Below, piece by piece: positions 1 through 64,000 of a stretch of 64,000 bases of DNA. Location: assembly GCF_006345805.1 (NCBI RefSeq), contig NW_021825821.1, positions 558,001 through 622,000 on the forward strand, given 5' to 3'. The number at the start of each line of letters is the position of its first letter. Position 1 is the stretch's first letter. The notes under the pieces were generated by a model. The model made no database searches, was not told the DNA's origin, and was given only the letters and a program-made list of their open reading frames with translations. Position numbers and translations under genes: made by a program. This DNA comes from Octopus sinensis (lineage: Eukaryota).

Positions 1-830
1 GAACAATCTATACCGAAGCTAACTTATCTCATCTCAGTTCAAAAGAACTGGGATAATATACATTGTTTGCATGTACTCGAAGATATCCGCCTACGTGCTG
101 ACTAGTTTCAGTTGGCAAGCATTAATTGTGCCTGTCAACCCCACTCGGCCGATTGGCTTAACGCTTTGCCGATTTCCTCTGCTGGAATGTTCCTGGACGA
201 CGAATCTGTCCGCATCGGAATCTGTTTACGGCTTGGCATAGAGATTTGCTAGCCACATCAGTGCAGATGCGGAAAGGTCATTGACAGGAGAGGGCTACAT
301 CCCTTCTCTTGTCGCCTCAGTGCGGCCGAATATCCAGACATGCCGCCTTGAATGATATTGTCAAGCACGCGCTCTACGCCGCTGGATTACCTACGGTCCT
401 GGAGCCGGTTGGGTTAGACCGTGGTGACGGAAAACGTCCCGATGGGTCCACGCTATTCCCGTTCAAAGGGGGACTCGCTCTCGTTTGGGACGTCACCTGT
501 GTCGACTCGCTTTCCTCGTCATCTCCCATTGACTCTGCCTCCCGCCCTGGCTTAGCCTCCGCACATGCCGAAACAAAAAAAATCACAAAGTACGCCTCAT
601 TGGAGAGCACCTGCTTTTTCGTCCCTCTGGCTTTCGAGACGAGTGGGATAATCGGCCCAAAACCCCTGGAGTGCCTTTCGGAGATCGGCTTGATGATCTC
701 AAGGAAGAGTCACAAAAGACGTGAGTCTAGCTGGCTTTTCAGCGAATTTCGCTCGCGATATTACGCGGAAACTGCCTGTTTATTCGCTCGTCCTCTCAAT
801 CAAAGAATTAACGTGGATCATTGAATTATT
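1..830 (+). mobile_element. CRE-like RLE non-LTR retrotransposon, 3' part (post-RT, zinc knuckle, restriction-like endonuclease), frameshifted; continues off the window start
   Basis: Translation gives WLNALP..LDDESVRIGICLRLG, C-x-C-G, RHAALND, DGKRPDG, WDVTCVD, FVPLAFETSG, the motif set of RLE-type non-LTR elements. Confidence 0.8.
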
Positions 831-2616
831 ATTATTTTATGGAAACTTTTCATAAAAAAAATGATCAATCAATTAATCAATCAATATTCAGAAACAATGA
901 ATTTTTTAATAATCAATCATCAAATTTCCCTGTTTTATTCCATTTTCTAAATTTCTTTTAATTCTGTTAATGACGGTTGTTGATTCAACTTCTAAAGTTT
1001 TTTCCTGATAAAAATAATTTTGTTAATTTTCAAACTATAAGTCACTTCCATGGATTCAACTCATTCTGATTAGAAATATTTTGAAAAGAATTTGCAACTG
1101 GAACCAAAGATTCGTCAACTTCTTGTCTATCATCGTCGTCAAGGTTTTCTGTTAAAATATTATTTTTATTATAACAGTCGTCTAAAATTATTTTTTATTC
1201 ATAGATCTGAAATTCCGTGGAGCAATTTATTGAATACGTTCTAAACTCTTTATCTAAAACAATTATTTCAATTGGAATTCCCTTCCAATTTGAATGTAAC
1301 TAACAATTTTGGATTGTAACTTGACTAACCTTAAACCAAATGTGCACCGATAAACGCATTTTTTACAATTAACATTTATAAACATTAAATATTTTGACTT
1401 CCGATTTAATTTTATTCAAAATATTCTAAGACTTTTCATTCAAAAACGTGAGATTTAAAACTTTTAATCAAGCTTTCAAACATTAAATGCCTACAATATT
1501 CAGTCCACCGAACGATGGTAAATATAATGTGAATATACTATTTACGTCATTTTTTAAAAGGCAACTTTGCATTTTTTGACTTCTGCTGAAAATCATCTAC
1601 TTCTAAAATCAAACTATAATAAAGTCAGCCCTAATACGTTGTTTTCTGCTCGTCGATCACAGATTTATAAAATTTATTTGATTTAAGAGATGAGAACTGT
1701 TACTTTGTATGGATTCATATAGTCATATTATTAGTTTAAATAAATACCTTTAATTATTATTATTATTTTTTGTCACCGGCCGTAGGATAGACGGCGCCGT
1801 TGAGTGGACACTAAGCAATATTTTTAATTAAAAATATTTTTACAATAATAATCTCCATTAAAAAATCAAAATTATTTAAATAATTTATTACATATTCCTA
1901 ATTTTTGTTTAAATTAAGAATCGCGTGAGAATGGTTTTGTTGTATCTATTGCAATCCTTTGTTGAAAAATTAATTAATTATATTGAAACTGGCTTGATAG
2001 AAGATGAAACACAGAGGAAAGAACGTTTTAAAATACGTTCTCTCTCAAAAATTTTATTTATGAGCAATCTGTGCTTTTCATTCTGAAAAATGGTAAAAAA
2101 CTAAGATTCTTCACTATCGAACAAAATGAATTTAAGATGAAAACAATTGAGGTAAATATAAAATCAAATTTTGTAGGCTGAACACAATTTAAACCATTTT
2201 GGTCGTGATAGGCTTTATTCCAAACTCTGTGAAGAAATTTATCCGATTACGAGAAAAGAGGTCCTTACTGTTGTTAGCCGGTGTGAAGTTTGCCAGGTTT
2301 AATATTTATGAGCAATATAGGCGATGCGTTTGATGGCCACTAAACCAACTATTACTCCTATTATAGGAGATTCTGTTATTATCCGACATGACAGAGACTC
2401 AAATGTGAATAATAGGAAATATCATCTTCACGATGAAATATCTTCAGAGAAATTTTATATCGTTGACAAAAAAATAATTTATGTGTGTTAAAAGATGAAA
2501 ATGGAACAGAAATTGAATCCATTCACATTAGTAGACTCAAACGATTAGTTTAAATTTTTGGTTAATAAACTTTTAAAAATTGTATAAAAAGTTTTTCAAC
2601 TTAAAATAAGAAGCAA

Positions 2617-2792
2617 ACACACCGCGGCCGAAGGCCGCATAGGGGAATAGTTGGATTCCAAAAAAAATCCGGCCGTAGGCCAATTGGTTTAGGTTGGACT
2701 TTAAAAACTACACACCGCGGCCGAAGGCCGCATAGGGGAATAGTTGGATTCCAAAAAAAATCCGGCCGTAGGCCAATGGTTTAGGTTGGACT
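2617..2792. repeat. Two-copy 93-bp direct repeat containing GC-rich GNA-triloop hairpins
   Basis: ACACACCGCGGCCGAAGGCCGC...GGTTTAGGTTGGACT at 2617 and 2710. Confidence 0.9.
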
Positions 2793-2998
2793 TACTACCT
2801 GAAAGCCTAAGGCTGGATAAGAAGTAATACGTATGCAGCAATTAAGGTTTGGTTAGGGTTCCCTTAGAAATCTGTACTGGTCATCTCTAAAATGCTGTTA
2901 GGATACCAACGTCTATTTTATTTAATAATTTTACAAATAAATTCGATTTTATAACTATTAAAAAGTATTATTTTAAAATGATAAACCTCGAAATATAA

Positions 2999-3407
2999 GA
3001 ACTGGCCTACTGGGATTGAACTGGCCTATAAGAATCAACCAGGAATCGCTATACAATAGATGCAGAACTGGCCCTCTGAGTGTGGAAATCGTCAATATGC
3101 GGTGGAGGTTATTGGCCATATTCTACGAATGGACATGCTTGCCCCAGCTAACATAGCAATGGAGGGCTACTTCCTGAAAGAGGATCGAGCTTCCGTGGAC
3201 GTCCACGTGTTACGCTGCCGGAAACACTTGACGGAGACCTGAAATGTGTGAAGAAAAGGCTAAGGAGTGGTGAGGATCTGGACGAGCTGAGGAAACTCGC
3301 TCACGACAGAGGAGTTGGAGGAGGCTGGTTCAAAGGATTGTTTTTAATGCTGCACGAGTAAAATTATAACTAATATGATTCTACGTATGTTGCAAATAAT
3401 AATAATA
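2999..3407 (+). mobile_element. 5'-truncated RTE-like LINE 3' end nested in the Ginger-like element
   Basis: 18-bp TSD ATAAACCTCGAAATATAA (2981-2998, 3408-3425), (AAT)n tail, C-terminal GHILRM...LAHDRGVWRRLV motifs. Confidence 0.75.
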
Positions 3408-3654
3408 ATAAACCTCGAAATATAATAAACATTATGATTTTTAATCAATAATCGTAGAAAAACGGTGTGGTTGGTTTTGTTGGCTCTCTTATTTTCTCAA
3501 AAGTCACCAAATTCATCGAAAATAGGCTTAAAATGGGACTTGGAAAAAATTAAGGTATGTTTTATACGAGCAAAATTGAAATAAATGAGATTTTGAAAGT
3601 GTCCAACGAACGGCGCCGTCCAGCCTACGGCCGGTGACATTTTTTAACCCAAGA

Positions 3655-4275
3655 ATCACCAACAGTTAATTAGGGTAATTAATTAGGTGGTTCCAACAAT
3701 CCTCAAAATCTTTCTCAGCTTTTTCCGATGTTGGACTCTGGACCCAACGCAAGTGCGGGACGGGCGGGGAGCAGTTTTTGTGAGGAATTGGATTGGGGTG
3801 ATTTGCTTCTGATTGTTGAAGCCTTTTGGCAGGTGGTCTTGTTGGATGGCTAAGAAACCCTTTCCATCTTTCTTAATAAGTTGGTCAAGCGGAGTTGGGG
3901 TAATGTTGTTCACTTTGGAAATTTTCATTATGCTAGTTACGGCTCGGCATAGTGTAGTTTTAATTTTAAGGCGGTTAGACCATGAGAGATTAGAACCCCA
4001 AGCGGCGCAGGCATAGCCAATTGTTGGTTCGATGAATTGTTTGTAGAGAGTGCCGAGAGCCGGGAACGGTGTCTTTAGTCCACCAAAAATCGATTTGATT
4101 AGTCCAATCTTTCTCTAACTGGATCCGATGGCCTTCTCTAAATGGGCAGTAAAACACATGTGGGTGTCAAAAGTGACCCCCAGAATTTTAGGGTTCTTCG
4201 TGAATGGGATCTTTTCGTTGTCCAGAAAAAGATCAACAGTAAGGCTTCCAAGTCTCTTGTCCGACGTAAATAGGG
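3655..4275 (-). mobile_element. Jockey/CR1-like LINE 3' fragment, degenerate
   Basis: Reverse strand reads KILGVTFDTH..LYKQFIEPTIGYACAAW; same family as 15505-16080. Confidence 0.7.
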
Positions 4276-4385
4276 TAGTGGACTAAATAAAAATTTTAAT
4301 TCTCTTGATTAATTTTTTATCGATAGTCGACCCTAATCGACCCTAATTATGTAGATATTAATTATACATACCTCTTTGTTTAGCA

Positions 4386-5928
4386 ATGATACTTTTCATT
4401 CTTGTGGCATCGCTATTTAGCATCGGAATTTACTTCAATTTGAGGAATCCGAATCTCTCTTCAATAAAACAAGACGAACCTCTGATCCTCACCGACTATT
4501 TGATTAAAGGAGAATCTGAACTGGCACGATCTCTGAGCCGCCTTAAATCTCCTCCTTTGAACATTGAAAGCTACTCGGGCTATTTCCGAGTATGCGACGA
4601 TTGCGTCAGAAATATGTTCTTCTGGTATTTCCCTGCCCAAGTAAACCGAACTCTCACTCCCTAAGAATGGAGACAGCTCAGCCCCAGTCTTGGCCTGGCT
4701 TCAGGGAGGACCCGGCGCCTCTTCTCTCTACGGCCTATTCGAGGAGCACGGCCCGTTCACCATCGACGAGAACTTGAAAGGCAATCGTGTGACATATATT
4801 TGCAGTGGTTCGACGCGATGTGACCTGGACGAGCAATTATTCCGTGATTTACATCGACAACCCTGTGAAACCCATAAATGACTCGTAGGTCGGGACTGGG
4901 TTTAGTTTTTCGAATGATGAATGTCTTTTAACCAACGAAAAGCAAGTCGGCCGATATCTCTCAATGTAGGTCACCTGCCCTATTTTAGATTTGCCCAACA
5001 ATTTTTTGAATTATTCCCCGAGTTGAGTTTAAATCCGTTTTATGTGGCGGGGGAGTCATATGCTGGGAAATATGTACCCGCGATGGTGAATGCCATTCAC
5101 AAAATGAACAAGAATTCCTCAGGTCGCATCAATCTTACAGGAATGATCATCGGGGACGGTTTGTGTGACCCTTACAACGTAATTTGTTATGGTCCCCATT
5201 TTTAGATGGTGGACTATGGGACGTACTTGTTCAATCTTGGTCTCATCTTTGATTCCCAAATCAGTCAGTTTGACGATTATAGAGATATGATCCGAGAGAG
5301 CATCGATCAGAATGACTACAAAAAAGCCTTTGAGGTTGGTCGTGAGTGGGAGTTGTAGTACTTTGACCAAGTTTTGAACGGGGACTTGACTCCCTACCCT
5401 ACTCTTCTCTTCAATCTGACTGGACTGACCAATTATTTCAACTACATGGCCGATGGAGTATTATTATTTATGATTAGACGTTAGCAAAAGCCAACATATT
5501 ACGAAAAATGGCTTTCCGAGAATGCACAAATGCTAAATGTGGGGAATCAAACGTTTAATGGTGGCAACCGTGTGGAGGTGGCATTGGTGGATGATATTAT
5601 GCGGTCTGTGGCTCCCTTGATCGAGGAAATCATCAATAATGGCTATAAATGTCTCTTCTTTAATGGACAACTCGACTTGATTGTTCCGTTTCCGCTGACC
5701 TCTGAATTTTTATTCAAGTTGGACTGGGAAGGGAAGGAGGACTTTCTGAATTCCGTCCAGCGGATTTGGTATTCGCGGGGCAATTCGAGAGAGGTGAATG
5801 GATATGTGCGGAGTTCTCGAAATGTGTACCAAGTTGTCGTCAGAGATGCAGGACATATGGTTCCCGCAGATCAACCCAAGGCGGCCCTGGACATGATTAA
5901 TGATTTCATTAACGACCAAGAGTTTTAA
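4386..5928 (+). CDS. CPVL: Serine carboxypeptidase S10 (CPVL / vitellogenic carboxypeptidase-like), 7 exons
   Basis: Signal peptide, [40 protein letters not shown]-like [21 protein letters not shown]; six introns of 23-27 nt (e.g. 4641-4665) restore one frame. Confidence 0.9.
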
Positions 5929-6174
5929 TTTGTCTAACTAAATTGGTGGATTGGTTATCTAACATTAATAAAAGGTTGTGTCCATTTGATAACCAATTAA
6001 AAGAAATTGGATAACTTTGTTTGTTGTGGTTTAAAGTGGTGGTCTAATTTCTTCCCCATTTGTAATTTTGTCACATTCATTGTTGTTCTTCATTGTACTG
6101 TCTTATTTTCTATGTATCCCATTGTATTGTCTTATTTTCTGCTTATCCTATTCTATTCTAATCTATTCATGAAA

Positions 6175-7140
6175 AAAGTAGATACGGAACGTGGAATTGT
6201 CCTGGAATTGCCCTTCGTGCGTAGTTCCTGGATGGTGTCCACCTCCCTTTGTCCTTCCCGTCTCTGATGCAGAGGATTTCATGCGATATCTGTCCGCTTT
6301 ACGACGGTGCAGGTACATCCCCGTCAGGATCCCGAAGGCAGTCAGGTTACTTGCTGCAGAGAGTCTTGCCACCTTGATCGGAAATGCCGCGAAGAAACAC
6401 TCCGACGCCCTTTCATGGGCAAAAATATTCCTCTTTCCCGTCTACGCTTTGGGCGTCCCGATACAGCAACAAAGGGATGGGCAATCCCTTGCTAAAGTTT
6501 TGAAAGCGCAGATCACTGAATTCATGTTCAATTTCAAGTCCGTCCTCTGCCCCCCTACCGAAGGGATGCACAAAGTTGAAAGAAGGCCTTCAAAGGCATC
6601 TGAGGCCGAAAGGATACGGCGGCTGGTACGGACAAAACTCATGGAAGGAGACGTAAAGGCCGCTGTACGAACCATATCCTTGGACCTGGGCACCCTTCCA
6701 TACAGCACTGCTACTGTTTCCGCACGGCAGAAGACCCGATGGGATGACCACATTTCATTTCAGAGGGGAAAGTGTCTGGTTTGGTACGTCACGTGCGTGA
6801 ACCCCTTTTCCAATCAGAATATCAAATTATGTATCGAAAATCCGGGAGCCCCGTCTGAACGGGCTGAGAAGAGAAAGGCTGAGAAATACGCTGGAATTGG
6901 GAATGGCAGAGTGTTTGTCCCCCTGGCTGTTGAGACGTCAGAAATACAAGGGCCTTCTACTCGGACCCTACTCCAGCGCATTGGCTCATTAATCGAAAGG
7001 GTTACCGGCGACCCGTGTGAGTACCGGTATTTAATCGAACGAATATCTATAGCCATAGTCAGAGGCAATACTCTGGCTATTTGCCAATGACGATTTTTCT
7101 CTTGTCCTTTTTTTATTAATAAAAGTAGACTAATTAAAAG
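6175..7140 (+). mobile_element. CRE-like non-LTR deletion derivative (N-terminal region fused to RLE, RT domain missing)
   Basis: 299-aa ORF 6191-7090 joins IPVRIPKAVR..EGDVKAAVR directly to GKCLVW.VTC..FVPLAVETS..ERISIAIVRGN. Confidence 0.75.
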
Positions 7141-7807
7141 AAATTTCATTTGATTTAATCGTTTTCGACAATACACTTTTGTAAATTTAAGTCAATAGTT
7201 AACTTATTTAAATAATAAATTCATGCATCCTTTACTTTCAGCTGTTTCAGAACATCTTTAAACATCTAAAGACGGTCCCGATCACTCTTCTTAAATGCGA
7301 AAATGGACTTCTTTTTATTCCCTGACAACAACCTACACTAACAACAACTCCCGACTTTATTTTTAGATGCGTTTGGTGTCTTCTTCAGTAGAATCAATAT
7401 TAATGCTTATTACCAGCGTATTTGATTGGGCTGCGTGTGAGAAATTTCATATTCTTTAAATTTCAAAGCAATTATATACATATAAAAGAATTATCCCACC
7501 AATTTTGTATTCTGACAAAGTGTATATTTTGCCAAATTTTATGCCAATCAATATTCATAGTCCCAACTATGGTTTTTAACCGATCCTGTCATATTAAAAA
7601 AATAATATTGGACATTAAAAAATATTGGTAAATTTTAGATTTGTGGTTTCTATCAAAAATATGTCGACTTGCACAATTTGACGAATTACCGAATTTGAAT
7701 ATTATACCGAGATTACTGTACTCTGCGAATATATTGACTTTGGTTATTGATTAAGGTGAACTTTTTGTTATTGTTCTTTCCACTACATCCACTGTATACC
7801 TTATAGC

Positions 7808-7985
7808 AGTGGTTCCCAACCTTAAGGTGCTCGTGGAACCCTTTTGGGCTAATTTATTGATGATCTCCCATAAACGGGGAGACCCACGCGAGTCCAAGTG
7901 GCTTCTCGAAAGGATTTCCTTGGCTATAGTACGTGGAAACTGTGTTTCCATTTACGAGGCCGGGAATTTAGTTAGTTAATAACTA
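7808..7985 (+). mobile_element. hAT terminus (CAGTGGTTCCCAACC) fused to a CRE-like 3' tail
   Basis: hAT-type TIR start followed by RESKWLLERISLAIVRGN and a TTAGTTAGTTAA tail. Confidence 0.6.
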
Positions 7986-8129
7986 TTTGTCAATATTTTA
8001 AAACTGTTCATAAAAAAAAATCTCAATAATTATCATTTGAATTGTTGTGAAAATTAAAAATATTAACCTTTTCAATTTATTGTATGAAACTTTTTTATAA
8101 GAAAATATAATTGCAATTTACTAGAAGTT

Positions 8130-8220
8130 AACCAAGCCATCCATCTGAAGTGGACCCCGCCAACATTATTGACGTTGCGTTGTCTTTCACGATAGCAACG
8201 GAGATCAACTGGAGAAGCCA
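8130..8220 (-). mobile_element. CRE-like 3' end fragment
   Basis: Close reverse-complement match to 56048-56135 (WLLQLISVAIV.GNATSI). Confidence 0.7.
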
Positions 8221-9739
8221 CTATGAAACTGAATTGCTTTCCTATCGAGATGGCGATATTCTAAAAATAGACTAAAGACGCATTATTAAACTGCACATGT
8301 AAGCTTAAAAAAGAATTTTTTAGAAAAAAAATTGTATATAGCCTCTGACAAATGTTAATAAAATTTGATTGAATTTTGTTTTTAAATTAGCTATTATGTT
8401 AGTTGTTATATTTCAGTTCAAGTCATTATATTATTTTGTAACCTATTTTTTAATTCAAATTGTCTCTTTTCTATTTCGATCATGAAAATTATTTTTACCC
8501 TGAGGAGTTCTTTCAACAGTATTTAATATCAAATGATTCACACCATTATTATATTTTGGCGGATTTTTAATTAAAGATTGGTCAACCTTAAAAATTTAAA
8601 CATCATGTCTATTACCCAGTTGTAGCCGGTACTCCTATTTTATATATTTATTACGCTAACCTTGAAATTCTACTGCTCTGTGTTGTCAAAAAAATTGTAA
8701 GCAAACAAAACAAATAGATCATTGATTTATTTATTTTTTATTTGTTCTTTAAATATTCTGCAATTTGTACTTTAATTTTGTCATGTCATTAAACTATTTA
8801 ACTTGGCAGAATTGCCTTTGTGGCCATCTTGGGCTATATTTTTGAATGATAACATTTTTAGCATTTTTTGAGTAAAAAAGAAGTTATCTATGAGATCTAG
8901 CAGCAGTGTGGAATTTAAAACACTAAACGCGAAAAAAGTTAAAATTTATAACTTATAAAGTGTAACAAAATAATGATTAGTTATATTTTGAAATAACTAC
9001 TTCTGATATAGTGACAGATTAACTGACTTTCCGGTCGTTGAGAAATCTCAATTGAAGTAGATTTTTTATGATAGAGTTACTACAATTAAAAATTTCAATT
9101 TAAAATATATTTGTATTCATTAAAAATATTTTTTATTTCCATATCTTTATTTAATACATTGTAAATAGTCACATGAACAAAATTAAGAAAGCTGATGTGT
9201 ATCTCGATTGTAGTATGTATATAATACCCAGAAATATAACTAATTTAGTGATTCCTCATCCTTAATCCAATTTGACTTGACTGAAATTATCGCCCAAGCT
9301 ATATGTACTTTTTTTGGGGAGGTTGGCTACATCGACATTGGATTTGTCATAACCAAACAAGATGTGTCAACATTTACAGTCAAGACAGCATATTGGTAGG
9401 TATCTCCATTCTGATTGGAAAGTTACGCTTCTCGGCTTTGGGCTGTTCTGACTTTTATTGGAGCGGTTAAGGAGGGTCAGAGATGTTCTATTCGTGTACA
9501 TCAGGTAAACATATTTTGCATAAATTAGGCTTATTACATTGATCCACAAGGAGAACATTTATCAGTTTTTCCTCACTTTATCTGACGTCTTTACAATAAA
9601 ATTTATCGTTTTTATATTAATAAATATGTTTACTTGGTTAACCAACAAAAATATACTTAAATTTATTTTTATACATTTTAAGGACTTAATCTTTAAAGTA
9701 CGTGACACAGTCAGACGACATTATTAATTTTATTGTCGT

Positions 9740-11240
9740 TAGTCTTATTCACCCGTTTCGTTCCCTTGCTCGTTTAATGACGTCGTCCAGATCGTCAGCG
9801 TCCTTCAATCGATTTTTCATGACAGCATAATTCTCCGCAAGTGTTTTGAAAAGACAACCTCTTGGACTTCCTTTATATGTTGGATATTCACTATGGCAGA
9901 AAAATTCTTCCATGGCGACATTGCAAGGTGTTTCTTCATTCACCCTGAAAATATTACCCAACAGACGCCAACGAGCTTCAATAACATTTATTGGTGCACA
10001 TCCACTTAGCCTTTATAATTTTTTGTTCGAAATTTTCTTTTGCCAAGAATAATAAAGAGTTTTCTTTGTTGGTCTCCGTTAAAAGAGTCAAGTTGTTTCT
10101 TTCTTTGGGACGGTCGGAGAAATGCACTATATAAGCGTAGCCACATCTTCGCTTGAATTTTTTTTCGTGATAAAATCGATTGTAATTTTTTGAGTGCTAT
10201 TGTGGGTAAGATCTTCTGGCGTGTAATATTTTCTGAGTCTTCATGTAAAGATCCGAGTTTTTTAGTGTTCCTCCACTTTTCCTCCATGCGGGTAGACATT
10301 TGTTCAATAGTGGTGAATTCTGTTTATCTTCATTGACTTTGAGAGACCATTTGCTCAAAGTTATTTTTGTTTTCTCTGCAATAACGTCTATAAATTCCCG
10401 ATTTTCAACGACAAAATCGACATCATTCTCGTAAATGAGTTCCATTGAGTGATCGTCCAGACTTCCGATTTTTCTTTTAGATCTCTCAAAACTGCCTCTA
10501 AATAGATCTCCTTGTGGGGTTCCAGTATTGGAGGAAATAATATAGATTCCATAGAACAAACTCTGACGAGTAGTTAAGTTTCATACAATAGCACATGTGT
10601 CATGTTCAGACTGTCTTCATCGATAATGTCTTTCAACACTATAAGTAATTTACTCCTGTTGATGATGTCGAAAACCTTACTCACGTTGACTCTCAGGATA
10701 TGAAAAGATCGTTTATACAAAATTATCTAACAATGGCTCCATACAACATCAGCCGTAGATCTTCCCGGTCTGAAAACACTCTTTTTCCTATTTCTGAATG
10801 GTTATTAGTACTCCTGTCACGATTGGGAGCGGACAGTGCAACGCAAATTCTTTGCTCAGTATTTGTACAAAAGAGCTCGCTAGACTATTGGAGGCATATT
10901 TGAATAATTTCCCGAAACTCCGTCAGCATCCTGCAGTTCTGTTGTTGTTTACACGGTGGAATGCTTCCAAGACCTCAAAATGTGTTGTTTCGTTTGACGG
11001 GCTCCGTGGATGTCCAATATATGAAAGTATACAAGTGTCATCTGTTTGAAATTGTTTCTGAAAGTGGTCGGCAATTCTCGAAGCTTTATCTGAATTATCC
11101 AATATTAAGTGTCCCGATTCGTCCCATATTAATATTTTGGAATTTTGAAAACCACAGCATCCGAACAGCCATGAACATTTCACTCCCAGATAAGAGTTTT
11201 TATTTTTCAATGGCTTTCCAAGTACTTCGTCAATAATAGA
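9740..11240 (-). mobile_element. Degenerate RTE-like LINE (RT region)
   Basis: Fragments ASRIADHF, NNNRTAGCDG, FRPGRST, GTPQGD, ELIY..DVDFV across several frames. Confidence 0.65.
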
Positions 11241-11293
11241 CGTGCCCGGAGTCTTATTTCATGAAGGATTAATTTTATTTAAAAAATAATAAA

Positions 11294-12039
11294 TCAAAGT
11301 TTTTCCTCAATTTTAATTTTACGGTTTCTTTTTTTAATTTGCTTCTTTTTCTTAGCTTCCGTCGACTTTTTCTTACAGGAAAGTGGATTAGCACCCTTAG
11401 CCAATTTTCTCTTCTTCTTCACCACCACAACCTCCACTTCCGGCTTCAATTTATCAATTTCCTTCACATCGTGACTCGTGGGGTCATACGACGCCTTGAC
11501 TACTCCCTCGGAAATGGCACGTGTATTGACAGAAGGACTCCTCAAGTTGATACAATTATGAGATATAACTAAAATCGGTAAAGTCCCCTTTTTTGACTGT
11601 TCCAAACATTCTGAGAGTGTTTTATCCTGATTATGGTCTCAACTTGGCTTACTTGAGTACATAAAAAATATTTATTTTGATTCTCGTCGCCAATCAGGGA
11701 CCTCAAACACGAGAAGGCTGACTTTGGAGATTCCGAATGCCCACAGGGGACCGTTTTGAATTGGGAGAGGACTTTGAAGGAACCGTAGAGGAGACTTCCG
11801 TATTTTTCACATTCTTTGAGACAACATTTGGTTGTTAGGAAACTTACTTCAGAATTGAGATATTTTGGAAGTTGTTCAGAGATGTTGAGCTTGCATCTGA
11901 GAATGTTAGGGGTAAAGTACCCGAGGGCAGCTCTGCAAAATGTACCGTCGATGAGGATGTTATAGGGAGGTTTGATTTGAAAATTTATATTGTAAAATTT
12001 CAAGAGTCTTTTGACTTTTTTCTGCCTTTTGAACCTCAT
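11294..12039 (-). CDS. UTP23: rRNA-processing protein UTP23 (PIN-like, Fcf1 family), 3 exons
   Basis: MRFKRQKK..PYNILIDGTFC..EQLPKYL..TTKCCLKE..CGH..YFLCTQD, lysine-rich tail with GANPLSCKKK; 24-nt and 26-nt introns. Confidence 0.88.
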
Positions 12040-12298
12040 GCACCACAACAATCAAATTACGGACGCGTGTTTAAATATATTAAAAAATTTAAACAATATT
12101 TTTTATTAAAAATATTTTAAAATAATTTTAAAATTCGTTAATAGTGAAATTAGGATGAATTATAATCGACTTGTCACAATTTCGATTGATTTTCATATTT
12201 AAAATTAAATTTATAATAAATTTCAAAATATTTTAATTATTAAAAAATTAATCTTAAATAAAATAAAATTATTTGTTTCCATTCTTGTTGTAGTCACA

Positions 12299-13288
12299 AT
12301 GTCATTTTTTCGTGTTTGTTGGAAAGGAGATATAAAATTCATTTGCCACGACAATACGAATTACAATTTTGCAGACTTCCAAAATGCAATATTAAGAAAG
12401 TTCAGAAACTTCAAAAATGCCGAGGAAATAGCTGCTATCAAAATTAAGGAATCAGGTAATAACTATCTGTATTCTAATCTACAGACGACCGTTACATCTG
12501 TATTGAGGACGACGAGGATCTTCGAATTATTTTTACAAACTATCCCAATTCTTATATCTACATTTACGGTAATGTTCAAACAAACTAAAAAACAGACCAA
12601 AACGAGGCAAGTGCTTCGATTTGTGACCCACTTTACACTTCCGTGGTGGACAAGGTTAAAGATCTGAGCATGTCTGTCTCAGACTTGTCCCATATTGTGG
12701 AGAAATCGAGAGGTTTGACCTATTTTTTACATTCTTTAAGAAAATTACGGACAGTCCATGTTGTCCACTACAAAACCAGAGAGACCGGTCAATTCGGTTA
12801 CTTCTGATGTGGAGACTCCACTAAAAGAGCCTTTTGAAGTCAATTCAACTCAAAAAATGGACGATCCTCAACTTTTTCGGCCTCAGTTGTCTCATGAAAG
12901 ACCATTTTTGCCTCAAATGCACATAAATCGGCCTGTGGTTGATCCTTCGAGGCCTTGGGGTTACCCTGGGTCAGCACCTCGTCCAATGGATCAAATCACT
13001 CGGGGGGGTCCACCAACTTACCTCCCTACATTCCCCCCCGGAATGATTCATTCGAGATTTGTTGCAGTCCCCAGAATGGGCTACGACGAGTATCGTTATC
13101 CTCCACAGTTTCCTCCAAATACTCAGCCTCCGATGAGTGTAAGTATGCCAGTGGATTATACCTCTCCGTCGTATAATATGCCTCCACCTGTCAATCCAAC
13201 AACCTTCCAAACGAATGTTACGCCCAGCACGGTTCCACAGTCTAATCCTCAGCCGACCTCATATCCTTCTTATTCTAATTATTACTAA
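12299..13288 (+). CDS. PB1-domain protein with Pro/Ser/Tyr-rich C-terminus (possibly TFG-like)
   Basis: After removing a 29-nt intron: IKIKESDDRYICIEDDEDLRIIL (PB1 acidic OPCA-like motif); low-complexity P/Y-rich last exon. Confidence 0.55.
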
Positions 13289-13749
13289 TTTATTTGGGAT
13301 TCTTGTTATTATTTGGTTATAACATTTGTTTGTTACTTGGTTTCTGCTAAGAAAAGAAATTCTGTATCATTCGACCTATCTAGGGAAGTTACTAAAAGAA
13401 AAAACAAACAGAATGTAGACAATGTGATTGGTGACTTGACCAAGACTCAAGAAATGGTTAATACAAATCTTAAAGAACATCTTCTGACTCTCCAATGCCT
13501 GATTGACAAGGTTCATACTGTGGACCGCAGACGGTGGGTTACGGAGGTCGTTGAGTCCGCAAGATCTAGATTTGGGAGGATTTTCCGCGGTGGGTGGTCT
13601 CTCATTACAAATGCTTTTCACTCCAAATTCGAGAAACAGTGGTCTACCTATGGAGGAGTCCCAGAAGGCTGAGATTTCCAATTTTGGGAATTGTTTTAGA
13701 GTTTTGTTCCTAAATTGGGAAAATATGTATAACGGGAAGGAACCTCCGT

Positions 13750-14832
13750 AACCCGACTAGAAAAATTCCAAGAAAATTGCTTAAGAAGGAAATTATAAAT
13801 GGGATCAATGCCTCAATTGAAGAATATATTGATTTTGTGCACAATTTGAATATCAACAATATTACTGATATCATCTATGCAGGACAGTGCACATATGATA
13901 GCCTTACCAAGAAAATTAGAACTAAGAGTAATTGGGAAGAATCAATGAAGAGCAAACTCATTAAACTAAAACAGCAGCTTGAACAAATCAAAACTGCTAG
14001 CGAAATGAAAGAAGAGAAGCAATTTGATGAAGAAACGCGTAATACTTTGTGCTTATATGGATTTAAAAAATCGAAGAGGGGAGAATTCGAAAGAATTGCT
14101 TTCTTAATCCAAGATGGAATTAAAATTGTAGAGAAAAAATTGCGAGTCTATGAATCCAGGAAGGGGTTCCGAAAAGCCAACTGGTCTTTTTAATTGAACA
14201 GGAGAAGGTTCTATAGAAACATCAGTGGAGATAATAAAAGGAAGATAATTAATTTCAATGAGGAGGAATGCCTCTTTTTCTAGAGCAAAATCTGGGATCA
14301 ACATGAATCCAAGAATAGCAATTTTCTGGTCACCACAAGAGTGGCTGGATCAGAGAATATTCGTGCAGAATTTACGGATGAGGCAATTATTATTATCAAG
14401 ATGCTTCCTAATTGGAAAGCATGCAGTTGTGACGAAATCTATAATTTTTTAATCAAAAATTTTACCTCAATTCATGGACATCTTCGTAATGAGATTCGCA
14501 AAATTATAAATGGAGATTTTACCCCTGATGATTGGTTTTATACGGGAATCACATATCTGATCCCTAAGAAAGACGTATGTGACTTCCCCAAGGATTTTAG
14601 GCCAATCACATGTATGCCGAATTTATTTAAGTTGACGACGAAATGTGTAAACATAAAGTTGTCAGAGTATATTGATGCTTTTGGATTAATAAGTGACAAT
14701 CAACTGGGCACAAGAAGAATGTGCCAAAGTGCAAAAGAACAAGCCATAATCAACTAGTGTATTAACTAAGAGAATGCCAATAAATTATTTTCTACATGGA
14801 TTGATGTGAAGAAAGCATTCGATTCTGTAGAT
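13750..14832 (+). mobile_element. R4/Dong-like RLE non-LTR fragment (pre-RT and RT N-terminus), degenerate
   Basis: GITYLIPK..DFRPITCMPNLFKLTT..NQLG..AKEQAIIN..WIDVKKAFDSVD; homologous to 35600-36550; cut by the hAT at 14833. Confidence 0.85.
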
Positions 14833-15505
14833 CAGGGGTTCTCAACCTTTTTAGCTCAAGGGCCAAATCGATAATTAAGATTAGCTTCGCGGGCCGCATA
14901 AAAAATATTTTATATATTTTTATATTTTCCAAGCCGGTAACTCGCTTGCAATCCGAAGTGCAGCCACTGCTGATGCGTAATGAGTTTTTAGACTCTTTTT
15001 TCTTTTTTTAATTTCATTTCCTTTATAAATAAATACAAGCTAAAAAATCTACAAAAGGTGTTGTAACTAAAAATAAAGTATTATTTGTTTATTAAGTTTT
15101 TGAAATCCGGAATAAGTAAAGTCGAAGAAGTTTGTAAAAGCTGACTCAAATGATTATCCGTGAGTTTGTTACGATATTTATTTTTTATTCGAATCATTTT
15201 ACTAAATATTGATTCGCATAAATATGTAGATCCAAACATTGATATATTCATATATGCATTGTGTGTTATATTTTTGAATTTGTCTTGAGGAATTAATTCG
15301 TAAAAATTAATAATGGACGCATTTTTGAACAATGCCGCCAGTTCTATATCATGTTGTAAATTAATGAGTTCTAGTTGAAACTTTGCAGGCGCATCCTTAA
15401 TTTCCACGCTGAATGGAGTAGCGAATATTTTCATTAAAGGAAGGAATTCTTTAAAATTCTAAAAATTAAATTTATATAAATGTACCCCAAAACGTGCTTC
15501 AAATT
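14833..15505 (-). mobile_element. hAT (SPIN/GTF2IRD2-like) 3' half with one terminus
   Basis: TIR CAGGGGTTCTCAACC at 14833; dimerization domain SMFGSTYLCESIFSKM; 27-nt intron 15459-15485. Confidence 0.85.
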
Positions 15506-16080
15506 GATTAATTATTTTGACTCTGTTTACGAAAAACAGAAGGCTTGGGAAAGTTTCAATTGAAGCGAAGTTAGACGGGGAAATTATACCGCAGAGCAAA
15601 ACCCAGAAGATTCTTGGAGTAACATTTGACACCTTTCTAACCTTTTCAACCCACGTTGAAAATGTAATTATGGCGGGTGCAAGAAAGGTTAACTTCCTGA
15701 ATGCCTTCTTGAAGAACGCAGGAGAATGCAAAGGCCTATATGGCCTAAACAACATATATAATCAATACTTGGAACCTACGATCGGCTATGCGTGCGGAAT
15801 CTGGGGAACAAACTTAAGTGCAAACAATCGATCAAAAATCGACAAAATTCGGGTGAGAGCGGCGAACCTGCTGAATACTTTCTCCGATAAAGAGATTATC
15901 CCAAAAGTCTGGAACAACAGAGAGGTTCGTCCTGAAAATCCCCGTCCGTACCGAAAATGCGTCGGGACAACGGCGGAACATCGGGAGAGGCTGCGCGAAC
16001 TGCTGAGGGAGGCTGGGATCACCTGAATTCTTCTTTTTTTTGGCTATGACTGTGGTTTTCTGGTTCAATAAATTAAAAAT
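15505..16080 (+). mobile_element. Jockey/CR1-like LINE 3' fragment
   Basis: KILGVTFDTFLTFSTHV..YLEPTIGYACGIWG; AATAAA/A-rich tail. Confidence 0.75.
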
Positions 16081-16670
16081 TAAATTAAATCACTAATTAT
16101 GGATATGTATTTTTCATAAGCAGCGCCTTCGTTGTTTTCAGATAGTGAATAAAAATGAGATGTATCTCGTCTTTAAGTGGAGTCATCCATAAATATAATT
16201 TTTCGATAAACGAAGAAATATATCCGGCGTGACTCACGTCTGGACTGTGACATGTAATAATAGGGAAAAACAAAAATAATTTACTTCATTCTTTTGTTTA
16301 GATTGGATAAATAAAACAAAATAGGCTCTCTGGAATCGTTCTTATCCTTGATATCCGTCGACCGAGCGAGCGGAGAAACCGGGGCGTACTATTTTTGTAT
16401 GGCTGGTTTTTTTAATTCGAATCTGAATTTTTCCAACTCTTTCATAAATATGAAATCATTGTCTGACATTTCTTTAGTTTTCAGGTAGGTTTCTAAAGGA
16501 AAAATCGCACCCAGCACATCCACAGTGTCATTAGAATATGAGCTTTTATTAACTGCTAAACATTAAAATTTTAAACAGGAAGAGGATTCTGTTTATAACT
16601 GGGGAACTGATCAGAAAAAAGACGTTTGACCACTGGGAAACCAGCTGGTTGTACCAAAGAATATCTATAG

Positions 16671-18866
16671 CAGAGGTTTCCAAGCTTTTTTTTACGCGCC
16701 TCCCTTAGAGAAAAAGTACAATCTTGCGCCTCCCTTTATATTCCATAATATAATACAATTATTATTTTATCAAAAACAATTTTTTAAAACAAAAAGTTAA
16801 TGAGATAATTTTTTTTCCATCTTGGCGCAAAGTTTTTCAAATCTTGGTGTCATCGCAGAGAGTGCTACTCTTAGCTCATTAGTCACTACTAAACGAGTTC
16901 GATATTTAGATTTAATTGCAGCTAGTGCAGAAAATCCAGTTTCGCATAAATATGAAGTAGCAAATGGCAACAAAACTTTTATTGCTTTATTCGACAAAAT
17001 TTCATATTCCGTTCTTACATTCAACCAAAAAGAAATTAGCGGTTCTCTCTCAAATTTTTGTTTCAATAATGTATCGCATGACAATTCTATCAATTTTTCT
17101 TTTTCAAAAGTTGTCAATGCAAATTGATTATCTTCTTCATCAATAAATGGATTCTGTATCCATTCGAACATTTTACAGTCGAGATCTTTAAAATAGTGAG
17201 CAAAATGCTTCAACAAACAATCCAAATGTTCAGCAAATATGTCTTTGTTTGCTTCAATGTTCACTATGGCGCAAAAGGTGTTTAAAAGTGGAAACATGTC
17301 ATAGATATTTTTTTGTATATTTGATTTCCATAATACCAATTTTTTCATAAATGCTTTTATTTTGTCCTTTTGAGAGAATAAATGTAGTTGTGGTCCCTGC
17401 ATTGATTTATTCAATATACTCAATTTCCCAAAAATGTCAACTAAATAGGCAAATTTGACAATAAAGTCATCATCCCTGAACAACTTTGCATCTTCAATAT
17501 CATTTTCATCAAGAAAATCTGCAACTTGATCTTTGAGTTCAAACACCCTTCTAATCACTTTTGCACGAGATAGCCAGCGTACCTCACAATAGTATAAAAG
17601 CGATGTATATTTTGAATCCATATCTTCACACAGCTTTGCAAAAAGCTTAGCTCTTAAAGGACTGTGTTTTATGTAGTTTATAACTTTTGTAATTTGCGCA
17701 AAAATATCGTTCAGTTCTGGACTCATATTCTTTGAGACAAGTGCTGATCTGTGCAGCATGCAGTGCGTCCAGATAATTTCTGGTGCTCTGTTTTTTACAA
17801 GAGCTTGAAGACCAGATTTATTTCCTGACATTGACTGTGCTCCGTCTGTACAAAGTCCAACACAATTGATCCATTCTATGTTATTTTCTTCAAAAAAAGT
17901 ATCAATTATATTAAAAATTTCATTGGCCGTGCTCCTTCCAGGAAATGGTTTGCAGAATAATAGATCTTCTATTATTGTACTTTCTTCAGCATATCTGACA
18001 TATGCAATTAAATGTGCATTTTTATTTATGTCAGCTCCCTCATCAACTTGTATAGCAAATTTACAGTTACGTAGTCGAGAAACCAACTGATCACAAAGAT
18101 CTTCAGATATGTCATCAATTCTTCTAGCGACTGTGTTATCAGCAAGCGGTATTTGCTGTAATTGTTTTGCATAGGATTCGCCAAACATTGCTTCAACCAT
18201 ATCGATAGCTGCTGGCAAAACTAGAGTTTCTCCGATATTGTGCGGTTTCTTGCATTTTGCAATCCTGTAAGAAACTTTGTACGATGCTAGTAAAGCATTT
18301 GAAGAGACAGAACAAGTTTTTTTAACGATTTCGTTTGGTTATCAAACTCTTCTAATTTTCTTTTAAAAAATTCTTCAGACTTATGGACATGTTCAGAATG
18401 CATCGTTTCAAAATGTCTTCTTAATTTGCATGGCCTCATACTATCTGCTGCAAGTGTTTTGAGGCAAAGCAAACAGAGGGGTTTTTCCATAGAATCAACA
18501 AAGATACGTGTGAATCCTAACAATAAGTAAGATGGAAAGTATTTTCTTGTCTTTGGAGTGGTATTGATTATATTCCAATCATTTTGATTTTTTGAACCAT
18601 CGTCAAAATCTTTATTATTCGTGAATTTTCTTTTGCAACCACTCAAGAATTTATTCATGTGTTAAAATTATTTAATTGTCTAATAAATTAAATAAATTTT
18701 TGAAAAAAATAATTTTTAAATTAATAACTCTTATTATCGGAATATAGTCACGTTTTTTACATAGATATAATTTTCTAAAAAATGTTTCTGAAATACTTTT
18801 CGCGCCTCCCTTGACACGAGTCAACGCCTCCCTAGGGAGGCGCGCCTCCCCATTTGGAAACCTCTG
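16671..18866 (-). mobile_element. Complete Buster-type hAT transposon (ZBED5/SCAND3-like transposase)
   Basis: TIR CAGAGGTTTCCAA at both ends; perfect 8-bp TSD ATCTATAG (16663-16670, 18867-18874); GCGCCTCCC subterminal repeats. Confidence 0.95.
16797..18658 (-). CDS. hAT Buster transposase, ~620 aa, one -1 frameshift in an A-run near 18325
   Basis: BED finger CLLC..HFETMH, QVDE, CTDGA, HCMLHR, VRWLSR, PFATSYLCETGFS; adding one A joins ORFs 18287-18658 and 16797-18218. Confidence 0.85.
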
Positions 18867-18899
18867 ATCTATAGCAATCTTGCAAGGTAACTTGTTTGT

Positions 18900-19480
18900 T
18901 ATTTGCGGTGCAGCCACCGGCGAATCCTAATTGTTTTCCCTTTCGATACTTTGAAATACATTCTTATTAATAAAAAAACTTTAAAATTGATTCAAAGACA
19001 ACTGCTGCGTTTTCAACCATGTTATTTATTTTATTTAGTTTGTATTTTGCAAAATGGGTTTTAAATGATCTTATAATTATTAAATCCATAGGTTGAAGAT
19101 TCCCTGTAGCATTATTAAACAAATAAATCAATTCAATGTTTTTGGGAGTATAAGCAGTTTGGTGACCAGGGAAGTTATCGATCAAAAAAATGATTTTCGT
19201 TTTTTTCTTTCTAGCTCGTAGTCTCAATCATAAAGCTAAAAACTAAAAATCTTGCTTATAGAAGCTCTGTAGTCACGATTGATTTTAGACTAAAAATTTG
19301 AAACAGTGAGGGCTTCAAACTTTCCAGCATAGCATGATTGAAAATATTTTTTGATAGTTTTATGGTATAGTTGTATTTTCTCTGCATAATGTTTTTGAGG
19401 GTGTAAGTTTAAAAAATAACCCCGTTTCATTCATATTGTAGACTTTTTGGGGCCATACAAGTTTATTTTCTTTTGGATTT
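18900..19480 (-). mobile_element. pogo/Tigger transposase relic
   Basis: VYNMNETGLFFK, FLIDNFPGH, LQPMDL.IIRSFK. Confidence 0.75.
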
Positions 19481-20223
19481 ATATTATTATAGCGTTTTGC
19501 AAGATGACAACGTAATGTTGACATCTCGCACTGGCCAGCCACATAAGATCAAGACAGAGAGAGAACATGTTATGAAGAAACTAATTAATCTAAATGAAGA
19601 GAATCCAAACGAAGACGTGTTTCTCTGCTCCATCTATTTTTTCTTTTGTGCTGTGGCTGAGATAGACATCCGGTTCCGCAGTGAAATCACTGATGACGGC
19701 GTTACTCGTCAATCCAGGGTGCATGTAATATGCATGGAAGCTTCGGCCGGAATGATAACTGTAAGATTTGAACCCGGGAGCTTCGCAAAACTGCCAAGTC
19801 CTTTAAGCTTTGGATTTCAAAATAAAAAAAGTAAAATCCTTCTTGTTCCCTGAAAATATTTCCCCGTATAATGTTTTTAATTTTATTTTATATTTCTTTT
19901 TTTAATTTTTAAAGCCACCCAATTATCAAATTTAAACTCTGAACATTTTTTTGATTCTTCTAATAATAAATTGTTCATCAAAATTTCCCCTTTGGTTTCC
20001 ATTTTTTCAATGTAATAGATCATGCTATCATTAATCAGTTCATATTTTAAATTTGGTTGTTTTTTATTTTTTGGGTTCAGTTTTGAAAAATCCGAAATTT
20101 TTTTAGTGTTTTTGAAAAATAACTGACACTTCTTGTCGCACTTCCTATTTTAAATTTTTAGAAAAAAATCAGCAATATAAGAGACCTGTTTTTATTACAT
20201 CGGTGATAAGCTATAATTTCATC

Positions 20224-22128
20224 ATTTCAGGTTTTAAGTGGTTCTTACCAATAGCAACGTGGAACTTACAAAAGAAAAATAGTGCATACCAAATGCAAAG
20301 TGAGTTTTACCTAAAGTGAAACTTATCAAAAGCAAAATGGTCTTACTAAAAGCAAATTGAAACTTACCAAAACCAAGTGGAAAAAAATTAACTTGTTATT
20401 TTAAAAAAAAGTAAAGCGCGAAAACAAATTGCTTTTTTCAGCCGCAAAATAGCAGAATAGCTTGTACGACTAAGCAAAAGTGACTAAACAACATTCAAAA
20501 GCGTCGAGATCAATTGTAAACGCGATTAAGGACAAACGTATATATTTGCATTTCTTCGCAAATATTTCATTTTCTCATTTGTACGCCTGCACAAATAAAA
20601 AAGCTTGAGGCTGCAATTAAAAAAAATTTTATTTTCAAAGCCGATGAAGGAAATTGTGACTGAAAGGAGCTTGCAAAATCTCCTGATGTTTTGCATACTA
20701 CTACTTATTGTTAGTTGGTGAACAATGATGAAAAAATTGATGAACTTGATCAGCGATGGGGATCAAAAGCAAAAAAAATTTCTTGATCAAAATAAAACTT
20801 ATTGTGTTGAACAGCTCGAAATTAACCCGAGAATCACTCTTGAGACCTTGAGAATTTTTTTAGATTCTAATTTTAGCTTAAATGTGTGAAAAAATCATTC
20901 AAGTCCACTTAGACGGTTCCTGTTATTCTTTTAAAAGATATCTGATATGAACCAGAGAAAGGTAATAGTCAATTAAATAAAGAAGACTGGGAGGGCGTCC
21001 TAAACTGCGTATGTTATTTTTGCGTATGCGTATGTTACTTGTATGTTATTTTTTTGTATGTTATTGACATCTGTTTTTTATTAAATAAAAAAACAATTTC
21101 ATTACTTTATTATTTATTGGAATATCAATCGGAGAAAATTCCGATACTATTTATGGATGAAAAAATTTTTGACATGCACATATCCTGTAAAAAGAGTCGT
21201 TCAAAAATGAACAAAGACTAATGTTGTTGAAACAAGTTTGCAAAATGCGAATTTACATTTCATTGGTTGTATTGGGTTTCTTTAATTGTTAAATTATGAA
21301 TTGAAACGTGGATCTTTTAATAAAGGATCTGCCCATGAATGGGTGAGAATTTGTCTACGAAAAGCCAGGGAAGCTTACAATTTTCCAATCGTGCTAGTAG
21401 TAGACAATTGTCTATGGAATTGAAAAAATTATAGATAATATCGGAATTTCCTCAGATTGACATTCTAATAAATAATGAAGTACTTCATCGGAAATAAAAT
21501 TTCAAGATTAGGTCCCTATAACCCTATGCTTAACCCAATTGAGAATATTTGGTCAGTATTCAAAGCTGATATAAAAAAACACATCGCAATAGACATTAAT
21601 AATAATTTGAATGGTTTGAGGCAAAAATCTTTGTCAACTACGGGATTTCGACTTCAAAAGTTAATAGAAAATATGATTAACTCATTATGTATAATCATTC
21701 CATCTCTATTCAACACCGCAATTGCTAGAATTTAGAGTTTGGCCTCATCGATGTTAAATAATTATGACGTAATTTATTAAATAGTTTTATTGTTCTACTT
21801 TGCTTTTGGTAAGTTCCACTTTGGTTTTCGGAAGACCCACTTTGGTTTTGGTAAGTTCCACTTTGGTTTTAGGAAGACCCACTTTGGTTTTGGTAAGTTC
21901 CACTTTGGTTTTAGGAAGACCCACTTTGGTTTTGGTAAGTTCCACTTTGCTTTTGGTAAGACCCACTTTGGTTTTGGTAAGAGCCACTTTGCTTTTGGTA
22001 AGAGGCAATTTGCTTTTGGTAAGTTCCACTTAGCTTTTGGTAAAATCCACTTTGCTTTTGATAAATTTCGCTTTGCTTTTGGTAAGACCCACTTTAGTTT
22101 TTGATAAGACTCACTTTAAACCTGAAAT
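20224..22128 (+). mobile_element. Tc1/IS630-like DNA transposon relic with long inverted ends built from 21-bp repeats
   Basis: ATTTCAGGTT..AAGTG at left matches the reverse complement of the right end; internal ILFMDE, VLVVDN, LGPYNPMLNPIENIWS. Confidence 0.7.
21790..22110. repeat. 21-bp minisatellite, ~15 copies (CCACTTTGGTTTTGGTAAG.. consensus)
   Basis: Directly visible tandem array; degenerate inverted copies at 20240-20380. Confidence 0.95.
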
Positions 22129-24800
22129 AGTATAGCATATTTAGTTTTCATTAGTCGTAAACTTTTTTGAGTCACAGTTATTATTAATAAATTATCTCAA
22201 ATAAAAATTTTTATTTAAAAAATCGGCAAATAACAGAATTGAGAAAATAGTAGAATATTTGTAGATAAATCAAACAAGACTTTTGTAAAGAAAATGCAAA
22301 CTTAAAGGGAAATTAAGGATAGTCGTGACTCCCTAAAAATGGGGTTATTTTATGGAAGTAAGTCGACTACAATCAAGACAAGCGTTTGTGTTGATTTTTC
22401 CACGGAGGAGACAAGTAGTTTCCATTTAATGGGTTTAAATGTAGAATTTTTCCGAAGATTATAAGACTTCTAAATAATAGAAGGATAGTTTTATTTACTG
22501 TACTCCCCCTCCACCTGTGACATAGAAACAGCTGTAGAAAAACTACAGATGGAGCTAAATTATTTAAAAGCCGAAAACTCACTTAAGTTTGCCAAAAATA
22601 AATAATTCTTTTTGAATAAAAAACAATTATGTTGTACATAATCATTATCTCATTTTTTGGTGAAAAAACGAAAACTGACAACATTTTTAACACTTTGTAT
22701 TCCAAATCAAGGTCCGACTGTATTATTTTTATGACTGTATAAGCAAACTTTGTCCTGAACATTACTAAGGGCAATGTTTTAAAACTATCAAATAGCTAAA
22801 AACATATTTTCATTATTTCTGCGGTTTCAAGCTAGGCAACTTTCTTTTTGAGCATAGCTGCGAAACTGTTTCTTCAGTCTGTAGTCATAAATCTCCAAAG
22901 TCCTGGAGTTTAAAAAATTCTTAAGTGTTTGCCATCTTGGATTGTTACACAGACAACTTGAGTCCTTCGATTTGATCAAAGATCCCCACCGGAGTCTAAA
23001 ATTGTTCATTTTCTACATAATTAAAGATATTAGCCCAAACTTTTTATTTGTACAGATCAACCTCACTACTTAACTTCTTTAAGAAAGTACAAAAAAGTTT
23101 TAATACAAACACAAATCTTAGACAGCAGATGTCTTTTCTGCTTTAAAATCATGCAACTAAATCTACAATCATATTTGTTACTACTGGCTTTTCTCAAAGA
23201 TATAGGGAGAAATTTCCGAAAAGTTCAAAGTAAATTATAGTGAAATTAAATAAAATAAATAACAAAGAGTATTTAAAGGCCTATGACAAGACCGTGACGC
23301 CAATTGAATATTCTTTGCATCTCTACTAGGAGTCAAAAATCTGGAGGTTTTGATCATATGGAATGAAATTAGCAGTTCCATGCTCTCACTATTTCAAATA
23401 TGGTCTGAATAGAACCTCAAAATTCACAACTGCAGCTTATGACGTCGACCACCTCTCCTTCTGTCATTTTAGATAGAAATATTCATTTTAGGTAAAATTG
23501 GAAAGGTTGATTTTCCCATTTTAAAAAAAGGATTGACCAAATAATGCAATGTTAGACAACTTGCACTATTTTCTTAGGATTCCATAAAGTGAAAGTAGAC
23601 GTAAATAGATCAAAGGGCGTCTCTGATGTATAAAACACAATCATATCGTTTTTCAACAATCTCCAGGTCAAAGTAAAAATTAGTGATTTAAGGAGTCTTT
23701 TAAATATTTCCTTTCTAAAATAAATCCCACAGCTTTCAAAGAGTCGATGATAATAGGTTTATTTGATTGGTCTATTCTATTTTTATTGTATTATTTTTCC
23801 TGATCATCCTTATAAATATAATGAGGGTATATTTTTTCGACTGAGACATTTCCTGGCGTATAGAATATACTCACACTTGGCAGAACTACAAGCATTTCAC
23901 TCATATGGATGTTTATAATCCGTCAATCCGCATTTCTCCTGTGATTTTCAACAAAAATTGAATGATCAAATTAGAGAAATGAATTCAGTGGACGACACAG
24001 ACCTCAATTATTCTTATCAGTCAGAGTGTTATGTCCCCGATCATATACTTCTGCAAGGACATTGTCAACTTTTTAACTAAAAATGAAAAACAACATTTAT
24101 TTTGACATTTTATTTATGCTCATCAAAATTTGCGTTTAAGACATTTCCGTTCTTATCTACACAAGTGAAAATGTTATACTGCACCATAAAATATTTCCCA
24201 CATTTCAAAACTACTATATTTATTTTCATTTAGAATCTGCTAGGGACCTTATTACTCCATGATGTGTAAAAACAACTCACTTGTCCAGTTTCATAAATAT
24301 GTTCTGCTCTCTTTCAAATTGGCGATGATTTGATTTCTGGTTCCGAGATGAAACGACAAGACGCTTCGCTTTCTTTGATTGCTTGGTCGACAGACATCAA
24401 GGATAGAACACGACTCGAAGGAATCATCTTGACTTTTGGACGATCGCTGTGATACATGATAATAGCTTTGTTATTCGCAAATATTGTTTAGTGTCTTTTC
24501 TAAGAAATGATTTATAATTCTAGCGACAAAACTATTGGAGTATTAAACCAAATCGGCAATTTTAGAATGTATAGACCTTTTTCTAATAATAATTCAACTG
24601 CTTTAATAATACTTCTGACAAAGCAGTCCACCAAATGTCCGAAAATACTGATGCATTTTAAATCAATAACTATTTAATAATAATCACGCCATAACTAATC
24701 ACCACTAAGGATCTATCAGAACCAACAAATGGACCCCGCCATTTCCTTTCAAGTTTCCAGAAGATTATTAATAATAAAAGAGGATCATTTATTAACCAAA

Positions 24801-26758
<1,958 letters not shown>

Positions 26759-27067
26759 TTTAAAATAAATGTATTAATAAAATAATTAATTTAAAAAAGT
26801 ATTTAAACTCGTCGTTATTAATAATTTATTTTATTAATTACATATATTTAATTAATAAAAGTGTCTTTTGGTGATTAAAAATATATATATTATAAGTTCT
26901 AATTTTTTAGGCATATTCTAGATTAACTATTATTTTTAATCAATTATATCTTAATTATTTATTATATTAATAATTATTAAATAAATTTTATTGTTGACTT
27001 TTTGTTGGTTAGTTTCTTTATTATTCTCAGTAATAATAATATATTAATTACTTATTAATAGATTATA

Positions 27068-28024
27068 ATGTCTGAAAAAACAAATAATGTACCCAATTCT
27101 TCGGATATTTCTCTCCCATCAGAACACCCAGGTGAGGTGGTTGTGCCAGAACATCCACAGTCTTCCAATTGCTCCACATCTTTACCAATTCCCCCTCCTG
27201 AAAATGACAAAACCTTTGAACAATTCTACAACCAAGTATACAATAGCCTAAATATATCAACTTAGATAGAGCAGGGTGTAAAAGAAACACTGGGATTGAC
27301 ATCTAAGCAACAGTTGGATCGACTTAGTCGTCCCGGGTCCTCTTATTTTAACCTCAATCCTTACGATGTACAGTTTTTTGTGCATTTTCCCAGGTTTTAC
27401 AATCAAGCTATAACGCAACTATGCCAGAACTTAAGAAAAGGTTCAGAATTGTATATTACTCTGCAATAACTCCTAGTTGTCGCTCCTAGTGCACCCAGAC
27501 AAGAACCCTGGTGACAAGGAAAGAGCAGAAAAGGCATTCGAAGTAGTCAACACGGCCTATAAAACGATTCTCAACGACGAGGGGTATAAAAGGTGTAAGG
27601 AAATTGTCGAGGAAGCCAAAAGAAAGACCGCAGAAATTGTTTTTTGTTGATTTTTGACTTAAAGATTGCTGAAAAAAGGCGTAAATTGAGGAAAGGAAAT
27701 TCGCTGGGGGGAAATGTGTTGCCTGAGGACAATCCGATGGTCTACGAACGAGCAGTGCATGGACAAATGTGCAAAATATTCGCAGATTTGGACCGATTGA
27801 GGCAAGAGAAGGAAATAAAGTCGATGGTGGATCGAAAGAAAACCGCGGATAAGGAATTGTTGAACGTTGAGCTGTTCAAGGCTGAAACGGAGTGGAAACA
27901 GCGGTATGAGTTGGGAAGAAGAGGTAGAATCGAAAGTTGGAAGGAGTGGCAAAATAAGACTTCTAAATCCAAGAGAGTTCGGCATTTTAAACTACCCACT
28001 GAGAGAATGGAGGAAAGAAAGTAA
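27068..28024 (+). CDS. DNAJC8: DnaJ homolog subfamily C member 8
   Basis: LTSKQQLDRLSRPGSSYFNLNPYD, LSLLVHPDKN, CKIFADLDRLR, RRGRIESWKEW; short introns. Confidence 0.88.
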
Positions 28025-28483
28025 TTTTACTTATTTTTGGCAGATTTATTTGTCTTTATTTGTTAGTTTAATATATTTTGTAAGGGGTATATGCAGAATA
28101 TGTTCATTGGTTTGGTTCTGCTGTCAGAAATAAAGGTTGTTAGGTTTTGCCCAGTGACTCTAACCGCATTTTTGGTCGCTTATTTTTGTGTATTAAATCC
28201 GGTAGTTTCGAGTAGTATTTTGATAAGATTGCTAGTCACGTTGGATACTCAAAAGGGTGGGTGAAACATATACAGTCAAAGAATTTACGGGTGAAACATA
28301 TACAGTAAAACTTAACCTCCCAGAGTTTTGTTTGATTCAAGCATACTATTTATTACGGAATTTATATGCACTAACGAATTTGGTTCTAATATAGAATTTA
28401 CAATAAATTTTTTTCTTGAAATTATTCATTCTCACCCTCAATAATTAGAGAACAAGAATTATTGAAGTAGTCATTATCTTAAT

Positions 28484-30731
28484 CAGGGGTTCTCAAGTGC
28501 GGCCCTCGGGGCCGCATGCGGCCCCGAGAATCTTTTTTGCGGCCCCGACTTCCAAACTTTAAAATAAATTTTGGATATAAAATTAATTGTAAATTAATAT
28601 TATTAAAGATAATATTTTAACTACACGTGTTTGTAAATATATTTCAGGTTGAGTATTTTTTCATGCCATCAAAGAAATATCGAACATTATCTCAAGAAAA
28701 TAGAGAATTTCAAATTGAATGGGAAGAAAAGTTTTTTTTCGTTGAACTGAATGGTAAAGCTGTTTGTTTGATATGCAACTGTGTCATTAATTCATTGAAA
28801 AATTATACTATTGAACGTCATTATAAGAAGCACTCCGAAATATACAATTTATATCTCGGAGAGTCAAGGAAAAAAAAACTCAATATATTAAAGACGTCAT
28901 TTAAAAATCAGTCCTCAATATTTAAACCAGTGGAAAATAAGCATCAGTTATTAACGTCTTATAAAATTAGCCACCTTCTTGCTGTAAATATGAAACCTTA
29001 TTCTGACGGAGAAATTATTAAAAACTGCTATTTCCATTTTTTGTGATGAATGTTGTCCGTCAAATATACAAAATATTGCAAAACGATTACCATTAAGTAA
29101 TGATACTATTACAAGAAGAATAGAATGTATTTTTGAGGACCTTGCCCGTCAGCTAATCAAGTTCTTTACTATTAAAAATAATTTTTATAGAACATCGAAA
29201 GATTTTTTATATCATTCTTTTGCTGTCGACACGAGTAAAAATATCTCTGATACCGAACAAATGGTCGTATGCATTAGAGGTGTCACTTCGGATTTTAAAA
29301 TTTCTGAAGAATTTTTTTCTCTTCGTTCATTAAAAGGCACTACAAAAGGAATGGATGTACTTAACGAATTCCTTGAAAGTATTAAAGAATTTGACATTGA
29401 TCCTTCCAAAATAATTTCCATATGTACTGATGGGGGGGCGAATATGATTGGTCGTAATAAAGGGTTTCATGGACTTTATTCAGAATGGAGACTTGAAAAA
29501 AATCTTGATCCTATATTTTGGCAACATTGTATCATTCATCAGGAGAATATAATCGCAAAGTCACTTAAAATGCAAAATGTAATAAGTACGGTGTTGTCCA
29601 TTGTGAATTGGATACGCGGTAAATCTCTCAATCACAGGAGATTTAAAAAAATGTTAGTGGAAATTGACACAGTGCATAATGATGTGCTTTACCATACCAC
29701 TGTTCGATGGTTGAGTCGTGCCGCGTGCCTCAAAAGGTATATTTGCTTGAATAGAAGTTAGATTTTATGAACTACTCCCTCAAATAAGAGAATTTGTTAA
29801 AGACCACAAATACCATGATTTGTTGAGCAGTAAAGAGTGGATTGCCGATTTAGCTTTTTGGGTAGATCTAACCTCTCATTTATCGTCGTTAAATTGTGAA
29901 TTACAGGGGAAATATAAATTTTGCCATCAACTCTATGGATCTATTGCTTCTTTTATATCAAAATTAAAACTTTGGAGGGATCAAATAATGCTCAAAGATA
30001 CAATTCATTTTACTTGTTTGAGTGAAAATAAAGCTAACGGTTCATTTGAAAAATATACTACCATTATCAGTCACCTTATTGTTGAATTTGAAAAACGTTC
30101 TAAGGTTTATTAAAATTTAGTTTATTTTAAGAATTTTGATGAAATTTTGCCATCAATGAAAATTTTTGCAGCACCATTCAATATAGATCCTAAGAATGCT
30201 CCGCCATCACTCCAATTAGAATTGATAGACTTCAATCAGATGTGCAATTTACCTCAGTGCAAAAGATTGAAAATTTAATGGAATTTTATAGTTCACTTCC
30301 CAAGAAGAAAATATCCGAATATACTCATAAATGCTTATAAATATGCTTCAATGTTCGGATCCACTTATTTATGTGAGTCAATTTTCAGTAAAATGATTCA
30401 CATAAAAAATAAATATCGAAATAAATTGACTGATAATCACTTATGCCAGCTTTTGCGATCTACATGTGCCTCCTATATTCCGTGTTATGACAAATTAGTT
30501 AACAATTAGTTAAAATAGCTAACAATTTTTCGTTTTAGTTAACAATTTTTCGTTTTAGTCATTTTCCTTTAATTAATTAAGACTAACTATCTCGGTTTCT
30601 GAATAAAAAATGAATCTAAAAAAAAATTAGTTAAAAGTTAATGAAAGTTTTAATTTAATTTATTCTGCGGCCCCGAAGACAATGGTTAATTATCGATTTG
30701 GCCCCGACGTTAAAAAACTTGAGAAACCCTG
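28484..30731 (+). mobile_element. Complete hAT (SPIN/GTF2IRD2-like) element
   Basis: TIR CAGGG(G/T)TTCTCAAG, perfect 8-bp TSD ATCTTAAT (28476-28483, 30732-30739), GCGGCCC subterminal motifs. Confidence 0.93.
28663..30509 (+). CDS. hAT transposase with three ultra-short introns and a few single-base frameshifts
   Basis: MPSKKYR..ENREFQIEW..CLIC; introns 29161-29190, 29737-29761, 30105-30131 restore QLIKTSKDF..AVDTS, CLKRFYEL, KRSKNFDE. Confidence 0.75.
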
Positions 30732-30817
30732 ATCTTAATAATAAAATGGTATGGTGTGTGTCTGTCTGTCTGTCGTTCTGTCTGTCTGTGTGTGCACACC
30801 AACTTCAAATTGGCAAT

Positions 30818-32010
30818 ACGATGTCCTCGACTTACATGATGAGGTCCTTAAAACCTTCCCCCCCAAAAAAAATTAAAAAAAAATTTTCTGCATTTTGGTT
30901 AAAATGAACAACTACGATATCCTCGACTTACATGATGAGGTCCTTAAAACCTTCCCCCCCCAAAAAAAATTAAAAAAAAATTTCTGCATTTTGGTTAAAA
31001 TGAACAACTACGATGTCCTCGACTTACATGATGAGTGGTCCTCCTTAAACCTTCCCCCCAAAAAAATTAAAAAAATTTTCTGCATTTTGGTCAAAATGAA
31101 CAACTACGATGTCCTCGACTTACATGATGAGGTCCTTAAAACCTTCCCCCCCAAAAAAAATTAAAAAAAAATTTCTGCATTTTGGTTAAAATGAACAACT
31201 ACGATATCTCGACTACATGATGAGGTCCTTAAAACCTTCCCCCCTCAAAAAAATTAAAAAAAAAATTTCTGCATTTTGGTTAAAATGAACAACTACGATG
31301 TCCTCGACTTACATGATGAGGTCCTTAAAACCTTCCCCCCCCAAAAAAAATTAAAAAAAATTTTCTGCATTTGGTTAAAATGAACAACTACGATATCCTC
31401 GACTTACATGATGAGGTTCCTTAAAACCTTCCCCCCCAAAAAAATTAAAAAAAAATTTTCTGCATTTTGGTTAAAATGAACAACTACGATGTCCTCGACT
31501 TACATGATGAGGTCCTTAAAACCTTCCCCCAAAAAAAAAAATAAAAAAAAAATTTTCTGCATTTTGGTTAAAATGAACAACTACGATGTCCTCGACTTAC
31601 ATGATGAGGTCCTTAAAACCTTCCCTCCAAAAAAAATTAAAAAAAAATTTTCTGCATTTGGTTTTTTAAAATGAACAACTACGATATCCTCGACTTACAT
31701 GATGAGGTCCTTAAAACCTCCCCCCCAAAAAAAATTAAAAAAAAATTTTCTGCATTTTGGTTAAAATGAACAACTACGATGTCCTCTACTTACATGATGA
31801 GGTCCTTAAAACCTTCCTCCAAAAAAAATTAAAAAAAATTTTCTGCATTTTGGTTAAAATGAACAACTACGATGTCCTCGACTTACATGATGAGGTCCTT
31901 AAAACCTTCCCTCCAAAAAAAATTACAAAAAAAATTTCTGCATTTTGGTTAAAATGAACAACGCGAATGTCCTCGACATTCATGATGAGGTCCATTAAAA
32001 CCTTCCAGGC
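30818..32010 (+). repeat. ~95-bp tandem satellite, ~12.5 copies, inside the Helitron
   Basis: Unit AACAACTACGATGTCCTCGACTTACATGATGAGGTCCTTAAAACCTTCC..TTTTCTGCATTTTGGTTAAAATG. Confidence 0.97.
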
Positions 32011-32214
32011 AAAAATCTCACGTATTAAGAATATCCTTGATGAAAACGACAGCGAGAATATTAACAATGATGAACTCCCAATTATTCGCGATAAAGAAAT
32101 TCAATTCATCCTATGTTTTTCTCTTTAAAATTAAATGCATATATCATTATCGACCATGAATCAAAATTAAAGCTATTATCATATTTGACTTTGACAGAAT
32201 GTGCAATCACAGAT

Positions 32215-32420
32215 TGCACGACTTTGAATAGAGTGTGCAATTAACAGATTTTGAAAAACACTTTGATAGTTGAAACCACATTAGCACAATCATTAACACA
32301 ATTTACCACCAATTGACGCACGACCTTGAATAGAGTGTGCAATTAACAGATTTTGAAAAACACTTTGATAGTTGAAACCACATTAGCACAATCATTAACA
32401 CAATTACCACCAATTGACAG
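32215..32420. repeat. ~108-bp direct duplication within the Helitron
   Basis: TTGAATAGAGTGTGCAATTAACAG...CCACCAATTGAC occurs twice. Confidence 0.9.
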
Positions 32421-32649
32421 CGCAATCTGAAGATTTGCGTAAAAATATTCACTATTTAGTTAAGTTTTTCGTAAAGATAGAATTTATTTTCGGTATGTCT
32501 CTTTTCCTAAACTTTTTTATTATTCAAAAATAATTTTTTAAATAGATAACCGAAGGAAAAAAACGAAGCTGAAGAAAAAACGGGCACCTTAGGTAATTAA
32601 TTAAATCTTTTTTGTGTGTCGCTTTTTTGGCTGCTGCTACTCTGCCTGC

Positions 32650-33060
32650 CCCATTTCCGCCAGTGGTTTTATTACGAAATCTTGCGCCACCTAAATTATG
32701 CAACGGAACGAGGTTAGTTATCAAAAATTTAATGGCTAACGTAATAGAGGCGACGATATTAACAGGTAAGTATAGAGGTGAGGATGTTTATATTCCACGA
32801 ATTCCGATAATTTCTGATGAATTACCATTTAGATTTAAAAGGCTGCAATTTCCTTTGAGGATGAGTTTTGCAATGACAATAAACAAGGCCCAGTGACAGT
32901 CATTAAAGGTAGTTGGGTTATTTTTAGAGAATGAGTGCTTTTCACATGGACAGCTGTATGTGGGATGCTCGAGGGTAGGCAGAAGAGAAAATTTATTCAG
33001 ATATGCCAAGGAAGGACGGACGACAAACATCGTTATCAACAGGCGATAGAATAGGGTTAC
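32650..33060 (+). pseudogene. Helitron PIF1-like helicase C-terminal fragment
   Basis: LLRNL.PPKLCNGTRL..IPRI..FKRLQFP..FAMTINKAQ*QSL..FSHGQLYV. Confidence 0.9.
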
Positions 33061-34973
33061 ATTAAACCAGGTAGTTTTATACATCTACATAAACTTATAG
33101 TTGTTTGATGAAACAGGCCCTCCGCAGGAGCTAGGTCGCGGTGAGCGAAGCGAGCTGCCGAGCTAGTCCAATATAATTCTGTAAATTTGTGATTGATTTT
33201 TATCAACTGGATCCAATATTCGTAGATTACTGATTATTTCATGATACAGTCAGACCCCATTTCGAGGCACGTGTTTACGCGATGAAAGAGTTAACACTGA
33301 AGACGATACTACAACATCAGAAAGACGTAAATTCTTTGACTACAAAGTATTTGAAATTTTCCAGAAACTCAAAGAACAAGATTAATTAATATTAAAGCCA
33401 ATCATTAAAAAAGGCTTCATTTCAAAGTTGTCTCTACCGATTTAAGGTCAGACATTAACTAAAATTTAAAGAAATATGCAACAAAGAGATTCCTGGGATT
33501 TATTCTACATGCCTATTATAAGTAATTTGCTCCGAAAATAATTGAACATGGAGGACGAAGTGTGTTCAATCGTGATAAAACATCACTTGATATAAAATAA
33601 CACCAAGAAAGTCGTTTGTTAAAATTGATAATAAACCATCTGGATAAAACAATTCAAAGAAAGAATTACAGTAGATATATGTTGCAATCACGAGGGTGAA
33701 AAACTTAAACCTTTGATTATTGGGAAAATATAATAAACCTCGATGTTTCAAGAATTGAAGATTTTTGTGTTTCATATTTTGGTTTTAAAAGTGTATGAAT
33801 GACTAGGAACATTTTTAAAAGCTGGTAATACAAGTTTAATGAGAAATTGGTTATTCAACAAAAAAATATTAATATTACTCAATAATCCAGGTATCATAAA
33901 ACTATTGAATGCTCCAATATCGAATTCTTTTTTTAAATACGACACCCATACCAGCGGTTCTCAACCTTTTTTAGACTGGGGACCACTTTTGCACTATAAA
34001 ATTTTGTGGGGACCACCTTAAATAAAATAAACATTTTTTGGTATTAGCGCACAATTTTGGCCTCGCCAGGGCCAGGTTTAGACATGTTCGAATATTTATT
34101 ATAAAAATAACATGAACATTATGAAAATAACAGAAATTTAATAGTAATTTAGTGAGATTTCTGATCTTGTTTGCTCAGAATAATTTTACTTATATCAGGC
34201 TCTATGTTCGACAAAGCTACTCGCATATCATCTTGTACCCGTAGTCTATTTCTATATTTTGTTTTTAGAAAAGTCAGACACGACATCGCCATTTCACAGT
34301 GATAAGTAGTGGGAATGCAAGTATTGATTCCAATGCAGTTTTACTCAAAATGGGGAATTCTTTCGCCATCTGACACCTAACAATAAAAAGTAATTATTAA
34401 TGAGAATACCAAAAATCTAATAATGAAGTACATTTGAAAATAATCTGAGCAGACTGATTACATTGAAGTTCAATCAAGCTCTGCTGAAAATTGAGTTCCT
34501 GATATTCTTTAAATGAGGTCAAGAAAGGTTGAACGATCCAGTTTGGAATTGTGTCTTCAACAGGAATTTTCTGGGTGTACAGACTCTTTGTGGCGCCTAA
34601 GTTGAGAAGGTTTCAGTGAATTGTTTCCCAAAATTTTATGGCAAATCATGCATTTTGCCTTTATTTCATATTTGGGGCAATGAATTTAGTGAATCCAAAT
34701 TGTACGTAAGAATCCGACCAAAGACGACGATTCTTGTTAACCATAACTAGAATGATAAACCACGCTAATCAAATCAGATTAATTTCAATGTTTTTGATTT
34801 ATACTTAATTGTACAATTAGTTTTAAATTTAATATATTGTTATTTTGCGAAAATTCCTGGGACCACTAAAAATTTTTGGGGACCACGATTGAAAACCGCT
34901 TGATTAATTTCAATGTTTTTGATTTATACTTAATTGTACAATTGTTTTAACTTTAATATATTTTTATTTTTCG

Positions 34974-37900
34974 GGTTATGCAACGTGCTACTATCTCGAT
35001 GTGTGCTCCACCTGGACAAGAACCACCTAACAATATTATTTATAATAATATACCCAGAGCAGGATGGACAACAGCATCGAAGAGGCAGACGTCAGATGGG
35101 AAGAAGGGATAGAGTGCACGACCCGGAAGGACTGGGTTAAATCCGCTCTTTCCCAAGTGTTGGGAAGAGCCTCCAGGATGCCCAGAAATGGGTGGCCTAC
35201 CCTGCTTCAGTAGCTCAACCACGCTTTAGCTCGAACCTATTGTTAGATGCACTGAAGAAGCTGGCCAAGACCCCTCCTCCTGGCTCGCGGGGGAGGACTC
35301 GCGACGCAGTTACGCCGTCAGGATGCCCCCCGTGTTCTGAACAACACGAGCACCGAGTTATTGCTACTTTTGCATGTTAAGGAGATATTTAGTAGGCATA
35401 TCTTGGCGAATCGTGTTGTCTCCCTTGCGGACCGCAGAGTGACCCGAAAGATACCTCGGTGGCAACTCAGGAGTGACGTGATGGGTTGCATCATCGTGCC
35501 ATAGCTTACGCGATCGTGCGTGAGCCTCCGGAGACAATGGACGAGATTTCTCTCTATTTGTACTCGGCACAGACAACCTATGATGAAATCACTCAGAGGC
35601 CTGCCCCAAAGAGTAGATGGAGAGAAAACATTGCCGCAAAAGTAGCGCAAGGAAAGCCGAGCTGGAAGCGCTGACTGGGCACATTTTGAATGTGAGCAAT
35701 GGGGTCAAGGGCAAGACTCCCCCCTTGGTGCGTACTTTACTTCGTCGGGAACGAGCTGCCAAATGGGACCTCAACGAGTTGAGGCGTGTCTGGGCAGAGA
35801 GGGAGGAGCTGATTCTCGTTTATCAGAAGAAGCTCTCAACTCATGAGTCTCGGTGTCAGCGCAGGCGGGGAGAACAACCTGTTTGAATTAATCGCAGGTC
35901 GTTCTATCGTCGGTTGCACGGAGAGACGAAGGAGGGTACCCAGCAAAAGGCCGAAATGTTTGACACATGGGGGAGTATGTGGAAAGCACGTCCTCGCAAG
36001 GGTGTGTCGTTTCCGTTTTGTGGACCCGATGCTCCCTTGATGACCGAGTCTTGTGGTGTCTCTGACATCCGCAAGAAGTTCGATGAAGCGGTAACCCGTC
36101 TCTCTGACTGGAAGACACCTGGGGTCGATAAAGTGTATAATTTCTTTATTAAAAATTGCAAACCTATCCATGATTGCATGTGTCGAGCAATCGAACAGTT
36201 TACACTAGACCCTGGCTCGATTCCAGAGTGGTTATGTACTGGGGTCACTTATTTGATCCCTAAAGTAGATAACCCTTCCGCTCGACAGATTATCGTCCGA
36301 TAACCTGTATGCCCAACCTGTACAAGTTGATGACTAAGGTGGTGGCTACTGAGGTCAGAAATTTCGTGGAGGTGAATGGGATTCTGTCCGAGAACCAGTT
36401 AGGTACTCGGCGGGATTGCCAGGGAGCTAAGGAGCAGGCACTGATCAACAAATGCCTCGCGAGAGCCCACGGAAACTCACTAGTGTCAATGTGGGTGGAT
36501 GTGAAGAAGGCATATGACTCGGTTGATCATGCCTACCTCGTTGAGTGTCTGCGAAGGCTTAAGTTGCCAATGTGGTTTATCAAATTTGTTGCAACTGTGA
36601 TGGACAGGTGGAACGTCCATCTAAATTACAACAAATGCGATATAGGCGAGGTGAAAAAGAGAGAGGGCATATTACAGGGCGACAGCATGTCTCCGCTGCT
36701 GTTCGTCCTCTGCCTAGAACCGCTGAGTAGAGTCCTCACTGCCCAATTCGAACAAATGTCGATCGAACATGAAGGAGGGTGTTTTAGCACCAACCATCTC
36801 ATGTTCATAGACGACATTAAGCTGTTCGCTCGGTCTTCAGAGATCCTCCACTCAATGGGTAAAGTCCTGAAAGGTTTCATGAAGGCCGTGGGGTTGGAGC
36901 TCAACTACGACAAGTCGGCGACTAACACCCCTGTGTGCGGTGACCTAGTCAAAGTCTTGGAGGAACACCAAGGATATAAGTATCTTGGTGTGGTTGAGAG
37001 TCCAGCCTCATTAATCACACCCGAAACGAGAAAGTGTGTAGTGGAGGGTGTGCGTAGTAGGGCGGCAATGTTATGTAAGACTTGGCTCAATGCACGGAAC
37101 TTATTTCATGCCTTGAACGAGTATGCCATCTCATTGCTAAACTACTACGTTGGCCTGATCGAATTCGAGCCGAGTGAGTACGATGAAATGGACCTTATTG
37201 TCCGAAGAGTACTCCGAGAGAATCATGTCCACGTGTTGGCAAGCAATAAGGAGAGATTGTACTTGTCTCGCGGGCAGCTAGGACGTGGACTGAGTAACAT
37301 CGTACACTTAAGTGAGCGAATTCTTACTAAGATGCACGACACCTTGTGGAGTGGGTCGAGTGTATCCCAAAGGAAGGCTGCCATCCTTGCTGCTGAAAAA
37401 GCGCGTGGTACACACCTAGGAACCATAAAAGGCTATGTGTCGGCTAAGTATGGTCTAGGTGCTACCCAAGTTAATGTGAAGGAGTTGATCAAACTTCAAA
37501 AGGAGTCTTTAATTAAAAAGATCAACTTAAAAGTCCTTCACAAGACTCTCTTTAGCAGCCTGGACAACCCGCACACATTGACGTATCGTCGTCATCTACG
37601 TGGCTGAAATATGGGAATAACTCTCCCCGATCAGAAGGGTTGTTCTCATATTTGCAGGATAGAAACTTTTTAATGGTCAACGGAACAGTGTAACCACTGT
37701 AAGAGTAAGGCAATGACCGTTGACCATTTAGCCACGAAGTGCGGGAGTATGCTTTACCATGATTACACATGGAGGCATAACGAGGTGGTGAGGTCCCTCC
37801 ATCTTTTGCTCTGCAATAAGTACGGCTTGAGGCGGTCCAGAAAGTTGCGAACCCATCGAGTTCAATCGGTGTGTGAGAACTCGCGGGTGTGCATTAAGGT

Positions 37901-38438
37901 GGATACCCCCATACGCACCTCGATTGCTGTCCAGCACAACAGACCCGACATTGTGGTCCACGATAAGGTCACCGGGGAGATTGTTATCGGAGGTGGGCAT
38001 CACGTGCCTAGACGTTTGCAGATAGTGGAAGTGGAGAAAAGGAGGAAGTATGACCTCCTTGCAAACGAGCTAGGACTGATGCACCAGTGCAAAGTCCATG
38101 TCATCCCGTGTGTGATGACATGGGATGGACTGGTCACCAAATACCACAAGCGGTACTAAGACAGTTGGATGTAGATAAGTCTCTACAGGCTTATATACAG
38201 TCAACTGTTCTTAAGAGGACTCTGGAGAGTGTCTCGTTTGATGCTCGCCGATCCAGCCCTTTCCTGACGTTTAGTCAGCAAGAGGCGCTGGACTGCACCT
38301 TCTCGAAGGTCTACAGTGCCAGAGAAGAGGAGGAAGAAGGGGAGGAGGTGCGTGGAGTGCCGCCTTCTGCTCACTTCGAAGGCTCTGGACTTAGTTAGTA
38401 AAATTACTTAGTTAATTAGTTTCTTTCTTAAAAAAATG
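34974..38438 (+). mobile_element. R4/Dong-like RLE non-LTR retrotransposon, copy 1 (full length, frameshifted)
   Basis: RT GILQGDSMSPLLF, FIDDIK; CCHC knuckle; RLE RHNEVV..NRPDI..EVEKRRKYDLL; TSD TTTTTATTTTTCG. Confidence 0.92.
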
Positions 38439-38576
38439 TTTTTATTTTCGAAAATTCCTGGGACCACTAAAAATTTTCTGGGGACCACGATTGAAAACCG
38501 CTTGATTAATTTCAATGTTTTTGATTTATACTTAATTGTACAATTAGTTTTAACTTTAATATATTTTTATTTTTCG

Positions 38577-41500
38577 GGTTATGCAACGTGCTACTATCTC
38601 GATGTGTGTCTACCTGGACAACAAGAAACTAACAATATTATTAATAATAATATACCTAGAGCAGGATGGACAACCGCATCGGAGAGACAGACGTCCGATG
38701 GCAAGAAATCGTCTTTGCCATTGCAGAAGGGATCGAGTGCACGACCCGAGGAGGACTGGGTTAAATCCGCCCTTTCCCAAGTGTTGGGAAGAGCTTCCAG
38801 GATGCCCAGAAATGGGTGGCCTACCCTGCTTCAGTGTTTCAATCGACGCTTTAGCTCGAACCTATCGTTAGATGCACTGAAGAAGCTGGCCAAGACCCCT
38901 CCTCCTGGCTCGCGGGGGAGGACTGCCGCTGCGGTTACGCCGTCAGGATGCCCCCCGTGTTCTGAACAACACGAGCACCAGAGTAGTGAGTTATCGCTAC
39001 TCTTGCAGGTTAAGGAGATATTAGTAGGCATATCTCTGCGAATCGTGTTGTCCCCCTTGCGGACCGCAGAGTGACCCGAAAGATACCTCGGTGGCAACTC
39101 AGAAGTGACGTGATGGGTTGCATCAATCGTGCCATAGCTTACGCGATCGTGCGTGAGCCTCCGGAGACAATGGACGAGATTTCTCTCTATTTGTACTCGG
39201 CACAGACAACCTATGATGAAATCACTCAGAGGCCTGCCCCAAAGAGTAGATGAGAGAGAAAACATTGCCGCAAAAGTAGCGCAAGGAAAGCCGAGCTGGA
39301 AGCGCTGACTGGGCACATTTTGAATGTGAGCAATGGGGTCAAGGGCAAGACTCCCCCCTTGGTGCGTACTTTACTTCGTCGGGAACGAGCTGCCAAATGG
39401 GACCTCAACGAGTTGAGGCGTGTCTGGGCAGAGAGGGAGGAGCTGATTCTCGTTTATCAGAAGAAGCTCTCAACTCATGAGTCTCGGTGTCAGCGCAGGC
39501 GGGAGAACAACCTGTTTGAATTTAATCGCAGGTCGTTCTATCGTCGGTTGCACGGAGAGACGAGAGGAGGGTACCCAGCAAAAGGCCGAAATGCTTGACA
39601 CATGGGGGAGTATGTGGAAAGCACGTCCTCGCAAGGGTGTGTCGTTTCCGTTTTGTGGACCCGATGCTCCCTTGATGACCGAGTCTTGTGGTGTCTCTGA
39701 CATCCGCAAGAAGTTCGATGAAGCGGTAACCCGTCTCTCTGACTGGAAGACACCTGGGGTCGATAAAGTGTATAATTTCTTTATTAAAAATTGCAAACCT
39801 ATCCATGATTGCATGTGTCGAGCAATCGAACAGTTTACACTAGACCCTGGCTCGATTCCAGAGTGGTTATGTACTGGGGTCACTTATTTGATCCCTAAAG
39901 TAGATAACCCTTCCGCTCCGACAGATTATCGTCCGATAACCTGTATGCCCAACCTGTACAAGTTGATGACTAAGGTGGTGGCTACTGAGGTCAGAAATTT
40001 CGTGGAGGTGAATGGGATTCTGTCCGAGAACCAGTTAGGTACTCGGCGGGATTGCCAGGGAGCTAAGGAGCAGGCACTGATCAACAAATGCCTCGCGAGA
40101 GAGCCCACGGAAACTCACTAGTGTCAATGTGGGTGGATGTGAAGAAGGCATATGACTCGGTTGATCATGCCTACCTCGTTGAGTGTCTGCGAAGGCTTAA
40201 GTTGCCAATGTGGTTTATCAAATTTGTTGCAACTGTGATGGACAGGTGGAACGTCCATCTAAATTACAACAAATGCGATATAGGCGAGGTGAAACTAGAG
40301 AGGGGCATATTACAGGGCGACAGCATGTCTCCGCTGCTGTTCGTCCTCTGCCTAGAACCGCTGAGTAGAGTCCTCACTGCCCAATTCGAACAAATGTCGA
40401 TCGAACATGAAGGAGGGGTTTTAGCACCAACCATCTCATGTTCATAGACGACATTAAGCTGTTCGCTCGGTCTTCAGAGATCCTCCACTCAATGGGTAAA
40501 GTCCTGAAAGGTTTCATGAAGGCCGTGGGGTTGGAGCTCAACTACGACAAGTCGGCGACTAACACCCCTGTGTGCGGTGACCTAGTCAAAGTCTTGGAGG
40601 AACACCAAGGATATAAGTATCTTGGTGTGGTTGAGAGTCCAGCCTCATTAATCACACCCGAAACGAGAAAGTGTGTAGTGGAGGGTGTGCGTAGTAGGGC
40701 GGCAATGTTATGTAAGACTTGGCTCAATGCACGGAACTTATTTCATGCCTTGAACGAGTATGCCATCTCATTGCTAAACTACTACGTTGGCCTGATCGAA
40801 TTCGAGCCGAGTGAGTACGATGAAATGGACCTTATTGTCCGAAGAGTACTCCGAGAGAATCATGTCCACGTGTTGGCAAGCAATAAGGAGAGATTGTACT
40901 TGTCTCGCGGGCAGCTAGGACGTGGACTGAGTAACATCGTACACTTAAGTGAGCGAATTCTTACTAAGATGCACGACACCTTGTGGAGTGGGTCGAGTGT
41001 ATCCCAAAGGAAGGCTGCCATCCTTGCTGCTGAAAAAGCGCGTGGTACACACCTAGGAACCATAAAAGGCTATGTGTCGGCTAAGTATGGTCTAGGTGCT
41101 ACCCAAGTTAATGTGAAGGAGTTGATCAAACTTCAAAAGGAGTCTTTAATTAAAAAGATCAACTTAAAAGTCCTTCACAAGACTCTCTTTAGCAGCCTGG
41201 ACAACCCGCACATTGACGTATCGTCGTCATCTACGTGGCTGAAATATGGGAATAACTCTCCCCGATCAGAAGGGTTGTTCTCATATTTGCAGGATAGAAA
41301 CTTTTTAATGGTCAACGGAAACAGTGTAACCACTGTAAGAGTAAGGCAATGACCGTTGACCATTTAGCACGAAGTGCGGGAGTATGCTTTACCATGATTA
41401 CACATGGAGGCATAACGAGGTGGTGAGGTCCCTCCATCTTTTGCTCTGCAATAAGTACGGCTTGAGGCGGTCCAGAAAGTTGCGAACCCATCGAGTTCAA

Positions 41501-42075
41501 TCGGGGTGTGAGAACTCGCGGTGTGCATTAAGGTGGATACCCCCATACGCACCTCGATTGCTGTCCAGCACAACAGACCCGACATTGTGGTCCACGATAA
41601 GGTCACCGGGGAGATTGTTATCGTGGAGGTGGGCATCACGTGCCTAGACCGTTTGCAGATAGTGGAAGTGGAGAAAAGGAGGAAGTATGACCTCCTTGCA
41701 AACGAGCTAGGACTGATGCACCAGTGCAAAGTCCATGTCATCCCGTGTGTGATGACATGGGATGGAGGTCACCAAATACCACAAGCGGTACTTAAGACAG
41801 TTGGATGTAGATAAGTCTCTACAGGCTTATATACAGTCAACTGTTCTTAAGAGGACTCTGGAGAGTGTCTCGTTTGATGCTCGCCGATCCAGCCCTTCCT
41901 GACGTTTAGTCAGCAAGAGGCGCTGGACTGCACCTTCTCGAAGGTCTACAGTGCCAGAGAAGAGGAGGAAGAAGGGGAGGAGGTGCGTGGAGTGCCGCCT
42001 TCTGCTCACTTCGAAGGCTCTGGACTTAGTTAGTAAAATTACTTAGTTAATTAGTTTCTTTCTTAATAAAAAATG
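38577..42075 (+). mobile_element. R4/Dong-like RLE non-LTR retrotransposon, copy 2
   Basis: Body near-identical to copy 1 with different indels; same 13-bp flanking duplication (42076-42088). Confidence 0.92.
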
Positions 42076-42282
42076 TTTTTATTTTTCGAAAATTCCTGGG
42101 GACCACTAAAAATTTTCTGGGGACCACTAGTGGTCCCCGGGGACCACGGTTGAGAACCGCTGCCCTATACCCAGCCATTAGATATTGGGATCATACAAAT
42201 ATTCAAAAAAATATTACTTAATTGTTTTTAGTTGAAAGTGATCCTACAGAAAGTCTTTTAAAATTAAATCTCCGTAAGGTTG

Positions 42283-43595
42283 AAGAAGGCCCCTGAAATC
42301 TTGATACGAGCATTGACTATGTTGTTTCACGCCAGCTGGACGTTCGGGCACCTTCCATCGGCGTGGAAGCATACGATTGTTCGAATGATTCCAAAATCTG
42401 GTAAATCGACACTGCTGGCACAGAACTACCGGCCAATTAGCCTCATTTGTGCTTTCTCTAAGACAATGGAAAAGATTGTCTTTAACAGACTCTCTGGTCA
42501 TATAGAGTCACAAAATTTGCTTTTACCCGAACAATGGGGATTTCGTGGAGGAAGATCCACAGGGGACTGCCTCAGGGAATTAGAGCACCAATTATCCCGT
42601 GCTGACAGAAATGAAGCATGGCTAACTGTGGTGTGTCTGGATCTGGCCAAAGCCTTCGATAGCGTGTGGCACCTGGGCCTACCCTCCAGAATCCATGACA
42701 TCGGAGCCGGGATAAAGACCTATCGATGGCTGGAGAGCTTCCTGTCAGGAAGACAATCATTTGTCCGCTGTGGAAACCGCCTATCGGGGTGTGTGGAACT
42801 TAGAAGGGGAGTCCCGCAGGGATCTATCTTGAGTCCACTTCTGTTCAACCTCTTCTTGGCGGACATTCCTCTGCCGTCGACACGTACTGGCAAGCTCGTT
42901 ATCTATGCTGACGATATCCTGGTCATGGATACCTCGAAAAGGATATCGCAGTCTTGGAGACGACTGAAATCATACATTGCAACGCTAAAGATGTGGACTA
43001 TAGAGAAGGGTTTGACCCTAGCACCGGAGAAGAGCACCATTTCATGGTTGCGGAGAGGGAGTCGCTATGCGGAGTCGTGTGCATATGCGATGAGTAGCTA
43101 TGTGATGGATCTCCCGAAAAGCAAAAATCTTTCTTACCTGGGAGCAACCATCAACTGTCGTGGCTCATACGTAGAGCATATAGCAAATCAGAGAAAGAGA
43201 AGTGTGAGGATCCTCAAAAGCTTAACCAGGTTCCATCTGGATCCGGAAACGTACATCTACGTATACAAAACGTGTGTGCAGCCAGTCCTCACATATGGCT
43301 ATGAGGGCTGGTACGGTACGGAGGAGAGTGACTACCTGATCGAACAGTTGGAAAAGACAAGACGTTTCGCTATGAAATTGGCTTACGGAGTACAACTTGA
43401 CGAAAGGTTAAAAGACTCACAAGAATCCTCTGTGCCCACGATCCGGATGGTCTTGGAGAATTGTCGTCAAACATGACTAGTATTGGGGATACGTATGGAA
43501 AGAGACACTTCGGTGCCTTGTTTTTATCTCCCCGTTGATGATTTCTTCCTTGTTTTTCTTTTTCTTTTCGGTCAATAAATACTATTCTATTCTAT
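42283..43595 (+). mobile_element. 5'-truncated Jockey/CR1-like LINE, RT domain open (398 aa)
   Basis: YRPISL, EQWGFR, LDLAKAFDSVWH, GVPQGSILSPLLFNLF, YADD; 14-bp TSD TCTCCGTAAGGTTG (42269-42282, 43596-43609); (CTATT)n tail. Confidence 0.92.
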
Positions 43596-44659
43596 TCTCC
43601 GTAAGGTTGTAATTCTGGTTTCAAATAGTTTAGATAAATTAACAGAAACTTCAATAGTGATGTCTATTGACGATCGCCTAACTGATGAAATAATGACCGA
43701 AAGTGTAAGTAAAATATTAATTGAGAGTGATAACGAAGAAACAATTGAATGTGAATCTTTTGTCTACAATGGAGATATAGCTGAAAACGAGAACGTGGCC
43801 AAGAAATAAATTCTACAAACTTTGAATACTTTGGAACAAAACATTTCTTGCATAAACATAACACAAAAATCAATTAAAAAATTCTATGAATTCAAAATGA
43901 AAATCATCCGAAATGTTTTCAAAATTGAAGAAAAATTAACTGATTACATGTATCCTGCGATTTATTTTTATTATTAAAGTTTTAGGTCGTTCATAAACCT
44001 TCGGGTATTTTTTCCCCCAAATAAAAGCAAAAGAGACACCATAGGCAAAATCGATAGATTTGAATTCTACTTTATTCTCCTCAATGTTCTGCACAATGAT
44101 ATTTTGTGATATTCCACCGTATCTCCACAAAATCATTTCCAAATTGGCCTTACATTTAAAAACTGTCGGAGAAGGTACAATTCATATAACGTAATATTCC
44201 GAGAATCGTCATTGTTGCGACATTGAATAAATATGTGACGGAGTTCTATAGGTCATAAAGTAAAATTAAAAAACCAAAATTTTAATTTATTTAACTAAAA
44301 GTACCAAAACACGTCAAGACTTCTAATTTTGGAATCGATTTAAGGCAAATAAGAATTTTTTTAATATTATCTGAAAAAATCTAAATTTAAGTTTTAAATT
44401 ATTTTATCTGTTGACCAAATTTAAAATAACCCGTCAGGAACTTTTTACGGCGTCAAAAAATTATATATTTATTTGATATTTTTGTCCAGAATGTATATAT
44501 AATTAATACCAGACAGATAAGATTAATTTATTTCAAATTTATAAATCCTTTTCGAGTGCCATCAATTTTCATGATTAAATTAGAGTGCACTCGTTCGATA
44601 TTCGATGTCATTACGTTATTATTGACCTTTTAAGCAATAAACTGTCGTCGTTATCAAAA

Positions 44660-45007
44660 TGGTCGTGTGTCGCAGGCACTGTCGGGGACCACATACTTGT
44701 TCTTTTACTGTCCTTAATCGTAGGTTGTCGAAGGAATTATTATCCTCGTGAATGTTACCACAAGACCATAGTCCCAGTTCAGAGGAGTGGATGGAATAGA
44801 TCAGGTACGAGTTTTTGTGAAAAATTAGACTTTATGGAGATGATGATGATCCAGAACTCCCAAATGCACCAAATGATGATGCAACAAATCATGATGGCCT
44901 CTATGCCGTCCAATAATTCAAACAACTCAAACAAGTGTTCTTGTGGGTACAACAAGTGTGAGAGAGTTATACACCATCATAATCGAGACTTTCATTTATA
45001 TAGATAA
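44660..45007 (+). CDS. Small orphan protein with Met/Gln-rich segment; 5' exon uncertain
   Basis: 24-nt GT-AG intron near 44806; coding-like MEMMMIQNSQMHQMMMQQIMM. Confidence 0.4.
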   Translation, partial: WSCVAGTVGDHILVLLLSLIVGCRRNYYPRECYHKTIVPVQRSGWNRSGTSFCEKLDFMEMMMIQNSQMHQMMMQQIMMASMPSNNSNNSNKCSCGYNKCERVIHHHNRDFHLYR

Positions 45008-45085
45008 CAAATTAGATTTTTATATATAATATTCTTATTTTAATAGTTAGATTATATTATAAATGTTAATAAATATATTTTTAAA

Positions 45086-45094
45086 GCGCGAAAA
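45086..45094 (-). promoter_or_regulatory. E2F-like site (TTTTCGCGC) upstream of the RhoGAP gene
   Basis: Exact TTTSSCGC match in an otherwise GC-poor intergenic gap; motif match only. Confidence 0.2.
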
Positions 45095-45187
45095 ATTGGT
45101 CGATGGATGATGTTGTGGTATGTAGTGGATGGAAATCATTTGGTGTAATCCTCAGAGTTTTGATAAGTTAGAATTAGTCAAAGAAAA

Positions 45188-46192
45188 GTGTTTATAGATA
45201 GTAAAAAAGCACTGGAATACTGCTGTGGAAAAATAAATGAACTACAAAATGAAATAAAAACATTAGAAATCATGATCCAACACACTCGGTTGTTTTTTAT
45301 ACCAAAAAAGCCCAGCGACGAGCTAAAATCAAGTTTAAGTAGAAAAAGACACCACACAATTCGAGTTTTCCAAATATTCATAATTTAAGGACGACATAAA
45401 AAACATAACATTCGACGACAACTTGATACAAAGTCCAATACTTCAAAGCACTCCCAAAAAAGGCATAAAATTAGAGCCTGACTACATCCTTCGCTCAATA
45501 GTAGACCAAACGTACAAGTTCCCTTAGAATGTGCTCATTTCCCACATCGAAGGACTACTAGACCACACAGACATCTATAAAACCAAGGGGTAGGTTAGGC
45601 AGACTATATATAGACCACATAAACAAGTCATTGACTTGGTTAACCTTCTTTCATTGGATAATAGCATCATTCTGGTAGGTTATTAGACACAAAATAGTAG
45701 AATGAAACGCCTTCTTGTGTCCTTACCAGTGCTTTAGAAATGGTCATTCAAAATGCAGCATCCCCTCTTATTCCAGACGACCATCATTTGTCACTTTTAG
45801 TATCCCCACAAGAAAATATCGTGGTTTTACTGAAAACTAAACTTCCTCTTTTAAATCGAGAAATATTGAAAACAGTCTGTCTTCACTTGGAACAGTTATA
45901 TTCTCTGTCAGAAAGGCAGTCCTTAGTTGATGTTTGGTACCCCATTTTGTTCGGAAATAAGGTAGAAGACTCGTTAATTGTGTAGGAAGGACAAATGGAC
46001 AGCTATCGTTCGATTACCAGGACTATATTAGGCATAGGTAGACAGTCCTGGGAGAATATATTTTATAATTCACCATTTCCAGTTAAAAGAGTAAATTGTT
46101 CGTCTTCACTGGTGACACGCATGTTTCCTTGTTTCAATTCGCCATACAAAAAACCAGTCATTAAATGGCCATTTTCTACACCTCGTAAATAA
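45188..46192 (+). CDS. RhoGAP-domain protein with N-terminal coiled coil (divergent; RacGAP1/CYK-4-like possible); start uncertain
   Basis: Spliced reading ILRSINVLISHIEGLLDHTDIYKTKG...LPLLNREILKTVCLHL..VWYPILFG resembles RhoGAP boxes; introns 22-27 nt. Confidence 0.55.
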
Positions 46193-46337
46193 AAGTTTTA
46201 TTTTCTTTTTTTGTTGCTTATTTATGTTCAATTTTATTTTTTATTGTCTTCAATTATATTTTAAATATATAAATAAACTCTGTGCGTCTTGTTGTGTGTA
46301 CATGTGTATAAAATAATATAATTTTTATAATAAAAAA

Positions 46338-46812
46338 CTAGCAGTATTTAATATCAGTTTTTACGTAGTGTCCTTCCATAGAACTCCCTGGGGACAATTT
46401 TTCTATCATTAGTGGCGGGAATTTAAATGAAATTTTTGTCTCGACAACCTCAGGACGGAGTTGTACTTCATTTCCACTTACATATTTAAACTCGTCCTTT
46501 TTTGGTATCAAAATCCACTGAAACTTATAGCCAGTCGTGATTTCGTGTTCTCCCAAACAGTTTCCATTTTTGTATAAAATTCCCGAGCATTTGCCTTTGT
46601 TACAATTCTATGAATGAATTATATTGTGGTACAGGAGCGTCCATCTCGGGCTCCATTTTGGTGATTCTGTAGAGAGATGTGGGCTGGCCGTCTTGTATGT
46701 GGCAGGTTTCCGCAAATAGTCGACCTATTCCGTAGTTTTTGAGTTGTAGGGCGAGGCGGAATATCGGTTTTCCAAATTGAGTGACAGTCCGACCAAACTT
46801 AACAATAGCCAT
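46338..46812 (-). CDS. MRPS34: Mitochondrial ribosomal protein S34
   Basis: GKPIFRLALQLKNYGIGRL..LYRITKM..GKCSGIL..W.LIPK.DE..FPPLM; one 25-nt intron. Confidence 0.75.
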
Positions 46813-47149
46813 GTTGATTTTCAAATTATTTATAATAATATTTTTCCTATTAATAAATAAATTTAAATAAAGATTTTATTTTCAAGTTTGTTTTTCTTAA
46901 AGTAGTTGTTGAAATTGTACAATTCCTGTCTCATAGTTCAAGTAGCTTTAGATGTTGTATTAAGTCATTGCTGGTTTCCAGCTGCATAAAAAAATCCGCA
47001 AAGATTATTTTCGTTTTAAAAATTGATCCAAAGAGAGACATTTAATTAAATCGAAAAAGAACTTAATGAATATTCTAAAAGGTCATTAAATGATGACTGC
47101 TTGAGACTAATGAGATTCTTTCTTGCTAAAACAGAGCTAACTGTTAAAA

Positions 47150-48310
47150 TAGGCAATATAAAATTTTTCAAATTTTATTACGATAAATAGAGTGAAGTCT
47201 CTCATATCTGCCAACTCTTTAGCTGCCATAAAAATATTTTTTAAATCAGAAAATGGAGATGTTGATAAGCTAAAAATTGTTACTAAGAAAGAATTCAATC
47301 AAGATTTACAAATAATCAAAGATTTTTTTAATCAATATAGAAATTTTAACGTTAATGGGGATATTAGGCTAAATAAACTAATTAAGGCCCTCAGAAAAGA
47401 AGATGGTCATCCCATCGGGGGGTTTCCCATCCCCACGGTCGAGTTTTTTAACAGAAGGAAATCCAATTGCTTTACGATTTTGTTAAACCACGCATGCCGT
47501 AGAGACCTTCAGTGGAGGCCTACTCGGTCGTCGGTTTTGACACACAACGATGAGGCTGGCATATTTCCAAGCCGAGCCTCAGACAGACTCCAATCCTCAG
47601 GGACTTGCTGTCCAGCAAAAGTTCGACGGAGAACGAAGGTAACTTTTTTAGCCAGTCACTTGGCATTCAGGTTCACAGACCGCAATTAGGTTTGGCTCGA
47701 AATTTCTCCAAATTTTTTTCACCTTTATGTTATCCCTGTTTCTCTGTACGCTTTGATTGACGGGAAACTCAATACCGGAAAAAGATCACAATTTTTGGTC
47801 CTCCGTTGTCTATATAGAGGTTGCGTTGAGAGATCTAAAAGAGACAATGGCTTTCAGATATCACAGAATCGCACTCATTTATGCGAGTGAGGTGGATTTC
47901 GTATTTGACGACGATAAACTGCTTTAGCACTGCGCAATGCTGAAAAATTGGACCTGAAAATAAATCTTAACAAAACCAGTTATGTAAATAAACACACATC
48001 ATCAAGGAATGACACAAATTTGAGGTATGTAAAGAAACTTTAACTATTTTATCGAAGACTCAAAGGATTACTTGTTAACGTCGTTTTTAAAAAAATCTAA
48101 AACAGATGGATAAGAAGATATATCTAACTAAAACTTCTTTTAAGGCTATGTGAAACGTTTATTCGTTTAATCCTCCTACACAAAAAGAGTATCGGAAGAT
48201 CGGGAGAAGGCTTGAATCCAGGGATGACTTATAAGTTAAACTCAACTCGTACTTCACCAGAAACAACTGACGCCTTACACCTTTTAAAGACACTTCATTC
48301 CAAACATTAA
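47150..48310 (+). mobile_element. Degenerate RTE-like LINE
   Basis: FVVYIEVALRDL..LIYASEVDFV..KINLNKT; same type as 9740-11240. Confidence 0.55.
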
Positions 48311-48709
48311 CTTAATTAGATTATAAAAATTATTCTATCGCATATGAGAATTTTAGTTAACAAAATCTAAGATTTTAGCCTTTTAAAATCTAAATTTTTT
48401 AGAAAAAATATTGGGCAAAAATAAAATTAAAGTCATTTTAACCAATAAATTGTGACCACAAAACCAGTAACGACAATTCAATTACTTTTTAACAATTCAA
48501 TTTAAAAGCACATATTTTGTGTTTACTCTATTAATTAGAATCAACTGATTATTTTTAATCTATCAAAAGAAAGATTAACTTTGTTATTTTATGATAAGTT
48601 TAATTGAAATGTTCAATATTTAGACAATCAAACAATGGTCGTTATGCTTAGTTACTGACAATACATTCAATATAATAACGCAACGTGTATATAGCCGTAA
48701 GTGCCGGGT

Positions 48710-49730
48710 ATGGCCACTTATTCTAACCATTTTATGCAAGTATTGACAATTTAAACTATTTTAGACTAACCGCTTGACAATAGGACATATCAGGAGATAT
48801 ACAATTCAGAAAACCTCAGAGATCAAAGAAATGGAAAATAAGATAAAGGACTGGATCAAACAATATTTGATTCATTTAAATATATTACATTTTAAATTAA
48901 CTGATGACCGTCTATCAGCAACAATGAATAAATTATTCGGGAATGAAAATATATGGGGAGAACTGTCGGTCAGAAAATTCGTAGAAACCTACCGAGATCA
49001 ATCATTTGAGAACGAAGATAAGGTTTTTGTGAAAGAAATTATTGAAAATTTATGCATTTTTATAAAATACCGAACCGAAATCGCAATTTTATTCCCTAAA
49101 ATAACAAAGAAATGTTTGAAAATATTCGACACAATATTAACAATGTTACTTGAGTCGACAAGTGTTATTGAGTTGGACAGTATTCTCCAAATTGAAAACG
49201 TCATTGTTGAAAAGAAAAAAGAATTCTTGGTCAAATCACACGAAATTGAAAGTATGGTCGAATACCTAGATGACCTGTCTAATAATAGTAACAATTTTAT
49301 ATTGGCAAAACGTAAAATATTTGAAAAGATGAGAACTTCGCTGATTTTTGGAGTAAACTTGATAAAAATAACAATTTCTGTATTCAACACAATTGATATG
49401 ATTGATCTAAAAGTTAAAAAGGAGCTCACAAATCTAAAAAATGAACAAATCAACGTGACAAAAAACTATCGGAGATGTCATAGTGCGGATATCGTCGCAC
49501 AGTCACGACGAAGTGCCTCTGCCAATCGTCTACAAATGCCTTCAGACGTAGAAACCAGAAAATCCACTTTTTGCGACAGACAAAACCAGCATTGCTCTAG
49601 TCGTTCAAAAATATTATATCCTCGGACAAAAAATCACGAAGGTAAATTTTCAGTGTTGGATTTTGAAAAAGAAACTGTCCTTAAGTTGGCTCTGGTGATA
49701 TATTTAATATTCACTTTATTAGGCCAATAA
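48710..49730 (+). CDS. Orphan helical/coiled-coil protein (~330 aa) with hydrophobic C-terminus
   Basis: ATG 48710, 25-nt intron 48741-48765, then a 320-codon open exon in very AT-rich DNA. Confidence 0.65.
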
Positions 49731-50203
49731 AAATATAGAAAAATTAAAAATTCAACGAAAACAGATTTTGACAAAGAAAATAGAATTGTTGGAAAATCAG
49801 AATAAAATATATAAATATTACAAATATACCTAAATATTTAAAATATTGGGATTTAAGTTGCTTGGAAACTCATCCTGAAAACACTTTTTTATTTAAAAAT
49901 AAACAATTTTAAAATAACATTGATTTTTTGTTTCTAAATAACGAAAATTGATTATTTTAATTATTTATTTTTACGATGAGCTTAATTGCCATTCGATTTA
50001 AACATTAATCAATATATACATTGACCAACTGGTCTTGTGGTGGTAACAACGACTAGTCAAAAAGCATTAAAAAATTCAAGCCCAATCTTTCTCAAAAGAA
50101 AAAAAACATTTATCACGAATATTTCCATTACTACTGATCAATTACTGACGTCATTACTGACGACCATATACATATATAAACTAAACATGTCCTCACATAT
50201 GTT

Positions 50204-50781
50204 ATGACAAAATCCGAAGATGTCCGAATAATCACGCGCAACGTCATGCAAGCAGCGGTTGGACACCAAATAAATCCCGCCTACCAAATAAGCACACTCA
50301 TGCACAAACTTATCCTCCAAGTCATTGAGGAACAAAGATTTTTTTTTCGTTCGATGCTCAAAAGCCGGCTTATCCAATGGGAAGAAAGTGAGATTGGACA
50401 AGCAAGTGTTGTAAGGACATTCAAAAGCATAATTGGAGAGGTTTTTGCTGTGGGTCCTCAAAGTTGGAAGAAAGTCGTCATTTGTTATGCCTTTTTGTAT
50501 TATTTTTTGAGAAGAAAATGTCGAAGAAATCATCGTGTTTTGGTAGAACACGTGATTGAATGTTTAGCATGTTATGTGGAGGATAATTTGACTGATTGGA
50601 TGGCCGATAATGGGGGGTGGGTTAGGCTTGGTTTTTTGATTTTTAGAATGGTTTTTATGTAAAATTTAGTCGTGAACGCCCAGGGACTTTTTCGTGTTTC
50701 TCATGGAATGTTTGGTATGTACCAATTGGTACCGTGTTGGGAATTTTTGTAATTTTTTATTTATTGAAAATTTTTTTGTAA
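50204..50781 (+). CDS. Bcl-2 family protein, divergent, with C-terminal transmembrane anchor
   Basis: BH1-like EVFAVGPQSWKKVV, BH2 WMADNGGW|NGF with a 26-nt intron (50621-50646) at the family-typical BH2 position, TM tail IGTVLGIFVIFYLL. Confidence 0.8.
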
Positions 50782-51480
50782 GTATTTTAATTAACAGATT
50801 AATTTTTAATGATTATTTAAAGTATTTTAATAAATATTTTGCGTTTTTTAATTTTTGCGACAGTTTGGGTTTTATTTTTTCAGTTTTATTATGGAAAAGA
50901 CAAAAATTTTACTTAATTTTTAATATAGTAGCTAAAGAAAAGTAAAGAAAATGTTGAAATATATATTTTTTAAATTATTTAAGGATTTATTGATATCCCA
51001 ATAAATTGTGTGTTGATTTACGTAAAAAGCAGCCGTAAATTCATAGTTTTAATATCAAATTATTCTTGTTTTTTAAGCACTTGTCTTTTCAATTTACTTA
51101 ATGAATTTTTAAGTATTTTATATTTTTGAGTATGCCAACAAATTGTCTAACAATCAATGATTAAATTTTCCATGTCGGTGATGACAATTGTGATATTCGC
51201 TGGTATTCTCAAACAGTCTAAAAAAGCATAATTAATTACACTTTTATTGCTAAAACTCACATTGTCCCTCTAATCTGATACAAACTATGATTCACAAAAA
51301 ACAAAAAACCACAACTCAGCCCAATTTTTGAGACTAGACTATTTAATTGTTATGTACTTCCTGGAGGCAGAGGATACACTTTAAAGTAATGAAGGAATAC
51401 TAGTTATTAAAGTCGAGTGTTATCGAATATTTTCGTTAAATATTTGCTTATAACGTTAAAAAATCACGCAAAATAGTGGT

Positions 51481-52463
51481 ATGGATAGTCTTGGAATTCT
51501 CTTTTCTTCACAACTTGAATTTTATAATAATTACATTAACAACTCCACAGAACTTGATGAAAATACTCCTTCAATGCAATCTATCAAAGTAACTCTTGTC
51601 AATCAAGACATGTGGGATCAATTTAAAATACATACAAACGAAATGATAGTCACAAAAAATGGAAGGTAGATTCAAAAAACTAAATTAAAGGAGAATTTTT
51701 CCTCCGATTTCTATAAAAATCGAATCTTGTAATCCAGAACAAATAATTTCTCTTGGTGTGGATGTCATACAAGTGGAGAGCTGTCGTTACAAATATACCC
51801 ATGAAGAAAAAGGATGGCAGAAAATCCAAACACCAGGAGATGATCCAATCAGAAATGACATTAACTGGCATCCAGAATCATCTGCCAAATTAGCTCATTG
51901 GGAGAAAAAAGTTATCAATTTTAATAAACTTAAACTCACTAACAGTCACCGTCGGAAACCAGGAATGGTTCGTAGTAAATATAAAAATTTAGATTTGTTT
52001 GAACTCTATGAGGATGTACTGTCTAAGAGTCCATGTTCTCTGCCATTCTACCGAAAGTCTATTATTTGGGTATAAAAGAATTCCTCTACTCAGTACACAA
52101 TTTATTGCTGTGACGGCTTATCAAAACCCCCAAGTAATGACCCCAACAAACACTTTTAGGTTGTGAAACTTAAAATTGAAAACAATCCATTTGCTCGAGG
52201 ATTCAAAAAGTTCAAAGAGAGGCGGTAATATATAATTTGACATTTACAGAAAATCAATCAAGACTGTCGATCAGTCAATCTCAGAACCAGTTAATGAAGA
52301 GCCCAATGTCACCAACTCCGTACTTGCTCAGAATATTACACAATTCTTGAATTTGATACAACAACAGCAATACATTTATTATCTAAACTGCTTAAATACT
52401 CAGGGGAATACCACAGAGGGAACTACACAAGAATATCAAAAAGATGAAAAAAATGATTTTTAG
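51481..52463 (+). CDS. T-box transcription factor, divergent, 5 exons
   Basis: MWDQF..NEMIVTKNGR|RIFP, RYKY, KLKLTN, LNSM, TQFIAVTAYQN, KIENNPFARGF; four 25-26 nt introns. Confidence 0.92.
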
Positions 52464-52927
52464 TTAATTCTAATTTAAAAGACAAATTTTCTTTTTTAAT
52501 AAGAGTTAGCGCTGTTCGAGAATTTGAATGACGAATTGGTAGATCTGGTCTACCAAAGTTCGTACTTGATTTATCTGAATGTTCGGTTGGGGTAATGTTG
52601 CAAATTGGTAATTTTGTTGAAGCAAAATTCCTGCATATACTCCTATTGAGAGTGTTATCTAAACTCATAAAAATAGACAACCAAAGTGCTAAACATGACA
52701 AATATATTATTATTGTATTTATTATATAATTATTAATATATTTTGTATTTTCTAACAACATACAAATAAAACTCAAAAAATCTTAACGCTACCATTAACA
52801 CATATCATTCTTATAACAAAAAGAACTAAATTTTGGACATTTTTTAACACGTGCTTAAAAGTCTATTTATTTAATAATTCATATTTTTAATGATATAATA
52901 TTTTTGTTTCTTAGCAACGTTTTTGAA

Positions 52928-54353
52928 ATGTCTTTGCATTTTCCAGAAATAAAGACTTCAGAAAAACAGACAAGTTATCAACTAAATTCATCTTGTTATG
53001 TTTGTGTTTCTGATCAAGCAAATGTCGAATTACAGGCTCCGATTTTGTTCAGTTTAAATAAAAAAACTCGCGACAATTTCTTAAACGAAAATGACATTTA
53101 CGAGTATATTAATAAAAACAACTCGAAGGTACCGAAATCCGAAAATCCAAACAACTCTGATAAAAATACTTGAAGGAGGATTTTGGAGGGCTTACTGCGA
53201 GTTATACATGTTGTGGATTTCTCATCAGGACGAACCGATTTTTGAAGACATTAAAGAACTAAATATAATAATGAAACATCTAATCAATGCAGAGAGTTCC
53301 TATGGATCAGGTTTTATAGCAAATGATATTTTGAGATAATCCAAGTCAGGAATATGAAGCATTTTACTGCTTGGCCTGCCATTTTAGGAGTTTAGGTCAT
53401 TTGGATTTTCAAAAGCATTTTTTCACGAAATCTCTTGAGTTAGCGAGATTGATGTCAAATAAAGAAAATATTTTGAGATGTCATTGCGACATTGGTTTGA
53501 CATTAAAAAATAAAAGTAATTGTAAAACCAAAAAGCAATTAGACGAATATGAATCAGCAATAAACGAATTTGAAATTGGATACGAGTTAATATCAAATGT
53601 AGAAGATTTTCAAGATAATTCAACATACAAAGAACTCTGTGAAAACATTGCAACAACTTGTTATGAAGTAGTTCAGAAATTAAGTCGCAGTGAAGAAAAT
53701 ATCGAAATTCGTCGTGACTATTTAAAAAAATCTGTTGATAAAGCAAAAGAAAGTAAATCTAAATATTCAGTTTTAGGCCAAAACACATCACTACATTCAT
53801 ATATGGTTTACAAGTTAGCCAAAACACTATTGGAGTGTTCCCAGCCAAAAGAAGCATTGTCTGTACACAATATTTGTTGATTGTTTTAGTTGTTAGAAGA
53901 AAATATTCAATATCGAGACAATATTCGAGATATTACGAGGATCAGCAAATGTTATGAAGCAATGTCAGAAGCTCACAAACAGTAGAAATAAATTGACTGA
54001 ATGGATAGATTGGACAATTTTGAGAAAAGTTTAGAATATTTAGAAATTTATACAGAATTGGCAAATCGAAGTAAAAACAACAAAGCAATTTCTAAAGCTT
54101 GTTACAAGTTGGGTATTGTATATAATGTGATGGTAAACAGTATGAATTATTAAACTAGGGTAAAAATAATAAGGCGATTGAATATCTTAATCAGGCATAT
54201 GAAGCTGCAAGAGTTATAAATGCTCCAAAGTTACTCCAGGAAATCAAAACATATTACGGAATAGCCTTGGGGAACAGTGTCCTCAGTAGGATATCAGAAA
54301 ATGTGACTAAATCCTCTCTTTTTCAATGGAAAAATACAAGAACATTTGGTTGA
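52928..54353 (+). CDS. TTC29: Tetratricopeptide repeat protein 29-like (ciliary TPR protein)
   Basis: ILEGGFWRAYCEL..LNIIMKHLINAE..FYCLACHF..HFFTKSLELA, several C-terminal TPRs (SKACYKLGIVYN); short introns. Confidence 0.65.
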
Positions 54354-55929
54354 ATATATATTTTCTACTAATAACTAATATTAAAATTCCTAATATAATA
54401 AATCAAATAAATTTATTTTTAACAAAGGCCCGTGAGAATCTCCCTCCCAAATTTCTATCGTTTTTTTGGAGTTTCTTCAACTAAGAGGCTCCGGACGCTT
54501 GGAAGACCGCAGAAGTAAGAATGATCAAACAACTTCGAAACTTATTAATTTGTGCCCGATCAGCTGATTGTCCACAATATCGCAACTTAAGGGAGAAATT
54601 GTGTTCGAAATCATCATCATTCTAAAAATGGGACTTTTCCAAGGTCACAGCTGCGGTGATTGTCCCCTAAACTTGCAATCGAAAAGTAGATTTTCAAAAA
54701 AACCTGTTCCTGCATATCTTGACATTTCTAAAACTGCGAATTGAGAGTACTTCTAACTAATCTTAGACATTCTGAATACATTTCTAATTACTAAGACAAA
54801 CACAAAGTTTACCTAATCATTGATTGTTAGACAATTTGTTGGCATCTAAAATCTAAAATTGACCTAAATTTGATTAAAATTACTCAAAAAGAATTTTTTA
54901 GAAATCTGAATTATAAAAAATCACAAAATTTGACGTTTTCCGGTTTAAAATTTCGGTGTTTTGCTAAAATTATATTAAGAATTGAAAACAAACTCTCTAC
55001 TGAACATGTAGTGCCCTGAAATTGGAGTAGTCGCAACTTTGTCAAAGACAACAAATTTCGATCTCCGTGAACAATTTTCAAAATTCATTCTTTTGTTCGA
55101 ATTCATTTTATTCGATTTAAGTATCAGTTATTTTTCCAATAAGAATATTTATAAATTTTTCTTAAGTGGTATCAATTTTATTTACAGTTAAAAAAATCTT
55201 CATTAACTAACAATTTTATTACCTCACTAACACGCCTTTCGGTGAAAATGTTGAAATTGTTTCAACATTGTAATTCGTAGGGTAACTCAAATCCAAAAGT
55301 ATTAAAAAATCTATTAAGGCAGGATTCCGTAGTTTATATATTGGAACATTTGCTGAAACAAATGTTTGATCCGAAACAACAGTAGTAGGAGGAAACGTTT
55401 GAATCCTCTTTTTTTAGGATGAATTCTAATACGTGAATATGTTTTTCTGTTTTTTCTACAAACCATTTTTACATCAATATCGCATAAATTATAATATAAA
55501 AATCCAACATGAGTAATTGAAGATTCATAGGGAAATAAATGAATAAGTCTCAAGGCTTTCGAATAGATAGATTTTTTCGTTTTAGGCATTACAACAAAAT
55601 TTAAATAATAGTCAGCGCTATCCAAACACTTTAAACACTAAAAAGTGTTTAAAGCGCTATCCAAAATTTGATCTTTATACTTTCAGAATAAAAATAAGCC
55701 CAAAATTAAAAAAATTACACGAAAATACAGAAATTTAAAAAGTTGACCAAAAACTTTTCAAATAAAAGTCCTTTTAAAACTTAGCGTATATTGTGCAGAA
55801 TTCCATTTACTTATCGTTTTCGATAAAATATTTCCGACAAGAATTAGAAATACTTTAGGAATTAAAAATTGTAACAAAAACAGATGGTGAAAAATAGATA
55901 TATTGATTTGTTTTGAATGATATATTGGC

Positions 55930-56150
55930 TTGTTTTCTGTCCGATTGTGGTCGAGACAACTGGAGGAATAAGTGGGAAATCGCTTCGCTTCCTAAAGAAG
56001 CTTGGACGCTTAGCCACATTAAAAAGCCACGACACACGTGAGACCCGGTGGCTTCTCCAGTTGATCTCCGTTGCTATCGTGAGAGGCAACGCAACGTCAA
56101 TTATGTTGGCGGGGTCCACTTCGGATAGATGGCTTTATTAGCTAATTAGT
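55930..56150 (+). mobile_element. CRE-like 3' fragment
   Basis: FCPIVVETTGGISG..RETRWLLQLISVAIVRGN. Confidence 0.8.
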
Positions 56151-56384
56151 TCCTTTTTTAACTGTTTTTGTTTAATTGAAAGATTTTTTGAATGAATGAA
56201 TTTAGATAAAATAATTTTTATAAAAATTAAAGAAAATTTCTATTAATCTAATTTTTAGTGAATATTTTTAATCCTCAATTTTTAAACAATACTTATTTGA
56301 TTATATGAATAAATATTATACAATAAAATTAATTTATAAATTCATACAATTGATTTTATTATATAATAAAACAGCTGATAAATC

Positions 56385-57384
56385 ATGTGGGCCGACGTTG
56401 TAATATCAAATGGATACTTTCTTGTGTCCTCACTCCTCGCCATAGTAATAGGGTCGAAGAAATCTGTTCAATCCCAATCGATAGAATGTGAAAATGTGAT
56501 TCTTAAAATATATTTTAATCAAGATTGACCTCAAGTCTGCAGTTAAGTTTCCATTTGTTGCGTCTCTTGGTCTAATGTCTATCTATTTCTTACTGAAAGT
56601 ACTCAACCATGCCTCAATAGTAGTACGTTCCCGCCTACATCATCAAAGAGGCCATGAAGTTGATGACCATAGTAATCTACTCTGTGGCCATTGGAAATTT
56701 CCTCAGGTACTCGTATCTTTGATTTTAGGCCATTTTTTACACGCTACACTACATGCAAAATAGCCCAAATTATGATTGTTTTTGGACTTTCTTTGTTTTT
56801 ACGTTATTTTGAGGTGCCTATTTTGGTCTGAATTTCCAGCATTGGATCACTGATAATTTAATAGCCCTTTCACTTGGGATAACTGCTATTCAACTACTCA
56901 GGGTCACTTCTACCGTGAATGGAGTGATCCTACTGACCGGGCTTCTCATTTATGATATTTTTTGGGTTTTTTATACCCCGGTTATGAAGACAGTGGCCAT
57001 TTCTTTAAATGCTCCAATAAAACGTGTCCGTTTTGTTTTATTTTAGTTATGGTTCCTCGAAATCTGTTTAGTTGTCCGACGGGAGAGGATTTTTCCTTCT
57101 CCATGCTTGGAATGGGGGATATTATTATTCCGGGGACATTTATAGCTTTTCTCTACCGATTTGATTGGAAAAATGGAATGAGGGTGTTTTTTCCTGCTGG
57201 ATTGGTTGGATATGGACTTGGATTGGTCACGGCAATGGGAGTCTCTAGTTTTACTAAAAACGCACAACCTGCACTGCTATATCTTACTCCCACGTGTCTG
57301 CTTTCGGCTTTTTTTGCTGCTTATTTCATGGAAAATTTCACTTATTTTTTTTGGTATAACGAAGAAGATTCTGCTGATGAATAA
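56385..57384 (+). CDS. HM13: Signal peptide peptidase (GxGD aspartyl protease), 6 exons
   Basis: HWITDN, LIYDIFWVF.TPVM, LNAPIKL..P, MLGMGDIIIPG, AQPALLYL; introns 23-28 nt. Confidence 0.85.
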
Positions 57385-57593
57385 TTTTTCTTTTTAAATA
57401 ATCGTTCTGAGATAATTTGGTTGATAGGAAATTTATAGTTAGAACTGGCGTTGATATTTTCATTAGGTGCAAGATATGAATTATAGGATAAATTTTTTAA
57501 ATGTTTGAAGACGTGGGAGATAAATTGGCAAATTTGTTGTGGTCCAGTCAAACTCACTACGTTTTTTTAAGACAAAGAGATCGAAAATAATTA

Positions 57594-58575
57594 TCACAAT
57601 CTAAAGCTACTGATGATCGAGAAGACGTTGCCCCTCAGGATCGCAATGGATATTCTTTGGAACAACCATTGCTTCTCCCGAGCCTCTCTCCGTCTTCTCG
57701 AGATCAAATTCCCGATTTTCCCGACGAGTTCGAACGATTTTTGGCTCATGACCCCGGAGGTTTCTACGGATATTGGGGAGAAGATGAAGTTGTCCAACAG
57801 GTTGGAATATTTCTGAACTTTATGTACCTCAGCCTTCTCAGCGGCTGAGCCTGGACTGATCGCGGAGTCAACTATATTGGTCTTTGAGAAGGTGTCTGTG
57901 CACGTGGAGTCCCACGCGAGGCATTTCCCATTACTCCACGGGAAAATGGTGACTTCATCTGGGCGTTTACCGTCTCCACGGTCAAACCCAACGGGTTCCA
58001 GTTCTGTCGGGAATCCAGCTGCTTGTAACGCAGCCGAAATAGTCTCGTTGATAGCGGAGTGTCTGGGAGCACGGCCAGCACTCCTTCTGCATGATAGGGG
58101 ATGTAGTCCTTTGGTATCGACTTTACTACCACATCGGCATTGGCCCCCCAAACAGACATTAAGTCCCAAGCGTATTGCTACGCCAATCCTCACACAGTCA
58201 TTATCGAGAAGGGTTCCAGATTGGGAGCAAGGGAGGGCATTAAGCCACGCCCCACTTTCAGGTCTGGCAGCGGCACCGAAACAAGCGAGGCGATGCTGAT
58301 CCAATGTAGGTCTGATTGCTTCCATTTTAGCTTTGTTGGAAATATCATCCCATTCCCATTGGCGTGAAATGTTAGATGGAATGGCCAATCCAGATCCCTT
58401 CCAGAATTCGCAAGCTCCAGAGAAAACCCGGTCCTCTTCCAATCCGCGAGAATTACGTAGGATTTGGGTGATGAGGGCTTGGGAGCTCGCACGTGAGGAG
58501 AGGAATGTAGGAAGAGCCATGTCCAGAGGTGAACGGAGTCCAACTCCGCCAAGGCGTAGAGGTAATTTGACATCT
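57594..58575 (-). mobile_element. 5'-truncated CRE-like RLE non-LTR element, 308-aa open frame
   Basis: GAWLNALP..LRLGL..RHSAIN..DGKRPD..WDSTCTDT..SVETSG..FQRISIAILRGN. Confidence 0.88.
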
Positions 58576-58624
58576 AATCGTTAAAATATCAAGGTCAAAA
58601 ATATTAGTTAATAAAAACACTCTT

Positions 58625-58845
58625 GCCTAACGACTTTCCCCTTCGAAAATGCAAGTCGCTCATCTGGGACGCAACTTGCACGGACACCTTCTCTGCCGGA
58701 AACATCTTTACGTCATCCGCAAAGCCGGGCTCCGCAGCTAACCTGGCCGAAACGCTAAAAATCAAGAAATACAGTGCATTATCTCACCGCCATATCTTTG
58801 CCCCGATCGCAGTGGAGACGTCGGGAGTCCTCGGTCCGAATCATT
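58625..58845 (+). mobile_element. CRE-like RLE fragment fused to the following R4-like fragment
   Basis: LIWDATCTDTF..KIKKYSAL..FAPIAVETSGVLGP. Confidence 0.8.
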
Positions 58846-60460
58846 TGCTATTTGTTGACGATCTAAAAATATTTGCTCTCAAACAAGACACTTTACTCAA
58901 AATGATGGAAGCTGTTAACGGATTTTTAAAATTGTTGGTTTGGAGATGAATTCAGAAAAATCAGCGTCTAATTTGGAATCGGAAGCAATGTTCTTAAGAA
59001 TAGAGTTATGGACTCTATCTTTGAGAATGTTAAGAAGAGGATAACTATGCTATCGAAACAAAACTCGACTCTGTGAATCTGTTTCGTGCTATAAATGAAT
59101 ATGCATTGTCACTATATAATTATTATATTGGGCTAATCAATATTGAACCTTCTGAATTTGATGATATTGGCAGACAAATACGGCAATTGCTTACGTCGCT
59201 CATATTACATCTCAAACCTGCAAATAAAGAGAGACTGTATTTAAACCGGAAGGCTCTTGAAAGAGGGCTTTCATCAGTTACTTTCAAAAGTGAACTAATG
59301 CTCTTCCAGTTCCTTACGAGTCTGGAAAATATGTCAACTATATGCTTACGGAGGGCGGGGATTCTGCGTGTAATTAAAATGAATAAATGGCATTTGGCTA
59401 TGATCGCAGGATTTCTATCCTCCAAATATGCCATTATTGATAAGAAGAGTATTACTATGGAGTCTCTAAAGTCCAGTCAGATACAATATTTACAAAAGAA
59501 AATTAGTTCGAAAGCACTACATTCTGTGCTTTTCAAATGTATGGATGAACCTAATGTTGATTTACCTGCATCCTCAGAATGGCTATCTAATGGAAATAAT
59601 GGACCACGAAGCGAAGCATTGTATTGTCTTTTGCAAGATCGAAACTTGTTCTTTGCATCCGCTGACTCATTATGCAATCATTGTAAGAAAAGCAAGAAAA
59701 CTGTTGACCACATGGCTACTCAGTGTGGTAAAATGCTTAACAGTGATTATCTCCGGAGACACAACGAAGTTGTGAAGTGTATCTTAACTTGTGCCGAATG
59801 TATGGACTCAAAAAAGCAAGAAGATTGAAGGGACATTCTGTTCAGTCAACGCTGTCGACGGGAAAAGTTGAAATCAGGGTTGATTCAACAATCCTCACCG
59901 AAACAAAAGTAGAATACAACAAGCCAGATATCTTTGTCCACGACAAAGTCAGAAACGAAATAAATCTAATTGAAGTGGGTATTACTTCACAGGATCGCTT
60001 CAAGCAAGTGGAGGTTGAAAAGTGTCACAAGTATGACCTATTGACAAGTGAGCTTTCGCTTCTGTATAGCTGTCAAGTAAAAATAATTCCTGTGGTTATG
60101 ACATGGGATGGAGTTGTCTCGAAATGCTTCAAAAATTATATGAAGAAAATATCTATTGAACCAGGAACGAGGACATAAATCCAATCCGTTGTACTGAAAA
60201 GAACGCTCGAGAGTATGATGATCGAACACAAGCATGGAATTAAGGTATCCGGTGAAGAATACGCTTCTGCTTCCAACCGGTATGTGGAGATGGCATGCAG
60301 AGATGAAGACGACCCAATGAATGCTAAAGAAGATGCAATAGTTGAATTAGATGTGGTAATGGGGAGTAAGAGGCAGCTGGAAGTAGGCTCTTCTTCCAAG
60401 AGAAGGAGAGTGGATATCAGAGAGCTGGAGTGAGATCTGCTTAGTTTCTGATTAACTATT
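58846..60460 (+). mobile_element. R4/Dong-like non-LTR 3' half, degenerate (second subfamily)
   Basis: NHLLFVDDLK, NLFRAINEYA, RHNEVV, YNKPDIFV, IEVGITSQD, EVEK..KYDLL. Confidence 0.88.
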
Positions 60461-60599
60461 AATTTATTATTGTTTTTAAAAGAAATTTTTTTATCTTAAA
60501 TTATTTTGAGTCTAGACGAGAAAAGAGTTAGTTACTAAAGCCAACTTCTCTATCATTTAAGAAATCAGCCGCTATTAGAAACAGTTATTACTTTTCAGA

Positions 60600-61440
60600 G
60601 GTAAATGTCGAAGGAAGGTCGAATATATGTATCGAATATGTATCGAATTACTTGTCAAGAAAGTTGACTCCTATATTTGCAAGAGAACCTAAAAATCGTT
60701 ATATTGCAGATTTTGTGGGATTAAGAAGGTATTCTAGTCTTAATGGCGATAATGGATGGCCATTTTTTCGAATAAATTCTAGTTGGTTGTTGTTATAGAC
60801 TCATTTTTAAAATCCTCAGCTGTAAAACCTGCCAAACGCAAATTCGAGGAGAAAATTACCAGAAAATTGAAAAATATTTTTTTGATAATTGCTTCCCCAT
60901 TTATCCTACAGACTGATGATGGGAAAGAATCTAAGAATAAATGTATGAAAATGATGTGCAATCATTTAAAAATCATACACAAAAGCTATAAAAAAAATTT
61001 TATCAAAAAATTGTTTATAAATATAACAAGGCAAAACATAAAACCATCAAGAGTCCACCATTTAACATTTTTATCGCTTTATAACGAAATCAACCGCAGG
61101 AAAATCAATCGAAAATAATTAAATCCGGTTATTTTTAAAACGAGGATGATTGTATAAATCAACAAACTGTATATAAAACCCATGTTCTCGCCGAAGAAAA
61201 ATTAAAAAGGAGGCGGGAAATGGGAATTTGATGAAGGTATAGCCGTAAGAGACAATGTGCTACTGAGACACGATATTTATGCAAATCCTAATAATCGTAA
61301 ATATCAATTGTATGATCAAATAGAACCAACGATATACCAAATGGTCGAAGTTAATAAAGATACATGCGTACTTTAAGATATGAATGACGATTTATTCAAA
61401 AATATACACAGAAGCCGTCTAAAAATGTGACTTTTAAAAA
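60600..61440 (+). mobile_element. Ginger-like integrase/transposase relic
   Basis: RYIADFV..VIDSF..ILQTDDGKE; C-terminal VRDNVLLRHD..IHRSRLK similar to 2380-2550. Confidence 0.6.
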
Positions 61441-61659
61441 ATTTTAAATGATAAAAATTCGTGAAGTTTTAATATTTGCTTTTAAATGAAAAACCAAAAA
61501 AATCTAGAATGTGATAAAATACGTCATTGATAGAGAAAAATTAGCAATTTTGCCGAATCTTGGTAAAATTCATTCAATCAAAAAATTAACAAAATAGAAT
61601 AAATTGGCTTAATTTACTATGTTTGTATTATATAAATTTTTGACCAGTTCAACAGAAAA

Positions 61660-61940
61660 GAGTTAAAATGCGCAGCGGATCGACTGGCAATTCCCGCGCA
61701 TGATGGCCAATGAGATCCTTTGAAAGAGTCTGATCGACTCGTTGGGATCTTTCGTGGCAACCACGAGCTTAGATCCAAGGCGGCGGAGAAACGATAGCGT
61801 CTGCGGGCCGATGACTCCAGAGGTTTCCACCGCGACTGCAGTGAATTGGTGATTCTTTGCCAGGACCCGGTACTTCTTCTGTTTTGTTAGTTCCGCCTGC
61901 TTTGCAACTGAGCCCGGTTCCGCAGCGGAGACAATTAGAT
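61660..61940 (-). mobile_element. CRE-like 3' fragment
   Basis: PGSVAKQAE..KKYRVL..AVAVETSGVIGP..LFQRISLAIMRGN. Confidence 0.8.
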
Positions 61941-62097
61941 TTACTATGTTGTTTTTAATTAATTATCAAATTATTTTTATTTGATTTTAATAATTTTTTA
62001 ATAGAGGATTATCAAACCCCTGACACATGTTATAAAACTTTATTATTAAAAAACATCTTTGATGAAGAAAAACCATGTTAGAACGAGGTGATTAATG

Positions 62098-62600
62098 TTA
62101 TTTTTTACTATTAGGTAAGTAATCAGAAGGTGGACGTATTGTGCTAAATGGATATACAAAATCATCGTTAGGGATTTTAAATTGTATTCTATCTGGCACA
62201 AACATTACATCAAAATTACGAACAAACTCTTCAGGGTATCTTTTCCTCATTCCATCAGTCATTGGGTTATTTTGAATTTTTGTATTTAAAAGTATTAAGA
62301 AAATTAATAATTTATCCATTTGATACCTTTTAGCAACAATAATCCTTTATCAATGCTCTATATAACAAAAACTTTTTGATTTAACCTTTTTATATTCGTT
62401 GCAGATTACTTAACAATATCCTAATCTATCCGATTATTATATTAGCACTTTTCCAACTATCCAACAATGATTATGAAGCAGTTTAGATTTTTCAAAGCAT
62501 CTTTGCCGGGAATCTGAATTTTTTCTTAAGATAAACTCAGTAAAATCTATAGTAGACAATAAACAATATATTTAAATTTCACTGTCCCGAACAACAAAGC
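62098..62600 (-). CDS. Possible multi-exon orphan gene, unresolved
   Basis: Open segments of coding-like composition separated by 23-28 nt GT..AG stretches; no recognisable domain. Confidence 0.25.
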
Positions 62601-62699
62601 TTGTACTTTTGTGTTGGATAGGACAAACTGTATAATCTTAATTTGTTAAATTTTATATTTAAAGTAGCACGCTTTTTTACACTTTTGTTTGATATCTAA

Positions 62700-63865
62700 G
62701 ATGTCTTCTCGCTCAAATAAGAAAAGTCGTCATTATCAAAACGAATATTGAAAATATGGCTTTATTCAAATTATTGAAGATACAAAATAGCCTTATTGTC
62801 TTATTTGTCAGTGTTCTTTTTCAAATGAGGCAATGAAACCATCACGATTAGAGGATCAGTTAAAACGCAAGCACCCGGATAAAATGTCAAAGCCGATTGA
62901 ATATTTTAAAACTTTAAAATACAATTTTGAAAATAAGAAAACGATCAAATCGCTATTCACAGAGGCAGTACATGATGTTTATTTAACATTTATTTATATG
63001 TTGTTGTGGGTGCGCAGATCGCTTCTTATAAAATTGCTGAAATTATTGCGAAAACTTCCAGTTCTCATACTATCGCAGAAAATGTAATAATTCCATCAGT
63101 GGAAGTAATAATATCGGATGTAATGCATCAAGATGCTTCTAAAATTATTAAAAGTCTACTACTACCTCTTAGCAATGATTCGATTTGTCGAAGAATTGAT
63201 GAAATGGGAGATAATGTAAAAAAAATTTTATTGACAAACTGAAGCGGAGTAAGTTTTTTTACAAAATGACGAAAGCGTCATTGTAGATAGTAAAGCTGTT
63301 TTAACGAGATTTGTGAGGTTATTTTCGAATTTTTAATAAAATTTAGGTATTTCGAGAATGAATGTGTATTAAATGAGGTTTTATTGTTTGTCGAATTATT
63401 GGAAACCCGTACAACTGGAATGCCAATATATTCCGTAGTAAAAGTGTTTTTTGAAACAAATTTTTATTTATTTATTTGTTAAAGACCAAAGACGGGTAAG
63501 CCAGTTAATTATAATAATCCCCGTGATCGCCGATCCAAACGAGGGAGATCCTAGTGAAAGGTTAGATCCTGCCCGCATGATCGGCCTGAGACGACGATAA
63601 CGAGAATTGGCCCCAGGATGAAAACTGCCTCCTTCGGAATCGAACTCACGACTGTCCAAATCCATTGTCCATAGCTTAGTTTTCAGCCAAGGGGGCATAT
63701 TATTTGAAAATTTGGTTTCCTGTGCGACTGATGGTGCTATGTCAATGGTTGGAAGATAGAAGAGATTTGTTTCTCTTCTTAAAAAAGATTATAAATGGGT
63801 CATTACGGTTCATTGTATTTTACATCGCCATTAACTGGTGTCGAAGATTTTATGTTATGATTTAC
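62700..63865 (+). mobile_element. Degenerate Buster-type hAT transposase relic
   Basis: MKPSRL..HPDK, IASYKIAE, LSNDSICRRID, FVR|YF (29-nt intron 63318-63346), CATDGA..MVG, HCILHR. Confidence 0.8.
63462..63696 (-). mobile_element. tRNA-derived SINE inserted in the hAT relic
   Basis: Minus strand begins GCCCCCTTGGCTGAAA (box A-like), has GAGTTCGATTCC (box B) about 50 nt later and ends in (TAAA)n; it splits FFETN from ILFENL. Confidence 0.65.
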
Positions 63866-63869
63866 ATCA

Positions 63870-64000
63870 ATCTTTAAACATTGGGTCTTCGGCCGCAAGT
63901 CGCTTTGTTTCCTTCGCGGTTTGGGGAGAAGAATCGCCAAAAGGAGGGACGACTGAGAGAGTCCTTTTAGCTTTTTCAACGCCTCTCCATTGCCGTAATC
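63870..64000 (+). mobile_element. CRE-like 3' fragment
   Basis: ..RES..LFQRLSIAVI at the window edge. Confidence 0.65.

What the first reader, a model, noticed from the sequence alone, without database searches (positions are those of the whole stretch)
1771..63865. Several unrelated DNA transposon families carry host-type ultra-short introns in their transposase genes
Seen: at least nine 24-33 nt GT-AG segments whose removal restores transposase alignment and frame, in four hAT copies, a Ginger-like element and a pogo relic. Their lengths match the host-gene intron peak. Known: introns occur in some transposases (Ac, P, Ginger1), but SPIN/Buster hATs and pogo are usually intron-poor. Inference: this genome inserts or shrinks introns into resident DNA transposons. 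That makes transposase output depend on a length-measuring spliceosome, which could act as a host control layer (as in P-element germline splicing) or as a TE adaptation for export or NMD escape. Retroelements in the window show no such introns, as expected.
Basis: partly seen in the sequence, partly recalled or inferred. Interest (0 to 1): 0.8.

Follow-up and report, generated by a model that had tools for sequence, protein, structure and literature searches.

The report
Ultra-short introns inside dicyemid DNA transposons
Several cut-and-paste transposons in this parasite-type genome carry 24-33-base introns in their transposase genes, like the host's own tiny introns, and their closest relatives elsewhere lack them, so they look like recent intron gains.

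Summary
The observation largely holds. I located eight GT..AG segments of 24-33 nt in four hAT copies and a Ginger-like element. Removing each one restores frame and gives gap-free alignment to homologs. I could not reproduce the pogo case.

- **Strongest case:** a sister copy of hAT c3, 99.5% identical, lies on another contig of the same assembly. It has an intact 587-aa transposase ORF only after the 25- and 27-nt segments are removed. Unspliced, it stops at 365 aa.
- **Age:** the 27-nt intron sits at the same site and length in a family diverged to synonymous saturation under purifying selection.
- **Gain:** the nearest relatives of two hAT lineages are uninterrupted ORFs, which argues for lineage-specific gain.
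- **Host comparison:** 19 host introns in the window are 19-28 nt. The transposon introns are slightly longer and much more AT-rich.
- **Exceptions:** another hAT and a Tc1 element are intronless, so gain is not universal.
- **Source:** the window lies in an 'Octopus sinensis' assembly contig that looks like dicyemid contamination.

No transcript evidence was available. Any regulatory role is untested.

The parts
28484..30731 (+). hAT element c3 (GTF2IRD2-like/Buster-type). It has 14-bp TIRs CAGGGGTTCTCAAG / CTTGAGAAACCCTG and an 8-bp TSD ATCTTAAT. The transposase gene runs from the ATG at 28663 to the stop at 30509.
   Evidence: Sequence; tblastn. Pfam finds Dimer_Tnp_hAT and the SPIN-DOC zinc finger on the spliced product. 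A 99.5% identical copy lies at another locus (L001:9814-12072). The window copy carries extra frameshifts at 29020, 30229 and 30304.
29161..29190 (+). c3 intron 1: 30 nt, GTTCTT..TATAG, in frame, no stop codon, 13% GC. Probable intron.
   Evidence: The ten residues it would encode are absent from all eight aligned homologs, and QLIK|TSKDF aligns gap-free. Relic c6 (L005:15060-15720) keeps its first 4 nt followed by a deletion. It could also be read through; the annotated protein P0001 does so.
29737..29761 (+). c3 intron 2: 25 nt, GTATAT..GTTAG, phase 2.
   Evidence: Removal joins CLKR|FYELLP gap-free to the homologs. It is required for the intact ORF in the sister copy. The outgroups have the same flanking nucleotides, AAAAG|ATT(C/T)TAT. 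Unspliced reading stops inside it; this is where P0001 ends.
30105..30131 (+). c3 intron 3: 27 nt, GTTTAT..TTAAG, in frame but contains TAA.
   Evidence: Removal gives EFEKRSK|NFDEILP gap-free to the homologs. It is required for the intact ORF. Family c1 has an intron of the same position and length.
14830..15560 (-). hAT c1: a 5'-truncated copy of a sister family of c3 (62% nt and 54% aa identity in the coding blocks compared).
15459..15485 (-). c1 intron: 27 nt, GTACAT..TTTAG, homologous in position to c3 intron 3.
   Evidence: Same site (FEARFG|NFKEFLP) and same length, with diverged sequence (18/27 identical). It ends with an in-frame TAG. A second copy is at L001:3712.
33951..34902 (-). 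hAT c4: an internally deleted element of a third hAT lineage, bounded by TIRs AGCGGTT(C/T)TCAA(C/T)C.
34377..34409 (-). c4 intron: 33 nt, GTATTC..GTTAG, contains two in-frame stops.
   Evidence: Removal gives LLDFW|CQMAKEFPIL. This is gap-free to intronless hAT c2 and leaves a 2-aa gap to P0015.
62700..64000 (+). hAT c5 (Buster/ZBED5-like). It is a decayed copy that runs past the window end, with several stops and a roughly 200-nt insertion at about 63470-63680.
   Evidence: The closest homolog is P0123 at 58% identity.
63318..63346 (+). c5 intron: 29 nt, GTTATT..TTTAG.
   Evidence: Removal restores frame and gives TRFVR|YFENEC, gap-free to P0123 (GYVRYFDDHC). P0123 is an uninterrupted 1782-nt ORF. 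The exon junction is AG|GT and the intron weakly resembles its flanks (nominal p=0.043).
1771..3639 (+). Ginger-like element A. It has 42-bp TIRs beginning TGTCACCGG, encodes an integrase H2C2 zinc finger and a C-terminal domain, lacks the DDE core (deleted), and has nested repeats.
   Evidence: TIR pair. Pfam Integrase_H2C2 scores 28.4 bits on the spliced product. Alignment to 13 integrase homologs.
2152..2176 (+). Ginger-like A intron 1: 25 nt, GTAAAT..TGTAG, shifts frame.
   Evidence: Removal gives KTIE|AEHNLNHFGRDRLY. The Pfam H2C2 match spans the junction. The alignment is gap-free to P0249, P0250 and P0260, with invariant H49 and H53.
2297..2320 (+). Ginger-like A intron 2: 24 nt, GTTTAA..ATATAG, with three in-frame stops.
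   Evidence: Removal gives CEVCQ|AMRLMATKPTITPII, gap-free to all 13 homologs (for example CAVCQVRRLMTTKPVITPIV).
60532..61373 (+). Ginger-like relic B: integrase core and C-terminus of a related family, with deletions.
60760..60782 (+). Degenerate intron-like segment in relic B. Removing 20-23 nt that end in TTCTAG restores NGDNGW|LVVVIDSF, but no GT is present.
   Evidence: homolog alignment. One reading is that the 5' splice site mutated in a dead copy. This is inference.
16665..18874 (-). hAT c2: a near-intact Buster-type element with no intron. It serves as an internal control. Its only defect is a single frameshift in an A7 run at 18310-18328.
   Evidence: The 509-codon stretch is continuous across all positions where c1, c3, c4 and c5 have introns.
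18970..19548 (-). pogo (DDE_1) relic. No GT..AG segment that restores the alignment was found.
   Evidence: Pfam DDE_1; three-frame reading.
4641..5484 (+). Host serine carboxypeptidase gene with seven introns of 25, 19, 24, 23, 27, 24 and 27 nt. This is a reference set for host introns. Further host introns lie in PLK (25591-26665, minus strand), signal peptide peptidase (56496-57046) and UTP23 (11897-11920, minus strand).
   Evidence: Pfam Peptidase_S10. Curation. Coordinates.

Best explanation
The segments are genuine spliceosomal introns inside the transposase genes of DNA transposons. The genome's own introns are only about 19-28 nt long, and it is most likely a dicyemid such as Dicyema, present as contamination in an Octopus sinensis assembly.

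**How it works**
- The host spliceosome recognises little more than GT...AG at a fixed short spacing.
- It must remove these introns for a full-length transposase to be made.
- For hAT c3, unspliced mRNA gives a 365-aa product that lacks the C-terminal half, including the hAT dimerisation domain. Spliced mRNA gives 587 aa.

**Origin**
- In at least two hAT lineages the introns were gained after those lineages split from intronless relatives.
- They arose as clean, AT-rich insertions, mostly at AG|R sites.
- At least one has since been kept for a long time in functional genes.

**Shown versus inferred**
- Shown: GT..AG insertions, ORF restoration, positional conservation, and intronless outgroups.
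- Inferred: actual splicing, the dicyemid origin, and the way the introns arose.
For: 1. **ORF restoration.** The sister copy of c3 (L001, 99.5% identical, at a different insertion site) has an intact 587-codon ORF only when the 25- and 27-nt segments are removed. Every other combination stops early.
2. **Clean insertions.** Spliced c3 aligns without gaps across all three junctions to eight homologs. The same holds for c5 against P0123, c4 against c2, and Ginger-like A against 13 integrases, where a Pfam H2C2 match spans one junction.
3. **Age and function.** Families c1 and c3 share the 27-nt intron at the same site and length. Their exons on both sides have diverged to synonymous saturation under purifying selection (pS 0.72, pN 0.30).
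4. **Intronless outgroups.** The outgroup genes are uninterrupted: L002/L003 1806 nt = 601 aa, L004 1800 nt = 599 aa, Clavelina 1461 nt = 486 aa, Hydra 1809 nt = 602 aa, and L009 1782 nt = 593 aa. Nucleotide context at the c3 intron-2 site is identical in the outgroups.
5. **Host introns.** Host introns in the same window are 19-28 nt, GT..AG, with weak consensus. Published data for D. japonicum describe the same reduced signals, 'GTa' and 'AG' (PMC13644364).
6. **Statistics.** The chance that random insertions are GT..AG is 0.26% each.
7. **Source genome.** The window maps to GCA_006345805.1 contig VCDQ01004311.1. Window GC is 36.1% against 36.7% for D. japonicum, whose genome is LINE-rich and 49% repeats, and whose host is O. 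sinensis (PMC6736024).
Against: - No RNA evidence: no spliced transcript or protein of any of these families was found in the protein collection.
- Most window copies are dead (frameshifts, deletions), so for c4, c5 and the Ginger-like copies the intron reading rests on alignment alone.
- c3 intron 1 is in frame and stop-free, so it could be a 10-aa coding insertion.
- The transposon introns are somewhat longer and far more AT-rich than the host sample. Three of the seven independent introns exceed the longest host intron I curated.
- Transposase could have been supplied in trans by other copies.
- The outgroup sample is limited to ORFs that gene callers could find, which biases it toward intronless relatives.
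Confidence: 0.8

Rival explanations
1. The introns are ancestral to these transposon families. They were once of ordinary length and shrank together with the host's introns, and the intronless relatives elsewhere lost them.
For: - Ginger1 transposase genes are known to carry 0-4 introns, some of them ancient and shared with GIN1/GIN2 (PMC2836005).
- The 27-nt hAT intron is old; it predates a divergence that is saturated at synonymous sites.
- The homolog searches return ORF-called proteins, so intron-bearing relatives would be under-represented.
Against: - Five outgroup loci in at least four different genomes or assemblies are uninterrupted at all tested positions for two hAT lineages.
- Thirteen integrase homologs are continuous across both Ginger-like positions.
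- DNA transposons have no RNA intermediate, so precise loss of every intron in every outgroup would have to happen repeatedly.
Confidence: 0.12
2. The introns are real and also act as a regulatory layer. One version is that retention yields truncated, repressor-like proteins, as with P-element IVS3. The other is that splicing marks the transcript as 'self' and protects it from silencing, NMD or export failure. This is the first reader's functional reading and adds to the best explanation rather than replacing it.
For: - Unspliced c3 mRNA would encode a 365-aa protein that keeps the N-terminal zinc finger but lacks the dimerisation domain.
- Intron 1 is in frame and stop-free, so retaining or splicing it would give two isoforms.
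- One intron has been kept for a long time under purifying selection on the exons.
Against: - No expression data of any kind were available.
- Equally recent-looking elements (hAT c2, a Tc1-like ORF on L001) have no introns, so introns are not needed for persistence.
- Simple neutral gain in a genome where any short GT..AG insert is spliced explains the data equally well.
Confidence: 0.15
3. The segments are random small insertions in decaying pseudogenes, and the GT..AG ends are an artefact of looking for them.
For: - Most window copies are dead and carry other frameshifts, several of them in A-runs.
- GT..AG pairs at 19-33 nt spacing are common inside intronless ORFs, 55-119 per ORF.
Against: - Every insertion of 15 nt or more relative to homologs in these coding regions, apart from one obvious repeat insertion and the unresolved 62977-63017 region in c5, is exactly bounded by GT and AG. 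The chance is 0.26% each.
- The sister c3 copy is fully intact after removal.
- The same site and length persist in two anciently diverged families that are under purifying selection.
Confidence: 0.03
4. The segments are removed at the DNA level, as short eliminated sequences like those of ciliates, and not by RNA splicing.
For: From my own recollection, not checked here: dicyemids have been reported to form developmentally regulated extrachromosomal circular DNA.
Against: - The boundaries are GT..AG and the lengths fall in the class of the host's spliceosomal introns. Those host introns sit at positions expected from conserved proteins.
- There are no TA-type or repeat boundaries.
Confidence: 0.02

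Closest known systems
Intron-containing transposase genes of DNA transposons (maize Ac, medaka Tol2, Drosophila P element). This comparison is from general knowledge.
   Same: The transposase is made only after host splicing of GT-AG introns. Retained introns give truncated proteins.
   Different: - Here the introns are 24-33 nt, about the shortest class known in animals.
- They occur in Buster/GTF2IRD2-type hATs whose relatives are single-exon.
- They can be shown to be lineage-specific gains.
- No tissue-specific splicing is known for them.
Ginger1 transposase introns (Bao, Kapitonov and Jurka 2010; PMC2836005)
   Same: A TIR-bounded element encodes a Gypsy-type integrase with an H2C2 finger, has termini of the form TGTNR, and has GT-AG introns in the transposase gene.
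   Different: - The flanks here are T-runs, not the CCGG/CCGT target duplications that define Ginger1.
- The YPYY and GPY/F motifs were not examined.
- The copy lacks its DDE core.
- Whether the intron positions match the conserved Ginger1-5_HM/GIN1 introns could not be checked, because the figure is not held as text.
Ultra-short host introns of dicyemids and myxobolid myxozoans (PMC13644364; PMC6736024)
   Same: Length class below about 30 nt, with signals reduced to GT(a) and AG. The host introns curated in this window fit (19-28 nt).
   Different: - Those reports concern host genes, and intron positions there are largely inherited and shrunken.
- The transposon introns are new insertions, slightly longer (median 27 against 24), and much more AT-rich (17% against 36% GC).
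Introners (transposon-derived introns; for example PMC12130899, PMC11282704)
   Same: Both are routes to recent intron gain.
   Different: - Introners are mobile elements that become introns in host genes.
- Here the introns lie inside transposon genes and are far too short to be elements.
- They have no other copies in about 98 kb of the same genome.
Intron gain by tandem duplication of an AGGT-containing exon segment (Rogers' model; from general knowledge)
   Same: The c5 intron lies at an AG|GT exon junction and resembles the sequence predicted from its flanks.
   Different: Only one of eight introns shows this, at nominal p=0.043, which does not survive correction for eight tests. The other junctions are not AGGT.

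Membership tests
Spliceosomal (U2-type GT-AG) intron | GT at the 5' end and AG at the 3' end | tested here: met
   All eight segments meet this. Relic B's segment fails at the 5' end.
Spliceosomal (U2-type GT-AG) intron | Removal restores a continuous reading frame that encodes the conserved protein | tested here: met
   Intact 587-aa ORF in the sister c3 copy. Gap-free alignments at every junction.
Spliceosomal (U2-type GT-AG) intron | Length and signals compatible with the resident spliceosome | tested here: met
   Host introns are 19-28 nt and transposon introns 24-33 nt. The ranges overlap but the transposon set is shifted upward (p=0.019). Weak GTa/AG signals match those published for D. 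japonicum (PMC13644364).
Spliceosomal (U2-type GT-AG) intron | Absent from mature mRNA | not testable with these tools
   No transcript data were reachable. No spliced product appeared in the protein collection.
hAT superfamily (c1-c5) | 8-bp target site duplication and short TIRs | tested here: met
   c3 has TSD ATCTTAAT and 14-bp TIRs. c2 and c4 TIRs are. TSDs were not examined for the other copies.
hAT superfamily (c1-c5) | Transposase with an N-terminal zinc finger, an RNase-H-like core and the hAT C-terminal dimerisation domain | tested here: met
   Pfam finds Dimer_Tnp_hAT and zf-C2H2_12 on spliced c3 and Dimer_Tnp_hAT on c2. Homologs carry FAM200-ZBED5_RNase-like and DUF4371.
Ginger1 DNA transposons | TIRs of 40-270 bp beginning TGTNR | tested here: met
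   42-bp TIRs beginning TGTCA at 1771 and 3639.
Ginger1 DNA transposons | 4-bp TSD of CCGG or CCGT/ACGG | tested here: not met
   The flanks are TTTTT|...|TTTTTT. A 4-bp TTTT duplication is possible but uninformative, and it is not CCGG-type. An AT-rich target is closer to Ginger2 (PMC2836005).
Ginger1 DNA transposons | Gypsy-type integrase: H2C2 finger plus DDE core | tested here: inconclusive
   H2C2 is met in copy A (28.4 bits). The DDE core is deleted in A and degraded in B, with no Pfam hit. Homolog P0122 has rve plus H2C2.
Ginger1 DNA transposons | YPYY and GPY/F motifs; OTU or Ulp1 C-terminal domain | not tested
   The copies are too degraded, and I made no motif-level comparison.
Introner-like elements | Many near-identical intron copies across genes | tested here: not met
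   No other copies with up to 4 mismatches were found in the window, L001 and the L005 extension, apart from the orthologous transposon copies.

The most novel reading that the evidence does not exclude
In a genome whose spliceosome accepts almost any GT...AG insert of about 20-33 nt, new introns may arise easily by micro-insertion or micro-duplication at AG|R sites. Multi-copy transposon families would then record these births in datable steps. The c5 intron at an AG|GT junction, with flank-like sequence, may be one caught close to its origin. If so, dicyemid transposons would be a natural system for watching de novo intron gain in an animal. They could also show whether intron acquisition helps a transposon escape silencing of unspliced transcripts.
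Probability: 0.25. Interest if true: 0.8.

Novelty: new variant of a known kind. Interest (0 to 1): 0.55.

Why it matters
- **Intron gain is rarely caught.** Gain in animals is considered rare and its mechanism is seldom observed. Here at least four or five independent gains of the shortest class of animal introns sit in genes whose intronless sister lineages are available for base-by-base comparison.
- **The families can be dated.** Multi-copy families allow the gains to be dated from copy divergence.
- **Minimal introns are sufficient.** Transposons entering or living in an ultra-short-intron genome end up with introns of the host's format. This bears on how strictly intron length is measured by such spliceosomes.
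- **A database problem.** Contigs labelled Octopus sinensis, and RefSeq proteins derived from them, appear to come from a dicyemid parasite. Standard gene predictors mis-model such genes, reading into introns or building chimeras.

Tried and rejected
- **Pfam on concatenated six-frame ORFs.** It was too insensitive for the decayed transposons, so I dropped it. Passing DNA references that contain stops is not accepted.
- **pogo relic.** I read all frames. The frame changes coincide with A-runs, and no GT..AG segment of 17-33 nt gives a sensible DDE_1 alignment.
- **c5 41-nt candidate (62977-63017).** It restores frame but leaves a 5-aa deficit against P0123. The only AG is at its end, so I treat it as undecided.
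- **hAT c2 frameshift.** I looked for an intron at the frameshift, and none is compatible with the frames.
- **Tc1-like relic (21117-21759).** It has an 11-aa excess with stops, but no GT..AG solution fits the frames.
- **Exact-sequence look-up of the c2 ORF.** It is not on record.
- **Gnomon model P0121 as a host-intron source.** I rejected it because its 33- and 68-nt 'introns' and its chimeric exons show the predictor cannot handle this genome.
- **Tandem-duplication origin.** Tested for all introns; only c5 is nominally significant.
- **Introner-like spread.** Tested and negative.
- **Rfam and tRNA scans of the window.** Both empty.
- **Literature searches.** I found no report of introns in dicyemid transposons.

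Full report
**What the window is**

It is AT-rich (36.1% GC). It mixes host genes, LINE-type reverse-transcriptase ORFs and DNA-transposon remains.
- A chimeric RefSeq-type protein (P0121) and its locus place the window on contig VCDQ01004311.1 of NCBI assembly GCA_006345805.1, labelled Octopus sinensis, at about 558,001-622,000.
- The host genes nevertheless have introns of 19-28 nt.
- Among animals, such introns are reported only for myxobolid myxozoans and the dicyemid Dicyema japonicum (PMC13644364).
- D. japonicum lives in the renal sac of O. sinensis. Its genome is 36.7% GC, 49% repeats and LINE-rich (PMC6736024).
- I therefore infer that the contig is dicyemid DNA inside the octopus assembly. 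This is inference, not proof.

**Host introns**

I curated 19 host introns by reading three frames against conserved protein patterns. All are GT..AG with weak further consensus, median 24 nt and mean GC 36%.

| Gene | Intron lengths (nt) |
|---|---|
| Serine carboxypeptidase | 25, 19, 24, 23, 27, 24, 27 |
| Polo-like kinase | 25, 27, 24, 24, 23, 21 |
| Signal peptide peptidase | 28, 25, 22, 26, 23 |
| UTP23 | 24 |

**Transposon inventory**

tblastn with the near-intact hAT c2 finds five hAT copies.

| Copy | Coordinates | State |
|---|---|---|
| c1 | 14830-15560, minus strand | 5'-truncated |
| c2 | 16665-18874, minus strand | Near intact |
| c3 | 28484-30731 | Full length, 8-bp TSD |
| c4 | 33951-34902, minus strand | Internally deleted |
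| c5 | 62700 to beyond the window end | Decayed |

An integrase-type element A spans 1771-3639 with 42-bp TIRs beginning TGTCA. A related relic B lies at 60532-61373. There is also a pogo relic (18970-19548, minus strand) and a Tc1-like relic (21117-21759).

**The central case, hAT c3**

- Three GT..AG segments of 30, 25 and 27 nt interrupt the gene.
- The homology search returned a protein annotated in the same assembly (P0001, 365 aa). It ends by reading into the 25-nt segment.
- Its locus L001, on a different 519-kb contig, holds a c3 copy that is 99.5% identical over 2261 nt, at a different insertion site.
- In that copy, the ORF from the ATG is intact for 587 codons only if the 25- and 27-nt segments are removed. 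It is 597 codons if the in-frame 30-nt segment is kept. Every other combination stops early.
- The extra defects of the window copy, including an apparent in-frame stop, are private indels.
- Spliced c3 aligns to eight homologs with no gap at any of the three junctions.

**Age and function**

- Family c1 shares the 27-nt intron at exactly the same site and length, with a diverged sequence.
- Over 255 aligned codons the two families are 54% identical in protein. Synonymous differences are saturated (pS 0.72) and pN is 0.30, equally on both sides of the intron.
- The intron therefore predates an old split and persisted while the gene was under purifying selection.
- The 25-nt intron is half-deleted in the c1 family. 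A further relic keeps the first four bases of the 30-nt intron.

**Gain versus inheritance**

- The closest relatives of c3 are single uninterrupted ORFs in genomic DNA. They are 51-53% identical proteins from two ENA assemblies and the tunicate Clavelina, plus Hydra at 39%.
- At the 25-nt site the outgroups have the same flanking nucleotides (AAAAG|ATTYTAT), so the intron is a clean insertion.
- For c5, the closest homolog (P0123, 58% identical) is an uninterrupted 1782-nt ORF. It aligns gap-free across the 29-nt junction.
- For c4, removing the 33-nt segment gives a gap-free alignment to the intronless c2.

**The non-hAT family**

- Removing 25 nt and 24 nt from element A gives a peptide whose Pfam Integrase_H2C2 match spans the first junction.
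- That peptide aligns across both junctions to 13 integrase homologs with the invariant H, H, C and C residues in place. It is gap-free at the second junction in all 13, and at the first junction against P0249, P0250 and P0260.
- Its TIRs and TGTNR ends fit Ginger-type elements. Its T-rich flanks do not fit the CCGG target duplication of Ginger1 (PMC2836005).
- Because Ginger1 genes are known to have 0-4 introns, inheritance cannot be excluded for this family.

**Statistics and controls**

- Only 0.26% of 23-33-nt windows in this sequence are GT..AG. Seven independent insertions all being GT..AG is far beyond chance.
- GT..AG pairs are common inside intronless ORFs, so the evidence lies in their being exact insertions that restore ORFs.
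- The transposon introns are a little longer than host introns (median 27 against 24; p=0.019) and much more AT-rich (17% against 36% GC). This matches the composition of the elements themselves.
- They are not repeated elsewhere in the sequence available.
- A tandem-duplication origin is suggested only for c5 (AG|GT junction, nominal p=0.043).

**What failed or limits the claim**

- The pogo case, the 41-nt c5 candidate and the Tc1-like relic could not be resolved as introns.
- hAT c2 and an intact 351-aa Tc1-like ORF on L001 have no introns, so intron gain is not universal.
- No RNA evidence was reachable.

**Verdict**

The regulatory interpretations remain speculation.

Noticed in passing
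whole window; L001; L005: The window and a second 519-kb contig belong to the NCBI 'Octopus sinensis' assembly GCA_006345805.1. They have 19-28-nt host introns, 36% GC and LINE-rich content typical of Dicyema japonicum, a renal parasite of that octopus. This looks like parasite contamination, and proteins in nr labelled Octopus sinensis (P0001, P0121) probably come from it.
   Followed up: partly
window 60218-63215 and L005:17101-17801: The annotated protein P0121 ('serine--tRNA ligase, mitochondrial-like') is a chimera. It stitches a LINE tail, the Ginger-like relic B, intergenic sequence, the hAT c5 exon and real SerRS exons, using introns of 33 nt to 4 kb. Standard gene predictors mis-model this genome.
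   Followed up: partly
window 26389-26415 (-), 11897-11920 (-): Some host introns are in frame and free of stop codons: 27 nt in the polo-like kinase gene and 24 nt in UTP23. Retaining them would add 9 or 8 residues without truncating the protein.
   Followed up: no
window 4787-4805: A host intron of only 19 nt in the serine carboxypeptidase gene is the only solution that keeps the conserved ...[11 protein letters not shown] exon in frame.
   Followed up: no
window 16665-18874 (-): hAT c2 is nearly intact, with TIRs and a 620-aa conceptual transposase. Its only defect is a one-base frameshift in an A7 run (18310-18328), which could be a homopolymer sequencing error. It has no introns.
   Followed up: partly
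window 29020, 18310-18328, ~19225 (pogo): Many of the frameshifts in the transposon copies fall in runs of A. This fits either replication slippage or homopolymer errors in the assembly.
   Followed up: no
window 30817-32006; 21797-22117; 2617-2793; 32216-32418: Four tandem arrays: a 95-96-nt satellite of about 12.5 copies just downstream of hAT c3, a 21/42-nt array, a 93-nt repeat of 1.9 copies inside the Ginger-like element, and a 102-nt repeat of 2 copies.
   Followed up: no
window 38489-38502 (-), 42148-42161 (-), 34831-34909, L001:1-79: Solitary hAT-c4-type terminal repeats recur next to the two large LINE copies and at the start of L001. This suggests a MITE-like derivative, or hAT ends split by LINE insertions.
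   Followed up: no
window 32597-32893: An ORF resembles the C-terminal part of a Helitron/PIF1-type helicase. I judged this by eye only.
   Followed up: no
window 63470-63680: A GC-richer insertion of about 200 nt interrupts the hAT c5 coding region between FFETN and the CATDGA motif. It may be a short interspersed repeat.
   Followed up: no
window 21391-21500: The Tc1-like relic has about 11 extra residues with stops relative to the intact Tc1-like ORF on L001. A 27-nt GT..AG segment lies there but does not fit the frames. Unresolved.
   Followed up: partly
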